Program-made: the position numbers and the translations under genes
Part shown: positions 1 to 64,000 of the stretch, one piece after another
Layout of the letters: each line of letters opens with the position of its first letter
Numbering within the stretch: the stretch's first letter is position 1
The notes under the pieces: generated by a model
Seen by the model: the letters and a program-made list of their open reading frames with translations, nothing else
The model's database searches: none
Told to the model about the DNA's origin: nothing
Source of the DNA: Bacilli bacterium
Lineage (GTDB): Bacteria; Bacillota_I; Bacilli_A; RFN20; CAG-826
Length of the DNA: 64,000 bases
Direction of reading: 5' to 3'
Assembly (NCBI GenBank): GCA_017477255.1
Contig: JAFUXB010000001.1
Location: 29,872-93,871 of the forward strand

Positions 1-586
1 TCCAAACAGAAATGCTCACATCGCATTAATCCATTACACTGATGGTGAAAAACGTTACATCTTACAACCTAAAGGATTAAAAGTTGGTGATAAAGTCGTA
101 AGCGGAGACGTTTGCGATATAATTACTGGAAATGCAATGCTTCTTGAAAATATTCCAGAAGGTACATTCATCCACAACTTAGAACTCACACCAAAGAAAG
201 GTGGACAACTTTGTAGAAGTGCAGGATGTTCCGCTCAAATCTTAGGTAAAGAAGGAAAATACGTTATCGTCAGATTACAATCTGGTGAAACAAGAAAAAT
301 CTTAGGAAAATGTAAAGCTACAATCGGTGTTGTCGGCAACGAAGATTATAGCTTAGTTAATATCGGTAAAGCTGGTAAAACTAGATGGCTTGGTACTAGA
401 CCTACTGTTAGAGGTAGCGTCATGAATCCTAACGATCACCCACACGGTGGTGGTGAAGGTAAATCACCAGTCGGTAGAGATGCACCACGTACTCCATGGG
501 GCAAGAGAGCTCTTGGAGTTAAGACTCGTAAACAAAAGAAAGCTTCTTCTAAATTAATTATTAGAAGAAAGACAGATAAGAAGTAG
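1..586 (+). CDS. rplB: 50S ribosomal protein L2, C-terminal part (5' end outside window)
   Basis: Frame 2 is open from nt 2 ([30 protein letters not shown]...) and runs into the listed ORF. It carries the uL2 signature [15 protein letters not shown]. rpsS follows, as in the S10 operon. Confidence 0.97.
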
Positions 587-599
587 AAAGGAGTAAATT

Positions 600-908
600 A
601 TGGCACGTAGTTTAAAGAAAGGCCCATTTGTTGATGAAAGCTTAATGAAAAAAGTTGAAGCTTTAAATGCAAGTGGCAAAAAAGAAGTCATTAAAACTTG
701 GTCAAGAAGATCAACAATCTTCCCACAATTTATCGAACATACTTTTGCTGTCTATAATGGTCACGCATTCATTACTGTATTTGTTACAGAAGATATGGTC
801 GGACATAAACTTGGAGAATTCGCTCCAACTAGAACTTATAAAGGTCACTTCGGAAATAACGCCGAAGATAAAGCAGCCGCTATGAAAGCAGCTGGCGTTA
901 AGAAATAA
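600..908 (+). CDS. rpsS: 30S ribosomal protein S19
   Basis: [12 protein letters not shown]...[21 protein letters not shown] is canonical uS19. GGAG RBS upstream. Operon position fits. Confidence 0.97.
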
Positions 909-923
909 TAGGAGGAAATAAAT

Positions 924-1421
924 ATGGCAAGAACTAAAAAAGTTGAAGAAACTGCAGTAGTTGAAGAAGTCAAAGCTGAAGAAACTAAAGCCAAGAAATC
1001 AACTAAAAAAGCCGCTCCTAAAAAAGAAAGCGCACAAAAAGAAACTAAAAAAGCTTCAAAGAAAGAAGAACCAAAAGTCTTAAGAACTGAAGCTAAAGCT
1101 AGCGCATTAAGCGTTAAAGTCACTCCTCGTAAAGCTAGACTCGTTATCGATTTAGTTAGAGGAAAAAATGTTGATGAAGCACTTGCAATTCTTGCACTTG
1201 CTCATCATAAAGCTGCTCCAGCTGTAGCAAAATTAATTAAATCAGCTGCTAGTAATGCAACAAATAACTTCAATATGAATAAAGAAAAATTATATGTTGC
1301 TGAAATCATGGCAAGTGACTCAATCAAAATGAAACGTTACTTACCAAGAGCTAAAGGTAGCGCAAGTGGTTTAGTTAAAAGATTCTCAAATCTCTACGTT
1401 ACAGTTAGAGAAAGAGCTTAA
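924..1421 (+). CDS. rplV: 50S ribosomal protein L22 with about 55-aa K/E/A-rich N-terminal extension
   Basis: The C-terminal 110 aa (VKVTPRKARLVIDLVRGKNVDEAL...) are canonical uL22. Operon position fits and AGGAGG RBS is present. Confidence 0.95.
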   Translation: MARTKKVEETAVVEEVKAEETKAKKSTKKAAPKKESAQKETKKASKKEEPKVLRTEAKASALSVKVTPRKARLVIDLVRGKNVDEALAILALAHHKAAPAVAKLIKSAASNATNNFNMNKEKLYVAEIMASDSIKMKRYLPRAKGSASGLVKRFSNLYVTVRERA

Positions 1422-1435
1422 GAAAGGAGTATCTC

Positions 1436-2110
1436 ATGGGACAAAAAGTTAATCCAGTAGGAATGAGAGTTGGAATCAACAAGAATTGGAATTCAAGATG
1501 GTTCGCAGATAAAGATTATGCAAAACTTTTAAATGAAGATTCAAAAATAAGAGCTCTTATTGAAAAGAAAGTTGATAGATCCGCACTCCTCTCACACATT
1601 GAAATTGAAAGAAAAAGAACTGAAGAAAAAGGTTATTTCACTAGAATTAAAATCTTCGTTGCTCGTCCAGGTGTTGTAATTGGACAAGATGCAGCAGGAA
1701 TTGAACAATTAAGAAAAGACTTAGTCAAATTAGTTGGTAGTGATAACTTAAAAGTCGATGTAGTTGAAGTTAAAAATCCATCATTAGATGCAAAAATCGT
1801 CTCACTTCAAATTGCTAAACAATTAGAAGAAAGAGCAAGCTTCAGAATCGTTCAAAAGAAAGCCTTAACTCAAGTTAGAAAAGCTGGCGCAAAAGGTGTT
1901 AAAACATCAGTCGGTGGAAGACTTGGTGGTGCTGATATTGCACGTGCTGAAGGTTATAAAGATGGAACTATGGCAATCAATACACTTAGAAGTGATATCG
2001 ATTATGCTTGCAGTGAAGCTATGACTACTTATGGTAAACTCGGAGTTAAAGTCTGGATTTGCCGTGGTGAAGTAGAAACTGAAGCTCCAGAAGAAAAGAA
2101 AGGAGAATAG
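1436..2110 (+). CDS. rpsC: 30S ribosomal protein S3
   Basis: MGQKVNPVGMRVGINKNWNSRWFA is the canonical uS3 N-terminus, with a KH domain. Operon order fits. Confidence 0.97.
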   Translation: MGQKVNPVGMRVGINKNWNSRWFADKDYAKLLNEDSKIRALIEKKVDRSALLSHIEIERKRTEEKGYFTRIKIFVARPGVVIGQDAAGIEQLRKDLVKLVGSDNLKVDVVEVKNPSLDAKIVSLQIAKQLEERASFRIVQKKALTQVRKAGAKGVKTSVGGRLGGADIARAEGYKDGTMAINTLRSDIDYACSEAMTTYGKLGVKVWICRGEVETEAPEEKKGE

Positions 2111-2112
2111 TC

Positions 2113-2526
2113 ATGTTACAACCAAATAGAGTTAAATATAGACGTCCACATATCATTAAATATGAAGGATTAAGTAAAGCTGGTAACGAAGTCTCCTTTG
2201 GAACTTGGGGTTTACAAGCTGTTACTGGAAATTATGTTACAGATAGACAAATTGAAGCTTGCCGTATTGTCTTATCAAGATATACAAAAAGACAAGGTAA
2301 AATTTGGATTAGAATCTTCCCACACTTAGCTAAAACTAAAAAACCAGCTGAAGTCCGTATGGGTAGTGGTAAAGGTAATCCAGAGTACTGGGTTGCAGTC
2401 GTTAGAAAAAATAGAGTTATGTTCGAAATTGGTGGAGTACCAGACGATATGGCAATTGAAGCCTTAAGAATGGCAGCTTATAAACTCCCACTTAAAACTA
2501 GAATAATTAAAAAGGAGGAAAAATAG
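2113..2526 (+). CDS. rplP: 50S ribosomal protein L16
   Basis: MLQPNRVKYRR...EVRMGSGKGNPEYWVAVV is canonical uL16. Confidence 0.97.
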   Translation: MLQPNRVKYRRPHIIKYEGLSKAGNEVSFGTWGLQAVTGNYVTDRQIEACRIVLSRYTKRQGKIWIRIFPHLAKTKKPAEVRMGSGKGNPEYWVAVVRKNRVMFEIGGVPDDMAIEALRMAAYKLPLKTRIIKKEEK

Positions 2527-2529
2527 TTT

Positions 2530-2727
2530 ATGAAAATTTCTGAATTACGCGAAATGTCAACAGAACAATTAAACCAAGAAGTTTACTCCTTAAAAGAAAA
2601 ATTATTCAATTTAAGAAGAAAGAAAGCTGTTGGACAAGTTGAAAATCCACTCGAAGTTAGAAACGTAAGAAAAGATATCGCACGTTGCTACACTGTATTA
2701 AAAGAAAGAGAACTTGGAATTAGATAA
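2530..2727 (+). CDS. rpmC: 50S ribosomal protein L29
   Basis: 65 aa with LREMSTEQLNQEVYSLKEKLFNLR, a uL29 pattern. Operon order fits. Confidence 0.95.
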   Translation: MKISELREMSTEQLNQEVYSLKEKLFNLRRKKAVGQVENPLEVRNVRKDIARCYTVLKERELGIR

Positions 2728-2738
2728 GGAGAAGTTTT

Positions 2739-3056
2739 ATGGAAAATAGAAGACAAATTCAAGGTGTTGTTGTAAGTAATAAAGCTGATAAAACTATCAT
2801 TATCCAAGTCGAATCTTATAGAAAACACCCAAAATATAAGAAAAGAGTTCAATTTAGAAGCAAATATGTTGCTCATGATGAATTAAATGAAGCTCAAGTT
2901 GGTGATGTCGTTACAATTGCAGAATGTAGACCAATGAGTGCAACAAAACGTTATAGACTCGTTTCAATTGATAAGAAAGCTTTAGAAACTGTTGAAGTTA
3001 AAGAAGAAGAAGCAATTGAAGAAGTCTTACACGAAGAAGCAAAGGAGGCTGAATAA
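2739..3056 (+). CDS. rpsQ: 30S ribosomal protein S17 with acidic C-terminal tail
   Basis: [22 protein letters not shown]...KYVAHDE...[17 protein letters not shown] is canonical uS17. An extra roughly 20 aa E-rich tail follows. Confidence 0.95.
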
Positions 3057-3058
3057 TT

Positions 3059-3433
3059 ATGATTCAAACAGAAACAAATTTAAAAGTTGCTGATAACTCC
3101 GGTGCAAAAATCGTTAGAGTATTCAAAATTTATGGTGGAAGCCATAGAAAATCATGTTCAGTTGGTGATGTCGTCCTTTGCGCAGTAAAAGACGCTATTC
3201 CAAATGGAAAAGTTAAAAAGAGTGATGTTGTTAAAGCAGTAATCGTTAGAACTAGCGCTCCAATTAGAAGAAGAGATGGTTCAACAATCAGATTTGATGA
3301 CAACGCTTGTGTAATTATTAATGAAGATAAAACACCTGTTGGCTCACGTGTATTTGGCCCTGTCGCTAGAGAATTACGTGAAAAAGGAGAAGCTTATATG
3401 AAGATTCTCTCCTTAGCCCCAGAAGTTTTATAG
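3059..3433 (+). CDS. rplN: 50S ribosomal protein L14
   Basis: [17 protein letters not shown]...[11 protein letters not shown] is canonical uL14. Confidence 0.97.
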
Positions 3434-3446
3434 GAGGTAAGAGGAT

Positions 3447-3761
3447 ATGAAACTTAAAAAAGGCGATAAAGTCATTGTCATCGCAGGCAAAGACAAAAAG
3501 AAAGTTGGTGTCATCCAAAGAGCTTACCCAAGACTCAATAAAGTAGTTGTTGAAGGTGTCAACGTTCGCAAAAAACACCAAAAACCAACTCAACAAAATC
3601 CTGAAGGATCAATTGTTGAAATCTATGCACCAATCGATGCTTCAAACGTTATGTTATATGATGCTAAAGCTAAAAAAGGTGTCAGAGTTGGATATAAATT
3701 AGAAGAAAAAGGTAAAGTTAGAATCAATAAAAGAACTAACGAACCAATCATTAATAAATAG
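3447..3761 (+). CDS. rplX: 50S ribosomal protein L24
   Basis: [26 protein letters not shown] is the KOW motif of uL24. Operon order fits. Confidence 0.95.
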
Positions 3762-3772
3762 GAGTTAAGATT

Positions 3773-4387
3773 ATGGCAGAAGTTAAAAAAGAAACAGTTG
3801 TAAAAGAAGCTCCTAAAAAAGAAGGTGCTCACAAAGTAAGAGTCGAAACTACAAGATTACTTGAAAAGTTCGAAAAAGAAATTACACCTGAATTAATGAA
3901 AAAATATAACTATAAAAATGTTATGCAAGTTCCACATCTTGATAAAATCGTTATCAACATCGGTGTTGGTGATGCAACTCAAGATAGTAAGAAACTTGAT
4001 GAAGCAGTTAGCGAATTAGCATTAATTAGTGGTCAAAAACCAATTATTACTAAAGCTAAAAACAGTATTGCTACTTTCAAATTAAGAGAAGGTCAAGCAA
4101 TTGGTTGTAAAGTAACTTTAAGAGGAATAAGAATGTACGAATTCTTCGATAAGTTAGTTTCAATCTCACTTCCACGTGTTAGAGATTTCCGTGGTGTTAG
4201 TAAAAACGCATTCGATGGAAGAGGAAATTATACTTTAGGTATTAAAGAACAATTAATTTTCCCAGAAATCGACTACGATAAAGTTGCAAAGGTTAGAGGC
4301 ATGGACATCGTTGTAGTTACTACTGCAAATACTGATGAAGAAGCTTATTCATTACTTGAAGCTCTCGGAATGCCTTTCACTAAATAG
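3773..4387 (+). CDS. rplE: 50S ribosomal protein L5 with about 25-aa N-terminal extension
   Basis: [20 protein letters not shown]...FRGVS...[20 protein letters not shown] is canonical uL5. Confidence 0.96.
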
Positions 4388-4398
4388 GAGAATAGACT

Positions 4399-4584
4399 AT
4401 GGCAAAAACAAGTTTAAAGGTCAGACAATCAAGACCACAAAAATTTAAAGTCAGAGAATATACACGTTGCCAAAGATGTGGTAGACCTCATTCAGTCTAT
4501 TCAAAATTTGGTCTTTGTAGAATTTGTCTTAGAGAACTCGCTTATAAAGGCGAAATCCCAGGACTTAAAAAATCTTCATGGTAA
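4399..4584 (+). CDS. rpsZ: 30S ribosomal protein S14, type Z (zinc-binding, 61 aa)
   Basis: 61 aa with CQRCGRPHS...CRICLRE (CxxC..CxxC) and a KKSSW end, typical of short uS14. Confidence 0.96.
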
Positions 4585-4602
4585 TAAAGGAGGGTAAAGA
4601 AT

Positions 4603-5001
4603 ATGCATCAAGATCCAATTGCAGATATGTTAACAAGAATTAGAAACGCAAATGCTCTATTTCATGAAACAGTTTCAATGCCTTCTAGTAAAATGAAGGT
4701 TGCAATCGCTAAAATCTTACTCGAAGAAGGCTTTGTTAAAGATTTAAAAGAAGAAGTTAGCGAAGATGGCAAAAAGACATTAACTATTGTCTTAAAATAT
4801 GCCGAAAATAAACAAAGAGTTATTACTGGTTTAAAAAGAATTTCAAAACCAGGTTTAAGAGTCACTTGTGATTCAAAGCACATCCCAAGCGTTTTAAGAG
4901 GCATGGGTATTGCTATTATTTCAACTAGTAAAGGCTTACTTACTGACAAAGGTTGTAGACAACTCAATGTTGGTGGTGAAGTTGTTTGCTATGTTTGGTA
5001 G
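4603..5001 (+). CDS. rpsH: 30S ribosomal protein S8
   Basis: [13 protein letters not shown]...[23 protein letters not shown] is canonical uS8. Confidence 0.97.
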
Positions 5002-5011
5002 GAGGTAATTT

Positions 5012-5554
5012 ATGTCACGTATTGGTAATAAAATTATTCCTATCACTGAAGGCGTTACAGTTACAGTTAATGCTAGTAACGTCGAAGTTAAGGGTAAAAA
5101 CGGAACTAGCGTAGTTAGTTATAACCCAAGTTTAATTAAAGTCGAAGTTGCAGATGGTCACGTTAAAGTTAGCCGTCTTAATGAAGAAAAACACACAAAA
5201 CAATTACATGGTACAACTAGAGCCTTACTTCATAACGCAATTGTTGGAAGTAATGAAGGCTTTACAAAAGAACTTGAAATTGTTGGTATTGGTTATAGAG
5301 CAGAAATGAAAGGTGAAAATCTTGTCCTTTATGTAGGTCATGCTAATTCACACACAATCGTTCCTCTTCCAGGTGTTAAAATTTCTTGTAAAGATGCTAA
5401 CCACATTACAGTTACTGGAAATGATAAACAAGCTGTCGGACAAACTGCTGCTTTAATTAGAAATACTCGTAGACCAGAACCTTATAAAGGTAAAGGTATT
5501 AAATATAAAGGTGAAGTTATCTTACGTAAAGAAGGTAAGAGAGCTGGTAAATAA
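5012..5554 (+). CDS. rplF: 50S ribosomal protein L6
   Basis: MSRIGNKIIPI..GVTV... and RRPEPYKGKGIKY are canonical uL6. Confidence 0.97.
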   Translation: MSRIGNKIIPITEGVTVTVNASNVEVKGKNGTSVVSYNPSLIKVEVADGHVKVSRLNEEKHTKQLHGTTRALLHNAIVGSNEGFTKELEIVGIGYRAEMKGENLVLYVGHANSHTIVPLPGVKISCKDANHITVTGNDKQAVGQTAALIRNTRRPEPYKGKGIKYKGEVILRKEGKRAGK

Positions 5555-5565
5555 GGAGTTAAGGT

Positions 5566-5922
5566 ATGATTAGAAAAGTAGATAAAAACGCTATTAGAGT
5601 AAGAAAACATGCTCGTGTTCGTGCAAAAATTAGCGGAACTGCAGAAACTCCTCGTTTATGTGTATATCGTTCAAACAAGAACATTGAAGTTCAAGTTATT
5701 GATGATGTTAAGGGTGTTACACTTTGCTCATCATCAAGTGAACAACTCCACCTTGAAAGAGGAAATAACATTGAAGCTGCTAAAACTGTAGGAGCAGATG
5801 TTGCTAAAAAATGTCTCGAATTAAAAATCACTAAAGTTGTTTATGATCGTGGTGGTTATGTATATCATGGTCGTGTAAAAGCATTAGCTGATGCCGCTCG
5901 TGAAGCAGGATTAGAATTCTAA
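5566..5922 (+). CDS. rplR: 50S ribosomal protein L18
   Basis: [35 protein letters not shown]...[26 protein letters not shown] is canonical uL18. Confidence 0.97.
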
Positions 5923-5932
5923 GGAGAAGATT

Positions 5933-6544
5933 ATGGAAGAATTAGAAGTAAAAGTTGAACAACAAGAAACTAAAACTGAAGCCCCAGCTTCTCAAGAAAA
6001 ACCTGTAAGACAAGCTCGTGAAAGAGGCAAAAAACCATTCAGAAAAGAAAGAAGACTCGAAGTCAAAGAATACGAAGAAAGAGTCGTTGCCATCAATAGA
6101 GTTTCAAAAACTGTTAAAGGTGGTAGAAGAATGAAATTTAGCGCCTTAGTCGTTATTGGTAATGGCAAAGGTAAATATGGCTTTGGAACTGGAAAATCAG
6201 GTGAAGTCCCAGAAGCAATTAAAAAGAGCGTTGATAAAGCAAAAAGAAATACATATATCTTACATATGTCCGGTGCTGGATCAGTCGCTCACGAAGTAGT
6301 CGGTAAATTTGGTGCTACTAGAGTATTCTTAAAACCAGCTCCAGAAGGTACTGGAATTATCGCTGGTGGTCCAGTTAGAGCTATCTTAGAACTTGCTGGT
6401 GTTAGAAATGTTTATAGTAAAGTTTATGGAAGTAGAACTCCAATCAACATTATTAGAGCAACTCATGACGCACTTTGCCAACTTAAAAACTACAAAGCTG
6501 TTAAAGCTTTAAGAAGTAAGGAGGAAACTGCTGATGTTAAATAA
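5933..6544 (+). CDS. rpsE: 30S ribosomal protein S5 with about 35-aa acidic/basic N-terminal extension
   Basis: [51 protein letters not shown] is canonical uS5. Confidence 0.96.
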
Positions 6545-6974
6545 TTTAAAACCTACTGAAGGAAGTAGAAAAAATAAGATTAGACGCTGCAGAGGACTCG
6601 GAAGTGGCCTTGGAAAGAACGGCGGAAGCGGTTCTAAAGGTCAAAACTCAAGAAGCGGTGGCGGTGTTAGACTTGGATTTGAAGGTGGACAACTTCCATT
6701 ATTCAGAGCCTTACCAAAAAGAGGATTTAAAAACTTTGGTAGAGTCGAATATGCTGTCATTAATGTTGAAGATTTAAATAGATTCAACGATGGTGATGAA
6801 GTAACTTTAACTAATTTAGTTGAATGTGGCTTAATCAAAAAAGAATTAGATGGTTTAAAAGTCTTAGGAAATGGAACACTTACTAAGAAAATTACCATCA
6901 CTGCTAATAAATTTAGTAAAACTGCTTTAGAAGCTATCGAAAAAGCAGGTGCTAAAGCTGTCGTAATTGAATAA
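6534..6974 (+). CDS. rplO: 50S ribosomal protein L15
   Basis: [48 protein letters not shown] is canonical uL15. It overlaps rpsE by 11 nt, with no rpmD between them. Confidence 0.96.
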
Positions 6975-6995
6975 AATATTAATTAAGAGAGTTTT

Positions 6996-8330
6996 ATGAA
7001 AAAGTTGTTACAAGTTTTTAAAAATAAAGAAGTAGTAAGTCGTATATTCTTTACGATCATGATTATCTTTGTTTTTAGAATCGGTGCAGCTATCACAGCT
7101 CCAGGTATTACTATCAATGAAGATGTATTAAATGATACAAATAATGCATTCGCGCTTATGAATCTTCTTGGTGGTGGTGCTCTTCAAAACTTCTCTGTTT
7201 TTGCTCTTGGTGTTTCACCATATATCACTGCACAAATTATTATTCAATTACTAAGTATGGATGTTCTTCCTGCTTTAAGCGAATTAAATAAGCAAGGACA
7301 ATATGGTAGAAAGAAAATGGAGATGGCAACGCGTTATTTAACGCTTATGTTAGCTGCCGTTCAAGCATATGGAATTATCCAAACTGCTAAAAATACTAAT
7401 TGGATCACATTCAACTTTGAAGACAGTTTCATAAACTATGCATACGTTGTTACTATTATGGTATCAGGAAGTATGTTAGTTATGTGGCTAGGTGACCAAA
7501 TCACTTCAAAAGGTATTGGTAATGGTATTTCAGTAATTATCTTTGCTGGTATCGTTGCTGGCCTTCCAAATCAAATTTATACAGCTTTCAACAAATGGGT
7601 TATTACAAACTGGAATTCAAGCAGTGCCCTTGCAATGCAAGGAGTTCTCCAATTTGTACTCTATATAGCTAGCTTTATTGCAATTATTGCATTTGTTACT
7701 TATATTGAGCTTGCAAAACGTAAAATACCAGTTCAACATTCAACTCGTAGTGGTGGAAGCGAAAAGATGAGTAAAGCTAGCTTCTTACCTATTAAAATTA
7801 ATAGTGCAGGAGTTATCCCTGTTATCTTTGCTAGCTCACTCTTAATGACTCCAAGTGTTATTGCATCATTTATTTCAAGTGATGCACTTAATGCTGAATG
7901 GTTAAAAATATTCCAATATAACCAACTTGTTAAAACTGGAAGTATTTATATGCCATGGGGTTTAATTATTTATTTAGTTTTAATACTCGCATTTACATAT
8001 TTCTATGCTAATTTACAAATTAATCCAGAAAAAATGGCTGAAGATTTCCAAAAGAATGGAAGCTATATTCCTGGAATTAGACCTGGTGTAGAAACTGCAC
8101 AATACGTTAAAAAAGTATTAAATAGAGTTACTTTCATCGGCGCAATGGCACTTTTATTCATTGCAGCATTACCTGTCGTATTAACTCTCACTGTATTTAA
8201 AAACGATCAATCACTTGCTTTAGGTGGTACTGGACTTATTATCGTCGTAGGTGTTGCCTTAGAGCTTAAAAATCAAATCAGTGGTCTTGTTGCTGGTAAG
8301 AGCTACGATGAAGTTATTGGAGGAATGTAA
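6996..8330 (+). CDS. secY: Preprotein translocase subunit SecY
   Basis: 444 aa, about 10 TM segments. Contains RIFFTIMIIFVFRIG..I..PGI and the GISVIIFAGI motif. It sits after rplO. Confidence 0.96.
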   Translation: MKKLLQVFKNKEVVSRIFFTIMIIFVFRIGAAITAPGITINEDVLNDTNNAFALMNLLGGGALQNFSVFALGVSPYITAQIIIQLLSMDVLPALSELNKQGQYGRKKMEMATRYLTLMLAAVQAYGIIQTAKNTNWITFNFEDSFINYAYVVTIMVSGSMLVMWLGDQITSKGIGNGISVIIFAGIVAGLPNQIYTAFNKWVITNWNSSSALAMQGVLQFVLYIASFIAIIAFVTYIELAKRKIPVQHSTRSGGSEKMSKASFLPIKINSAGVIPVIFASSLLMTPSVIASFISSDALNAEWLKIFQYNQLVKTGSIYMPWGLIIYLVLILAFTYFYANLQINPEKMAEDFQKNGSYIPGIRPGVETAQYVKKVLNRVTFIGAMALLFIAALPVVLTLTVFKNDQSLALGGTGLIIVVGVALELKNQISGLVAGKSYDEVIGGM

Positions 8331-8332
8331 TT

Positions 8333-8977
8333 ATGATTTCAATAATTTTACTTGGTGCACCTGGTGCTGGAAAAGGAACAAATGCCAAAAGAATTTGTGC
8401 ACATTATAATATCCCACATATTTCTACAGGAGATATGTTTAGAGAAGCTATTAAAAATAAAACTCCACTTGGAGAACTTGCAAGTAGCTATATCTCAAAA
8501 GGATTACTTGTTCCTGATGAAGTAACAATTGGCTTAGTTAAAGAAAGATTATCTAAAGAAGATTGCTTAAAAGGATATTTACTCGATGGATTCCCAAGAA
8601 CTATTCCTCAAGCCGAAGCTTTAACTGAGATAGGTAAAGAATTATCAAGAGAAGTAAATTACGTTATAAATATCGACGTTCCAGAAGAAATCTTAGTTGA
8701 TAGAATTTGTGGACGTAGAGTTTGTAAAAGTTGTGGAGCTCCTTACCACGTTAAAAATATGCCTCCAAAAGTTGAAGGCAAATGTGATTTATGTGGAGGA
8801 GAACTCGTTCAAAGAAAAGATGATAATGAAGAAACTTTAAAAGCTAGACTTTCTGAATATCATCATAATACTGAACCACTTGTTAACTATTATAAAGGAT
8901 TAAATAAACTTTACACAGTTAATGGGGTTAAACCTCTTGATGAATTAATGTCCGATTTAAACGCAATTATTGGTTAA
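8333..8977 (+). CDS. adk: Adenylate kinase (zinc-lid type)
   Basis: P-loop LLGAPGAGKGT, DGFPRT motif, and lid CGRRVCKSCG...CDLCGG. Confidence 0.96.
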   Translation: MISIILLGAPGAGKGTNAKRICAHYNIPHISTGDMFREAIKNKTPLGELASSYISKGLLVPDEVTIGLVKERLSKEDCLKGYLLDGFPRTIPQAEALTEIGKELSREVNYVINIDVPEEILVDRICGRRVCKSCGAPYHVKNMPPKVEGKCDLCGGELVQRKDDNEETLKARLSEYHHNTEPLVNYYKGLNKLYTVNGVKPLDELMSDLNAIIG

Positions 8978-8984
8978 TTTAATT

Positions 8985-9746
8985 ATGAGTATCATTATTA
9001 AATCAGATAGAGAAATTGCTTTAATTAGAGAAGCTGGGAAGATTGCTATAGATTTATTTAAAGTCTTAAAAGAGCATACTCTTCCTGGCATCTCAACAGG
9101 AGAACTCGATCGCATCGCTGAAAAATTTATTAAAAGCAGAGGTGCAATCCCATCATGTAAAGGATATGGTGGTTTTCCTGGAAATATCTGTATTAGTGTA
9201 AATGACACCTTAGTACATGGTATTCCTTCTAATAAAATTATTTTAAAAGAAGGAGATATTGTAACTTATGATGTCCTTGTTACACTTAATGGATATACTG
9301 CTGATGCAGCTCGTACATTCCCAGTAGGCAAAGTAAGTGATGAAGCCTTAAAACTTATTCAAGTTACTGAAGAATCATTCTTTAAAGGAGTTGAAGAGGT
9401 TAAGCCTGGGAACCATATTGGCGATATTGGCGCAGCAATTAGTGAATATGTAAGACCATTTGGTTATACATTAACAGAAGAATTCACTGGTCATGGAGTT
9501 GGTCGCGAAGTTCATGAAGATCCTTATGTTCCAAATGTTGGAAAAAGAGGAGTCGGTCCAATGCTTAAAAAAGGAATGACAATTGCTATTGAACCAATGG
9601 TAAATTTAGGCTCAGTTGAACTTAAAATCTTACCAGATGGATGGACAACTAAAACCAAAGATGGAAAAATATGTAGCCACTACGAGAATACGGTCGTAGT
9701 CACAGATCTTGGCTATGAAATACTAACTTTAGAAAATAAGGAGTAA
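8985..9746 (+). CDS. map: Type I methionine aminopeptidase
   Basis: Pita-bread fold motifs (GYGGFPGNICISVND, HGVGREVHE, IEPM). The ORF-track start at 8970 is TTG, and the first ATG is at 8985. Confidence 0.93.
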   Translation: MSIIIKSDREIALIREAGKIAIDLFKVLKEHTLPGISTGELDRIAEKFIKSRGAIPSCKGYGGFPGNICISVNDTLVHGIPSNKIILKEGDIVTYDVLVTLNGYTADAARTFPVGKVSDEALKLIQVTEESFFKGVEEVKPGNHIGDIGAAISEYVRPFGYTLTEEFTGHGVGREVHEDPYVPNVGKRGVGPMLKKGMTIAIEPMVNLGSVELKILPDGWTTKTKDGKICSHYENTVVVTDLGYEILTLENKE

Positions 9747-9755
9747 GTTTAATTA

Positions 9756-9974
9756 ATGGCAAAACAAGATGTAATAACCGTCGAAGCGATAGTAACTGAA
9801 GCTTTACCAAATTGTAATTTTAAGGTAAAGCTTGAAAACGATGTAGTAATACATGCCACTGTTTCAGGTAAAATCCGAATGCATTACATTCGCATCTTAC
9901 CTGGTGATAAAGTTACTGTTGAGCTATCGCCTTATGATTTAAACAATGGCAGAATAGTCTTTAGACATAAGTAA
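9756..9974 (+). CDS. infA: Translation initiation factor IF-1
   Basis: 72 aa S1-like OB fold with [25 protein letters not shown]...[25 protein letters not shown]. Canonical. Confidence 0.97.
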
Positions 9975-9991
9975 TTTTAGGAGGAAATATT

Positions 9992-10105
9992 ATGAAAGTA
10001 AGACCTTCAGTAAAACCTATTTGTGACAAATGCAAAGTTATCAGAAGACATGGAAAAGTTATGGTCATCTGCTCTAACCCAAAGCATAAACAAAGACAAG
10101 GTTAA
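9992..10105 (+). CDS. rpmJ: 50S ribosomal protein L36 (37 aa, not in the ORF track)
   Basis: Hand translation gives [43 protein letters not shown] lies 8 nt upstream. Canonical position between infA and rpsM. Confidence 0.95.
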
Positions 10106-10125
10106 TTTTAGGAGGAAAAATTTAA

Positions 10126-10500
10126 ATGGCACGTATAGTTGGTGTTGATATTCCAAACGATAAACCAGTTAAAATTAGTTTAACTTATATTTATGGAATT
10201 GGCCGTTCAACTGCATTAGACATCTTAGAAAAATGCAAAATTGATGGCGGTAAAAGAGTCAAAGATTTAACTGAAGAAGAAATGACTCTTATTAGAAACG
10301 AAGTTTCACATTATAAAGTCGAAGGTGATTTAAGACGTGAAACTATGATGAATATTAAAAGATTATCTGAAATCGGATGCTATAGAGGAATTCGTCATAG
10401 AAGAGGACTTCCTGTAAGAGGACAAAGAACAAAAACTAATGCCCGTACAAGAAAAGGTCCACGTAAGACAATCGCTAACAAGAAAGAAGCTACTAAATAG
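10126..10500 (+). CDS. rpsM: 30S ribosomal protein S13
   Basis: [13 protein letters not shown]....[12 protein letters not shown] is canonical uS13. Confidence 0.97.
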
Positions 10501-10518
10501 GAAGGAGGAACATAAAGT

Positions 10519-10908
10519 ATGGCTAAAAAACAAACAACTAGAAAAAAGAAAATTAAAAGAGCTTATACGAATGGTGTTGCTCACATTCACGCTTCATTCA
10601 ATAATACAATCGTTACAATCACTGATGCACAAGGAAATGCAATTGCATGGTCAAGTGCAGGTGTAATCGGTTATAAAGGTGCTAAAAAATCTACACCATT
10701 TGCTGCTCAACAAGCTGCTGAAGCTGCTGGAAAAGCTGCTATGGAACAAGGTATTAAGACAGTTGACGTTGATGTTAAAGGTCCAGGTGCTGGTAGAGAA
10801 AGCGCAATTAGAGCATTAAGCCAAGTAGGATTAATTGTTACATCAATTGTTGATACTACGCCAATCCCACATAATGGCTGCCGTCCATCAAAACATCCAC
10901 ACGGTTAA
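10519..10908 (+). CDS. rpsK: 30S ribosomal protein S11
   Basis: [28 protein letters not shown]...[13 protein letters not shown] is canonical uS11. Confidence 0.97.
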
Positions 10909-10929
10909 TATTTAAAGGAGAAGCAAAAT

Positions 10930-11913
10930 ATGAAAAACGAAGAAATTAAAATTGCACGTCCTTTTGCTAGATGTGACTTCAAGTTAGTTTGGAAAGATAA
11001 TGATGATCATTATGCAAAAATTACTGCTGAACCACTTGAAAGAGGATTTGGCTTAACACTTGGTAATGCTTTAAGAAGAGTTTTACTTTCAAGCTTACCA
11101 GGAACTGCTGTTTACGCAATCGAAGTTGAAGGTGCTGTTCATGAATTCACAGCCCTTGAAGGAATTGAAGAAGATTTAACTCAAATTATCTTAAATTTAA
11201 AAGATTTAGTCTTAAAATCAGATTCAATTAGTGATGAAACATATGATGCTTATGTAAGTGTTAAAGGTCCAAAAGTATTAACTGCTGGAGATATAGACTT
11301 ACCTACTGGTGTTGAAGCTGTTAATAAAGATTTAGTCATCGCTCACATTGCTGAAGGTGGCAAATTAAATATGACAATCCATATGAAAAATGGAAGAGGC
11401 TTCGTAACTAGTAACCAAAATAAAGTTTTAAATGATTTACCAGTTGGCTCAATCGCAACTGATAGTAACTTCTCAAGTGTAACAAGAGTTAATTATAAAG
11501 TTGATCAAACTCGTGTTGGTCATGATTCAAATTATGATAAATTAACTTTAGAAGTTTGGACAAATGGTTCAATTGATCCACTTGAAGCAGTTGCATTAAG
11601 TAGCAAAATCTTAATTGAATACTTCAAGAATTTCTTAGAATTAGATGAAGAAATCGAAAATATCGATTTAATCAAAGATCCAGAGAAAGAAAAAGAAGAA
11701 ACAATTGAGAATTTCTCAGTCGAAGATTTAGATCTTTCAATGAGAAGCTATAACTGCTTAAAGAGAGCTGGTATTGCTAACGTTTTAGAATTAACTCAAA
11801 AGAGTGAAACTGAAATGATGAAAGTTAGAAACTTAGGAAAGAAATCACTCAAAGAAATTAAAGATAAACTTGCAGAAAAAGGTTTATCCTTTAAAGAATC
11901 AAAAGGTGAATAG
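10930..11913 (+). CDS. rpoA: DNA-directed RNA polymerase alpha subunit
   Basis: N-terminal domain ERGFGLTLGNALRRVLLSSLPG and C-terminal domain VEDLDLSMRSYNCLKRAGI..V.EL. Sits between rpsK and rplQ. Confidence 0.97.
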   Translation: MKNEEIKIARPFARCDFKLVWKDNDDHYAKITAEPLERGFGLTLGNALRRVLLSSLPGTAVYAIEVEGAVHEFTALEGIEEDLTQIILNLKDLVLKSDSISDETYDAYVSVKGPKVLTAGDIDLPTGVEAVNKDLVIAHIAEGGKLNMTIHMKNGRGFVTSNQNKVLNDLPVGSIATDSNFSSVTRVNYKVDQTRVGHDSNYDKLTLEVWTNGSIDPLEAVALSSKILIEYFKNFLELDEEIENIDLIKDPEKEKEETIENFSVEDLDLSMRSYNCLKRAGIANVLELTQKSETEMMKVRNLGKKSLKEIKDKLAEKGLSFKESKGE

Positions 11914-11928
11914 TAAAGGAGATCGTTT

Positions 11929-12321
11929 ATGCAATACGGAAGAAAAAATGTTCATGGAAAAGGTGGTGTAAGATTTAAAACCCCTTATACAAGTAGCAAA
12001 CAAAAAGCACAAGTAAGAAACTTAGTTACTGAACTTGTTGTTTATGAAAAAGTTACAGTTTGCACTGGAATGGTCAAAGATGTCATTCACCAATTTGATC
12101 GTTTAGTTACTTATGCTAAAAAAGGTGATCTTCATAGCAGAAGACTTGCCGCTAGTGTTTTAAGACAATATGATGTCAACGATGTTAACGCATTAAATAA
12201 ATTATTTGATGATTTAGCAAAAAGATTTGCCTCTAGAAATGGAGGATATTTAAGAGTGTTAAAACTTGAAAATAGAAAAGGTGATAACGCTCCTCGTAGA
12301 TTACTTGTCTTAGCTGACTAA
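11929..12321 (+). CDS. rplQ: 50S ribosomal protein L17
   Basis: Contains ...LVTELVVYEKVTV...AKRFASRNGGYLRVLKL..RKGDNAP, a bL17 pattern. It ends the alpha operon. Confidence 0.95.
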   Translation: MQYGRKNVHGKGGVRFKTPYTSSKQKAQVRNLVTELVVYEKVTVCTGMVKDVIHQFDRLVTYAKKGDLHSRRLAASVLRQYDVNDVNALNKLFDDLAKRFASRNGGYLRVLKLENRKGDNAPRRLLVLAD

Positions 12322-12330
12322 TTAAATTAA

Positions 12331-12360
12331 GGAGGATGCAAAACATCCTCCTTTATTCTT
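12331..12360 (+). terminator. Rho-independent terminator of the alpha operon
   Basis: GGAGGATG-caaaa-CATCCTCC perfect 8-bp stem followed by TTTATTCTT, 10 nt after the rplQ stop. Confidence 0.8.
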
Positions 12361-12365
12361 AAATT

Positions 12366-13010
12366 ATGAAAAAGTACGTAATATTTGATTTAGATGGAAC
12401 TTTAGTTGATACAATTCCAGGATTAATGGTTTCTATTAATAAATTAATGGAAGAATATAATTATCCTTATAGATATAACTATGAAGATGTTAAAACATTA
12501 ATTAATGGAGGAGCTATTGCTTTTTATCTTAAAGCAATTCATCAAAGTGAGTTTAAAGAAGAAAATAAGGCCGAATTTGAAGAGTTTTTAAAATTATATA
12601 AAGAATATCAAGTACTAGCTAAACCTTTTAAAGATGTAGTAAAAGTACTTAAAAAACTTGAAAAATTAGGTATCTCATTAATGATTTATACTAATAAACC
12701 ACATGAAATAACTTTAGCTTTAGTTAATTTATTATTTAGCGATATTAAATTTGATTTTGTTCATGGAAATATTCCAGGAGATGTACCTAAACCAGATATT
12801 ACATTAATGCAAAATTATTTAGATGAACATAATTTATCTAATTTAGAAGGACTTTATGTTGGAGATTCAATTGTAGATATATTGACGGCTCATAATTTAA
12901 AAATGGATATGCTATTTTGTAAATATGGCTATTCTGCAAAAGAATATTTAAATAGAGACGATGTAATCTATATTAATGAATTTAGTGAAGTCTTAAATTA
13001 TATAAAATAA
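12366..13010 (+). CDS. HAD-superfamily hydrolase (phosphoglycolate phosphatase/PpaX-like)
   Basis: Motif I FDLDGTLVDT, a late GDS..D motif (YVGDSIVDI), 214 aa. Confidence 0.8.
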   Translation: MKKYVIFDLDGTLVDTIPGLMVSINKLMEEYNYPYRYNYEDVKTLINGGAIAFYLKAIHQSEFKEENKAEFEEFLKLYKEYQVLAKPFKDVVKVLKKLEKLGISLMIYTNKPHEITLALVNLLFSDIKFDFVHGNIPGDVPKPDITLMQNYLDEHNLSNLEGLYVGDSIVDILTAHNLKMDMLFCKYGYSAKEYLNRDDVIYINEFSEVLNYIK

Positions 13011-13023
13011 GGAGGGAAAAGAT

Positions 13024-13473
13024 ATGATTAAAATTTATACTTCAAGTAGTTGTAGTAGTTGTAGAAAAGTAAAAAAATGGTTTGACGAACAAAAAATCCC
13101 TTATGTTGAACGAAATATTTTTGCTGGAGTCTTAAACCCTCAAGAATTAAAAGATATTTTATCAAAAACCGAAAACGGAACTGATGATATTATTTCAAAA
13201 AGAAGTAATGTAATTAAAAATGGAAATGTTGATATTGATTCAATGACTACTAATGAATTTATTGAATTTGTAAGACAAAATCCAAGTTGTTTAAAAAGAC
13301 CTATTATTATTGATGACCGTAAAATTCAAGTAGGTTATAACTCTGAAGAAATTAGATCATTTATTCCTCGTGCAAGAAGAATTGCTGAACAAAGTTGTAA
13401 ATGTTCTCAAACTTGTGAGAGCTGTCCAGAGATTAAAGAAGACTTTGAAAAATACCTTCAAACTTTGAAATAG
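13024..13473 (+). CDS. spx: Spx/ArsC-family redox regulator with Cys-rich C-terminal tail
   Basis: MIKIYTSSSCSSCRKVKKWFDEQKIPYVERNIF carries the N-terminal CxxC of the Spx family. 149 aa, with an extra tail CKCSQTCESCPE. Confidence 0.85.
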   Translation: MIKIYTSSSCSSCRKVKKWFDEQKIPYVERNIFAGVLNPQELKDILSKTENGTDDIISKRSNVIKNGNVDIDSMTTNEFIEFVRQNPSCLKRPIIIDDRKIQVGYNSEEIRSFIPRARRIAEQSCKCSQTCESCPEIKEDFEKYLQTLK

Positions 13474-13552
13474 CTTAGATTTGCAGGGTTTTTGTTAAAA
13501 AGCCTGCAAAACCCCATTATTTTTAAAAATAGTTGAGTTCTGCAGGCTTTTT
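13473..13552. repeat. Three copies of the dispersed TGCAGG(G/C)TTTTT motif, two of them as an inverted pair
   Basis: TTGCAGGGTTTTT lies at 13481-13493. Its near-complement AAAAAGCCTGCAA lies at 13497-13509. The 28-mer AAAAATAGTTGAGTTCTGCAGGCTTTTT lies at 13525-13552. Confidence 0.9.
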
Positions 13553-13685
13553 GATTAGAAATAAAAGGTTTTTATTAATTAAAAAGTCACTTATTTAAAA
13601 TTATTTAAATAAAAAGTTTGTAAAAAATTTTTTCTGCTTTAAACTTTTTATATAACTTAAATTTAAAAATTTAAGGAGGTAGTTT

Positions 13686-16600
13686 ATGAAAAAGAAAACT
13701 GGCTTACTTATTGCGTGTGCTGGTTTAATGCTCACTGCATTAGGTTTTAGCGCACCAAATAAGTCAAATGAGAAACTAGAACTCAATCGTACAGTTATAG
13801 TTGAACTCAAAGAAAAAGAAGGTCTTAGTAAAGAAGAAGTTCAAAGATTATTTGAGATTCAATTAAGAAATAAAATTGGTTACAACTACAAAATCGAATC
13901 AAGACTTTCAGATTTAGCTAATTTTGAAATCGTTAAAATTCCTGGTGATTTTAAAGAATATGTTGATGAAATTAGTTTAGTTGAAAATTCATATGATGAG
14001 CATTTCTATGAAAAATGTGAAACAGTTTTAGCTGATGGAGAAGGTTATGATCCATTAACTCCTAGAGCTGATATGCCAAACGCATTCAACCCAAAACAAA
14101 CTGAAGTTGCGCCAGATAAAAACTATTCAAGAGAAGATATGGTTATTCCAGTAAGTGGAAATGAAGGAAAAGGAACACTTATTGCTGTCTTAGATAATTC
14201 ATTCCAAGTTGGTCATGAAGCTTTTGTGGATATGGATGTTGAAAATGTTAAATTTACTCAAGCTCAAATGAATACTTTAACTTCACAAGTTGGTTTTATT
14301 GGGAAAGGTAATACTTATATTAACAATAAGATTCCTTATGTTTATGACTATGCAAATAATGACGATAACGTCTTAAATACTTCAGAAAATCATGGTATGC
14401 ACGTTTCAACTATTGCATGTGCTAATGGAACTTATCAAGGAATTTCACCAAAAGCTCAACTTGCTTTTATGAAAGTTTTCCCAGATAGTGGAAGTGGAGC
14501 AAGTGATTCAACTGTTTTAAAAGCTTTAAATGACTGCGTTAAATTAAAAGTCGATGTTATTAATATGTCACTTGGTTCGCCACTTGATTCAGGTTGGGGT
14601 GATAGAAACACAGAAGATGGCAAAGTTGAAGATACATTTACAGCTGCTTTTAGAGCAATTCAATATTTAAATGAAAGTGGCGTTCAACTTGCAATTTCTG
14701 CAGGTAATGAAGGTAAAGCTTCATTTATTAAAGATAAAGAACAAACTAACGATTTTGGAAATTATTACGATAATGCCTTAGATAATCCAGATAATGGTAT
14801 CTTAGGAAGTTATGCTTTAAGTGCTTATGGAACAATCGTTGCTAGTGGAAGACTTACTGGCGATACTTCAATTCCAGATTCATCAGCTTATACTAGAGTT
14901 GTAAGTTCATTCTCAAGTGAAGGTTATACTTATGACTTATTATTAAATCCAGATATTATTACTCCAGGAACTAACATTTGGGGTGGAAATACTGTAAATA
15001 AACCAGAAGAAGATCAACCATATGTTTATATGAATGGTACTTCAATGGCAGCTCCTAACTATGCTGGTGCTGTTGCTAACTTATTAAGTAATGGCGAATA
15101 CACTACAGAAGAAGAAAGAGCCGCTTATCAAAAAACTTTAACTCAAAGATTACAATCAACTGCAAAAATTTTAACTCAAGCAAATGGTGCATTCTATACA
15201 CCTAAAAAACAAGGAGCAGGTCAGCCAAATGTAACTGCAGCTATTAATAGTGATGTTTACTTTAAAGGTGAACGTGATAAAGCTAAAGTTGAATTAAAAA
15301 ATAACGATGACATCAAACAAGGTAATATTAAATTTAGTATTGCTGCAGTTAATGAAGGTAGTGCTGAAAAGAAATTTAATGCTAAATTATATGTTCAATC
15401 TCCAGCTTTACTTTATGATGATGATAATAACCCAAGAGCTTATTCATTAAATGATAAATTACTTGAAACTTACGAATTTGACGTAACTTTACCAGTTGGA
15501 ACAAGTGATGTTTCAGTAAATTACACAATTAGTAATGAAGCCAAAGAATATTTAAGCGCATTTAAAACTGGTTGCTTCTTAGAAGGCTACTTAGTTTTAT
15601 CTCCAGAAGATGAAAATGATTATCAAGTAAGTGTTCCATATATGGGATATTATGGTGATTATGGACAATCCCCAGCTGTTGAAGAATTTGATTTTGCAGC
15701 TGATGAAGGATATGTTGGTGCATCAAGCTTTATTAATAGTGCATATAGTGCAAAAATGAAGAAAGTTAATGTTGATTTTACTTCAACAATTGTCACTTCA
15801 GGTGCTCCTATCTCATCAAGTAATATCGATAAGAGCGTTAGTGGTGATACTAACTTAAAAGCTGTTGGTAATGAAGTTGTATTAAATGATGATGGAAATC
15901 CTGTATTTGGTATTGATGGCTTAAGCAATAATGTTTATGCTCAAATGATCATTTTAAGAACTTGTAAAGGTAGTAAATATCAATTAATTGACAGTGATAA
16001 TAAAGTTGTTTATGAAAACTTTATTGAATCAAAATGTGAAAATAAACAATATCAAAGCACAGGCGGCGGACTTTATAAATCATTAATTTTAACTGAAGAA
16101 GGTTCAGGAAACTTATATTGTAGTAAAGCCTTTGCCTCATTACAAATTAGAAATAGTGAAGGACTAATTTATCCTGTTGGAAATTACACATTAAGATTTA
16201 GTTTCGATACAATCTATGGATCACATATTGAAAAAGATTATCCAGTCGAAATTAGAGATGGCGTTGCATCATCACCAGTATTTGGTAAAAAATCATATAC
16301 TGATGCTGAAAAAACTGCATTTAGAATTGAACTTGAAAATAATATTGAAAAAGCAATTGTTAATGACAGTGAAGTAGCTATTTCAGAAGATGCTAATGGT
16401 AAATATTTATCAATTGATAAATCAATTTATGGTAAGAAAACTAAAGTATTAGTCGAATTAATCAATGATTTAGGACTTAGCACAAAACAATTATTCAATA
16501 TTGATGAAATTGAAAAAGGTTGGTCAGTTGAACATGCTGATTTAAAAGCTACTTATAGTGTTAAATTTACAGAAAGTAGAAGTGAAGTTATTAATAAACA

Positions 16601-16997
16601 CTTTACTTATGATTTCAAAGCAGAAGTTTTAGATGCTAGAAAGAACCCTGTATCTTTAGGTAAATTTGTTGTAAATACAATTTTACCAGCAGATAGTGAT
16701 TTAACTGAATATGAAATCTTTGAAAAACAATTTAATGGACAACTTGTTAAATTAACAGAAAGTTCATATAAATTAGATGGAAATGCATTAAGTGTTACAA
16801 CTCAAACTGGTATTATTCAATTAACAATTAAACAAGATAAATCAAAAGTTGAACCAGAACCAACACCAGTTGAACCTGATGCACCAGCTAAAAAAGGATG
16901 CGGAGGAGAAGTTGCTGTTACTTCAATTAGTTTAGTAAGTTTAGCAGCTATTGCTCTTGCTACTGTCTTATTAAAAAAGAAAAAGAATGAAAATTAG
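13686..16997 (+). CDS. Cell-surface subtilisin-like (S8) serine protease, lactocepin/C5a-peptidase-like, C-terminal TM anchor
   Basis: Catalytic triad contexts VLDNSF (D), ENHGMHVSTIA (H), NGTSMAAPNYAG (S). N-terminal signal/anchor is present. The C-terminus is GCGGEVAVTSISLVSLAAIALATVLLKKKKNEN, a hydrophobic helix plus basic tail with no LPXTG. Confidence 0.88.
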   Translation: MKKKTGLLIACAGLMLTALGFSAPNKSNEKLELNRTVIVELKEKEGLSKEEVQRLFEIQLRNKIGYNYKIESRLSDLANFEIVKIPGDFKEYVDEISLVENSYDEHFYEKCETVLADGEGYDPLTPRADMPNAFNPKQTEVAPDKNYSREDMVIPVSGNEGKGTLIAVLDNSFQVGHEAFVDMDVENVKFTQAQMNTLTSQVGFIGKGNTYINNKIPYVYDYANNDDNVLNTSENHGMHVSTIACANGTYQGISPKAQLAFMKVFPDSGSGASDSTVLKALNDCVKLKVDVINMSLGSPLDSGWGDRNTEDGKVEDTFTAAFRAIQYLNESGVQLAISAGNEGKASFIKDKEQTNDFGNYYDNALDNPDNGILGSYALSAYGTIVASGRLTGDTSIPDSSAYTRVVSSFSSEGYTYDLLLNPDIITPGTNIWGGNTVNKPEEDQPYVYMNGTSMAAPNYAGAVANLLSNGEYTTEEERAAYQKTLTQRLQSTAKILTQANGAFYTPKKQGAGQPNVTAAINSDVYFKGERDKAKVELKNNDDIKQGNIKFSIAAVNEGSAEKKFNAKLYVQSPALLYDDDNNPRAYSLNDKLLETYEFDVTLPVGTSDVSVNYTISNEAKEYLSAFKTGCFLEGYLVLSPEDENDYQVSVPYMGYYGDYGQSPAVEEFDFAADEGYVGASSFINSAYSAKMKKVNVDFTSTIVTSGAPISSSNIDKSVSGDTNLKAVGNEVVLNDDGNPVFGIDGLSNNVYAQMIILRTCKGSKYQLIDSDNKVVYENFIESKCENKQYQSTGGGLYKSLILTEEGSGNLYCSKAFASLQIRNSEGLIYPVGNYTLRFSFDTIYGSHIEKDYPVEIRDGVASSPVFGKKSYTDAEKTAFRIELENNIEKAIVNDSEVAISEDANGKYLSIDKSIYGKKTKVLVELINDLGLSTKQLFNIDEIEKGWSVEHADLKATYSVKFTESRSEVINKHFTYDFKAEVLDARKNPVSLGKFVVNTILPADSDLTEYEIFEKQFNGQLVKLTESSYKLDGNALSVTTQTGIIQLTIKQDKSKVEPEPTPVEPDAPAKKGCGGEVAVTSISLVSLAAIALATVLLKKKKNEN

Positions 16998-17403
16998 AGA
17001 ATTATTTGAAGAAAGTAGTTTATTTAGGAAGGTCTGCCTTTGTGTAGGCCTTCTTTTAGCTGCTGTTCCTTTATTCCTTTTATATTATTTTTTAGTAAAT
17101 AAAACTGTTGCGGGTTTAGCTGATATAGGATTTGGAATATTTGCAGTTTATTTTGGAGTAGGAACATTTATTATTCTTTCTAATTTTGGTGCATTTGATT
17201 TAATTGGCTATGCATCAGCAAATTTAGTAAGAAATATAGGAAAAAAGGATCCTGTAAGAAAATATAATGATGTAATTGAATATAGAGATTCTAAAGCTGA
17301 AAGAAGAAGAAAAAACAAATTTTTGTTTATTCCTTGGTATATTGCATCTTTAATATATTTAATTATAGCAATTATTTGCACAGTAATTTTTAATAATCTT
17401 TGA
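16987..17403 (+). CDS. Small integral membrane protein (DUF3899-like)
   Basis: 138 aa, 3-4 predicted TM helices, central GAFDLIGYASANLVRN...KYNDVIEYR segment. Overlaps the protease stop by 11 nt. The family call is from memory only. Confidence 0.5.
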   Translation: MKIRELFEESSLFRKVCLCVGLLLAAVPLFLLYYFLVNKTVAGLADIGFGIFAVYFGVGTFIILSNFGAFDLIGYASANLVRNIGKKDPVRKYNDVIEYRDSKAERRRKNKFLFIPWYIASLIYLIIAIICTVIFNNL

Positions 17404-17552
17404 TTATATCGTAATAATTTAAATATTATTAAAATATTATTAAGAAAAAAAATAATTTTAAAACTCATATATTATAGAAAATATAATTTTGATAATAACT
17501 TAACTGCAATTATTGCAGTGTAAGTAATTTTTTTATTTTTAGGAGGTAATTT

Positions 17553-20498
17553 ATGAAAAAACTTTCAATTAGTAAAGTTGCTGGTCTTGTTACCGGCTTT
17601 GCTGTTACAGCCCTTCTTGTTGGTGTAACAACAGCTTGTAAACCAAAATCCAAACCAGTAGTACCTGAAGATGATCCACACAAATATTTAGATGCTTCAT
17701 TTAAATTATCAATTGGTGATTCAACAGGTGTTTTAGCTGTTGGTGAAACATTACAAACTCAAATTGTTGATGTTAAGGGCGGTATCGTTGCTGATGATTT
17801 AGAATTAGCTTTCTCAACTAGTGATCCTGAAGTTTTATCAGTTAGTGCTTCAGGTTTAGTTACTGCAAAACAACCAGGTTTTGCTGATGTTATCGCTATT
17901 GATGAAGAAAGTGGTGCTGTTGACAGTGTCCAAATTCAAGTCAAAGGTGTTCCAGCTCAAGGTGCTAAATCCTATTCAGGTGCTGGATATCAAACTCAAG
18001 CCGAAATTTTAGGCGTTCTTGAAAAATATGCTCAAGATACTTATTTAAGTGGTTTACCATTAGCAGGTGATGGTTCATTTGTTATGTATCATCCACGTGT
18101 TCAAAAAGGTACTGAAAACTATGTTGAAGGATATGGATTTGGTATTTTACAACATGGTGATTTAACTGCTGATCTTGAAGGTGAAACAAACGCTGCTTAT
18201 AAGAGATATTTACACTCATATACTTCAGAAGATCCACAAAACTTAAATGAATGGGCAGCAAATAGTAGCTCAGTCAGTGATCTTGCAAGTTATGTCGTCA
18301 GTGGTTATTTCGGATCAAAATTAAATGAAGATAAAACAGGTGAAGAATATTATCCAGTCTTATCAAATGATGAAGATTTCGAAGCATTGAACGCAAGTGA
18401 AGATGCTGAACCAAAAGCAACTAGATTTAAATTACACGTTAAAACTGGTGAACAAGCTAAATATTCAACATTATCAAAGAATGCTAAATTTAGTAAATAT
18501 AATGGAAGAGAAGTAGCTCTTGAAGACTATTTAACTCCATTCAAATTAATGCTCACTAAGAAATTCAACTTATACCGTGGTAACGAAATGGTCGCAGAAA
18601 CTTATGCAAGACCAATCAAAGGTGCCGCTGAATATTACAACCAAACTGGTGAAGGAATGAATGAAGAATTATTCAATAGCACAGTTGGTGTTAAAGTTGG
18701 AGAAGATGAAAAAGGTGGATATATTGAATTTGAATTCGCTAAAGCATTAAAAGTTTCCGATGCTAAAGTTAACTTATCAAGTTCATTATGGCAACCAATT
18801 CCAATGGAATTCATCAATGATTTAGGTGGAGATCCAAACTTATATGCCTCATTTAGTGAAGATAAATCATTAAGCCCAGTTGATACAACATTATCATTAT
18901 CAGCTTATACACTTGAATATTATGAAAGTGGAAAATTAATTACATTTAAACGTAACCCAGAATGGTTTGAAAAAACTGAAGATACTGGTATGTATAAGAT
19001 TCCTGGTGTCCATATTGCAATCTTAGAAGCTGCAAAACAAGACACTGAAGCTGCTTGGAGAGAATTTATGGCAAATAAACTCGATTCCATCACTATTCCA
19101 GGAACTCACTTAAATGAATATAAAAACGACCCAAGAACAGTTGAAATTCCAGAAACTACAACTTGGAAATTAAATATCAATGCAACAACTGAAGAATTAT
19201 GGGAAGAATTATTTGGTAAAAACGGATCAGTTTATCAAACAACTGATGAAAAAGATTACTGGGATGTCAAACCAGTCATGCAAAATATTCACTTCCTTGA
19301 TGGTTTATATTATTCATTAAACAGAATTGAATTTGCAGGCGCTCAAAACATGACTGCATCTCAAAACTACTTATCAAGAGCTTACTATTTCACTTATAAA
19401 GATGCTAAGACAGGTGAAACTGTTAAAGTAACTTATGATGATATGGATGCTCACCAAAAAGCAATTGCTAACAGATATCCAGAAACATTCGGATTTAACT
19501 TAACTGCAGCAAAAGCTTACTTCAAACTTGCTATTCAAGAATTACTCGCAGATGGATCTTATGAATTAGGAACTATTGAAAATCCAAGTAAGATTGAAAT
19601 TAGTGCAAAATGGATGTCACAAACATCATTAACTAGAATGGGCGAACCATTAACTAAATATATGATGGATGCATTCAACAGTGTTGATCCACGTATTCAA
19701 CTCGTAATCAACAACTCAGCTTGCTCAACAAGTGATGAAATGTATGAAGCACTCGAACGTGGTCAATTTGATATCGGTATGGGAGCTATCACAGGTATGC
19801 AAGCTTGGCCATTAGACTTCTTCCAAGTCTTATGTTCAGATAACAGATCTGGCTTCTGCTTAAACTGGGGTCCAGATACTAGTGTCAATGATGGAAAGAT
19901 CTTCTATGATGGAAATACTTGGTCATTTGACTGCTTATGGGAAGCTGGAACTACAAGTACAGTCGCAGTTGCTGGTGAAACAGGATTTGCATTCAATGCA
20001 GCATTAAGTGCTAGAGAATTCCCAAATGATGGTGCTGAAGAACCAACTTACACTGGTGATGTTGTCTACACTGCTTTATATGAAGCAATTGCAGCACAAG
20101 GAGTCAGCTGGAAGATTACAGGCTTATACCTTGAAGATTATGCAACTAATAGTGGAATTGGAACTGGTATGTTTGGTATCAACTTAGCAACTGGTGCATT
20201 AACTGGTGTCTATAAAGATCAAAATCTTGGTGTAGACCATCTCTATGAATTAGATGAAGAAGCTGGTAGTGTTCAATTTACAGTTCCAAAAGAATTGAAC
20301 GATGAAGCATTCAGATTTACAAAAATTTACGCTGAAGTAAATGAAGTTACTGAAGATCAAGTCATCGCTGCAGGTTATGAAAAATATAACTACAGATTCG
20401 ATGTCTACTTCGAAATCGAAATCGAATTTGAAGGAAGTAAGTTCACTACATCATTCTTACCATTCGATATCTATGCATTCAATTACTTCGCTGCATAA
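17553..20498 (+). CDS. oppA: Peptide/oligopeptide ABC substrate-binding lipoprotein (family 5, OppA-like) with N-terminal Ig-like (Big_2-type) domain
   Basis: Lipobox VTTAC at aa 25-29. Big_2-like segment GETLQTQIV...FSTSDPEVLSVSASGLVTAKQPGFADVIA. SBP_bac_5-like body. Sits upstream of oppBCDF. Confidence 0.8.
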   Translation: MKKLSISKVAGLVTGFAVTALLVGVTTACKPKSKPVVPEDDPHKYLDASFKLSIGDSTGVLAVGETLQTQIVDVKGGIVADDLELAFSTSDPEVLSVSASGLVTAKQPGFADVIAIDEESGAVDSVQIQVKGVPAQGAKSYSGAGYQTQAEILGVLEKYAQDTYLSGLPLAGDGSFVMYHPRVQKGTENYVEGYGFGILQHGDLTADLEGETNAAYKRYLHSYTSEDPQNLNEWAANSSSVSDLASYVVSGYFGSKLNEDKTGEEYYPVLSNDEDFEALNASEDAEPKATRFKLHVKTGEQAKYSTLSKNAKFSKYNGREVALEDYLTPFKLMLTKKFNLYRGNEMVAETYARPIKGAAEYYNQTGEGMNEELFNSTVGVKVGEDEKGGYIEFEFAKALKVSDAKVNLSSSLWQPIPMEFINDLGGDPNLYASFSEDKSLSPVDTTLSLSAYTLEYYESGKLITFKRNPEWFEKTEDTGMYKIPGVHIAILEAAKQDTEAAWREFMANKLDSITIPGTHLNEYKNDPRTVEIPETTTWKLNINATTEELWEELFGKNGSVYQTTDEKDYWDVKPVMQNIHFLDGLYYSLNRIEFAGAQNMTASQNYLSRAYYFTYKDAKTGETVKVTYDDMDAHQKAIANRYPETFGFNLTAAKAYFKLAIQELLADGSYELGTIENPSKIEISAKWMSQTSLTRMGEPLTKYMMDAFNSVDPRIQLVINNSACSTSDEMYEALERGQFDIGMGAITGMQAWPLDFFQVLCSDNRSGFCLNWGPDTSVNDGKIFYDGNTWSFDCLWEAGTTSTVAVAGETGFAFNAALSAREFPNDGAEEPTYTGDVVYTALYEAIAAQGVSWKITGLYLEDYATNSGIGTGMFGINLATGALTGVYKDQNLGVDHLYELDEEAGSVQFTVPKELNDEAFRFTKIYAEVNEVTEDQVIAAGYEKYNYRFDVYFEIEIEFEGSKFTTSFLPFDIYAFNYFAA

Positions 20499-20542
20499 TA
20501 AAAGCAAATTGATTTAACTAGGTAAGATCCTAAAAATAAACG

Positions 20543-20580
20543 TAAGGATAGGGAGTAATCCCTATCCTTATTGTTCGTTT
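20543..20580 (+). terminator. Strong hairpin terminator/attenuator after oppA
   Basis: TAAGGATAGGGA-gtaa-TCCCTATCCTTA perfect 12-bp stem followed by TTGTTCGTTT. Confidence 0.8.
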
Positions 20581-20644
20581 AAACACACTTAAAGCACATA
20601 TTATTTAAACTTAAAAATATATATTTTTAAGCTTAAATGGTATG

Positions 20645-20653
20645 TGATATAAT
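20645..20653 (+). promoter_or_regulatory. Extended -10 promoter element for oppBCDF
   Basis: TGaTATAAT is a perfect TGnTATAAT. It lies 22 nt upstream of the AAGGAGG RBS and ATG 20676. Confidence 0.5.
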
Positions 20654-20675
20654 ATATGGAATTAAGGAGGAAAGT

Positions 20676-21725
20676 ATGCGGAGATATGTTTTAAAAAGAA
20701 TTATCCTGATATTAATAACTGCACTTATTATCCTTTCGTTGACTTTTATTTTAATTAAATTGCTTCCACCAGGAAAACCTGCCGGTACAGATGATCAAAG
20801 ATTAGCTTTTTATTTAAAACAAGTTGGGCTGGGCTATATGATTGATTTCGATATAGAAATGCCTCAATATGGCACACCTTTAGAGATTTTGAAAGATGGA
20901 GCAGGAAGACTACATTATTTTTATGTTAGACCAGTAATGGAGCAATATTTTGTTTGGATTAAAAATATTGTTACTAAATGGGACTGGGGAACATCAACAA
21001 TTGTTGCTGTTAATCAATCTTGTATGTTAATTATTGCAGAGAGATTACCTGTTACAATAAGCATTAATTTAATTGTTTCGGCAATTGCAGTTCCTATTGG
21101 ATTTGGACTTGGAATTTGGGCGGCTTTAAAGAAAAATAAGCTTACAGACCACATTATTTCAACAATTATTGTTTTATTTGTTTCTATTCCAAGCTTTATT
21201 GTTATTGTATTTTTACTTGTTTTATTTGCTTATAAAGGAAAATTTGTTCCAACACAATGGCCTTCAATGCAAGCAACACCTAAAGAAAAAGCTTTAGGAT
21301 ATATTATCCCTGTCGTTAGCTTAAGTGCTGGTACAATTTGTGCTTATGCTAGATGGGTAAGAGCAGAACTTACAGAAGTTATGGCTAGTGAATTTTTACT
21401 TTTAGCAAGAACTAAAGGATTAACACGTACTCAATCAATCGTTCGTCATGCTTTGAGAAACTCTTTAGTTCCTATTTTCCCAATGTTAATTGGTGAAATC
21501 ATTGGTGCTTTAAGTGGTTCAATGGTTCTTGAACAATTATATGGAATTCCAGGTATTGGAACTTTATATATTAAAGCTTTAGGTGATTTAAAATCTAATA
21601 TCGACTTTAACTTACTTATGGTCGATATGGCGTTAGTTACGATGATTGGTTTAGCTGCTGGCTTATTAGTTGACTTATCATATGGATTTATTGATCCTCG
21701 TATCAGAATGGGGGCAAAGAAATAA
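20676..21725 (+). CDS. oppB: Oligopeptide ABC permease OppB
   Basis: BPD_transp_1 signature (LARTKGLTRTQSIVRHALRNSLVPI). AAGGAGG RBS precedes ATG 20676. The ORF-track start at 20637 lacks an RBS. Confidence 0.9.
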   Translation: MRRYVLKRIILILITALIILSLTFILIKLLPPGKPAGTDDQRLAFYLKQVGLGYMIDFDIEMPQYGTPLEILKDGAGRLHYFYVRPVMEQYFVWIKNIVTKWDWGTSTIVAVNQSCMLIIAERLPVTISINLIVSAIAVPIGFGLGIWAALKKNKLTDHIISTIIVLFVSIPSFIVIVFLLVLFAYKGKFVPTQWPSMQATPKEKALGYIIPVVSLSAGTICAYARWVRAELTEVMASEFLLLARTKGLTRTQSIVRHALRNSLVPIFPMLIGEIIGALSGSMVLEQLYGIPGIGTLYIKALGDLKSNIDFNLLMVDMALVTMIGLAAGLLVDLSYGFIDPRIRMGAKK

Positions 21726-21726
21726 T

Positions 21727-23700
21727 ATGGAAAAGAATAATGTTTTTGTCTATAAAGACAGTGAATTAAAAGAGCATGCTATTACCATTGAACAAAGCGA
21801 TTTTGAACAAGTTAAAATAGAAAAACGTTCTTTTGAGCGCAAATTTGAAGATAAACCAACAACTTTTGCTAAGGATGCTTTTAAAAGATTCTTAAAAAAT
21901 AAATCATCAGTTGCTGGTGGAATTATCTTAGGACTTATTTTATTACTTGTTATTTTTGTTCCAATGTTCTCAGGATTTTCAACAGATGCAATTACATATG
22001 ATGAAAAATTCTTAGAACCAAAATTATTTAATGCTGGAACTGGTTTCTGGGATGGAACAAAATATATTGATGATCCAGTTACTTATGATGAAGCAACTGA
22101 ATCACCAGACCCAACTTATTATAGAAAAGAAGCAGTTTCTGAACTTAAAATATTTGAAGGATATTCAAATTCATATGCTGTTTATAATAAAGGTGGTTAT
22201 GTTAGATTTGTTGCTCCACAAATTTTTAGTGGTGAGCCACAAGATAGACTTTATAAAATTGAATCCGCATATTTCACTCTTGATTTAGCTAACCAATACA
22301 ATATGGAAGTTGGTTTCTATGGTGGTGAAACTGATGGAGATTATAAATTTGGTTCATATAAAACTTATGTTATAGCTTATGAAAACGCTGAAAAGAAAGT
22401 AGTTTTACATAAATATTATTTTGAAGATGAATTCTCACAAGATTTTACAACTAAAACATATGATGTAACTAAATTACTTACTGATAATGGTTTAAGTGGA
22501 AGTATTGAATATGTTGCCTTTGGTATTGATCAACTTCCATCAAAAGAATATAACTCACAAGTTTTATTTGATAAGATCGTTGTTACTTCATCAGATGCAA
22601 CTGAACAAGAAGAAATCTTTGATATTGTTTCATTTACTGATGCAAACTATCAAGTAGGTGGAGTTAAAAAAGAAAAAAGAGATGGTATCGAAGTTAAAAA
22701 CAATTTAGCTCTTTGGACATCTAACGGAAATAAATTCTTATATCATGCTTATTATAAATATTGTAATTTTAGATATGATACATATTTAGCTGCTTATGGT
22801 CATGTAACTAGAGTTATTACAAAAGATAAGATGAGAGAATACATCAAAGCAAAATATTGTACATATGACCCAAGTGTTGGTCCATCATCATTTAAAGTTT
22901 TAAATGAAGAAAAATGTCCAATAGTTGAAGTTATTTCTCATAAAGATATTTCAGGAACATTCCCAGATTATGAAGCAACTTGTATTGTTTTAAATTATAA
23001 ATATTTAGGTTATGATAAACCTCCAAAATACATTTTTGGTACAACTGATCAAGGAAAAGACTTATTTACTTTAATGTTTAAAGGTTTAAGAACATCCCTT
23101 TTACTTGGTTTAATTACATCAGCTGTTAACTTTATTATTGGTATTATTTGGGGTGCTATCTCTGGATATTTTGGCGGATGGGTCGATATTTTCATGGAAA
23201 GATTTACTGATATTTTAGGTAGAGTCCCATGGATGGTTATTATGACTTTATGTATTTTACACTTAGGTCGTAACTTTGCTACATTCGCACTTGCTTTGTG
23301 TCTTACTGGTTGGATGGGAGTTGCTGGTACAACCCGTGCCCAATTCTATAGATTTAAAGGTAGAGAATATGTTCTTGCTTCTAGAACTTTAGGAGCAAGT
23401 GATGTAAGACTTATCTTTAGACACATCTTACCTAACTCACTTGGTACACTTGTTACATCAACTGTATTTATGATTCCAGGAGTTATTTATAGTGAATCAA
23501 CTCTTGCTTACCTCAATTTAGGTATGAATGGTTCAAATACATTCGGTGTTATCTTAGCTGATTATAGACAATACTTATCATCAGCTACATATTTAGTTAT
23601 GATTCCAGCTGTATTAATGGCTATTATGATGGTTTCATTTAACTTATTTGGAAATGGTCTCCGTGACGCATTAAATCCATCGTTGAAAGGAAGTGATTAG
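21727..23700 (+). CDS. oppC: Oligopeptide ABC permease OppC with about 370-aa extracytoplasmic insertion after TM1
   Basis: The C-terminal 200 aa form a typical OppC/DppC permease core (ASRTLGASDVRLIFRHILPNSLG). Start ATG 21727 lies 1 nt after the oppB stop. The ORF-track start at 21670 overlaps oppB. Confidence 0.88.
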   Translation: MEKNNVFVYKDSELKEHAITIEQSDFEQVKIEKRSFERKFEDKPTTFAKDAFKRFLKNKSSVAGGIILGLILLLVIFVPMFSGFSTDAITYDEKFLEPKLFNAGTGFWDGTKYIDDPVTYDEATESPDPTYYRKEAVSELKIFEGYSNSYAVYNKGGYVRFVAPQIFSGEPQDRLYKIESAYFTLDLANQYNMEVGFYGGETDGDYKFGSYKTYVIAYENAEKKVVLHKYYFEDEFSQDFTTKTYDVTKLLTDNGLSGSIEYVAFGIDQLPSKEYNSQVLFDKIVVTSSDATEQEEIFDIVSFTDANYQVGGVKKEKRDGIEVKNNLALWTSNGNKFLYHAYYKYCNFRYDTYLAAYGHVTRVITKDKMREYIKAKYCTYDPSVGPSSFKVLNEEKCPIVEVISHKDISGTFPDYEATCIVLNYKYLGYDKPPKYIFGTTDQGKDLFTLMFKGLRTSLLLGLITSAVNFIIGIIWGAISGYFGGWVDIFMERFTDILGRVPWMVIMTLCILHLGRNFATFALALCLTGWMGVAGTTRAQFYRFKGREYVLASRTLGASDVRLIFRHILPNSLGTLVTSTVFMIPGVIYSESTLAYLNLGMNGSNTFGVILADYRQYLSSATYLVMIPAVLMAIMMVSFNLFGNGLRDALNPSLKGSD

Positions 23701-23701
23701 T

Positions 23702-25705
23702 ATGGTAGATAAGAATATTTATAGAGAAGATAATAAAATTTTATCTGTCAAAAACTTAAAAGTTAATTTCACTACTGATCATGGAATGGTACATGCAGCA
23801 CGTGGTGTTTCATTTGATTTATATAAAGGTGAAACATTATGTATTGTTGGTGAATCTGGTTCAGGAAAATCAGTTACTAGTAAAACCATTATGGGTATTT
23901 TGGCTGCTAATGGCATTATTGAAGATGGACAAATTATTTACGAAGGTGAAGATTTAGTTCGTGTTAGTGAAGAAGATTTCCATAGAATTAGAGGACATAA
24001 AATTGGAATGATCTTCCAAGATCCATTAAGTTCATTAAATCCATTAGTTAGAGTTGGAAAACAAATCATTGAAACAACAATGATTAATAACAACATTCTT
24101 AAAAGAATGTATAATGATTTAATTTCTAATGATTTAACTGCTTATAGAAACGTTTTCGCTAATGAAAATTATGAATTAAATAAAACTAAGAAAATCATTA
24201 AAGATAATAAGAGCCTTATTAAAAAACAACTTAAAATTAATCAAAAATTAGCAAAACCATCTAAAAAAGAAGAAGAATACAAGAAAGAATTAGAAAAAGT
24301 AAACGAAGATATTAAAGTTTATGCTAATTCATTTGTTTCAAATATTCCTACTGATATCGAAGGTTATAACATTCAAAAAGATCTTGAAAATAAGGCTTTT
24401 GATAATTTAAGTAAAGATGATGATGGCGTTAATAAAGATTTAAGAGTTAAAAAGCATGAATTAAAAATTAAATCAATTGATGATCAAATTAATCTTTTAA
24501 ATGAATATAAAGATAAATTTAGTGAAGAATTAACTGATGATGATAAAGTTTTAATTATTAATCAATTCTTAAATAAGAAAATTGAAGTAACTAAAAACTC
24601 AACTAAAGAGCAAAGTCCAACTTTGAAAGAAATTTTAAAAGAAAGAAAAGAATTTGCTAAGAAAACAGTTGATGAATATCATGCAAAATTAAAGAGCGAA
24701 AAAGAAGAAAAATTAGCTGATTTAAATGATAAAAGGAGAAAATATGATGCTGAATTTGAATCTTATAAAGCATCTATGGATCCTGAACATCTTAATAAAT
24801 GTTTAGAAGTTTATGCATATAACATTGCTTTAGCTAAAAAACTTAAAAAAGAAGAAGGTAAATTCAAAGAAAATAGTGTTAGCAAAACTGTTGCTAAAAC
24901 TGAAACATTTAAAGATTATGAAGATGCCAAATTTAAAGAATATATTGATGGCGTAGAAGCTTTAAAGCAAGAAGAAGAGGCAATTAAGGAAGACTACATT
25001 AGTAAAACTAAAATTACTTATGCAGAAGCTCGTAAGAGAGCTCTTGAAGTAATGAAAGAAGTTGGTATTCCATTACCAGAACGTAGATTTAGACAATATC
25101 CATTTGAATTCTCAGGTGGTATGAGACAAAGAATTGTTATTGCTATTGCTTTAACTGCAAATCCAGATATCTTGATCTGTGACGAGCCAACAACAGCCCT
25201 TGACGTTACAATTCAAGCTCAAATTCTTGAACTTATTAATAAACTTAAACGTGAAAGAAATTTAAGTTGTATCTTTATTACTCACGACTTAGGTGTTGTT
25301 GCAAATATGGCCGATAGAGTCGCTGTTATGTATGCTGGTAAGATTGTTGAATATGGTATGAGTGAAGAAGTATTCTTTGATCCAAAACATCCATATACTT
25401 GGGCACTTTTATCCTCAATTCCAGATGTCGATAGTAAAGAAAAACTTGAAGCAATTCCAGGTACTCCACCAGATATGAGATTCCCTCCAAAAGGTGATGC
25501 ATTTGCTTTAAGAAGTAGATATGCAATGAATATTGACTTTAAATATGAGCCACCATTCTTTAAGGTTACTGATACTCATTATGCTGCAACTTGGTTACTT
25601 TATCCAGGTGCTCCAAAAGTTGAAATGCCAAAGATTGTTAAAACTCGTATTGAAAATGCTTTAAAAGCACAAAAAGAAAAGGAAGGAGGCAAAAAACATG
25701 AGTAA
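23702..25705 (+). CDS. oppD: Oligopeptide ABC ATPase OppD with about 310-aa K/E/N-rich insertion inside the NBD
   Basis: Walker A GESGSGKS, Q-loop MIFQDPLSSLNP, signature FSGGMRQR, Walker B ILICDEPTTALD, oligo_HPY C-terminal motif. The ORF-track start at 23693 is GTG, and the first ATG is at 23702. Confidence 0.9.
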   Translation: MVDKNIYREDNKILSVKNLKVNFTTDHGMVHAARGVSFDLYKGETLCIVGESGSGKSVTSKTIMGILAANGIIEDGQIIYEGEDLVRVSEEDFHRIRGHKIGMIFQDPLSSLNPLVRVGKQIIETTMINNNILKRMYNDLISNDLTAYRNVFANENYELNKTKKIIKDNKSLIKKQLKINQKLAKPSKKEEEYKKELEKVNEDIKVYANSFVSNIPTDIEGYNIQKDLENKAFDNLSKDDDGVNKDLRVKKHELKIKSIDDQINLLNEYKDKFSEELTDDDKVLIINQFLNKKIEVTKNSTKEQSPTLKEILKERKEFAKKTVDEYHAKLKSEKEEKLADLNDKRRKYDAEFESYKASMDPEHLNKCLEVYAYNIALAKKLKKEEGKFKENSVSKTVAKTETFKDYEDAKFKEYIDGVEALKQEEEAIKEDYISKTKITYAEARKRALEVMKEVGIPLPERRFRQYPFEFSGGMRQRIVIAIALTANPDILICDEPTTALDVTIQAQILELINKLKRERNLSCIFITHDLGVVANMADRVAVMYAGKIVEYGMSEEVFFDPKHPYTWALLSSIPDVDSKEKLEAIPGTPPDMRFPPKGDAFALRSRYAMNIDFKYEPPFFKVTDTHYAATWLLYPGAPKVEMPKIVKTRIENALKAQKEKEGGKKHE

Positions 25706-27083
25706 TGTTGATGAAGAAAAAAGAGAAGTAGAGACTTCAAAACTCCTTTCTGAAAATATTGAAGCTTATCAAATTTCACAAGATAACGCTTCAAATATTA
25801 GTACTGATGATGATGATTCTTCTGAACACGTTGAACCTGCTACTAATGAGCTTGAAGGTAGTGAAACCGAAGAACAAAAAGAAAAAGAAATTAAAAAGAT
25901 TGTTTCTCGTTGTAAATTTAGACAAGAATACGTCGATAATAACATCATTTTAAGTGTTAATCACTTAAAACAATATTTCTTCTTCGGCGCTGGTCCATCC
26001 CGCTTTAAATTAAAGGCAGTTCACGATGTTTCATTCCAAATTAAAGAAGGTGAATGCTTTGGTGTTGTTGGTGAATCAGGATGTGGTAAAACAACAACTG
26101 GTAGAAGTATTATCAAACTTTACGATATTACTAGTGGATCAATTTATTATAAAGGTTATAGAATTGGTGCTGGTTCTAGATGGAATGAAAAAGAAATCAA
26201 ATTTACAAAAATTAGATTAAATAAAACTATTAAAGAACTTAATGAAAAGCTTCAAAAAGGTGAAATCACTAAAGAAGAATTCGAAGCTAAAAAGAATGAA
26301 GAAACTACAAAAGCTAACGATATCATTAAAGTTCAAAAAGAAAAGATTAAACAAATTAAATATGATAACAAACATGTTAATCCTAAATTAATGAGAGAAA
26401 TTCAAATGATCTTCCAAGATCCAATCGATTCTTTGGATCCTAGAATGACAGTTGAACAAATCATTAGTGAAGGTTTACAAATTCAAGGTTTTAGAAATAA
26501 AACTGAAAATCATAAGAAAGTTGTTGAAGCTTTAGAGAAAGTCGGACTTATTGAAGATTATGCTTCAAGATATCCACACGAATTCTCAGGCGGTCAAAGA
26601 CAAAGAATTGGTATTGCAAGAGCTCTTGTTATGCAACCTAAATTCTTAATCTGTGATGAACCAATTAGTGCATTAGACGTTTCTATTCGTGCTCAAATTA
26701 TTAATTTACTTAATGATTTAAGAGAAGAAATGGGTTTATCAATTATGTTTATTGCCCACGACTTAAGTGTTGTTAAATATTTCTGCGATAGAATTGCTGT
26801 TATGTATTATGGGGAAATTGTTGAACTTGCAACAAGTGATGAATTATTCAAACATCCATTACATCCATATACTAAGAGCTTATTAAGCGCTATTCCAAAA
26901 CCAAATCCATTAACTGAGAAAGATAGACAACGTATTGTTTATATCCCATCTCAAGTTCATGATTATAGCAAGGAAAAACCAAGCTTAGTTGAAATTGAAC
27001 CAGGACACTTTGTATTAGCTAATACTGAAGAATTAGAAAAATATAAAGTCGAAATGGCTGAATTAGATAAGAAGGCACAATAA
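25698..27083 (+). CDS. oppF: Oligopeptide ABC ATPase OppF with acidic N-terminal extension and about 60-aa insertion
   Basis: Walker A GESGCGKTT, MIFQDPIDSLDP, FSGGQRQRIGIARAL, FLICDEPISALD. Confidence 0.9.
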   Translation: MSNVDEEKREVETSKLLSENIEAYQISQDNASNISTDDDDSSEHVEPATNELEGSETEEQKEKEIKKIVSRCKFRQEYVDNNIILSVNHLKQYFFFGAGPSRFKLKAVHDVSFQIKEGECFGVVGESGCGKTTTGRSIIKLYDITSGSIYYKGYRIGAGSRWNEKEIKFTKIRLNKTIKELNEKLQKGEITKEEFEAKKNEETTKANDIIKVQKEKIKQIKYDNKHVNPKLMREIQMIFQDPIDSLDPRMTVEQIISEGLQIQGFRNKTENHKKVVEALEKVGLIEDYASRYPHEFSGGQRQRIGIARALVMQPKFLICDEPISALDVSIRAQIINLLNDLREEMGLSIMFIAHDLSVVKYFCDRIAVMYYGEIVELATSDELFKHPLHPYTKSLLSAIPKPNPLTEKDRQRIVYIPSQVHDYSKEKPSLVEIEPGHFVLANTEELEKYKVEMAELDKKAQ

Positions 27084-27100
27084 TGTGCCTTTTTTCTTTT
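27072..27100 (+). terminator. Rho-independent terminator of the opp operon
   Basis: AAGGCACA-ataa-TGTGCCTT stem with the oppF stop codon in the loop, followed by TTTTCTTTT. Confidence 0.75.
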
Positions 27101-27104
27101 TTAT

Positions 27105-27160
27105 AAAAAATAGTTGAGATTTGCAAGGTTATTTTTTAAATTGCAGGGTTTTTAAAAGAA
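27105..27160 (+). repeat. Composite intergenic repeat element with two direct motif units (paralog of 30637-30697)
   Basis: AAAAAATAGTTGAGATTTGCAAGGTTATTTTTTAAATTGCAGGGTTTTTAAAAGAA aligns almost base for base with the element after yhaM. Confidence 0.9.
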
Positions 27161-27250
27161 AATTTAATTAAAAATTCTTTATTTTGCTAATGATAATCTA
27201 TATTTAAAAATATATAATATAAAATACAACGCATAAGGCGTTGTATTATT

Positions 27251-28516
27251 ATGGGAAAAAAGAAAAAAGATTCAAAATTAAAATATTTGATTTACTTTGT
27301 AGTTATTATTGGAGCTACAGTTGGTATTTTATTATACTCACTTTTAAAGAAAACAAATTATCAAGGTAATGAAGTTTTTACTTATGAAGTTGTTAAAGAT
27401 CTTTTTAAAACAATAAATCCTTATTTCTTTTTAGCATTTTTTGGAATCTTAATTTTAATTAATTTCTTTGGTGCTTTTGCAATTTATATGTATACACGTC
27501 TATATACTGCAAAAGTTAAATTTATGGATTCAGTTGCCACAAGAATGGTTTATATTTTTTATAATGGAATCACTCCTGGAGATAATACTGGAGGAGAATT
27601 TGCAGAAGCGGCTACACTTAAAAAACAAGGAATTCATATTTCGAATGCTGCAAGTATTGTAGTTACTCAATATATCGTTTATCAATTTTCAATTTTTATT
27701 TTAAGTGCTTTATCATTATTTGAAATTAATGAAGTTTTAAATATTGGAATTTTAAAGATTGGATCTTTTGAAATTCCTATTGTTATTTTTGTTATTGCTT
27801 CATTTGCTTTAAATGTTCTCTTATTCGGAAGTGCATTATTTATGTCAATTTCAAGAAGATTCCATAATTTTGTTATTTATAAAGTTTTAGCATTTTTAGC
27901 TAAGATAAAAATTGTTAAAAACTTAGAAAAAACACAAATTGGACTTAGAGTTAGTGTTGAAAATTTTAGAAGAGAAACAAGAAGACTTTTAACTAATATC
28001 CCATTTACAATTTTAATTTTCTTAGTAACTTTAATTATTATTTCTTTAAATTATTTATATCCATTCTTTGTTGGATTAAGTATGGGGGCATTTAATGATG
28101 GATTTAATGTTGCATTAAAAATGTGGGAATCCATCGCATTTAGTAACTTCCAACATATGGTAGTAGGACTAATTCCAATTCCTGGTGGAGCAGGAACTAG
28201 TGAATATGTCTTTAATTATCTTTTTACTGGTTATTATAGTAATGCTTTTATTGAAAAAGGTGGAACAGTTGCTTGTATGTTAGTTTGGCGTACATTCACT
28301 TTCTATATTCCTTTATTTATGGGAGCTTTAGCAATTTTACTTTATAGACCTAAAGGACAAAAAGACTTTAATCAAAATATTTATAATCTTGATAGAAAAA
28401 CATTCCACACATTACAAATTGAAACATATAATTTAAGTGTGAATAATAAAGTTTTAACTAGTGAAGAAGAAGATGAAATGGTTAATACAATTAATAAAGG
28501 AGATAAAGGCGAATGA
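27251..28516 (+). CDS. Polytopic membrane protein, UPF0104 / lysyl-PG-synthase-TM (flippase-like) family
   Basis: 421 aa, about 8 TM helices, IPIPGGAGTSE motif typical of the family. Its stop overlaps (ATGA) the start of the downstream glycosyltransferase. Confidence 0.7.
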   Translation: MGKKKKDSKLKYLIYFVVIIGATVGILLYSLLKKTNYQGNEVFTYEVVKDLFKTINPYFFLAFFGILILINFFGAFAIYMYTRLYTAKVKFMDSVATRMVYIFYNGITPGDNTGGEFAEAATLKKQGIHISNAASIVVTQYIVYQFSIFILSALSLFEINEVLNIGILKIGSFEIPIVIFVIASFALNVLLFGSALFMSISRRFHNFVIYKVLAFLAKIKIVKNLEKTQIGLRVSVENFRRETRRLLTNIPFTILIFLVTLIIISLNYLYPFFVGLSMGAFNDGFNVALKMWESIAFSNFQHMVVGLIPIPGGAGTSEYVFNYLFTGYYSNAFIEKGGTVACMLVWRTFTFYIPLFMGALAILLYRPKGQKDFNQNIYNLDRKTFHTLQIETYNLSVNNKVLTSEEEDEMVNTINKGDKGE

Positions 28517-29691
28517 GAATAGGTATTTTTACTGATACTTTCTATCCTGAAATTAATGGCGTTGCTGTTAGTTGCCTTTCTTTATATGAAACTTTAACTA
28601 AAAACGGACATGAAGTTTATGTTTTTTGTAGTGGTAAGAAGACTGAATATGATCCAGAAAAAAGAATTTATCGAATTCATGGATTATATTTAAAACGAAT
28701 TTATGGATATAGATTAGTTTTACCAGGTCATCCTAAAATTTATCGATTTATTAAATCTTTAAACTTAGATATTATTCATGTAAATACAGAAGAAATGTGT
28801 TCAATTATTGGAATGAGAGCTGCAAAACTTTTTAAAATTCCATCAGTTTATACATATCATACAAAACTTGAAGATTACACTTATTACATTACTAAAGGAA
28901 ATGAAAAATTTGATAAAGTTTCTAAAAATATTTTAAGAAGAGTTTTAAGAAAATATTGTAAATCCGTTGATGAAATTGTAGTTCCTAGCCAAGATACAAA
29001 AGATTATATTCAAACGCATGGTGTTAAAAAATATGTAAATGTAATTCCAACTGGATTTGATTTTTTGCGTTTTAAAAGTGTTGAAAAAGATAGTGAAAAG
29101 TGCCTAGAACTTAAAAAAACCCTGCAGATCTCAGATAAAAATTTTGTTTTATTAGTTTTAGGACGTATTGCAAGCGAAAAAAGTATAGATAAAGTTGTTA
29201 ATTTATTTACTAGCTATGTTAAAGAAAAAAACAATACAGATATGCGCTTATTAATTGTTGGTGACGGCCCTTATTTAAATGCAATTAAGAAAGTAGTAGA
29301 AATTAATAAAATAGAAAAACAAGTTATTTTTACAGGTAAAGTTCCTTCAAATGAAACTCAATATTATTATGCAATTTCAGATGTATTTTTAAATGCATCA
29401 ACAACGGAAACGCAAGGTTTAACTTATATGGAAGCAATGTGTTCTAAATTAATTTTACTTGTAAAAAGAGCCAAAAACTTAGAAGGCGTTATTAGAGATG
29501 GTAAAAACGGTTTTATTTTTGATTCTCAAGAAGACTTCTTAGAAAAATTAGATAAAATTTATAATTTAAGTGGTAAAGAAAAAGAAAGAATAATATTAAA
29601 TTCAATTTATTCTATGAATAAATATTCTGCAGAAGCATTTTATAATAATATTATGGTAGTATATGAAAGAGCAAAGAAAGATAGATATTAA
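28513..29691 (+). CDS. GT4 glycosyltransferase, 1,2-diacylglycerol 3-alpha-glucosyltransferase (MGS)-like glycolipid synthase
   Basis: MRIGIFTDTFYPEINGVAVS N-terminus and the E-x7-E region (TETQGLTYMEAM) are typical of MGS-type GT4 enzymes. Confidence 0.8.
   Translation: MRIGIFTDTFYPEINGVAVSCLSLYETLTKNGHEVYVFCSGKKTEYDPEKRIYRIHGLYLKRIYGYRLVLPGHPKIYRFIKSLNLDIIHVNTEEMCSIIGMRAAKLFKIPSVYTYHTKLEDYTYYITKGNEKFDKVSKNILRRVLRKYCKSVDEIVVPSQDTKDYIQTHGVKKYVNVIPTGFDFLRFKSVEKDSEKCLELKKTLQISDKNFVLLVLGRIASEKSIDKVVNLFTSYVKEKNNTDMRLLIVGDGPYLNAIKKVVEINKIEKQVIFTGKVPSNETQYYYAISDVFLNASTTETQGLTYMEAMCSKLILLVKRAKNLEGVIRDGKNGFIFDSQEDFLEKLDKIYNLSGKEKERIILNSIYSMNKYSAEAFYNNIMVVYERAKKDRY
29113..29133 (-). repeat. Dispersed motif copy (reverse orientation) inside the GT4 gene
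   Basis: The + strand reads AAAAAAACCCTGCAGATCTCA. The reverse complement is TGAGATCTGCAGGGTTTTTTT. Read as KKTLQIS. Confidence 0.85.
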
Positions 29692-29702
29692 GGAGGAAAA
29701 TT

Positions 29703-30632
29703 ATGATTAGTGAATTAAAACATGGACAAAATGGATCAGGAATTTATTTAATTAATAATGTTAGTCGTGGAATAACTACTGATGGAAGACAATATCTTAA
29801 TATAACTCTTCAAGATAAAAGTGGTGTTATCGAAGGTAAAAAGTGGGAAATCTTTGATGGAGACTTAGATATTGCTGTTAAAGGAAATATAATTAGAATT
29901 GATGGCGAAGCTTATGAATATAAAGAAAAACTTCAAATGAAGATTTTTAAAATTTATAAAGTTGACCAAAATAGTGTTGATTTAGATAGTTTAATTATAA
30001 GTAGTCCAATACCAAAAGATGTTTTAATTGAAGAATTTAAAGCATTTTGGAATTCAATTAAAAATGAAGATTGTAAGAAAATTTTAGATGAAATTTTTGC
30101 TAAATATTACGATAAATATATTGATTATCCAGCAGCAGCAAGAAATCATCACGAATTTTATCATGGAATATTGCATCACTCAGTCAGTATGTGTAAAGTT
30201 GCTGAACAAGTAGCTAAAATATACAATGATGTCGATAGAGATTTATTAATAACTGGTTGCATGCTTCATGATATTGGTAAAGTTTATGAATTATCTGGTC
30301 CAATTTCACCTTCATATACTGTTGAAGGGGCATTATTAGGTCATATTTCAATTGGTATGGCTATTATTAATGAAGCAAGTTTGAAATTAAATATAACAAG
30401 TGAAGTTCCTTTACTTTTAAAACATATGATTTTAGCTCACCATGGTAAACAAGAATTTGGTTCACCAGTTACTCCATTAACTCGTGAGGCATTACTCTTA
30501 TCAATGATTGATGATATGGATGCAAAAATGATGATGCTCGATAAAGCTTATAAAGATGTTGAACCAGGTGAATTTACTGATAGAATTTTTGCAATTAACA
30601 ACAATCCATTCTATAAGAAAAAAGACGAATAA
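29703..30632 (+). CDS. yhaM: 3'-5' exoribonuclease YhaM (OB-fold + HD domain)
   Basis: N-terminal OB fold (GRQYLNITLQDKSGVIEGKKWE) and HD domain (HHSVSM...MLHDIGK...HHG). 309 aa, like B. subtilis YhaM. Confidence 0.85.
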   Translation: MISELKHGQNGSGIYLINNVSRGITTDGRQYLNITLQDKSGVIEGKKWEIFDGDLDIAVKGNIIRIDGEAYEYKEKLQMKIFKIYKVDQNSVDLDSLIISSPIPKDVLIEEFKAFWNSIKNEDCKKILDEIFAKYYDKYIDYPAAARNHHEFYHGILHHSVSMCKVAEQVAKIYNDVDRDLLITGCMLHDIGKVYELSGPISPSYTVEGALLGHISIGMAIINEASLKLNITSEVPLLLKHMILAHHGKQEFGSPVTPLTREALLLSMIDDMDAKMMMLDKAYKDVEPGEFTDRIFAINNNPFYKKKDE

Positions 30633-30636
30633 AAAT

Positions 30637-30697
30637 AAAAATAGTTGAGTTCTGCAGGGTTTTTGATTTAAACTGCAGGGTTTTTAAAAGAAAAAAG
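30637..30697 (+). repeat. Composite intergenic repeat element with two direct motif units (paralog of 27105-27160)
   Basis: AAAAATAGTTGAGTTCTGCAGGGTTTTTGATTTAAACTGCAGGGTTTTTAAAAGAAAAAA begins 5 nt after the yhaM stop. Confidence 0.9.
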
Positions 30698-30721
30698 TAT
30701 TTCGGATTGAAATACTTTTTT
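30692..30721. terminator. Bidirectional terminator between convergent yhaM and the HIT gene
   Basis: AAAAAGTATTTC-ggatt-GAAATACTTTTT perfect 12-bp stem with A/T runs on both sides. Confidence 0.8.
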
Positions 30722-30758
30722 CATAGGTTAATTAGCTTACTAAGTAAGCAAGGATAAT

Positions 30759-31184
30759 TTATTTTAAACTATTTGTAAGGGTTTCTGCAATAGCAGGAAG
30801 ATTTAAGTTTTGATCATTTTCTTTCATTGTAATTTCAAAACCTTCTTTATTTTTATAACGTGGAATTACATGAATGTGGAAATGATTTACAGTTTGACCT
30901 GCAGCTTCATAACAATTAGTTAAAATATTAACTCCTAAAGCATGTAAATCATGAATAGCAACTTGACCAATTCTTTGAGCAAGGTTAAACATTTTGTTCA
31001 TGATTTCTTTTGGACAAGTTAAGAAGTTGTCATAATGTTTTTTACAAATGACTAAAGTATGACCATATGTAACTTGTGAGATGTCTAAAAATGCCATTAC
31101 ATCATCATCTTCATAAATAACATTTGATTTAATTTCATGATTTGCAATTTTACAAAAAATACAGTTTTTATCGTAGTTTTCCAT
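30759..31184 (-). CDS. HIT-family (histidine triad) nucleotide hydrolase
   Basis: CIFCKI...YGHTLV...TVNHFHIHVIPR histidine triad motif. 141 aa. Confidence 0.92.
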   Translation of the reverse strand: MENYDKNCIFCKIANHEIKSNVIYEDDDVMAFLDISQVTYGHTLVICKKHYDNFLTCPKEIMNKMFNLAQRIGQVAIHDLHALGVNILTNCYEAAGQTVNHFHIHVIPRYKNKEGFEITMKENDQNLNLPAIAETLTNSLK

Positions 31185-31204
31185 TTTTATATCTCCTTTA
31201 AAAT

Positions 31205-31230
31205 AAAAGGAGCAGAAGTCTGCTCCTTTT
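31205..31230. terminator. Hairpin terminator/attenuator between the lipoprotein operon and the HIT gene
   Basis: AAAAGGAGCAG-aagt-CTGCTCCTTTT perfect 11-bp stem. Confidence 0.7.
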
Positions 31231-31236
31231 TAAATA

Positions 31237-33084
31237 TTAATCAAATAAATCAGGATATGCACTTAACATGTAATCATAGATTGATTGATCATGATATTTG
31301 AAATCAAGTTTTTCAAGATAGTGTAAGTAGGCAGTATTTTTATAAGTATCGCCACTTGCCATATTGTAACCGATTTCACGTGCAATAGCTTCTTTTTCAT
31401 TAGTAGTGTAATCTTCACTGCTTAATGATAATTTTGATTGTGAAATAGCTTCTTCGACTTCAACAATGTAGAATGTTGAACCATCTCTTAAGATAACGCT
31501 ATCTTTTAATTGTTCAGTTTGAGCATTTTGTTTCTTTAAGAAATATCTTCCGTTTTCTTCAACGATGAAGTCTGATTGTTGGAATTCACCAGTATTAATT
31601 GGAGTATCAACACTTACATTATATTTAAATAAGATATCACTAATTGCTGATGGTAAACTTGAGAATCCATTATCTTTAGTTCCCCAACCAGTTGTGACAT
31701 ATGATTTAGTTTTAAGATCATTGATCTTTAATTCTAAACCCTTTGAAAGTTCATAAGTTGAGCTATTTGTGAATGATAACCATTGTTCATTACTTGTTCC
31801 ATCATTCTTATCATCATTAATTTTTGCATAATCAGTAATTAATGAGCCGTAATCAGTATTTTTGAAGAAATAGTGATCTGCGCCATCAATGTAAGAAGTA
31901 CCAGTTTTTCCATTGTTAATAGCTTCATCGTGAGTTTTAACAATTTGGAAATTACTTTCAAGTAATAAATCAACACTTTCGTTTGCTCCAGCAACATATG
32001 AAGCGTTATCTGTAAAGACACCCTTCCATGCTTCTGATAAGACATCGAAATCAATTGGTTGATATTCGCCATCTTTAACAGCATCAGTTTTCTTACTTCC
32101 ATTTCCTGAAATATAATCAGCAACGAAGTTTTCAACTAATCTACGAGCGGCATTAACATTTGTTGTATCTGTTGCGATAGAAACATAGTTAATTTTTCTA
32201 GCTTGAGTTCTACTTAATGTAGTGTATTGATTATCTAAGATATATTGTTCAACAAGTAATGTATCTAAGATATCAGGAATAATATTTTTGTTTACATGTT
32301 TTGCATATAAACCAAGGTGTAACATTGGAGCACCAGTTGAGTTATCACTTCCTAAGTAGGATTCGATGTTATCGCTACTAATAGTGCTATCAATTAAGAT
32401 TTTATTAGTGAATGGATAAGTATCAACTTCTGGACCGGCTAAGTCTTCATAATTTCTTTCCCATTCTTCATCATAAATATTAATTGCACCATCTTTTGAT
32501 AAATCATCATCAAAACCAGTGATTGTAGTTGATTCGAATTTTGCTCTAGCAAATTTATATTCATAGAAGTAGTTATCTTCTTTATATGAAGATGAATTTG
32601 CATCATCGAATAATCTCTTAGCAACTTTTTCTTTAACAATGTCTTTTAATAATTGGACACGGTTTTTAATATCTTCTGTTAATTCAGTTGGTTCTGTTGC
32701 TTTATAAATTTTTGAACCTTCTTCAGTTTCTTTCTTATCCCAATAGATTTCGTGTTTTTTAACGAATTCTAATTGAGTTTCAGCTGATTCATCATCATAA
32801 CCTTCAAGTTTGATGGTTCCATCTTCTAATAAAGTGAAGTTTCCGATATAACCTTTAGCATATCTTTCTAAGATTATATCTCTAATTGTTGCACCAGTTG
32901 AAGATGAATCGTGAAGTTTTTCATAAATATAAGTTAAATCATCATTTGTTAAGATTGATTGATTTTCACTTACTTTAGCATCACTACTTAATGCTGGATA
33001 AATTTTTTCATTACATGAAGCAAGAAGGAGTGAACAAGCTGCGACGCTAACAAGTAATAATTTTTTATTAAGCTTTGCTGACAT
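31237..33084 (-). CDS. Lipoprotein, SurA-N/PrsA-chaperone-like paralog (no clear PPIase motif seen)
   Basis: Start MSAKLNKKLLLVSVAACSLLLASC (lipobox LLASC) with GGAGGA 9 nt upstream. The ORF-track start at 33126 lies inside the upstream gene. Its N-terminal region resembles that of the upstream lipoprotein. Confidence 0.65.
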   Translation of the reverse strand: MSAKLNKKLLLVSVAACSLLLASCNEKIYPALSSDAKVSENQSILTNDDLTYIYEKLHDSSSTGATIRDIILERYAKGYIGNFTLLEDGTIKLEGYDDESAETQLEFVKKHEIYWDKKETEEGSKIYKATEPTELTEDIKNRVQLLKDIVKEKVAKRLFDDANSSSYKEDNYFYEYKFARAKFESTTITGFDDDLSKDGAINIYDEEWERNYEDLAGPEVDTYPFTNKILIDSTISSDNIESYLGSDNSTGAPMLHLGLYAKHVNKNIIPDILDTLLVEQYILDNQYTTLSRTQARKINYVSIATDTTNVNAARRLVENFVADYISGNGSKKTDAVKDGEYQPIDFDVLSEAWKGVFTDNASYVAGANESVDLLLESNFQIVKTHDEAINNGKTGTSYIDGADHYFFKNTDYGSLITDYAKINDDKNDGTSNEQWLSFTNSSTYELSKGLELKINDLKTKSYVTTGWGTKDNGFSSLPSAISDILFKYNVSVDTPINTGEFQQSDFIVEENGRYFLKKQNAQTEQLKDSVILRDGSTFYIVEVEEAISQSKLSLSSEDYTTNEKEAIAREIGYNMASGDTYKNTAYLHYLEKLDFKYHDQSIYDYMLSAYPDLFD

Positions 33085-35044
33085 ATTTACAAATTCCTCC
33101 ATCTTCATAACCTGTACCACTTGCAAAACCTAATGCACAAGTTTCTGGAATAAGTTTAGTCTTTCTTTCTTGTTTTTGGTTTTCAAGGTAAGTTAAGTAA
33201 TCTTTCCAAGTTTTGTTATCAATTTTGAAGTTCTTTTCGTTCTTGGCGATTTCTTTATAGACGTATTTGTTAATGATTTCAGTAACATTAGTTTCTTTTC
33301 CACCACTAACAGTAACAGTAACAGTAGCCTCTTCACCGCTATCATTTACAGTTTCCATAAGCCATAAATAAACACGGTAATTGTATGATGGGTCAAATGA
33401 TTTAATTGTACTCTTTAAAGTATCTGCTCTACTTGTATATGAGTTATAATCACTGACGACGTTGTTAATATATGATTTTTTATTAACAGTTTTTCCAGAG
33501 AATTCAACGTGTGGGAAATTAGAATTTAATCTACCACTTAAAGTAACTGGAGATTCAGCAGCATAATATTCATTTAAAGTAGAAGTATAAGTTCCAACTT
33601 CATTGCCATCTGTATCTAAGTAAGCATAAGTTGCGGTTTTTTCAAGTGCGCTTCTTTCAATAGTAATGAAATGAACGCCTTGATAATCGCTAGTCCCTGC
33701 TCTTACAACTAAGATAGGATTTCCATTTTCATCACATAATACTTTTGACATAACTGTGCCATCTTTTAATGTGATATCTTTAAATCCTGATTTGTGAGCT
33801 TGATCAATGCTAAGACCAGTTGTATCACCAGTATAAGCACTTCCAACTGCCCATTTTCCATCAGCATCTAAATCTGTGTAGTAAGTATTTCCAACAGTAC
33901 CTGTTTGTCCTTTAGTTTTTAAAGTTGCGGCATCATCAAATTTTGTATCTGTTAAAGTAATAAATCCAAAATTGTGATTGTTGAAGTATTTATTAAAGAT
34001 AATGTTACGTGGGTAATAGTTCATATTTCCATCGTTAACTTCTTTGTTTTCGGCATTTTTAGTGAGTGATTTTAAGTTATATAATTCTTGAACTGCAGCA
34101 AATGGAATATTTGCAACACCTAAAGCTTCAAATTGAGCTTTAGTATCAAGCATATTGAATGGATCTTCATCAGTAGCAAGAGAAGCTTTAACTTCAGCGT
34201 TGTTATTGAATAAAGTGTCATAAGTATAAACACCTAATTTAAATTCATTAACAAATGAAGTGGCTTTATCCATGATACCTAAGTTACCATAGCTAGTAGC
34301 TGAATCTTCTGAGTGGTCTTCAGCAACAGTACCGAATGATGCACCAGTTGCTAATGCTTCAACTACGTTATATAAATCTTCTGCGTCTGATTCACTAATT
34401 TGGCCGTTATAAATTGTGTTACTACCAGCATCAACTTTAACTAAAATGTGTCTTACGTGATATGGAAGTCTTTTTTCTAAATAACCATTTTCACCTGAGA
34501 AAATGTTGTATTTTTCTTGAAGTTCATCACCTGAAATATCTTTCCAATCTTTGAATTTTTCATAGAATTGATCAGTAATTTCTGATTTCATTTCTTCAAG
34601 TTCGTATTTTTCTCTTAATCTTTCTGTTGTTCTTTTGCCTTCTCTATAAGAACTTAATTCAGAATCAAGGATTTTATTCCATTCATCTTTGTATTGAGTC
34701 TTATTGGAGTCTGCATTTTCTTGAGCTTTGTTTTCTTGTTGTTTGATTCTGATATCAGCTTCATTTTTGATGTCATCAAGTAATGCTTTGTTTTCTTCCT
34801 TTGAGAAATACTTTTTAACAAATGCGTCATAAGCATAACCATAAAGGTCTGAAGTAGCACTTGAATCATTTTCGAAATAGTTAAGAAGTAAGTCATCAGT
34901 TGTAAAGTCAACTGCGACACCGCTTTGATCGACATATGATAATAAAGTGCCATTCTTAGAAGTAACAGTTTCATTACAAGAGACTAAAGAAGCTGCAGCA
35001 GTGATACAAGCAAGTACAGATAATGCTTTGTTGCATTTCTTCAT
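33068..35044 (-). CDS. PrsA-like foldase lipoprotein (parvulin-type peptidyl-prolyl isomerase domain)
   Basis: Lipobox SLVSC. Parvulin start YHVRHILVKV and ...YGNLGIMDKATSFVNEFKLGV. 658 aa. Confidence 0.7.
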   Translation of the reverse strand: MKKCNKALSVLACITAAASLVSCNETVTSKNGTLLSYVDQSGVAVDFTTDDLLLNYFENDSSATSDLYGYAYDAFVKKYFSKEENKALLDDIKNEADIRIKQQENKAQENADSNKTQYKDEWNKILDSELSSYREGKRTTERLREKYELEEMKSEITDQFYEKFKDWKDISGDELQEKYNIFSGENGYLEKRLPYHVRHILVKVDAGSNTIYNGQISESDAEDLYNVVEALATGASFGTVAEDHSEDSATSYGNLGIMDKATSFVNEFKLGVYTYDTLFNNNAEVKASLATDEDPFNMLDTKAQFEALGVANIPFAAVQELYNLKSLTKNAENKEVNDGNMNYYPRNIIFNKYFNNHNFGFITLTDTKFDDAATLKTKGQTGTVGNTYYTDLDADGKWAVGSAYTGDTTGLSIDQAHKSGFKDITLKDGTVMSKVLCDENGNPILVVRAGTSDYQGVHFITIERSALEKTATYAYLDTDGNEVGTYTSTLNEYYAAESPVTLSGRLNSNFPHVEFSGKTVNKKSYINNVVSDYNSYTSRADTLKSTIKSFDPSYNYRVYLWLMETVNDSGEEATVTVTVSGGKETNVTEIINKYVYKEIAKNEKNFKIDNKTWKDYLTYLENQKQERKTKLIPETCALGFASGTGYEDGGICKYVSKA

Positions 35045-35173
35045 ATCATGTCTCCTCCTAAATATCTATTAACTCTAATAGCAATTATTAATTTTATACT
35101 TATAGTATAAAAAACTCAATAGGAAATTTTTCGCCATTTTTGGGCTTTAAATTAACAAAAAAAGTCGTTTGAT

Positions 35174-35202
35174 TTGATATAAAAATGTAAAATATATACA
35201 AT
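35174..35202 (+). promoter_or_regulatory. Sigma-A-type promoter of the suf operon
   Basis: TTGATA (35174-35179), 17 nt, TACAAT (35197-35202). GAGG RBS and ATG 35225 lie downstream. Confidence 0.5.
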
Positions 35203-35224
35203 AAACACGCTTGAGGTTTTATGT

Positions 35225-36058
35225 ATGAAAAAACTAGTTATTAAAGATTTACATGTCGAAGTTGAAAATAAAGAAATTTTAAAGGGAGTTAACCTTGAAA
35301 TTAATGAACATGAGATGGTTGCCTTACTTGGTCCAAATGGTCATGGAAAATCAACTTTATTTGCTGCAATTATGGGCAATCCACACTATAAAGTAACGAG
35401 TGGATCTATATTTTATAATGATGTTGATGTTTTAAGTTTAACTGTTGATGAAAGAAGTAAACTTGGTTTATTTTTGGCTTTCCAAAACCCATACGAAATT
35501 CCTGGAGTTGTTAGTGCAGACTTTTATAAAAGTGCATTAAATGCTAGAAGCGATACAAAAGTTAGCTTATATAAATTCTATAAACAATTAGAAAACGCAT
35601 GTGCTGAAGTTAAAATTCCTTTTGAAATGGTAAATCGTATGTTAAATGAAGGATTTAGTGGTGGAGAAAAGAAAAGAAACGAAATTTTGCAAATGATTTT
35701 ACTTAATCCATCTCTTGCAATGCTTGACGAAATTGATAGTGGACTTGATGTTGATGCAATAAATGTTGTAAGTGAACAAATTAGAAAACAATTTGAAACT
35801 CAAAATACAAGTTTCTTAGTTATTTCTCACTATGCTCGTTTATTCACTTTAATTAAACCAACTAAAGCTTATGTCATGATTAATGGAAGAATTGTCAAAG
35901 AAGGAAATGAAGAATTAATTTCCAAAATTGATAAAGATGGATATGAATGGATTGGTGAAGAACTTGGTATAAGTGTTGAAAAAGAAGATACTGCAATGAA
36001 TAAAGTTTCAATTGGAGTATGTGGTACAAAAGAAGCAATTAAGAAGGCAAATAAATAA
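35225..36058 (+). CDS. sufC: Fe-S cluster assembly ATPase SufC
   Basis: LVIKDLHVEV..KEILKGVNL.I...E.VALLGPNGHGKSTL, FSGGEKKRNEILQM. Confidence 0.95.
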   Translation: MKKLVIKDLHVEVENKEILKGVNLEINEHEMVALLGPNGHGKSTLFAAIMGNPHYKVTSGSIFYNDVDVLSLTVDERSKLGLFLAFQNPYEIPGVVSADFYKSALNARSDTKVSLYKFYKQLENACAEVKIPFEMVNRMLNEGFSGGEKKRNEILQMILLNPSLAMLDEIDSGLDVDAINVVSEQIRKQFETQNTSFLVISHYARLFTLIKPTKAYVMINGRIVKEGNEELISKIDKDGYEWIGEELGISVEKEDTAMNKVSIGVCGTKEAIKKANK

Positions 36059-36831
36059 TGGATAAAAAAGAGATTTTTGAAATATTTGAAAATAAAGATT
36101 TTGACAAGTCTTCTTTTAAAAATTCTCAAATAATTATTAAGGAAAACTCAGTTGTCGAACTTAATTTAAAGCCAACTGAAGAAGAAATTTGTGTGGATTT
36201 AGAAGTGGAAAAGTACGCAAGTTTTAAGCTTGTTATTTTAAATGAAAAAAGCCTTAAAAATTTCAAAATCACTGCAAATCTCCACTCAAATTCTGAATTT
36301 TACATTTATTTTGCAGACTTTTCACTTAATAATTTAGATGTGGAAACTACTATAAATTTAGTTGGGGATTATGCCTCTTCTAAAGTAGAATTTGCATCAC
36401 TAGTTAAAAATGAAGATAAGAAAAAATTTGTAGTTAATTTTGAACATATTGGTAAAAATACTTCATCAGATTTTAAAGGATTTGGTGTTGTTCAAAATAA
36501 AGGAAACTTAGTTGCTAGAGGTGACTCTCACATCACTAAACCAAGTGTAAAATCAAGTGCATCTCAACTTATAAAAGTTATTTTATTTGATAAAGAAAGT
36601 AAAAGTACAGGTTATCCAATTTTACGAATTGATTGTGATGATATTAAAGCAAATCATGGTTGTGCAATTGGAACTGTAAATCCTGATCATATCTTCTATT
36701 TATTAAGTAGAGGATTAAATTTAAATGAAGCTCGTAAATTAATTACTGCTGGTTATCTTTTACCAATTGCAGAAAATTTTAAAGAAAATGAAAAGAATAC
36801 AATCGAGGAAATTGTTGAAAGAAGCATTTAA
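36058..36831 (+). CDS. sufD: Fe-S cluster assembly protein SufD (short form)
   Basis: C-terminal SufB/D beta-helix motif ...DIKANHGCAIGTVNPDHIFYLLSRGLNLNEARKLI. Sits between sufC and sufS. Confidence 0.85.
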   Translation: MDKKEIFEIFENKDFDKSSFKNSQIIIKENSVVELNLKPTEEEICVDLEVEKYASFKLVILNEKSLKNFKITANLHSNSEFYIYFADFSLNNLDVETTINLVGDYASSKVEFASLVKNEDKKKFVVNFEHIGKNTSSDFKGFGVVQNKGNLVARGDSHITKPSVKSSASQLIKVILFDKESKSTGYPILRIDCDDIKANHGCAIGTVNPDHIFYLLSRGLNLNEARKLITAGYLLPIAENFKENEKNTIEEIVERSI

Positions 36832-36832
36832 T

Positions 36833-38062
36833 ATGTACGATGTAAATAAAATTAGAAAAGATTTTCCTATGTTAGATGGCACTAAATTAAATCAAGGCCA
36901 TCCTTTAGTTTACCTTGATAATGCTGCAACAACATTTAAACCAAAATGCGTAATTGAAGCATGTAATCGATATTATGAAGAAGAATGTGCTAACTCACAT
37001 CGTGGAGATTATGATCTTGCATATAAAGTTGATGTAACTGTTGACGAAGTTAGAAATAAAGTCGCTAAATTTATAAATGCTAAAAAAGAAGAAGTTGTAT
37101 TTACTAGTGGAACTTCAATGTCTATAAATCTTGTTGCTTCAGGATATGGTGTAAAACATCTTAAAAAAGGCGATGAAATCTTATTAACTGAAGCTGAACA
37201 TGCTAGTAATGTTCTTCCTTGGTTTAAAGTAAAAGAAATGACAGGATGTTCAATTAATTACATTCCTTTAGATAAAGAAGGAAGATTAACAGTTGAAAAT
37301 GTTAAAAAAACAATTAATAAAAATACAAAGATTGTAGCAATTGCCCAAATAACTAATGTTCTTGGTTATTTATGTGATGTTAAAGAAATAGCTAAAGTTT
37401 GCCATGAATATGGAGCAATATTAGTTCTTGATGGAGCTCAATCAATACCTCATGTACCTGTTGATGTTAAAGATTTAGATTGTGATTTCTTAAGTTTCAG
37501 TGGCCATAAAATTTATGGACCAACTGGAATTGGCGTCTTATATGGAAAGTTTGAACTTTTACAAGATACAGATCCATTTATGAGTGGTGGAGGAAACAAT
37601 GCTAGATTTGATATGTGTGGCAATGTTTCATTCTTACAACCACCTGCAAAATTTGAAGCTGGTACATTAAATCTTGCTGGTATTTATGGACTTGGAGCAG
37701 CCATTGATTATGTTAATAAAATTGGCATGGAAGAGATTCATAAATATGAATTAGAATTAAGAAATTATGCCGTTTCTAAACTAAAAACCCTGCAGAACCT
37801 TATTATTTATAACGAATTTGCAGAAGGTGGCATAATTACAATTAATGTAAAAGACGTATTTGCTCAAGATGAAGCAAGCTATTTAAATAGCAAAGGAATT
37901 TGTGTAAGAAGCGGTGAACATTGTGCAAAAATATTACATGATTTTTTAAAGACAATGGCTACTGTACGAATAAGTTTTGGCTTATATAATACAAAAGAAG
38001 AAATTGATGTATTGTATGAAACTTTAAAAAATGGAGGTGACTTTTTAGATGCGTATTTCTGA
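36833..38062 (+). CDS. sufS: Cysteine desulfurase SufS (class V aminotransferase)
   Basis: YLDNAATTFKP, PLP-Lys context SFSGHKIYGPTGIGVL, active-site loop VRSGEHCA. ATG 36833 lies 1 nt after the sufD stop. Confidence 0.95.
   Translation: MYDVNKIRKDFPMLDGTKLNQGHPLVYLDNAATTFKPKCVIEACNRYYEEECANSHRGDYDLAYKVDVTVDEVRNKVAKFINAKKEEVVFTSGTSMSINLVASGYGVKHLKKGDEILLTEAEHASNVLPWFKVKEMTGCSINYIPLDKEGRLTVENVKKTINKNTKIVAIAQITNVLGYLCDVKEIAKVCHEYGAILVLDGAQSIPHVPVDVKDLDCDFLSFSGHKIYGPTGIGVLYGKFELLQDTDPFMSGGGNNARFDMCGNVSFLQPPAKFEAGTLNLAGIYGLGAAIDYVNKIGMEEIHKYELELRNYAVSKLKTLQNLIIYNEFAEGGIITINVKDVFAQDEASYLNSKGICVRSGEHCAKILHDFLKTMATVRISFGLYNTKEEIDVLYETLKNGGDFLDAYF
37782..37801 (-). repeat. Dispersed motif copy (reverse) inside sufS, a 20-nt exact match to 40282-40301
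   Basis: TAAAAACCCTGCAGAACCTT, read as KTLQNL. Confidence 0.9.
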
Positions 38063-38498
38063 TAACCCATTATTAATGAGAGAGATTATTATGGATCATT
38101 ATAATGACCCAATTAACAAAAAAGTCCCTGAAAATGTTAGTGAATATAAACAAATTCGTATGGACTCAACTAGTTGTATTGATGACATTACAATTTATGT
38201 AAAAGAAAAAAATAATGTTGTTGAAGACTGTAAATTTGATGGTGTTGCTTGCACAATTTGTACATCATCAACAGATATTATGTGTGATTTAGTTAAAGGA
38301 AAAACTAAAGACGAGATCGAAGAAATCGCACATAACTATTTTAATATGATTTATGAAAAAGAATATGATGAAGATTTAATTGAGGAGGCTGTTGTATTTA
38401 AAAATACTTATAAACAAGCTTCAAGAATTAAATGTGCAACACTTGGATGGAATGGATTAAAAGCTATCTTATTTGGTGAAGAAAATGAAGAAAAATAA
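38049..38498 (+). CDS. sufU: Fe-S scaffold/sulfur-transfer protein SufU (IscU/NifU-like)
   Basis: [11 protein letters not shown], three conserved Cys contexts ([20 protein letters not shown]). The start is uncertain (ATG 38049 or 38076). Confidence 0.88.
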
Positions 38499-39882
38499 CG
38501 TAATTGATGATACATATAAATATGATTTCAAAGATGATGTCTCTGATATTTTTAATACTGGAAAAGGATTAAATGAAGACGTTATTAGAACAATTTCAAA
38601 AGAGAAAAACGAACCAGAATGGATGCTTGAATTTAGATTAAAAGCATATCGTTCATTTGTTAAATTTCCTTTTGCTAAATTTGGACCAGATGTTTCGCAT
38701 TTAGACTTTAATTCATACACTTATTTCACTAGATATCATAAAACTGAAGAAGATAGTTGGGATAAAGTTCCAGAAACTATTAAAGATACATTTAAAAAAT
38801 TAGGTATTCCTGAAGCTGAACAAAAATATTTAAGTGGTGCAGCCACTCAATATGAATCAGAAATGGTTTATCACAATATGCTTGAGGAAGTTAAAGAAAA
38901 AGGTGTTATTTTTATGTCAACTGACATGGCACTTAAATTCTATCCTGAGTTATTTAAAAAATATTTTGGAACAGTTGTTCCTGTTAATGACAATAAATTT
39001 AGTGCATTAAATAGTGCAGTTTGGAGTGGTGGATCATTTATTTATGTTCCAAAAGGTGTAAAACTTGAAAAACCTCTTCAATCTTACTTTAGAATTAATA
39101 ACGAAAAAACAGGTCAATTTGAAAGAACTTTAATTATTGTTGATGAAGGTGCTGATGTTCATTATGTTGAAGGATGTACAGCTCCAATTTATTCAAATGA
39201 ATCTTTACATGCTGCAGTTGTTGAAATTATTGTTTGTAAAAATGCATCTTGTAGATATTCAACAATTCAAAACTGGTCAAATAACATTGTTAATTTAGTT
39301 ACAAAAAGAGCAGCTGTTTATGAAAACGGCAAAATGGAATGGATTGATGGAAACATTGGTTCTCAAACTAATATGAAATATCCTGCATGTATTTTAAAAG
39401 AAAGAGGAGCAAAAGGAGTTTGTATTAGTGTTGCTTATGCTTCAAAAGGTCAATATCAAGATGCTGGTGCAAGAATGATTCATGAAGCACCAGAAACAAC
39501 TTCACAAATTATTTCTAAATCAATTGTTAAAAATGGTGGAGTTTGTAACTATAGAGGAACAGTTAGAATTAAAGAAGAAGCAATTAATTCTAAATCACAT
39601 ATTGAATGTGATACATTAATGCTTGATGAGTTAAGTTATAGCGATACAATCGCAACAAACGAATGTAAGAACAATGAATCAATATTAGAGCATGAAGCAA
39701 GTGTTTCTAAGATTGATGAAGATAAATTATTCTATTTAATGAGCAGAGGAATTTCTAAAAAAGATGCTATTCAAATGATTGTTATGGGATTTATTGAACC
39801 ATTCTCTCGTGAACTTCCAATGGAGTATGCAGTCGAACTTAATCAACTTATTAAATTAGATATGGAAGGAAGTATTGGATGA
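38485..39882 (+). CDS. sufB: Fe-S cluster assembly protein SufB
   Basis: Canonical SufB (465 aa from ATG 38485) with ...[16 protein letters not shown]...[15 protein letters not shown]. The ORF-track start at 38473 is TTG. Confidence 0.95.
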
Positions 39883-41762
39883 AAAACTACGATGTAATTG
39901 TCGTGGGTGGTGGGCACGCTGGAGTTGAGGCGTGTCTTTCTTGTGCTAAAAGAGGTTTTAGTACTCTTTTAATTACTCTAAATAAAAAAATGATTTCAAA
40001 TATGCCTTGTAATCCATCTATTGGAGGAAGTGCAAAAGGAATTGTTGTTAGAGAAATCGATGCCTTAGGTGGCTATATGGGAAAAGCTGCCGATGCTGAG
40101 TATTTACAAATGAAAATGTTAAATACTAAAAAGGGTCCAGCAGTACAATGTTTAAGAGCTCAAGCTGATAAAAAAAGATATCCACATAATATTCAAAATC
40201 ATTTATATGAAACAGAAAATTTGGATGTTTTAGAAGATCAGGTTGTCGATATTTTGCATGATGAAAATAAGGTTTTAGGAGTAAAAACCCTGCAGAACCT
40301 TGATATTTTTTCAAAAACTGTAATTTTAGCAACTGGAACTTACATGGATAGCGAGATATTAGTTGGACACTCAAAAGTAAGTGGTGGACCTGATGGAGAA
40401 AAGCCTGCAATAGGAATAAGCGATTCTTTAAGAAGAATGGGAATTAAACTTTATAGACTTAAAACAGGAACCCCACAAAGAATAGCTCGTGAATCAATAG
40501 ATTTTTCAAAAACTTTAATTCAATATGGTAATGTTGAAGATGAAGGATTTTCTTATGAAGACGATAAATTCATTCCTTTAGAAGATCAAATTCCATGTTG
40601 GTTAATTTATACAACACCTGAAACTCACAAAATTATTAAAGACAATTTATTAGAAAGCGCCATGTATAGTGGACTTGTTAAAGGTGTTGGTCCAAGATAT
40701 TGTCCATCAATTGAAGATAAAATAGTAAGATTTTCTGAAAAACCACGTCATCAACTCTTTTTAGAACCTGAAAGTTATGATTCAAATTCAATTTATTTAC
40801 AAGGTTTTTCAACTTCAATGCCAAAAGAAGTACAAGACAAGATGGTTCATTCATTACCAGGATTAGAAAATGCTGTTATTTTAAAATATGCATATGCAAT
40901 TGAATACGATGCAATCGAAACTTCTGAATATGATATTTCATTAATGATCAAGAAATGGCCAGGTTTATTTATTGCTGGTCAAATTTGTGGAACTAGTGGT
41001 TATGAAGAAGCTGCAGGACTTGGAATTATGGCTGGTATTAATGCTGGGAATTATATTTTAGGTCTTGAACCATTTGTCTTAAAACGTGATGAAGCTTATA
41101 TTGGAGTAATGATTGATGATTTAATTAATAAAGGTACAAAAGAGCCTTATAGACTATTATCTTCTAGAGCAGAATTTAGATTACTTTTAAGACATGATAA
41201 TGCTGATTTAAGGCTTACTGAATATGGTCATAAATATGGTTTAATTTCTGAGGAAAGATACGCAAAATTTGTCAAAAAGACTGCAGAACTCAACTCAATT
41301 TTAAATTTTTTAGAAAATACGAGTGTTGGGAAGACTAGTAAAGTTAATGAATATCTTGTAAGTTTAGGCTATGAACCATTAGAAAACGGAGTCAAATTAA
41401 AAGATATTTTAAAAAGAAATAATGTTGAATTTTCAGAGCTTAAAAAATACATTAATTTACCAGAAAATTATGATTTAGAACCATATGGTGAAAAACAATT
41501 AAGTATCTTAGTGAAATATGAAGGCTACATTCAAAATGAAAAAGAAGAAGCTTTAAAAATGAGAAAGTTAGAAAGTATATTACTTCCTGATAATATCGAT
41601 TATTTAACTGTAGATGGACTTAGAATTGAAGCAAGACAAAAATTAAATATCGTAAAACCAAAAAATATTGGTCAAGCAAGTAGAATTAGCGGTGTAAATC
41701 CTGCAGATATTAACTCACTAATTTTACAACTTAAAAAAGGACTTGGAAGAAATGAAATTTAA
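39879..41762 (+). CDS. mnmG: tRNA uridine-5-carboxymethylaminomethyl synthesis enzyme MnmG (GidA)
   Basis: [18 protein letters not shown] motif, [22 protein letters not shown]-type motif ([15 protein letters not shown]). Its start overlaps the sufB stop (ATGA). Confidence 0.96.
40282..40301 (-). repeat. Dispersed motif copy (reverse) inside mnmG, a 20-nt exact match to 37782-37801
   Basis: TAAAAACCCTGCAGAACCTT, read as KTLQNL. Confidence 0.9.
40398..40410 (-). repeat. Short motif copy (reverse, GC variant) inside mnmG
   Basis: GAAAAGCCTGCAA has reverse complement TTGCAGGCTTTTC. This is 12/13 identical to the 13497-13509 copy. Confidence 0.55.
41274..41294 (-). repeat. Dispersed motif copy (reverse) inside mnmG
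   Basis: AAAAAGACTGCAGAACTCAAC has reverse complement GTTGAGTTCTGCAGTCTTTTT. This is 19/21 identical to the 30644-30664 unit. Read as KKTAELN. Confidence 0.8.
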
Positions 41763-42444
41763 GGATTATAAGCCATTTGAAGAGTTAAAACTTAGGAGCG
41801 ATATCTTCGACCAGTTCGAACTTTTTTATGATACATTAATTGAAGAAAATGCTAAATATAATTTAACTGCAATTACAGATAAAGATGAAGCAATCGAGAA
41901 ACATTTTTATGATTCAATAGTTCTTTTAAAAGAATTTGATTTAAGTAATTCAAATGTTATGGATATTGGATCAGGAGGTGGATTTCCAGCAATTCCTTTA
42001 GCTATATGTTGTCCATCAGCTAATTTTTATTTAGTAGAATCAAGTGCTAAAAAATGTAAGTTTTTAAACTTAGTAAAAGAAAAATTAAATCTTAAAAATG
42101 TAACTGTAATTTGCGGTAGAGTTGAAGAAAACCCTGCAAATCTCAGGTCTTTTTTTGATTTTTGCACTTCAAGAGCTGTTACACAACTTAGAATTTTACT
42201 TGAATTAAGTATTCCATATTTAAAGGTTAACGGCGAACTTTTAGCTCATAAAGGCATTAATTATCAAATTGAAATTAATGATTCAAAATTATCTTTTGAA
42301 AATCTAAATTCAAAAGTGGTTAAAGAATTTGAATATAATTTAGAAAATTGTAAACAAACTAGATATATTTTAGATATTAAAAAACTAAAAGAAACAGATA
42401 AAAAGTATCCACGTAAATATTCACAGATCGTTTCTAATAAGTAG
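41752..42444 (+). CDS. rsmG: 16S rRNA (guanine527-N7)-methyltransferase RsmG (GidB)
   Basis: SAM motif MDIGSGGGFPAIPLAI, ...TSRAV.... The first ATG is at 41752 (the ORF-track start at 41743 is TTG). Overlaps the mnmG end. Confidence 0.93.
   Translation: MKFKDYKPFEELKLRSDIFDQFELFYDTLIEENAKYNLTAITDKDEAIEKHFYDSIVLLKEFDLSNSNVMDIGSGGGFPAIPLAICCPSANFYLVESSAKKCKFLNLVKEKLNLKNVTVICGRVEENPANLRSFFDFCTSRAVTQLRILLELSIPYLKVNGELLAHKGINYQIEINDSKLSFENLNSKVVKEFEYNLENCKQTRYILDIKKLKETDKKYPRKYSQIVSNK
42127..42147 (-). repeat. Dispersed motif copy (reverse) inside rsmG
   Basis: GAAAACCCTGCAAATCTCAGG has reverse complement CCTGAGATTTGCAGGGTTTTC. Read as ENPANLR, a different frame from the sufS/mnmG copies. Confidence 0.8.
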
Positions 42445-42482
42445 ATTAGTTGTAATTTTTGTATAAAGTATTAAAATAAAAG

Positions 42483-42621
42483 TACTTCAGGGTCAGGTGA
42501 AAGTCCTAACTGGCGGTAAACCCCGCGAATCTTATTGATTGAACTTGTGAAATTCAAGTGGCAATAGTAAAGTCTAGATGGAAGAAGTATGTTTTGTCCT
42601 TGGAGTGAAAGGACTTTTTTT
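42483..42621 (+). promoter_or_regulatory. FMN riboswitch (RFN element) with intrinsic terminator
   Basis: CUUCAGGGUCAGGUGAAAGUCCUAACUGGCGGUAAACCCCGCGA...CUUGUGAAAUUCAAGUGGCAAUAGUAAAGUCUAGAUGGAAGAAG matches conserved RFN cores. P1 pairs TACTTC with GAAGTA. The terminator GTCCTT-ggagtga-AAGGAC plus T7 ends at the ribU ATG. Confidence 0.92.
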
Positions 42622-43257
42622 ATGAAAAAAGTATTCACTGTAAAAAACATTGCTGCAATGGGCATCTTCGGAGCTTTAGCTGCAATACTTTATTGTGTGC
42701 CAGGCCTTCAATTTAGTTTATGGTTTGCACCTTCGTTTTTAAAAATTCACTTAGATGAAATTCCTCTTTTAATTGGATCGTTTGCTTATGGACCTTATGT
42801 AGGGCTTGGAGCGTTACTTATTAAAACAATAATAAAAATTCCATTTGATCTAAATAATATGTGTATTGGGGTTTTAGCTGATTTTATGTATGGTATCGCA
42901 CTTTTAGTTCCTGCTTCATTTATTTATGACAAGTTTAGAACATTAAAAGGAGCATTACTTGCAATTTTGATAGGTATTCTTTCTAGTTTAATTGTAAGTG
43001 CATTTGTAGGACTTTATACAATATTCCCACTTTATGAAATTGTTTATGGAGATTTTGTATTAAAAGCATTCCAAGCATTTGATAATTCAATTACATCTTT
43101 AAAAGATATAAAAATAAGTTTTGAATTCTTATTGCCGTTCAATGCATTTAAATTAGGAATTGTATCGATCTCAACTTTTGTTGTTTATAAACCACTTAGA
43201 AAATTAATTGAATTAATAGCAACTAAAAGAAAAGAAGAAACAAAAAAAGACGATTAA
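42622..43257 (+). CDS. ribU: Riboflavin transporter RibU (ECF S-component)
   Basis: MKKVFTVKNIAAMGIFGALAAILY..., about 5-6 TM, 211 aa, directly downstream of the FMN riboswitch. The ORF-track start at 42589 lies inside the riboswitch terminator. Confidence 0.88.
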   Translation: MKKVFTVKNIAAMGIFGALAAILYCVPGLQFSLWFAPSFLKIHLDEIPLLIGSFAYGPYVGLGALLIKTIIKIPFDLNNMCIGVLADFMYGIALLVPASFIYDKFRTLKGALLAILIGILSSLIVSAFVGLYTIFPLYEIVYGDFVLKAFQAFDNSITSLKDIKISFEFLLPFNAFKLGIVSISTFVVYKPLRKLIELIATKRKEETKKDD

Positions 43258-43270
43258 TTCGTCTTTTTTT
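43242..43270. terminator. Bidirectional terminator between ribU and the ferredoxin gene
   Basis: AAAAAAGACGA-ttaat-TCGTCTTTTTT, with the ribU stop codon in the loop. Confidence 0.8.
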
Positions 43271-43285
43271 ATTTTGTTTGATGGA

Positions 43286-43465
43286 TTATCTGCTAATTGC
43301 ACCAGCTGGGCATGATGCAACGACGTCATCAGCAGTTGCTTCATCCATTTCGCCGATAGCTTGAGCTTTTCCATCATCTCCGAATGCGATTGCATCTGGT
43401 GCGAGTGAAATACATAAACCGCAACCAATGCATGCTTCTGGATTAATACTAACTTTTACTGCCAT
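43286..43465 (-). CDS. fdx: Small ferredoxin (59 aa, single Fe-S cluster type; not in the ORF track)
   Basis: Hand translation of the minus strand gives MAVKVSINPEACIGCGLCISLAPDAIAFGDDGKAQAIGEMDEATADDVVASCPAGAISR*. It has CxxCxxC...CP and AAGGAG 8 nt upstream. Confidence 0.9.
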   Translation of the reverse strand: MAVKVSINPEACIGCGLCISLAPDAIAFGDDGKAQAIGEMDEATADDVVASCPAGAISR

Positions 43466-43597
43466 AAAAATTACTCCTTTGGATTATTAATATTATAATT
43501 AAAAACAAATTATTTTAAAACATCAAAATAACGATTTTAGTAATTAACAAATAAATTTGTTATTTGCTCTTGTTAAACTTAAAAAAATAAAATAACT

Positions 43598-43606
43598 ATG
43601 CTAAAA
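43598..43606 (+). promoter_or_regulatory. Extended -10 element (TGcTAAAAT) 7 nt upstream of ATG 43614, candidate leaderless start
   Basis: TG-c-TAAAAT at 43598-43606. No SD lies between it and the ATG. Confidence 0.35.
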
Positions 43607-43613
43607 TATCGTT

Positions 43614-43835
43614 ATGAAAAAACGAGTGGAAAATACATTTGAGAAAGAGAATGAAAATAGTATTTTTGTCGCCGAAGAAAACGAAACAATAAACAATAAA
43701 AGAAAATTAAACCCATTAATTGAAGAATATTCGAAGAAAAGAATGGTTCGTTTAATTTTATATTATGCATTAGTTGGAGTTGTTTTAATTTCTTTAATCG
43801 TTTTATTTACAATTTTAGGGAAGAAAGTCTTATGA
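43614..43835 (+). CDS. Small hypothetical membrane protein (73 aa, C-terminal TM)
   Basis: ORF with a hydrophobic C-terminus (LILYYALVGVVLISLIVLFTIL). Its stop overlaps the cmk start (ATGA). No family recognised. Confidence 0.5.
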   Translation: MKKRVENTFEKENENSIFVAEENETINNKRKLNPLIEEYSKKRMVRLILYYALVGVVLISLIVLFTILGKKVL

Positions 43836-44500
43836 AAACAAACATTTCTATTGCTATTGATGGACCAAGTGCTAGCGGAAAATCAACTGTTGCTAAATTA
43901 ATCGCTAGTGAATTAGGTTTTTTATATGTTGATACAGGTGCAATGTATAGAGCATTTACATATGCTTGTTTAATTAAAGGAATTGACCCTAAAGACAAAG
44001 AAAAATCATGTGATTTAATTGGAAAAATTAATATTGCATTCAATGATGAAAATAAAATTACTTTAGATGGCGTCGATGTTTCTAAAGAAATTAGAACTCC
44101 TGAAGTTGCAGATAATGTTAGCTATATTGCAAGTTATACTCCAGTAAGAAAAGATCTTATTAGAGCTCAAAGAGAAATTGCAAAAGGAAGAAATGTTGTA
44201 ATGGACGGAAGAGATATTGGAAGTTATGTTTTACCAGATTCTCAAGTTAAAATTTATCAAATAGCTGATGCTGAAGAAAGAGCAATTAGAAGACATAAAG
44301 AAAATCTTGAAAAAGGACTTCATTCAACTTATGAAGAAGTATTAGAAAATGTTAAAAAAAGAGATTATATCGATTCACACAGAGAATTTTCACCTTTAGT
44401 TGAAGCTGAAGGAAGTATTAGAATTGATACAACTCACATGACAATTGACGAAGTCAAAAACGCAATTATAAATATTATTAAGGAAAAAGGGCTCATTTAA
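43832..44500 (+). CDS. cmk: Cytidylate kinase
   Basis: IAIDGPSASGKSTVAK..A..LGF.YVDTGAMYRA is canonical Cmk. Confidence 0.95.
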   Translation: MKTNISIAIDGPSASGKSTVAKLIASELGFLYVDTGAMYRAFTYACLIKGIDPKDKEKSCDLIGKINIAFNDENKITLDGVDVSKEIRTPEVADNVSYIASYTPVRKDLIRAQREIAKGRNVVMDGRDIGSYVLPDSQVKIYQIADAEERAIRRHKENLEKGLHSTYEEVLENVKKRDYIDSHREFSPLVEAEGSIRIDTTHMTIDEVKNAIINIIKEKGLI

Positions 44501-45804
44501 TGATTGGAACTGTGGCAATTGTTGGTTCACCAAGTGTTGGCAAATCTACAATTTTTAATCGAATATTAGGTGAAAGAAAATCTATTGTTGAAGAACGCCG
44601 TGGTGTTACTCGCGATAGAATCTATGCAAAAGCAAGTTGGTTAACTCGCGATTTTTTTGTTATTGATACAGGTGGAATTGAAATTGAAAATCGTCCATTC
44701 CAAGAACAAATTAGAGCTCAAGTTGAAATTGCTATTAATGAAGCAAATGTTATTTTATTTGTAGTTGATGGAAAAGTAGGACTTACTGATGATGATAAAC
44801 TTGTTGCATCAATGCTTCATAAATCTAAAAAACCTATTGTTTTAGCAGTTAATAAAATTGATGATAACGATTTACAAATAAATATTTATGATTTTTATGC
44901 ACTTGGAATTGGTGATCCAATCCCTGTTTCTGGTGCTCATGGTATTGGAATTGGTGATGTTTTAGATGACATTATTAAAAAATTGCCTGATGAAACTGAA
45001 GATATAGTTGATAATTCAATTAAATTTTCAGTTATTGGAAGACCTAATGTAGGTAAATCAAGTTTAGTTAATGCAATATTAAAGCAAGATAGAGTTATTG
45101 TTTCAAATATTGAAGGAACAACTCGTGATGCAATCGACACTAAATTTGTTGCTAATGATAGAGAGTTTACAATAATTGATACAGCAGGTTTAAAAAAGAA
45201 AGGAAAAATCTTTGAATCTGTTGATAAATATGCAGCTTTAAGAGCTTTAAAAGCTATAGATGAGTCAGATGTTTGCTTATTAGTAATTGATGCAGAAAAA
45301 GGTTTAATTGATCAAGATAAACACGTTGTTGGTTATGCAATGGATTCAAAAAAAGCAATTATTATTGTAGTAAATAAGTGGGATGCAATCGATAAAGATA
45401 ACAATACTGTAAAAGAATTTACTGAAAAAATTAGAGCTGATTATAAATTCTTAGATTATGCCCCAATTGTTTTTGTTAGTGCGTTAAGCGGACAAAGAAT
45501 TAATACTTTATTACCTTTAATTGAAAAAGTTTATGATAGTTATACATTTGATATTAAAACAAGTGTATTAAATGAAATAATTCAAACTGCTCAAATGATG
45601 AATGAATCACCTCATTTTAATGGTGGAAGAGTTAAAATTTATTATGCTCAACAAGTAAGTAGCAAGCCTGTAACTATAGCTTTATTTTGTAATGAGCCTA
45701 CATGGATGCACTTCTCATATTTAAGATATATTGAAAATCAAATTCGTGATTCTTTTGAGTTAATAGGTTCTCCAATTAACCTAGTTTGTAGAAAAAGAAA
45801 GTAA
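44500..45804 (+). CDS. der: Ribosome-biogenesis GTPase Der (EngA), tandem G domains
   Basis: Two P-loops (GSPSVGKST, GRPNVGKSS), two DTGG/DTAG and NKxD motifs, and a KH-like C-terminus. Confidence 0.96.
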   Translation: MIGTVAIVGSPSVGKSTIFNRILGERKSIVEERRGVTRDRIYAKASWLTRDFFVIDTGGIEIENRPFQEQIRAQVEIAINEANVILFVVDGKVGLTDDDKLVASMLHKSKKPIVLAVNKIDDNDLQINIYDFYALGIGDPIPVSGAHGIGIGDVLDDIIKKLPDETEDIVDNSIKFSVIGRPNVGKSSLVNAILKQDRVIVSNIEGTTRDAIDTKFVANDREFTIIDTAGLKKKGKIFESVDKYAALRALKAIDESDVCLLVIDAEKGLIDQDKHVVGYAMDSKKAIIIVVNKWDAIDKDNNTVKEFTEKIRADYKFLDYAPIVFVSALSGQRINTLLPLIEKVYDSYTFDIKTSVLNEIIQTAQMMNESPHFNGGRVKIYYAQQVSSKPVTIALFCNEPTWMHFSYLRYIENQIRDSFELIGSPINLVCRKRK

Positions 45805-45916
45805 GTATAAATTAATAAATTTAAAATAAGTGTGATATTATCGAAATTTTTTATTGTCAGATTTTTAGAAATATGTTAATTTAAATTATAAGTTATTTTT
45901 ATAGGAGGCAAATTCA

Positions 45917-46192
45917 ATGAATAAAAATGATTTAAGCATTAGATTAGCTGAAGAAGTCGGCTTAACTAAAAAAGATGCAGAAAGAGTCTTAGATGCTCTT
46001 CTTGGTGAAGTTGAAAAAGCATTAGTCGCTGGTGAAGAAGTTAAACTTTCAGGATTTGGCGTTTTAGCAGTCAAACAAAGAAAAGAAAGAGTCGGAACTA
46101 ACCCAAGTAATGCAAACGAAAAAATTACTATTCCTGCAACAAAGACAGTTAGTTTCAAACCTGCAAAAGCTTTAAAAGAAAAAGTAGCTTAA
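45917..46192 (+). CDS. hup: DNA-binding protein HU
   Basis: MNKNDLSIRLAEEVGLTKKDAERVLDALL...GFG.....R.ER.GTNP......I.IPA.K...FKP.KALKE is canonical HU. Confidence 0.96.
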   Translation: MNKNDLSIRLAEEVGLTKKDAERVLDALLGEVEKALVAGEEVKLSGFGVLAVKQRKERVGTNPSNANEKITIPATKTVSFKPAKALKEKVA

Positions 46193-46213
46193 TTATAATT
46201 TTATAAACTACTA

Positions 46214-46243
46214 AAAAGCCAGATTAATTCTGGCTTTTCTTTA
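46214..46243 (+). terminator. Rho-independent terminator after hup
   Basis: AAAAGCCAGA-ttaat-TCTGGCTTTT followed by CTTT. Confidence 0.8.
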
Positions 46244-46250
46244 CTAGGAT

Positions 46251-46856
46251 ATGGTTACATTTTTTGATAAATTAAAGAAAATTTTTAATGAAAATGGTTT
46301 TCGACTTTATATGGTTGGTGGAACTAGTCGAGATTATCTTTTAAATTTAAAAATAAAAGATTTTGACTTTGTTACTGATGCCTTACCAGAAGAAACTTTA
46401 AAATTTTTAAAATGTGATGATGTTTTTAAAAAGTTTGGAGTTTTAATTTATAAAGAAGATAAAATTAGGTGTGAGATTGTAACTTTTAGAAAAGAAGAAG
46501 GATATGAAGATTTTAGACATCCTCAAAAGATAATTTTTGTAAAATCTATTGAAGAAGATTATGTAAGAAGAGATTTTACAATTAATTCTTTATATATAGA
46601 TGAAAATTACAATGTCATTGATCCTACAAATATGGGAGTAAAGGATTTAAACGATAAAATCTTAAGATTTATTGGAGATCCTATTAAAAGAATTAAAGAA
46701 GATCCACTTAGAATTTTAAGGGCTGAAAGATTTGTAAAAAAATATAATTTAAAAATTGAAGAAAATTCTTTAAAAGCGATAAAAGAAAATTATAATTTAA
46801 TTAATAAATTAAAAATTGAAAAAGTTGAGGAAGAGAAAAGGAAGGGTAAGTTATGA
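46251..46856 (+). CDS. Half-size class-II nucleotidyltransferase (CCA-adding enzyme/poly(A) polymerase head+neck only)
   Basis: GGTSRD...DFDF (motif A), RRDFTINSLY (motif B), EDPLRILRAERF (motif D). Only 201 aa. Its stop overlaps the dnaD start. Confidence 0.75.
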   Translation: MVTFFDKLKKIFNENGFRLYMVGGTSRDYLLNLKIKDFDFVTDALPEETLKFLKCDDVFKKFGVLIYKEDKIRCEIVTFRKEEGYEDFRHPQKIIFVKSIEEDYVRRDFTINSLYIDENYNVIDPTNMGVKDLNDKILRFIGDPIKRIKEDPLRILRAERFVKKYNLKIEENSLKAIKENYNLINKLKIEKVEEEKRKGKL

Positions 46857-47431
46857 GATATGAAAATTCAAGTGCATTAGATTACAAATATTTATTGTTA
46901 GAATTTTATAAACAATTAAATATCGCAGAAAGAGAAGTTCTTGTTGTTTTAATGATTGAACATCTTTTACAACAAGGAAACGATTTTATTACAAGTGACT
47001 TACTTACTTTAAAAATGAACCTTCCTCAAGAAGAAATTGATGAATCTTTAACTGTTTTGTTTACAAAAGGTTATCTCGAATACATCGATAAAAATGGCGA
47101 TACATATACATCTTTAAATAGTCTTCATAAATTATTAATTAAAACATTTGAAAAGAGTGTTTATACCGATGATGAAATGGAAAAAAATGAAGAACTCGAA
47201 GAAAGAAGAAACTACATTTTTGAAGAATTCATGAAAGTTTTTGAAAGAAATTTATCACCAGTTGAAATTTATACAATTGATGGTTGGCTTAGTAGTGAAG
47301 TTGATAGTGACATTATCATCAACGCTTTAAAAGATGCTAAAAAATATAACAAATTAAATATTAAATATATTGATCGTCTTATTGTTAATAGAATTAAAGA
47401 AGAAGATCTAGATGGAAACGAAATTAAATAA
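46853..47431 (+). CDS. dnaD: Replication initiation/primosome protein DnaD
   Basis: C-terminal DnaD/DnaB_2 domain (FERNLSPVEIYTIDGWL...IINALKDAKKYNKLNIKYIDRLI). dnaD-nth adjacency as in B. subtilis. Confidence 0.75.
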   Translation: MRYENSSALDYKYLLLEFYKQLNIAEREVLVVLMIEHLLQQGNDFITSDLLTLKMNLPQEEIDESLTVLFTKGYLEYIDKNGDTYTSLNSLHKLLIKTFEKSVYTDDEMEKNEELEERRNYIFEEFMKVFERNLSPVEIYTIDGWLSSEVDSDIIINALKDAKKYNKLNIKYIDRLIVNRIKEEDLDGNEIK

Positions 47432-48050
47432 GCAAGAATTAATCGTTAATTATTTAGATGAAATATTACCTAATGCTGGTTGTGAATTAAATTACACAAC
47501 TGATTATTCTTTTTTAATTGCTGTAATGCTTAGCGCACAATGTACTGATAAAAAAGTAAATAAAGTTACAGCAAAACTTTTTAAAATTTATCCAGATCTT
47601 GAATCTTTAGCAAATGCAAAATATAAAGACATATATGAACTTGTTAAAGAATTAGGGCTAGCAAAAACTAAAGCTCAAAACGTAATTGATATAGCAAAAA
47701 CTTTAATAGATAAGTTCGATTCTCGCGTTCCAATCAATAAATTTGAACTTATGAGCTTACCTGGAGTTGGTAATAAAACTGCAAATGTGGTTCATGTTGA
47801 ATTATTTAATATTCCTGAATTTCCTGTTGATACTCATGTTGCTCGAATTTCTAAAAGACTTCAAATTGCTTTAGAAGAAGATGATGTAAAAACAATTGAA
47901 CATAAATTAAAAGAATTGTTTCCAAAAGAAAAATGGATTAAACTCCATCATCAATTTATCCATTTTGGAAGATATTATTGTAAAGCTATTTCACCTAAAT
48001 GCGAAGGCTGTAAACTAGCTCAAATTTGTCAAAAACCCTGCAAATCCTAG
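47412..48050 (+). CDS. nth: Endonuclease III
   Basis: HhH-GPD (LPGVGNKTANVV), catalytic-Lys region, and C-terminal 4Fe-4S motif CKAISPKCEGCKLAQIC. Confidence 0.94.
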   Translation: METKLNKQELIVNYLDEILPNAGCELNYTTDYSFLIAVMLSAQCTDKKVNKVTAKLFKIYPDLESLANAKYKDIYELVKELGLAKTKAQNVIDIAKTLIDKFDSRVPINKFELMSLPGVGNKTANVVHVELFNIPEFPVDTHVARISKRLQIALEEDDVKTIEHKLKELFPKEKWIKLHHQFIHFGRYYCKAISPKCEGCKLAQICQKPCKS

Positions 48051-48051
48051 C
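48031..48051 (-). repeat. Dispersed motif copy (reverse) covering the last 6 codons and stop codon of nth
   Basis: AAAAACCCTGCAAATCCTAGC has reverse complement GCTAGGATTTGCAGGGTTTTT. Read as QKPCKS*, a third frame. Confidence 0.85.
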
Positions 48052-48057
48052 TCTTTT

Positions 48058-48573
48058 TTATAAAACGCTTAAATAATCAACGTAAATTTTTAAATTAGAA
48101 GGTACTAAAAAACCTTCTTTTTTAAAATAAGTTAAAGGAATAGAAGATCTATTTTCATTATCTAAAAATGCTAATAATTTATCTCCTTTAAGAAGATAAA
48201 TTTCATCTAAAGCACTAAATTCAACAAGTAAAAAAGAAATTCCACCAAAATTTAATACATTTTTAATATGTTCAATTTGATGATCTTCAATATTTTTTAA
48301 AGGCAAAGAAGTTTTAGAATGAGTCGATTTTGCTTCAAAATCGATGTATTTTCCATTAAAAACTCCATTATAATCTGTTGTTGATTTACTTTCAAAAGCA
48401 GCTTTTGTAATAAGCTGAGTTTCATTATCTATTGAAATAATTTTAATTGGAGTAGGTTTTTTATAGATCAGAGCAATATTATTTTCTTTATAATACTCAT
48501 TTGCTTTATTTATTTTTGATTCAAATGAAAGTCCTTTATTTTTATCTTTAATATAAGAAGGGAATTTTATCAT
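48058..48573 (-). CDS. recU: Holliday junction resolvase RecU
   Basis: KGLSFESKINKANEYYKENNIALIYKKPTPIKI... and ...DF.G...GKYIDFEAKST are RecU motifs. 171 aa. Confidence 0.88.
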   Translation of the reverse strand: MIKFPSYIKDKNKGLSFESKINKANEYYKENNIALIYKKPTPIKIISIDNETQLITKAAFESKSTTDYNGVFNGKYIDFEAKSTHSKTSLPLKNIEDHQIEHIKNVLNFGGISFLLVEFSALDEIYLLKGDKLLAFLDNENRSSIPLTYFKKEGFLVPSNLKIYVDYLSVL

Positions 48574-49295
48574 TTAATTTCTTCCTCGATAAATTTTAAA
48601 TAATCTTCGTAAGTAATTTGTTTATCTTTATTAAGTTTTCTAATTAATTTAATAAAAGGAGTAGGCATATGACTAAATCTATCTAAAGTTGTCTTATATT
48701 GTTCAACTAAAATTCCTCTTTTTGTAACAAAAGCTTCGTATAAAAGCATTAAATTATAAGCATCATCAGAAGGGTCATGTTCAGTACCAACAAAGTTGAT
48801 TTTAAATACTTTTAAACCTTCAGCAAGTGATAATTGTTGACCTTTATTATCTTTAACAAATTTTGAGAAAATTGCACTAAAGTCCATGTAATTTTCATAA
48901 ATTGTAGCAATAAAAGGATCATTTTCCATCTCGTTTAATTCTTGTGAACAATGTAATAATCTTTTATCAAAATTGCCATAAGTGACATAAGTTGTATCTT
49001 TATATTTAAGTCCAACAAATTTTTTAAGCTTCTCAATAGCTTTTTTAAAAGTAGTACCGTTTTCTTGTAAAAATTCATCGTTTAAACCAGTAATTCCTTC
49101 AACAATTTTTCCAACTTCGCCAAAAGGATTAATGTAAACAATAAACTTTTTGTTGTTCTTTTTGATATTATTTTTTGCATCAATTGAAACTTTTACAGCA
49201 CCAATTGCCATAATTTCTTGGGTGTATTGAGTACCTTCGAAATCTAAGAATACTATTTGTTTTCTGTCTTTTAATAATTTATTAATTTCTTTCAT
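48570..49295 (-). CDS. DEDDh-type 3'-5' exonuclease domain protein
   Basis: Exo I FLDFEGT, and HDPSDDAYN (H-x4-D) near the C-terminal part. 241 aa. Translationally coupled to recU. Confidence 0.7.
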   Translation of the reverse strand: MKEINKLLKDRKQIVFLDFEGTQYTQEIMAIGAVKVSIDAKNNIKKNNKKFIVYINPFGEVGKIVEGITGLNDEFLQENGTTFKKAIEKLKKFVGLKYKDTTYVTYGNFDKRLLHCSQELNEMENDPFIATIYENYMDFSAIFSKFVKDNKGQQLSLAEGLKVFKINFVGTEHDPSDDAYNLMLLYEAFVTKRGILVEQYKTTLDRFSHMPTPFIKLIRKLNKDKQITYEDYLKFIEEEIK

Positions 49296-49412
49296 ACTCT
49301 TGAATTATATTTATTATCGAGCAAATATACAAATATTTATTTTAATAAATTGGGTAATAATGATTTGAAAATATGTCTTATATAAAATATAATATTTTAT
49401 ATCTAAGTAATT

Positions 49413-49700
49413 ATGAAACTAAATTTAACATCTAAAAAAATTTTAAATAAAAAATTCAAAAAATCCGAAGAAGGATATGATGTAGAAGAAGTTGAAAAAT
49501 TTCTTGAGAAAATCGCCTTAGATTATCGTGAATTTGAATCTATGTCAATTGAAGATAACTCTAATTCAAGTGATAACATCGAAGAAAGCGCTTCTAATAG
49601 TGACGTAAATCACTTAGATAATTTGGATTTATTACGCAAGATTGGAAAGTATGAAAAAAAGCTTTACGAACTTGGTGTTGATCCAACCAAAATTAAATAA
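49413..49700 (+). CDS. gpsB: GpsB/DivIVA-domain cell-cycle protein
   Basis: The N-terminus LTSKKILNKKFKKSEEGYDVEEVEKFLEKIALDYREFE is a DivIVA/GpsB motif. The C-terminus has NLDLLRKIGKYEKKLYE. gpsB-rnpB adjacency as in B. subtilis. Confidence 0.8.
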   Translation: MKLNLTSKKILNKKFKKSEEGYDVEEVEKFLEKIALDYREFESMSIEDNSNSSDNIEESASNSDVNHLDNLDLLRKIGKYEKKLYELGVDPTKIK

Positions 49701-49703
49701 AAT

Positions 49704-50038
49704 TTCAGTCTATGCAATCGCTGGCTTTTAGTTAGAGGAAAGTCCATGCTCGCACTATCTGTGATGATAGTAGTGATTGCGCTAGGAGAAAAAATAATCC
49801 TAGGTACTTGGGAGCAAGTAACGGCAATGTATTTATTCTAAAGGTGAAAACCCATGAATAAATCGTGTAAAGTGCCACAGAAACGATCAACATCGAAAGT
49901 TGTTGCTGAAACGCGGTAAACCCCACAAGCGAGAAACTCAAATATTGGTAGAGGAAGTCTAAAAAGAGAACCGAATCTTATAAGACAGGGAAACCTAGAT
50001 AAATGATTGCATAAAACAAAACATGGCTTATGGACTGA
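49704..50038 (+). ncRNA. rnpB: RNase P RNA (bacterial type B), about 335 nt
   Basis: GAGGAAAGTCCATGCTCGCAC, ACAGAAAC, GCGGTAAACCCCAC, ACAAAACATGGCTTA conserved blocks. P1 pairs TTCAGTC (49704) with GGACTGAA (50031). P2 pairs ATGCAATC with GATTGCAT. Confidence 0.92.
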
Positions 50039-50056
50039 ATACTCAAAAAAAGAAGT

Positions 50057-50734
50057 ATGAAAAAAGTTAATGCACCAACAAAAATTACATTTGCAAGAAT
50101 AGGAATAAGTGTTTTTCTTTTGCTTGCTATTTTTGTTATGTACATTGTTGATGAATTTAACCCATTTATCTTCAAAGCAAATATTTATTTGACTAATGAT
50201 AAAATTAATGGACCTTACCTTAATTACATTATGTTAATTATTTTTGTTTTATTTTTGACTGCATGTCTTACAGATTTTTTAGATGGCTATTTAGCTAGAA
50301 AAAATAATCTTGTAACAGACTTAGGAAAATTTTTAGATCCTTTAGCAGATAAAATGCTAATTAATTCTTTATCAATTTTCCTAGTTTTTTCATTTGCATC
50401 AATAAATAATTCAAGTAAGATTCCATTTTTCTGTGTAATTATCATGGTTATTAGAGACTTAGTCGTTGATGGACTAAGATTTGTTTGTGCAAAGAAAGGT
50501 AAAACAATTCAAGCTAACATTTATGGAAAACTTAAAACAGTTTTTCAAATGGTTATGATTGGACTTATTTTATTTAATGGATTCCCATTTTCTTTCTTTG
50601 ATATAAGCTGGCCAAAATATTTACACATCACAGATTTTGTATGTTATATCACAACATTAACATCTTTCATTAGTGGAGTAATTTATGTAAAACAGAATAT
50701 ACATTTAATTGTTGGAGGGGACACAAATGAATAA
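50057..50734 (+). CDS. pgsA: CDP-diacylglycerol--glycerol-3-phosphate 3-phosphatidyltransferase
   Basis: CDP-alcohol phosphatidyltransferase motif DFLDGYLARK....TDLGKFLDPLADK. pgsA-cinA-recA synteny. Confidence 0.92.
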   Translation: MKKVNAPTKITFARIGISVFLLLAIFVMYIVDEFNPFIFKANIYLTNDKINGPYLNYIMLIIFVLFLTACLTDFLDGYLARKNNLVTDLGKFLDPLADKMLINSLSIFLVFSFASINNSSKIPFFCVIIMVIRDLVVDGLRFVCAKKGKTIQANIYGKLKTVFQMVMIGLILFNGFPFSFFDISWPKYLHITDFVCYITTLTSFISGVIYVKQNIHLIVGGDTNE

Positions 50735-51197
50735 AGTTGAACAATTAATCGATTTATTAGCTAAAAAAGAACTTACTTTAGGTGCTGCTGAATCATTTAC
50801 AGGTGGTTTGTTTGGAAAAACAATCACTGATGTAAGTGGTGCTAGCAAAGTATTTAAAGGTTCTATCGTTTCTTATAGTAAGGAAGTCAAAGTTAATGTC
50901 TTAGGTTTAGATGAAGCTTTCTTAGATGAAAACGGAATCGTTTCATGGCCAACTGCTCAAGCAATGGCTGTTGCTGCTAAAAAAGTTTTAAACACTGATA
51001 TTGCTGTTTCATTTACTGGAAACGCAGGTCCAGAACAATTACCAGGTGAAGCCAAAGTTGGTGAAGTTTATATGGCAATTGTTTATGCAGAAAAAGTTTG
51101 GGCAATTCCTTTAAAACTTGAACTTGAAAGAAAAGAAGTTAGAGAAGTTGCTGTAAATAGTGTAATTGATGCACTTATTTCAATCTTAAGTAGATAA
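50727..51197 (+). CDS. cinA: CinA C-terminal domain protein (nicotinamide-nucleotide amidase PncC-like)
   Basis: LGAAESFTGGLFGKTITDVSGASKVFKGSIVSYS is the CinA_C signature. ATG 50727 lies after a GGAGGGG RBS (the ORF-track start at 50709 is TTG). Confidence 0.88.
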   Translation: MNKVEQLIDLLAKKELTLGAAESFTGGLFGKTITDVSGASKVFKGSIVSYSKEVKVNVLGLDEAFLDENGIVSWPTAQAMAVAAKKVLNTDIAVSFTGNAGPEQLPGEAKVGEVYMAIVYAEKVWAIPLKLELERKEVREVAVNSVIDALISILSR

Positions 51198-51220
51198 AAT
51201 TTACAAAAAATTAAAATTTT

Positions 51221-51267
51221 ACCCCCCTATTCGGTTTGAAAAAACCCTACTTGTATAATAGAGGGGG
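51221..51267 (+). promoter_or_regulatory. Conserved leader element upstream of recA (shared with 59717-59762)
   Basis: ACCCCCC...(19 nt)...CCTACTTGTATAATAGAGGGGG. It contains TATAAT (51254-51259) and the recA SD. The C-run and G-run are complementary. Confidence 0.5.
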
Positions 51268-51274
51268 AATTTCT

Positions 51275-52291
51275 ATGACAAAAGAAATCAAAGAAAACAA
51301 TGACGTTATTCTTGAAGATGTCTTAAAAGATATCAAGAGAAATTTTGGAAGCGGATCAATCATGCGACTCGGTGATAAACCTGAAGTCGGTGTTGATGTT
51401 ATTTCTAGTGGATCAATTTTACTAGATAATTGCTTAGGAGTCGGAGGTTATCCAAAAGGCAGGATTATTGAAATATATGGTCCTGAAAGTAGTGGTAAAA
51501 CTACTTTGGCACTTACTGCAATTGCAGAATGTCAAAAAAATGGAGGACTTTGTGCATTTATTGATGCTGAGCAATCAATTGATCCAGTTTATGCAAAAGC
51601 TTTAGGAGTTAAAATTGAAGATTTAATTTTATCTCAACCAGATAGTGGTGAAGAAGCTTTAGAAATAGTTGAAATGCTTGCAAGAAAAGAGTGTTTTGAC
51701 CTTATTGTTGTCGATAGTGTTGCAGCACTTGTTCCACAACAAGAATTAGATGGTCAAATGACAGATCAATCTGTTGGACTTCAAGCAAGAATGATGTCGA
51801 AAGCAATGAGAAAGATTACTGCTGTTTTAAATAAAGGAAATTGTAGTGTAATCTTTATTAATCAACTTAGAGAAAAAGTTGGTGTAATTTATGGAAGCAA
51901 TGAAACAACTACAGGAGGAAGAGCACTTAAATTCTTCTCATCTGTAAGAATTGACATTCGTAGAGCCGAAGCTATTAAAGATGGTGGCGATATGATTGGA
52001 AATACAGTTGTTGTAAAAGTTGTTAAAAACAAAGTTGCTCCACCATTTAAATCATGTCGTTTAGATATTATTTATGGTAAGGGAATTTCTAAAGAAGGGG
52101 AACTTTTAGATTTAGCAATTGATGCCGGAATCGTTAAAAAGAGTGGTTCATGGTACGAAGTTTATGGTGATAGAATTGGACAAGGTAGAGATACTGCTAA
52201 ATCATTCTTAGCCGACAATAAAGATATATTTAATAGAATTAAAGAGGAAATAACTTCTAAAAATAAGAAAAAAGAAGAAGTAGCCGCATAA
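51275..52291 (+). CDS. recA: Recombinase RecA
   Basis: [12 protein letters not shown] Walker [35 protein letters not shown] 51275 lies after GAGGGGG (the ORF-track start at 51236 is TTG). Confidence 0.97.
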
Positions 52292-52465
52292 ATTTAACTT
52301 ATTAATTTTTCATAATTTACTATAAGATTCACACTTATTAAATTTAAAAACAGGTTAATCTTTGTTATAATGTTTCCGTATTGAAAAATACATTTTGACT
52401 TAGTTAATTATTTTTGAAATATACAATTTACTTTTGTCGTTAACACTATAAAGGAGGTTATCAGA

Positions 52466-54040
52466 ATGTTTTTATTAGATATGACAAGTACTGGTTGGAT
52501 CCTTTTTGGCGTAGCTTTAGTAGTTGGAATAGTTATAGGTGGATTATTAATATTCTTTTTACCTGTATTTTCCAAAAGAAGAGCTGAAAACAATTCAAAG
52601 AAAATTATTAACAATGCAGAAATTAAAGCTGATCATATTATTAAAAATGCTCAACTTGATGCAAAACAAACAATTTTTGAATTAAAACAAGAAGCTGAAA
52701 AGGACATTAAAGAAAGAAAAGAAACAATTGTTCAACAAGAAAACAAATTACTTCAAAGAGAACAATCAATTAATTCACGTGACGTCGCGTTAATTAAAAA
52801 GGAAAGTTTACTTGAAGAAAAAGAAAAATCTCTTGATCAACAAATTGAAGAAAACAAGAAAAGAAAAGCACAACTTCAAGAAAAACTTGATGGCATAATC
52901 GATGAACTTCAAAAAGTTTCTCAAATGTCTTTAAAAGAGGCAAAAGATGAAATCTTTAAGAGAGTTGAAGAAAAATGCCAAAAAGAGATTACTCTTTATA
53001 TAAAGAATAAAGAGGAAGAAGCTGAACAAATTTGCGACGAAAAAGCTAGAATGATTCTTGCTAATTCTATGTCAAGACAAGCTCAAGAAGTTACTACTGA
53101 TAGAACAATTTCAGTTATTTCATTACCAAATGATGAAATGAAAGGAAGAATTATTGGTCGTGATGGAAGAAACATCAAATCATTAGAGCAATTGCTTGGT
53201 GTTGATATTATTATTGATGATACACCAGAAGCTTTAACTATTTCTTGCTTTAACCCAATTAGAAGAGAAGTTGCTTCTAGAGCATTAAATGTCTTAATTA
53301 AAGATGGAAGAATTCAACCAGGAAGAATCGAAGAAGTTGTCCAAAAATGTCAAAGTGAAGTTGATGAAGTTATTAGAAAAACTGGACAAGAAACTGTATT
53401 TAAACTTGGTATTGGTAACGTTAACAAAGAACTTATCAACTATATTGGAAGATTAAAATATAGAACAAGTTATGGACAAAACCAATTAGAACACTCAATT
53501 GAAACTGCACAATTATGTGGTGCAATGGCTGCAGAACTTGGTCTTGATCAAGTTTTAGCAAAAAGAGCAGGACTTTTGCATGATATTGGTAAAGCAGTAG
53601 ACTTTGAAATGGAAGGAAGTCACGTTGAAATTGGTGCAAGAATTGCTAAAAAATGTGGTGAAAATGAAGTTGTTATTAACGCAATTGAATCTCACCATGG
53701 CGATGTACCAGCAAAATTCGTTATTTCTCATTTAGTTGTTGCTGCTGATACTTTAAGTGCAGCACGTCCAGGTGCAAGAAGTGAAACTTTAGAAACTTAT
53801 ATTAAACGTATCGAACAACTTGAAACAATTTGTAATTCGTTTGATGGTGTCTTATCAAGCTATGCAATTCAATCAGGAAGAGAAGTCAGAGTAATGGTTA
53901 TTCCTGAAAAAATCGATGATTTAGCTGCTTATAAGATGGCTCGCGATATTAAAGATAAGATTGAAAAAGAAATGACTTATCCAGGTCAAATTAAAGTCAA
54001 TGTTATTAGAGAATATCGTGCAATAGAAACTGCTAAATAA
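52466..54040 (+). CDS. rny: Ribonuclease Y (N-terminal TM, coiled coil, KH, HD)
   Basis: N-terminal TM. KH domain (GRIIGRDGRNIKSLEQLLGVD). HD domain (LLHDIGKA...ESHHGD). 524 aa. AAGGAGG RBS. Confidence 0.96.
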   Translation: MFLLDMTSTGWILFGVALVVGIVIGGLLIFFLPVFSKRRAENNSKKIINNAEIKADHIIKNAQLDAKQTIFELKQEAEKDIKERKETIVQQENKLLQREQSINSRDVALIKKESLLEEKEKSLDQQIEENKKRKAQLQEKLDGIIDELQKVSQMSLKEAKDEIFKRVEEKCQKEITLYIKNKEEEAEQICDEKARMILANSMSRQAQEVTTDRTISVISLPNDEMKGRIIGRDGRNIKSLEQLLGVDIIIDDTPEALTISCFNPIRREVASRALNVLIKDGRIQPGRIEEVVQKCQSEVDEVIRKTGQETVFKLGIGNVNKELINYIGRLKYRTSYGQNQLEHSIETAQLCGAMAAELGLDQVLAKRAGLLHDIGKAVDFEMEGSHVEIGARIAKKCGENEVVINAIESHHGDVPAKFVISHLVVAADTLSAARPGARSETLETYIKRIEQLETICNSFDGVLSSYAIQSGREVRVMVIPEKIDDLAAYKMARDIKDKIEKEMTYPGQIKVNVIREYRAIETAK

Positions 54041-54828
54041 TGAATATATTATTTATTGGTGATATTGTTGGTAAATTAGGAAGGAAGGCTCTTTTAAGGA
54101 ACCTTCCTTTAGTTATTGAAAAATATGATGTTAGCTTTGTAATAGCTAATGGTGAAAATATAACAAATGGTAAGGGCATGTCTCCAACTCATTATGAGTT
54201 TTTAGTTAATCATGGAGTAGATGCAATTACTTTAGGAAATCATTATCTTCATCAAAAAGAAATTTATAAAGTTATTGATAATGATGAAGTTGTTAGGCCG
54301 CTTAATTTATTAGAAGAAAAACATGGGTCAGGATCGAGAATTTTTGATGTAGATGGAGTTAAAATTAGAGTTAGTAACCTATTGGGTACAGAAACTTCAA
54401 AAATACATCAAATTTCAGATCCATACAAATCAATTAGTGAAATTATTGCAAGCGATGAAAGTGATATTCACATTATTGATTATCATGCAGAATTTACTGG
54501 AGAGAAAAAAGCATTTGCTTACGCTTTAAAAAATTCAGTTAGTGCAATTTTAGGAACACATACACATGTTCAAACTAGAGATGCTCAAAAGCTTTCTACA
54601 GGTCCTTTATATATAACTGATGTTGGAATGTGTGGACTTTATGATAGTGTTTTAGGAACTGAAAAAGAAAGCGTAGTTGAACGTATTATTTTTAAAAATG
54701 AAAGTTCAAAATTTAAGCAACTTGAAAAAGGAAAAGTGTTATTTTCTGCAGTTATTTTAAAATTTGATGATTTAACATTTGAAGGAAAAGAAATAATTCC
54801 TTTATATATTATTAGTGAGGAGGATTAG
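54040..54828 (+). CDS. ymdB: YmdB-type metallophosphoesterase (2',3'-cyclic-nucleotide phosphodiesterase)
   Basis: MNILFIGDIVGK.GR......L.....KY..DFVIANGEN...GKG is the TIGR00282-type N-terminus. rny-ymdB synteny. Confidence 0.9.
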   Translation: MNILFIGDIVGKLGRKALLRNLPLVIEKYDVSFVIANGENITNGKGMSPTHYEFLVNHGVDAITLGNHYLHQKEIYKVIDNDEVVRPLNLLEEKHGSGSRIFDVDGVKIRVSNLLGTETSKIHQISDPYKSISEIIASDESDIHIIDYHAEFTGEKKAFAYALKNSVSAILGTHTHVQTRDAQKLSTGPLYITDVGMCGLYDSVLGTEKESVVERIIFKNESSKFKQLEKGKVLFSAVILKFDDLTFEGKEIIPLYIISEED

Positions 54829-54830
54829 TT

Positions 54831-56270
54831 ATGAGAAAAGTTGAATTTATTGAAGTCCCATCTTTAGTAAGTGCTAGAAATAGAAGGGATTCATCCGTAA
54901 CAATCAAATATAATTTTAATCCTACCTTAAAAACTTTAGCTTATTTTAAAGACAAAAAATTCTTTATTAGAACTTACGGTTGCCAAGCAAATATTCGTGA
55001 TGAAGAAGTCATGAGTGGTATTTTAACAAAGCTTGGAATGGTAAAAGTTTATGATGAAAAATTAGCAGATGTAGCAATTTTAAATACATGTGCTGTTAGA
55101 GAAAATGCTGAAGATAAAGTTTATGGACAAATTGGTGATTTTAAATCGATTAAAGCTAAAAATAAAAATTTAATTTTAATGATATGTGGTTGTATGATTG
55201 AACAAAAACATATTATTGATAAAATACTCGATAAATTCCCATTTGTTGATATTATGTTTGGAACACACAACATTAAAGATTTAGTCACTTTACTTAATAA
55301 ATACGTTGATGAAAATAAACGTTATGTCTATGTTTCTAGTGAAGTTGGAGCAATTGTTGAAGATCTTCCAAGTAAACGTTTAGAAAGCTATAGAGCTTAC
55401 GTAAATATTTCTTATGGATGCGATAAATTCTGTACTTATTGTATTGTTCCTTATACTCGTGGAAAAGAAAGAAGTAGATCTAAAGAAGAAATTTTAAAAG
55501 AATGTAAAGAATTAGTTGATAAAGGTTATGTAGAAATTACATTACTTGGTCAAAATGTAGATTCTTATGGAAAAGATTTAAAAGATGGCACGACTTTTGC
55601 AAATTTACTTGATGAAGTTGCCTCTTTAGGTATGCCTAGACTTAGATTTTTAACTTCTTATCCAAGTGATTTTAAAAATGAAGTTATTGATGTTATTGCT
55701 AAACATAAAAACATTATGAGATATCTTCATTTACCTGTTCAAAGTGGAAGTAATTCAATTTTAAGAGCAATGAATAGAAGATATACTAAAGAAGAATATT
55801 TAGATTTAGTCGAAAGAATTAGAACTAAAATTCCTGAAATGGCTTTTTCTACAGATATTATTGTAGGCTTCCCAAATGAAAGTTATGAAGAATTTTTAGA
55901 AACAATTGATTTAGCTAAAAAAGTTCATTATACAAGCGCATTTACATTTATTTATTCACCTAGAGTTGGAACTCCAGCAGCTAAGATTGAAGATAATGTA
56001 AGTTATGATGAAAAAGTAAAACGTTTCAAAGAACTTGTTAGTGAAATGGAAAAAGATTTCATATATTTTGCTGACCAAATGGTTGGAAAAACTTATGAAG
56101 TTTTAGTTGAAGAAGTTAGTAAGAAAAATAAAGAATTATTAAGCGGCTATACTGAAAATTTAAAAGTAGTCCATTTTAAAGGTGATGAATCAATGATTGG
56201 AAAACTTGTAAAAGTTAAAATCACTGAAAATCATTTATATTCATTAATTGGAGAATTAGTAAATGAATAA
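54831..56270 (+). CDS. miaB: tRNA-2-methylthio-N6-dimethylallyladenosine synthase MiaB
   Basis: UPF0004 domain (FFIRTYGCQANIRDEE), radical-SAM CDKFCTYCIVP, TRAM C-terminus. Confidence 0.93.
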   Translation: MRKVEFIEVPSLVSARNRRDSSVTIKYNFNPTLKTLAYFKDKKFFIRTYGCQANIRDEEVMSGILTKLGMVKVYDEKLADVAILNTCAVRENAEDKVYGQIGDFKSIKAKNKNLILMICGCMIEQKHIIDKILDKFPFVDIMFGTHNIKDLVTLLNKYVDENKRYVYVSSEVGAIVEDLPSKRLESYRAYVNISYGCDKFCTYCIVPYTRGKERSRSKEEILKECKELVDKGYVEITLLGQNVDSYGKDLKDGTTFANLLDEVASLGMPRLRFLTSYPSDFKNEVIDVIAKHKNIMRYLHLPVQSGSNSILRAMNRRYTKEEYLDLVERIRTKIPEMAFSTDIIVGFPNESYEEFLETIDLAKKVHYTSAFTFIYSPRVGTPAAKIEDNVSYDEKVKRFKELVSEMEKDFIYFADQMVGKTYEVLVEEVSKKNKELLSGYTENLKVVHFKGDESMIGKLVKVKITENHLYSLIGELVNE

Positions 56271-56553
56271 AATTTTAGATAAATGCGATGAAATTAATAA
56301 GTATTTACTAAAAACTGAACTAATTAAAGATTATTTAGATCTTAACTATTTTTTTGAACATGATAAAAAGTTCAAAAAAGAAGTTAATGAAATGGATTAT
56401 TATAGAACTTGTGAAAGGCAAGCTAAAGATTTGAATTTAAGTCTTTCGTTATATTTTGATGTAATTAAAAATCCTTTAGTTAAAAATTATATAAATTTAA
56501 AAGAAGAAGTTTCTTTATTAATGGAAGATGTTAAAAAAGAATTAAGTTTATGA
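56263..56553 (+). CDS. Small hypothetical protein (position equivalent to ymcA/ricA of B. subtilis; YlbF/YmcA-like?)
   Basis: 96-aa helical, K/E-rich ORF overlapping both neighbours (miaB by 8 nt, miaA by ATGA). The family call rests on synteny only. Confidence 0.4.
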   Translation: MNKILDKCDEINKYLLKTELIKDYLDLNYFFEHDKKFKKEVNEMDYYRTCERQAKDLNLSLSLYFDVIKNPLVKNYINLKEEVSLLMEDVKKELSL

Positions 56554-57419
56554 TTTTTGCAATTTTAGGCCCAACAGCTAGTGGAAAATCTGATTTAGCT
56601 GAAAATATAGCTAAACATTTTAATGCTGAAGTTATAAATTTTGATGCTTATCAAGTTTATATAGAAATGAATAAAGGAACTGCTAAGCCTACAAAAGAAT
56701 TTTTAAGTGAGCATCCAAACTATCATTTATATGATTTTAGACATGTTGATGATCCTTATAATATTATGCTTTATCAAAAAGATGGTAGAGAACTTTTAAA
56801 AAAATATGCTGGAAAACATATAGTTTTAGTTGGTGGAACAGGTTTATATTTAAAAGCATTACTTTTTGATTTTAAATTTTTGGAAGAAGAAAAAATGCCT
56901 GAAGATTATTTATCAAATTTAACTAATGAAGAATTATATGAAGAGCTTTTAAAAATTGATGAAGCTGATGCAAAAATTATTGGACCACATAATAGAAAAA
57001 GACTCATTAGAGCTTTATATATTTATAAAATTCATAATAAATCTAAAACTGAATTAAATGAAAATGGTAAATCTAATTTACTTTATGATGATGTAGTCTT
57101 TATCGGTTTAAATCCTGATCGAAATTTATTATATGAAAGAATTAATAAACGTGTCGAGATAATGTTTGAAGATGGACTTGTTGATGAAGTAAATGAATTA
57201 AAAGAAAAATTCCCAAAAGTAAATCAAGCTTTACAAGCAATTGGTTATAAAGAGTTTTTTAATGGTTTAGATTTAGAATCAACAAAAGAATTAATTAAGA
57301 AAAATACACGTAATTATGCAAAAAGACAAATGACATTCTTTAAACATCAATTTGAAGATGTTAATTGGTTTGAAAATATTGACGAGGCCTATGAATATGC
57401 AACAACAAGGTATAGATGA
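56550..57419 (+). CDS. miaA: tRNA dimethylallyltransferase MiaA
   Basis: IFAILGPTASGKSDLA P-loop, ...VGGTGLYLKALL..., YAKRQMTFFK. Confidence 0.94.
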   Translation: MIFAILGPTASGKSDLAENIAKHFNAEVINFDAYQVYIEMNKGTAKPTKEFLSEHPNYHLYDFRHVDDPYNIMLYQKDGRELLKKYAGKHIVLVGGTGLYLKALLFDFKFLEEEKMPEDYLSNLTNEELYEELLKIDEADAKIIGPHNRKRLIRALYIYKIHNKSKTELNENGKSNLLYDDVVFIGLNPDRNLLYERINKRVEIMFEDGLVDEVNELKEKFPKVNQALQAIGYKEFFNGLDLESTKELIKKNTRNYAKRQMTFFKHQFEDVNWFENIDEAYEYATTRYR

Positions 57420-58089
57420 TAGAACTCTTAAATTAATTGGTGAAGAAAAACTTTCTAAATTAAAAGCTTCAAAAGTAGCTGTTGTTGGTTTAGGAGGGGT
57501 TGGCTCAATTTGCGCTATTTCTTTAGTAATGTCTGAAATTAAAAATTTAATAATTATTGATGATGATAAAGTTGTAGAGTCGAATTTAAATAGACAAATC
57601 GCTTACGAATTAAGTGATATTGGTAAATTTAAGGTCGATGCAATGAAAGAAAAATTAAATAGATTAAGAAATGATTTAAACATTACTAAAGTTAATAAAA
57701 GAGTATCAAATGAATTTGATTTTAGTATTTTAAATGGTGCAAATTATGTTGTTGATTGTATTGATGATATTAATGCAAAAGTGCTTTTAATCAAATATTG
57801 TTTTGAAAATAATATCGAAATCATAACCTCTTTAGGTATGGGGAATAAGTTAGACCCAACTAACATTAAAATTATTTCACTCAATAAGACAACTATTGAC
57901 CCATTAGCTAAAAAATTGCGTTATAATTTAAAACAAGAAGGCATTGATACTTCTAAAGTTATGACAGCGTTTTCAGATGAAACGCCAATGATAAAAGATA
58001 GAGTCATTTCGTCGATGGTTTTTGTACCTAATACGTGTGGATTAACACTTGCAAGTTATGTAGTTAGAAAATTAATTGGAGGATTATGA
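57391..58089 (+). CDS. tcdA: ThiF/HesA-family tRNA threonylcarbamoyladenosine dehydratase (TcdA-like)
   Basis: RTLKLIGEEKLSKLKASKVAVVGLGGVGS...NLNRQ is an E1-like Rossmann motif. The start is ATG 57391 or 57397 (the ORF-track start at 57352 is further inside miaA). Confidence 0.8.
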   Translation: MNMQQQGIDDRTLKLIGEEKLSKLKASKVAVVGLGGVGSICAISLVMSEIKNLIIIDDDKVVESNLNRQIAYELSDIGKFKVDAMKEKLNRLRNDLNITKVNKRVSNEFDFSILNGANYVVDCIDDINAKVLLIKYCFENNIEIITSLGMGNKLDPTNIKIISLNKTTIDPLAKKLRYNLKQEGIDTSKVMTAFSDETPMIKDRVISSMVFVPNTCGLTLASYVVRKLIGGL

Positions 58090-59693
58090 TTATGGCATTG
58101 GAACACATTTCAAAAGTAGCAAAAAAAGTTGGAATTAGTGAAGAATATCTTGAATATTATGGCAATTTAAAAGCAAAAATTGATTTATCTTTATATGATA
58201 AAGTAAAAAATAATCCTGATGGAAAATTAGTTTTAGTAACTGCAATTACACCAACTAAAGCAGGCGAAGGAAAAACAACAACATCAATTGCCCTTTTAGA
58301 TGGTTTGTATAAAATTAATCAAAAAGCATTACTTTGTTTAAGAGAACCATCACTTGGTCCAGTTTTTGGATTAAAAGGTGGAGCAACTGGTGGTGGTAAA
58401 GTTACGATTGAACCAAGCGAAGATATTAACTTACATTTCACTGGTGATATGCACGCTTTAACTAGCTCAATTAACTTAATTAGTGCTGTTTTAGATAATC
58501 ATATTTATTTTGGTAATGAGTTAAACATTGATCCAGAATCAATTACTTGGAAAAGAGCTCTTGATATGAATGATAGAGAATTAAGAACTATCGAAATTGG
58601 TTTTGGAGAAAAGAACGGAATTAGAAGAACAGATCATTTCCAAATTACTGTTGCTAGCGAATTAATGGCTATTTTATGTTTAGCAAGTGACCCAGAAGAT
58701 TTTAAAGAAAGAGTCGCTAACATTATTGTTGGTTATACATATGACAAAAAACCTGTTTATGTTCGTGATTTACATATTGTTAATGCAGTTTATAAATTAA
58801 TGAAAAACGCATTAAAACCAAATATTGTTCAAACTCAAGAAAACAATCCATGTTTTGTCCATGGTGGACCATTTGCAAATATTGCTCATGGTTGTTCAAG
58901 TATTATTGCAACGAAATTAGCTTTAAAATTAAGTCCAATTGTTATTACTGAAGCTGGATTTGCTAGTGATTTAGGAGCTGAAAAATTCTTCGATATTAAA
59001 TCAAGAGTTGCTAACTTAAAACCAGATTGTGCTGTATTAGTTGCAACAATTAGAGCACTTAAATTACATGGTGGCGAAGCTTTTGAAAACTTAGAAAATG
59101 AAAATATTGAAGCTTTAAAGATTGGTTTTGAAAACTTAGAACAACATTATTTCAACCTTAAGAAATTTGGAGTTCCAGTTGTTGTTGCTATTAACCATTT
59201 CAAGAGTGATACTGAAAAAGAAATTAAGACTTTAACTGAATTATGCAAAAAAGATTTATTTGATGTTTGCTTCTTAGATGGTTTCTTAAATGGTGGCGCA
59301 GGATCAACTGAACTTGCTCATAAAGTTTGTGAAGTATTAGATACTAAAAAATCAAATTACAAACCTTTATATGATGTAAATTTATCAATTAAAGAAAAAA
59401 TTGAGATTATATCAAAAGAAATTTATAGAGCTGACGGTGTTGTTTATGAAGATTTAGCTTTAAAACAAATTGAAGAGTTAACCAAAAATGGGAAAGGCAA
59501 TTTACCAGTTTGCATGGCTAAAACTCCACAAAGCTTCAGTGATGATCCAAAATTATTAAACTGTCCAAAGAACTTCAAAATTACTGTTAGAGAAGTCAAT
59601 TTATCTAATGGAGCTGGATTTGTAGTTGTACTTTGCGGAAACATTCTTACAATGCCTGGTCTTCCAAGAGTTCCTCAAGCAGTTAAAATGTAA
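58086..59693 (+). CDS. fhs: Formate--tetrahydrofolate ligase
   Basis: LVTAITPTKAGEGKTTTSIAL, PSLGPVFGLKGGATGGG, HGGPFANIAHGCSS are canonical FTHFS. Confidence 0.96.
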   Translation: MIMALEHISKVAKKVGISEEYLEYYGNLKAKIDLSLYDKVKNNPDGKLVLVTAITPTKAGEGKTTTSIALLDGLYKINQKALLCLREPSLGPVFGLKGGATGGGKVTIEPSEDINLHFTGDMHALTSSINLISAVLDNHIYFGNELNIDPESITWKRALDMNDRELRTIEIGFGEKNGIRRTDHFQITVASELMAILCLASDPEDFKERVANIIVGYTYDKKPVYVRDLHIVNAVYKLMKNALKPNIVQTQENNPCFVHGGPFANIAHGCSSIIATKLALKLSPIVITEAGFASDLGAEKFFDIKSRVANLKPDCAVLVATIRALKLHGGEAFENLENENIEALKIGFENLEQHYFNLKKFGVPVVVAINHFKSDTEKEIKTLTELCKKDLFDVCFLDGFLNGGAGSTELAHKVCEVLDTKKSNYKPLYDVNLSIKEKIEIISKEIYRADGVVYEDLALKQIEELTKNGKGNLPVCMAKTPQSFSDDPKLLNCPKNFKITVREVNLSNGAGFVVVLCGNILTMPGLPRVPQAVKM

Positions 59694-59716
59694 TTTATTA
59701 AAAATAATGTAAATTT

Positions 59717-59762
59717 AACCCCCTTTTTCAAGTAAAAATCTCCTACTTGTATATAGAGGGGG
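59717..59762 (+). promoter_or_regulatory. Conserved leader element upstream of the ABC gene (shared with 51221-51267)
   Basis: AACCCCCT...(17 nt)...CCTACTTGTATATAGAGGGGG. AACCCCCT (59717-59724) is perfectly complementary to AGGGGGTT (59757-59764), which contains the SD. Confidence 0.5.
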
Positions 59763-59769
59763 TTTTATT

Positions 59770-61770
59770 ATGTTTAAAATTTCAAATGTTACATTATCCT
59801 ATAAAACCTATGAAGGATTGGAAAAAGTTGTTTTAAATGATGTTTCTTTAACTTTTCCTGAAAATGGTATTTGTTTTATTGTAGGTAAAAGTGGTTGTGG
59901 AAAATCTAGTTTATTAAATTTATTAGCAAATTTATTAAAACCCATTAAAGGTGATATATATTATAAGGATAAGAATCTGAAAGATTTTACTAGTGATGAG
60001 AAAATAAGCTTTTATCAATCTGAAATTTCTTTAATGTATCAGTCATATAATTTATTTAACAAAATGACTGTCTATGAAAACATTAAAATTGCATGTGATG
60101 TTTCTAATAAATCTGCAAGTTTAATTGATGGATATTTAGAAAAATTTTCATTAACACCATTAAAAGATATGATAATTGACGATTTAAGTGGAGGAGAAAA
60201 ACAAAGAGTAGCTTTAATTAGATCTTTAATTAAAGAACCTAATGTATTGCTTTGCGATGAACCAACAGGAGCAGTTGATGAGGCTAATGAAAAAATAATT
60301 ATTAATGCGTTAAGAGAATATGCTCAAAATCATTTAGTTATTATTGTTACTCACAATAAAGATTTAATTACTTGCTTAGATAATGTTGTTCGTTTAAAAG
60401 ATGGTAAAGTAGAAGACACAAAATTAGAATGCTATAAAAATATAAAATATGAACCATTTAAAAAGAAAGCAAGAATAAAGAATAAGCTTTTTTCTAAAAG
60501 ATTAGAAAAAGTTCATAGATTTAAATATGTTCTATTACTTGTTGCATTATCTTTTAGTTTTACCATCACAATGTTAGGTTTTAATTTTTATAATAATTTA
60601 AATACTCTCAGTTACAATTTAAAAAATAGTTATTCAAATTATAATTGTTTTAAAGTAAGTAATGTAAAAACTATAAAAGAAGAAGGAACACTTATAAGTT
60701 ATGTTAAAAAAGAAAGGCCGACATATTCCGAAGTAAGTGATAATTTTAATTTTTTAAATAACGCTGATATTACATACAATTTAGATTATTTTTTAAATAA
60801 TGCGACTGTCAAAATAAACGAAAAAGAATATACAAATGTAAAAGTTAAATTTTATTCTGATGGAAATTATGATGAAAGAGTAATTGTTAATGATCTTTTT
60901 TATAACTTAGAAAATGCTGGTAAATTTGTAGATATATCATTAAATAATTCATACACATATGAAACGATAAAAGATGAAGTTTATTATAAAATTGATAATG
61001 TTTTTACCTATTCAGAATCACATAAAATTAGTTATATAACTAATGAGTTTTTATATCTAAATGAACCAACAATTTATCTTAATTATTTCTATTTTGAAAA
61101 TTTCCTAGATAACTATTATTGTGATGCAATTTATGATGAAATTGGAGAGAAAATATCGTGGCTAGATTTAGTCAAAATCTGCAAAAATAATGAGGATTTA
61201 GGGGGTTTTTCAATGAATTTGTGGGTTTATGACACAAATAATTACCTAAAAATTATCGATTTTAAATCTAAAAACAATGACTTAATTTCTTTAGATAATA
61301 ATGGATTTGAAGTAGTAAATTCGTTCATGGATATTTTAAAAATTGTTAGTGTTGGAATTATATTTTTCTCTTCAATTTCTTTAATTTCAACATTTGCAAT
61401 TTTATTTTTTACTTTAATTAATCAGATATTAAAAGAAAGGAAAAATATTGCAGTTTTAAAGACTTTAGGGTATTCAACATTTAATGTCTTTACTCAATTT
61501 TTTAAGCCATTACTTTTGTATTTTTTAGGTTCAATTTTTATCGGAGCAGTACTTATTATAGGTATCACATTCATAGTAAATTATGTTGCGTTTGATAAAA
61601 TGCATATTATAAATATGATTTCATCTTTTACGTTAAATAACGATGTATTGCCTATAATTTTACTTATTATAATATCGATATTAATAATTTTGATTGCATA
61701 TATTATTGCTTCATTTGTATTTAATAAACTTAAAAAATTAGATATAGCTAGGGAGTTAAGTGAAGAATGA
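59770..61770 (+). CDS. Fused ABC transporter ATPase + FtsX-type permease (MacB-like)
   Basis: N-terminal NBD (GKSGCGKSSLLN, LSGGEKQRVALIRSL, LLCDEPTGAVD). One TM, an extracytoplasmic domain of about 250 aa, and a C-terminal FtsX-like 3-TM bundle. Confidence 0.85.
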   Translation: MFKISNVTLSYKTYEGLEKVVLNDVSLTFPENGICFIVGKSGCGKSSLLNLLANLLKPIKGDIYYKDKNLKDFTSDEKISFYQSEISLMYQSYNLFNKMTVYENIKIACDVSNKSASLIDGYLEKFSLTPLKDMIIDDLSGGEKQRVALIRSLIKEPNVLLCDEPTGAVDEANEKIIINALREYAQNHLVIIVTHNKDLITCLDNVVRLKDGKVEDTKLECYKNIKYEPFKKKARIKNKLFSKRLEKVHRFKYVLLLVALSFSFTITMLGFNFYNNLNTLSYNLKNSYSNYNCFKVSNVKTIKEEGTLISYVKKERPTYSEVSDNFNFLNNADITYNLDYFLNNATVKINEKEYTNVKVKFYSDGNYDERVIVNDLFYNLENAGKFVDISLNNSYTYETIKDEVYYKIDNVFTYSESHKISYITNEFLYLNEPTIYLNYFYFENFLDNYYCDAIYDEIGEKISWLDLVKICKNNEDLGGFSMNLWVYDTNNYLKIIDFKSKNNDLISLDNNGFEVVNSFMDILKIVSVGIIFFSSISLISTFAILFFTLINQILKERKNIAVLKTLGYSTFNVFTQFFKPLLLYFLGSIFIGAVLIIGITFIVNYVAFDKMHIINMISSFTLNNDVLPIILLIIISILIILIAYIIASFVFNKLKKLDIARELSEE

Positions 61771-64000
61771 TCAATGCTTTTAATTTATCTAAATCATATT
61801 CAACTAATGAAATATTCACCAAATATAATTACAATTTTGAAGATAATAAATTTTATGGAATTTATGGAAAATCTGGATGTGGTAAAAGTACACTTTTAAA
61901 TTGCTTATCTGGTTTGGATTTAAACTTTGATGGAGATGTAATTGTTGATGGAATATCTCTAAAAGATTTAAATGATAAAGAAATAGAAGATTTCAGAATT
62001 AATAATTTTGGGTTTGTTTTCCAATCATTTAACTTATTTGAAGATCAAACTGTTGAGCAAAATATTGCATTATCATTAATAACAAATGAGAGTGATAAAG
62101 AGGTGATTTCTCAAAAAATAGTTGAGATTTGCAAGGTTTTAGATATAAATGACATTATTTATGAGCCTGTTAAAAGGCTGAGTGGTGGCGAAAAACAAAG
62201 GGTTGCTATAGCAAGAGCATTAATAAATAATCCTAAAGTTATTTTTTGCGATGAGCCTACTGGATCTTTAGATGAAGAAAATGCTAAACAAGTTTTTGAA
62301 ATCTTAAAAAGCTTAAGTAGTAACATATTAATAATTTGTGTTTCTCATGATATCGATTTATTAAAAGAATATTGCGATACAGTTATTGATTTTTATAAAA
62401 AGCAAGAAGTTAAAGTTAGAAATAAGGCAAGTGAAAAAGAAATTAAACTTATGAATATCCATGATAAAGGAGAAGGTAAGTTAAAGTTTAAAACTATTGT
62501 TAATTTATGTAAAAGTTCTTTTAAAAACAATAGAGTTAGATACCTAATTTCTAGTGCAATATTTTCTGTATGTTTGATTTGTTTGGGTCTTTCTGTTTAT
62601 TTAGGCCAAAGTTTATCTTTGAGTATTAATAAAGCATTCTCAAATATTATTAGCGATAATACCTTAATATTAAGGAAAAAAGAACTTAATAATGAAGTTG
62701 AAAAGAAGTCAGTTTCGAAAGATATTATCTATAAAATTAAACAAGAATATAACGATGATATCGAATATTTTGGTTGTAAGTATTTAAATAATTTTAACGA
62801 TATGTTTATTAATTATAATAACGTATTTCTTTCTCATAATAATGTTTTAAAAGGTATTGATCTATTTAATGCACAACATTTCGAAGAGTTTGAGTATAGG
62901 CCTAAAGAAGCAATTGGTATTGATTTAAAAAATGATGAAATAGTTGTTTCTTTAGACTATTCTTCTATGGATAAACTGTGCAAAATCTTACAGATTAAAA
63001 GGGATTACAGCAACTTAAATGAGTATTTAGAAAATAAGCAAACTGAGTTAATTTTTAAGGTAAGAAATAATGATCGGCAATATAATGATGAGCAATTATT
63101 TGTTTTAAAAAGAGTTTTTAAAGATATAAATAATAGAATCTACCATACAAATAATCTTTTTAATGAATATTTATTTGAAAATAGGATGAAACTCCCTTCA
63201 ATAATTGATTTAAATAATAATAAAGTAGCACCTTGGACTTTGAAGAAAGTTTATTATTTTAAAACTAAAAACTTTCAGACTAAGCTTATAAATAAAATTT
63301 CAAAAAACCCAGAATATAAAGATATAGTTTTTGATTCAGATCGAAATGAATATTCTCCTTTTACTTGTAAATTAGGTGAATATTGTAGAAGTAATAAAAT
63401 TTTTGCTTATGATTCGTCAAAATATGGGTTTGATTCTTCATTAATTTCTAATGTTCAAAAAATGAATTCAAAATTTAATAATTATTATTATTCATCTTTT
63501 GGTGGTTATTTTAATTATGGCATTGGAATGTTTGAGGGTTTTGCTAATAAAGTCTACTTTAGTTCTAATGTTGATGATTTAAATAAGCTTGAAAATAACT
63601 ATGAAAAAATAGAAATTAAAGATAAAGAATATTTGACTTTGCCAGAACAAATAGCACTAGGATATTATGAGAATTTAAGTCCATCTGATGTAAAGATTTC
63701 TACACTAAATTTTGAAAAAGAGTTGAGTTCTGAAGGGTTTTTGGTAAATGAAGTAGGTATTTCAAGTGCTTTAGCTACTAAAATTAAAATGAATATAAGT
63801 GAAAATAATTCAATTTATCTAATGCTAAATTATGATAAAAATTCGGATGGTATTTTCGAATACAATAAGTTTAAAAGGATTGAACTAAAAGTTTCTAAAA
63901 TTTACGATTCAAATAAATATTTCATAAAACAGAATAGTGATTTTAGTTTATCTCTTTTTAGAGATTTGTTCGAAGTTTCAGTTTTTAAATTAATACCAAA
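61767..64000 (+). CDS. Second fused ABC ATPase + large extracytoplasmic domain (MacB-like), 3' end outside window; not in the ORF track
   Basis: Its ATG overlaps the upstream stop (ATGA). Hand translation gives MINAFNLSKSYSTNE...GIYGKSGCGKSTLLN...LSGGEKQRVAIARAL...IFCDEPTGSLD, then a TM (ISSAIFSVCLICLGLSVYL). The frame is open to nt 64000. Confidence 0.85.
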   Translation, partial: MINAFNLSKSYSTNEIFTKYNYNFEDNKFYGIYGKSGCGKSTLLNCLSGLDLNFDGDVIVDGISLKDLNDKEIEDFRINNFGFVFQSFNLFEDQTVEQNIALSLITNESDKEVISQKIVEICKVLDINDIIYEPVKRLSGGEKQRVAIARALINNPKVIFCDEPTGSLDEENAKQVFEILKSLSSNILIICVSHDIDLLKEYCDTVIDFYKKQEVKVRNKASEKEIKLMNIHDKGEGKLKFKTIVNLCKSSFKNNRVRYLISSAIFSVCLICLGLSVYLGQSLSLSINKAFSNIISDNTLILRKKELNNEVEKKSVSKDIIYKIKQEYNDDIEYFGCKYLNNFNDMFINYNNVFLSHNNVLKGIDLFNAQHFEEFEYRPKEAIGIDLKNDEIVVSLDYSSMDKLCKILQIKRDYSNLNEYLENKQTELIFKVRNNDRQYNDEQLFVLKRVFKDINNRIYHTNNLFNEYLFENRMKLPSIIDLNNNKVAPWTLKKVYYFKTKNFQTKLINKISKNPEYKDIVFDSDRNEYSPFTCKLGEYCRSNKIFAYDSSKYGFDSSLISNVQKMNSKFNNYYYSSFGGYFNYGIGMFEGFANKVYFSSNVDDLNKLENNYEKIEIKDKEYLTLPEQIALGYYENLSPSDVKISTLNFEKELSSEGFLVNEVGISSALATKIKMNISENNSIYLMLNYDKNSDGIFEYNKFKRIELKVSKIYDSNKYFIKQNSDFSLSLFRDLFEVSVFKLIP
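62113..62138 (+). repeat. Dispersed motif copy (forward) inside the second ABC gene, a 26-nt exact match to intergenic 27105-27130
   Basis: AAAAAATAGTTGAGATTTGCAAGGTT, read as QKIVEICKV. Confidence 0.9.
63715..63742 (+). repeat. Dispersed motif copy (forward) inside the second ABC gene
   Basis: AAAAAGAGTTGAGTTCTGAAGGGTTTTT is 26/28 identical to 30637-30664. Read as EKELSSEGFL, a different frame from 62113. Confidence 0.8.

Follow-up and report, generated by a model that had tools for sequence, protein, structure and literature searches.

A 28-bp DNA motif dispersed through genes and spacers of small-genome gut and rumen Bacilli: a candidate uptake-type sequence

A word that recurs in unrelated genes and in the spacers between them raises the question of what keeps it there: the encoded protein, the transcript, a mobile element, or recognition of the DNA itself. 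The window, by which we mean the whole 64,000-nt stretch of DNA analysed here, poses this question. The exact 12-mer TGCAGGGTTTTT occurs eight times in it, with 0.01 occurrences expected from dinucleotide shuffles, and all eight positions given in an earlier note on this DNA are correct (13482, 27142, 30653 and 30674 on the + strand; 29115, 37783, 40283 and 48031 on the - strand). With up to one mismatch allowed, the window holds 12 sites against 0.69 expected; these include 42127 and 63731 as well as the variant core TGCAGGCTTTTT, which lies at 13541 (+) and 13497 (-) as had been described.

A 28-bp word on both strands

The 12-mer is the core, and the dominant part, of an asymmetric 28-nt motif, AAAAATAGTTGAGWTYTGCAGGGTTTTT, which runs from a stretch of A through TAGTTGAG and WTY to the core TGCAGGG and then a stretch of T. 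TTTT directly follows all nine TGCAGGG heptamers in the window, and the motif ends sharply at 28 bp, with no conservation beyond. When the extended motif was scored with a 36-column position weight matrix (PWM) at a threshold of at least 16, 14 sites were found in the window, compared with 0.03 from order-3 Markov simulations, so that the over-representation holds within the window against a higher-order expectation. The density is about one copy per 4 kb, in spacers and protein-coding genes alike, and three further copies lie in the 7.8 kb that follow the window on its contig. The motif is a 28-bp recognition word of double-stranded DNA. The copies in the window are as follows.

13466..13493, + strand: copy A, PWM score 34.7; its TAG (13471-13473) terminates an ArsC/Spx-like gene
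13497..13524, - strand: copy B, core TGCAGGCTTTTT, PWM score 36.0; tail-to-tail with A and head-to-head with C
13525..13552, + strand: copy C, full extended motif, core TGCAGGCTTTTT, PWM score 42.6; one mismatch to the 23-mer
27106..27153, + strand: tandem of an extended motif (core TGCAAGGTTATT) and a second exact core, core starts 20 nt apart; directly after a hairpin terminator (27069-27094)
29115..29142, - strand: coding copy, antisense, in a GT4 glycosyltransferase gene (assigned by Pfam; peptide KTLQISD), PWM score 28.8
30637..30685, + strand: tandem of a perfect extended motif (PWM score 44.4) and a second exact core 21 nt downstream; begins 5 nt past the stop codon of an HD/OB (YhaM-like) gene
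36265..36292, - strand: degenerate coding copy in sufD, PWM score 26.2; weak counterparts at the same place in relatives L148 and L150
37783..37810, - strand: coding copy in sufS (KTLQNLIIYNE), with the rare codons ACC CTG CAG; orthologous in four species and in L045
40283..40310, - strand: coding copy, mnmG site 1; orthologous in four species
41274..41301, - strand: coding copy, mnmG site 2, PWM score 31.0; by alignment only in the window's lineage
42127..42154, - strand: coding copy in rsmG (ENPANLR), PWM score 33.2; only in the window's lineage
48031..48058, - strand: copy at the convergent nth/recU junction, PWM score 38.5; its 5' end adjoins the stop codon of recU, and the C-terminal residues of Nth (QKPCKS-stop) are encoded by its core; decayed counterpart at the same place in L148
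62114..62141, + strand: sense coding copy in a 920-aa ABC/FtsX gene (IVEICKVL), PWM score 35.2; core altered to TGCAAGGTTTTA, read in the sole open sense frame
63715..63742, + strand: sense coding copy in the same 920-aa gene, PWM score 37.8; TAG changed to GAG, core TGAAGGGTTTTT

The host genes are those that had been guessed (GT4, SufD/SufS, MnmG, RsmG, Nth/RecU and the ABC-FtsX gene). The list of mismatched copies needs two amendments. Five of its six entries stand (27122, 41274, 42127, 62130 and 63731); three of these, 27122, 41274 and 62130, have two mismatches, but the presence of the upstream block identifies them as true family members. The sixth, 40398, has no upstream block, scores under the PWM threshold and is probably a chance match. 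The degenerate sufD copy at 36265 (-) had been overlooked.

The motif has no strand bias. A PWM threshold of at least 12 gives 18 matches, nine on each strand, and a threshold of at least 16 gives seven on each, in place of the six forward and ten reverse copies counted previously; GC skew is uniformly positive across the window, which lies on a single replichore. Chi and KOPS/SRS sites resemble the motif as over-represented words kept in genes at the DNA level, but they span 5-8 nt and strongly favour the leading strand, and a polar motif of this type is rejected for a 28-nt word with a 9:9 distribution on one replichore.

Non-coding DNA makes up roughly 11% of the window and holds about 43% of its copies, and the enrichment in spacers is about six-fold. 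The PWM scan found no copy in the ribosomal-protein operons (1-13,400), in agreement with the earlier note. The sense strand of the motif has stop codons in two of three frames, and in the sense coding copies these stops have been mutated away. In the direct tandems the second core lies 21 bp downstream in most examples, and 20 bp at 27122/27142. The tandem recurs in several genomes, its second core is the most conserved part of one orthologous spacer, and the arrangement looks like a pair of half-sites for a protein.

Substitutional origin and clade restriction

The coding copies arose by substitution. This follows for mnmG and sufS from gapless alignment with solved homologues: neither residues 135-145 of MnmG nor the SufS segment KTLQNLIIYNE requires a gap against homologues in the PDB, and the same is true of MnmG residues 466-476 against E. 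coli MnmG, so that the colinearity claimed previously holds when it is tested by alignment. The copies in both genes sit in segments that vary among homologues, and at mnmG site 1 the peptides of the outgroups are unrelated but nearly as long. In sufS the outgroups encode nearly the same peptide with the AT-rich codons AAA ACA TTG GAC AAT, and the motif-bearing clade uses AAA ACC CTG CAG AAC, although ACC accounts for 2.4% of the codons for Thr, CTG for 0.6% of those for Leu and CAG for 3.2% of those for Gln. On this evidence of alignment and codon choice, the motif copies are the product of point substitutions that override codon preference. To our knowledge, the uptake sequences of Neisseria and Haemophilus are so far the sole precedent for this pattern.

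The constraint acts on the DNA. Copies at two coding sites, sufS and mnmG site 1, are kept at orthologous positions in four species that are about 78% identical in MnmG, and in the comparison of these species third codon positions are 0.85-0.88 identical at the two shared copies versus 0.57 and 0.61 over the whole genes. Substitutional origin, override of codon bias, orthologous conservation and occurrence on both strands together bear out the earlier view of a dispersed signal at the nucleotide level.

The motif also extends beyond this region. A PWM comparison of syntenic loci gave five to six copies per 22 kb in the window and in three relatives (L148, L149 and L150), and the motif-bearing genomes group together by protein identity. 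Outgroups at 70-74% identity (L151-L153) essentially lack it: the first has no copies, the second has only a terminator hairpin (score 18), and the third combines such a hairpin with one good copy. The motif marks one clade of gut and rumen Bacilli that have small, low-GC genomes and are related to Candidatus Onthovivens. This clade includes a gaining lineage, that of the window, and a decaying one, L148, whose cores are decayed; if the motif is an uptake signal, a comparison of the two could reveal the putative receptor by phylogenetic profiling. Other low-GC Bacilli metagenome-assembled genomes carry genome-specific variants (GGAGTTC, GAGATC and GAGWTT).

Likeness to known DNA-level signals

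We did not find the motif in the literature searched, and comparison is therefore with systems of similar form. The earlier note had likened it to the uptake sequences of Pasteurellaceae (USS) and Neisseriaceae (DUS), and as a description this agrees with every sequence-level test run. The DUS is the 12-mer AT-GCCGTCTGAA with its dialects, and its receptor is the minor pilin ComP. Like it, our motif has an over-represented 12-bp core in both orientations, located in spacers and poorly conserved gene parts, with stop-containing frames avoided, an inverted pair at a gene end and species dialects; the same traits (permissive sites, stop-frame avoidance, inverted pairs and dialects) are reported for DNA uptake enhancing sequences (DUES; 10.1101/2025.10.24.684340). 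However, the sequences are unrelated, the host here is a low-GC member of the Bacillota and not a proteobacterium, the conserved part is 28 bp with runs of A and T, and both uptake bias and a receptor are putative here. About half of DUES lie inside terminators (10.1101/2025.10.24.684340), whereas few copies do so here, and the direct tandem form has no DUES counterpart.

The USS of Pasteurellaceae consists of a core, AAGTGCGGT, and AT-rich flanks, about 29 bp in total, and ComN is its predicted receptor. The two motifs share an asymmetric build of about 28-29 bp, in which a GC-rich core is accompanied by helically phased A/T tracts; in both, about a third or more of the copies lie in the small non-coding fraction and the coding copies arise by substitution. 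Sequence, host phylum and density differ: DUS and USS both occur at about one per kb, and the motif here is less dense. A third comparison is HIP1, the highly iterated palindrome GCGATCGC of cyanobacteria, which is linked to methylation sites. It too is a genome-wide, DNA-level motif of genes and spacers that arises by substitution, is found at orthologous sites and is not tied to mobile elements, but it is an 8-bp palindrome and not an asymmetric 28-bp word.

The uptake reading and its alternatives

Our best reading, which we put forward tentatively, is that the motif may be an uptake-sequence-like tag of self DNA. Both the receptor and the connection with DNA uptake are inferred. In the proposed mechanism, the transformation machinery would include a DNA receptor on the cell surface that binds this 28-bp word preferentially, and marked fragments from the same or close species would be taken up and recombined more often than unmarked ones. 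Over time, this transmission bias would fix match-improving mutations wherever protein or spacer tolerates them. Such a bias would lead to substitutional spread into variable protein segments with use of otherwise avoided codons, to persistence at orthologous sites and pile-up in spacers beside stop codons, and to absence from highly constrained genes.

Several points count against uptake. Transformation in Bacillota is, as far as we know, independent of sequence; the information-rich 28 bp exceed the 9-12 bp of DUS and USS; and HIP1 demonstrates that a substitutional genome-wide motif can exist without a known uptake role. The lower density, the position of most copies beside terminators and the direct tandem form count against it as well. 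A crude pattern scan of about 0.3 Mb (the window and the motif-bearing loci) found no comEC, comEA, comG or dprA, and Pfam searches of ten membrane proteins gave no com genes, which lends the uptake reading no support; CinA and RecA are the only competence-related genes in the window.

Descriptions of sequence-specific uptake are confined to two proteobacterial families (10.1101/2025.10.24.684340), and the phenomenon has therefore been treated as an oddity. The present motif may be the first uptake-type self-DNA signal outside the Proteobacteria, a bipartite 28-bp word with a tandem form and a putative receptor in uncultured, genome-reduced gut Bacilli. If so, it would be a third independent case, in gut bacteria of Gram-positive derivation, meaning that self-DNA tagging evolves repeatedly. 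It would also provide a new receptor-DNA pair to study, explain the genome cohesion of these uncultured, genome-reduced symbionts, and offer a practical handle for transformation, namely the addition of the 28-mer to donor DNA.

The strongest alternative, which we consider unlikely but not far-fetched, is that the sites form a binding array for an abundant, sequence-specific cytoplasmic DNA-binding protein, each kept by direct selection and not by transfer bias. The protein could act in nucleoid organisation, in segregation or occlusion, as a self-marker that restrains a nuclease, or as a roadblock. The sharp limit at 28 bp is consistent with this, as are the 21-bp spacing of most tandem cores in several genomes, which is two helical turns, and the persistence of orthologous sites over long divergence; moreover, parS, Noc and SlmA sites also occur inside genes. 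However, the density in the window corresponds to about 250 sites of more than 30 bits each per genome of about 1 Mb, which is many for site-by-site selection, and the lineage-specific gains would require many coordinated substitutions. The motif is asymmetric, while most such proteins bind palindromes; no candidate protein was found, and the decay of all cores in L148 looks like the loss of a drive. If a cytoplasmic protein is responsible after all, this lineage would have an undescribed chromosome-wide system.

The same footprint of substitutional spread, clade restriction and lack of strand bias would be left if the word were a signal for packaging or transfer by a gene-transfer agent (GTA), a generalised transducing phage or a conjugative system, through which marked DNA is moved preferentially. 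We regard it as improbable: the motif is absent from the phage and plasmid collections searched and, apart from two lone chance matches, from 2.9 million viral contigs, and none of the copies in the window has phage or GTA genes nearby.

Quite improbable, too, is an element of RNA or transcription, such as a factor-dependent terminator, a polar roadblock or a U-run 3'-UTR motif, which would act at gene ends on the sense transcript and within genes on the antisense one. The 3' end of the motif, GGGTTTTT, would suit such a role. In 20 cases the 5' end of the motif falls no more than 13 nt from the stop codon of a gene with the same orientation, against eight in the reverse arrangement, and 17 coding copies are antisense and 10 sense; yet both the antisense excess and the stop-codon adjacency follow from the TAG and TGA in the motif itself. 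In tandem spacers 14 copies are co-oriented with transcription and 13 anti-oriented, and sense copies lie within three genes. In L149 and L150 the spacer that holds the 30637..30685 copy bears the motif on the other strand. By itself, one unit forms no secondary structure (z = +1.1), and most copies are single and adjoin ordinary hairpin terminators without lying within them, one following a canonical terminator and another preceding one. Rfam gave no match at gathering level, the weak ones all being far below threshold. An intrinsic terminator or known RNA family is thus rejected, with no stem, a 14:13 orientation and no such match. Copies B and C do pair with each other as the 28-nt arms of a hairpin, after which comes a U run (z = -4.1 and -6.1); they are the one full inverted pair in the window, at a gene end as first described, and relatives contain two core-only palindromes.

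That the copies are left over from a mobile miniature repeat, be it a REP/RAYT element, a MITE or an IS end, can hardly be considered: spacer copies are clustered, the inverted pair included, the same word occurs in several genomes, and REP/BIME-RAYT and MITE elements are likewise short, dispersed, often just past stop codons and in inverted pairs, but those elements form hairpins, lie only in spacers and spread by insertion, whereas the unit here is unstructured, half of the copies are in frame in genes without indels and colinear with homologues, no similarity or longer repeat extends beyond the 28 bp, no transposase was found in the window or syntenic loci, and plasmid and phage collections lack the motif, so that the REP/RAYT alternative raised earlier fails.

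Whether the self-DNA tag or a cytoplasmic protein is at work, the motif is a taxonomic marker for binning the metagenome contigs of this clade; the exact 24-mer occurs in at least 17 contigs of one metagenome.

A discrete asymmetric word in the window

The exact 12-mer TGCAGGGTTTTT occurs at eight sites in the window, all of them at the positions that an earlier note had read from the sequence alone, against 0.01 expected in dinucleotide-preserving shuffles. With one mismatch allowed, there are 12 sites versus 0.69 expected, both copies of TGCAGGCTTTTT among them. The aligned contexts of the copies give a longer asymmetric consensus, AAAAATAGTTGAGWTYTGCAGGGTTTTT(GA), in which an A-run, an upstream block and WTY precede the core TGCAGGG and a T-run. 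A weight matrix (PWM) of 36 columns, trained on 93 copies from the window and related DNA, finds 14 window sites at a score of at least 16 and 18 at a score of at least 12, versus 0.03 and 0.13 in order-3 Markov simulations; the comparison with such a background that the note had suggested thus leaves a clear excess within the window. All nine TGCAGGG heptamers of the window are followed directly by TTTT; the motif is therefore a single discrete word and no quirk of composition. One copy of the note, at 40398, is rejected as chance, since it has no upstream block and its PWM score is under the threshold; a degenerate copy that the note did not list lies at 36265 in sufD. The ribosomal-protein cluster (1-13,400, S10-spc-alpha operons) is indeed free of the motif, and three further copies follow within the 7.8 kb of contig that comes after the window.

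Taken singly, the unit is without secondary structure (z = +1.1). Copies are also repeatedly arranged in two ways:

27106-27153 and 30637-30685: tandem form, an extended motif followed by a second bare core; also in the related loci L122, L129, L133 and L134
13497-13552: inverted pair, copies B and C of the cluster at 13466-13552, which fold into a hairpin (28-nt arms; z = -4.1 to -6.1) with a U-run after it

Core starts in the tandem form are mostly 21 bp apart (20 bp at 27122/27142), and in an orthologous spacer that has otherwise diverged, this form is the best-conserved part. Ordinary hairpin terminators adjoin other copies and do not contain them. No Rfam family is at or near threshold for the motif, by gathering or E-value thresholds.

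The PstI-type palindrome CTGCAG has 24 sites in the window against about 4 by a rough base-composition estimate. Seven of the 24 are part of motif copies with Y = C; the remaining ones may simply be GCT-GCA Ala-Ala codon pairs.

Coding copies and turnover among relatives

All genes with copies have ordinary housekeeping roles (GT4, sufD, sufS, mnmG, rsmG, nth/recU and an ABC-FtsX gene). At mnmG site 1 (40283, reverse strand), MnmG residues 135-145 align without gaps to the Aquifex and E. coli MnmG structures; at mnmG site 2 (41274, reverse strand), residues 466-476 are gapless against E. coli MnmG, the Aquifex alignment being gapped in that variable region. KTLQNLIIYNE of SufS (37783, reverse strand) aligns without gaps to B. 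subtilis SufS. The colinearity that the earlier note stated for these genes is thereby confirmed, and a mobile miniature element is ruled out for those copies.

The outgroups encode a nearly identical SufS peptide by the usual AT-rich codons AAA ACA TTG GAC AAT; the motif clade has AAA ACC CTG CAG AAC. These motif codons are hardly used elsewhere: ACC accounts for 2.4% of codons for Thr, CTG for 0.6% of those for Leu (six occurrences in 24 genes) and CAG for 3.2% of those for Gln. At mnmG site 1 the outgroups have unrelated peptides of nearly equal length. Third-codon-position identity among four species is 0.85-0.88 at mnmG site 1 and the sufS site (gene means, 0.57 and 0.61), which puts both near the top of the ten-codon windows of the two genes. 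Rare codons, third-position identity and outgroup codons place the constraint at the nucleotide, not the protein, level, as the note had it. At alignment columns 513-524 of mnmG, a second identity peak comes from a conserved peptide and not from a motif copy.

Six syntenic loci from relatives (L148-L153) were compared with the window. The window, L148, L149 and L150, whose MnmG proteins are 76-81% identical, each carry 5-6 copies per 22 kb. L151 (74% MnmG identity) has none; L152 and L153 (70-72%) have a terminator hairpin only, plus one lone good copy in L153. That copy (18417-18444) is a near-perfect extended word, aaaaatagttgagtttTGCGGGTTTTTT, with a score of 30, in a genome otherwise motif-free; it may have arisen by chance, be a relic or have come in with foreign DNA. 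All four genomes with the motif are occupied at the sufS site and at mnmG site 1, which places the motif at orthologous positions in relatives, a check named in the note; mnmG site 2 and the rsmG site are occupied in the window's lineage only, many substitutions away from relatives. In L148 (MnmG 79% identical), every core at 6391-18225 has decayed (GGGAGGG, TGAAGGG, AAAAGGG, AGCGAGG) and 21.9 kb hold no exact 12-mer; in L149 and L150 the cores are still perfect. Possibly the L148 lineage has lost the force that maintains the motif. Maintaining, gaining and decaying (L148) lineages offer a natural contrast that is usable for comparative genomics of whole genomes.

An exact 24-mer of the motif is found in 28 metagenome stretches, at least 17 of which are different contigs of one metagenome, and further degenerate copies lie inside the 28. 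When the loose pattern RGWTYTGCAGGGTTTTT was run against genome contigs, the matches listed were mostly single chance ones, and a few low-GC Bacilli MAGs were informative. Among these listed matches, several such MAGs contain the extended word, favouring variants of their own:

MAG SUG1359: variant GGAGTTC
MAG SRP141132_co3_321: variant GAGATC
MAGs RGIG4434, BRZ_QT bin77 and O80_L2 bin.52: extended word present

Placement and possible explanations

GC skew is positive over almost the whole window, which thus lies within one replichore, and the 18 PWM hits at the lower threshold split into 9 on each strand. Orientation was surveyed for 83 copies in 42 sequences (the window and 41 related loci), with genes called by a simple ORF rule. 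In tandem spacers, 14 copies are co-oriented and 13 anti-oriented; within genes, 17 are antisense and 10 sense; and the 5' end of the motif is at or over the stop codon of a co-oriented gene in 20 cases, with 8 in the reverse arrangement. The antisense excess and the stop-codon adjacency arise because the sense strand of the word holds TAG and TGA in two frames, often with TAA fused to the A-run before them, and the antisense strand has no stop in any frame. Sense coding copies (62114, 63715) use the only open frame or have the stop mutated. In the convergent HD/HIT spacer, the motif is on the forward strand in the window and on the reverse strand in L149 and L150. Non-coding copies make up 6 of 14 in the window, within about 11% of its DNA.

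Two related loci, L120 (10528-10555) and L147 (8544-8571), have very short spacers made up entirely of the motif. The upstream stop is fused to the A-run, and 0-4 nt separate the T-run from the following start codon, which sets the core's AGGG at Shine-Dalgarno distance.

With the REP/MITE, Chi/KOPS and RNA/terminator readings failing, what remains is a double-stranded DNA word maintained by a sequence-level force across chromosome and species. We propose the following possibilities. First, and tentatively, the motif may be an uptake-sequence-like signal, a reading to which we give somewhat less than an even chance. Preferential uptake of self DNA and its recombination into the chromosome would maintain the motif, as for the DNA uptake sequences of Neisseriaceae (DUS) and Pasteurellaceae (USS); no other well-described process is known to leave such a footprint. 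DUS and USS, a kind of sequence known from these two families only, accumulate in spacers and poorly conserved gene parts, avoid frames containing stop codons, form inverted pairs at gene ends and occur in dialects (10.1101/2025.10.24.684340). The motif has every one of the listed sequence-level properties tested except a high share within terminators. Points against the reading are a lower density, a longer word and the tandem form. The uptake-like signal put forward in the earlier note stands as regards the DNA-level footprint. A crude pattern search of scattered pieces of several genomes found no prepilin, T2SSE, MBL, DprA or ComFC, and Pfam found no competence genes among the 10 largest polytopic membrane proteins of sampled loci.

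Second, the copies could be a site array for a cytoplasmic DNA-binding protein, a rival that we consider less likely than the uptake reading; the tandem form looks more like a protein-binding half-site arrangement. Separately, several known sites were compared by eye and set aside. For a sigma-70 promoter, no -10 element pairs consistently with the TTGAGW block, and a scan listed no promoter-like sites at the copies that it covered; a sigma-54 promoter fails for want of GG at -24; an IHF-like site has 2 mismatches, and we know of no IHF in Bacillota; and a T7 class II terminator is only loosely resembled.

Third, most of the remaining probability is divided among drive through some other vehicle of transfer, a role as RNA element or terminator, and a mobile repeat. 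Two scans of viral contigs gave no motif beyond two lone chance matches in higher-GC contigs, and phage and plasmid BLAST gave only matches at E of at least 1. An RNA element or terminator is at odds with the absence of orientation preference and structure and with placement that is inconsistent relative to real terminators. REP or MITE elements, including the REP/RAYT family offered as an alternative in the note, fail because the unit has no hairpin, there are no indels and copies lie within genes; Chi or KOPS fails on a word 28 nt long and without strand skew.

Full-text literature searches with the 11-mer and 12-mer did not find the word in a relevant context, and those on uptake sequences in Bacillota or RFN20 found no description of the motif; to judge by these searches, the family has not been described. 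As an uptake signal, it would bring a known kind of sequence to a new phylum, in another architecture; otherwise it would mark a chromosome-wide system not described before.

The host and neighbouring genes

The window has a G+C content of about 29% and encodes DnaD, RecU, DivIVA, CinA-RecA, RNase Y and enlarged Opp proteins, among others. Its RNAs, both well above the Rfam gathering threshold, include:

42479-42593: FMN riboswitch, upstream of a gene for an ECF-type riboflavin transporter
49706-50034: class B RNase P RNA

This content and the low G+C fit a genome-reduced member of the Bacilli. The nearest MnmG proteins (76-80% identity) belong to uncultured bacteria of gut and rumen, labelled "Mollicutes bacterium" or "Candidatus Onthovivens" by their depositors.

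At 676, 670 and 461 aa, the OppC, OppD and OppF homologues (21670-27083) are longer than usual and contain large inserts, and OppF has a weak SHOCT-domain match; this is reminiscent of Mollicutes-type Opp systems. Two large neighbouring proteins of 629 and 658 aa (31237-35044, reverse strand) match no Pfam family except for a sub-threshold rotamase match; their position between the HIT gene and sufC is kept in seven of seven genomes compared. The parA-parB (soj/spo0J) pair lies 3' of rsmG in L149 (12569-14135) and in L151-L153; it is absent after rsmG in L148, L150 and the window (42444-42600), and what comes directly next there is the FMN riboswitch with ribU, or other genes. On L001, a contig of a near-identical strain, SufU/SufB are called short or split (6662-8377; 112, 375 and 87 aa), versus 149 and 465-469 aa in the window and L002; these are probably frameshifts or assembly errors of that assembly.
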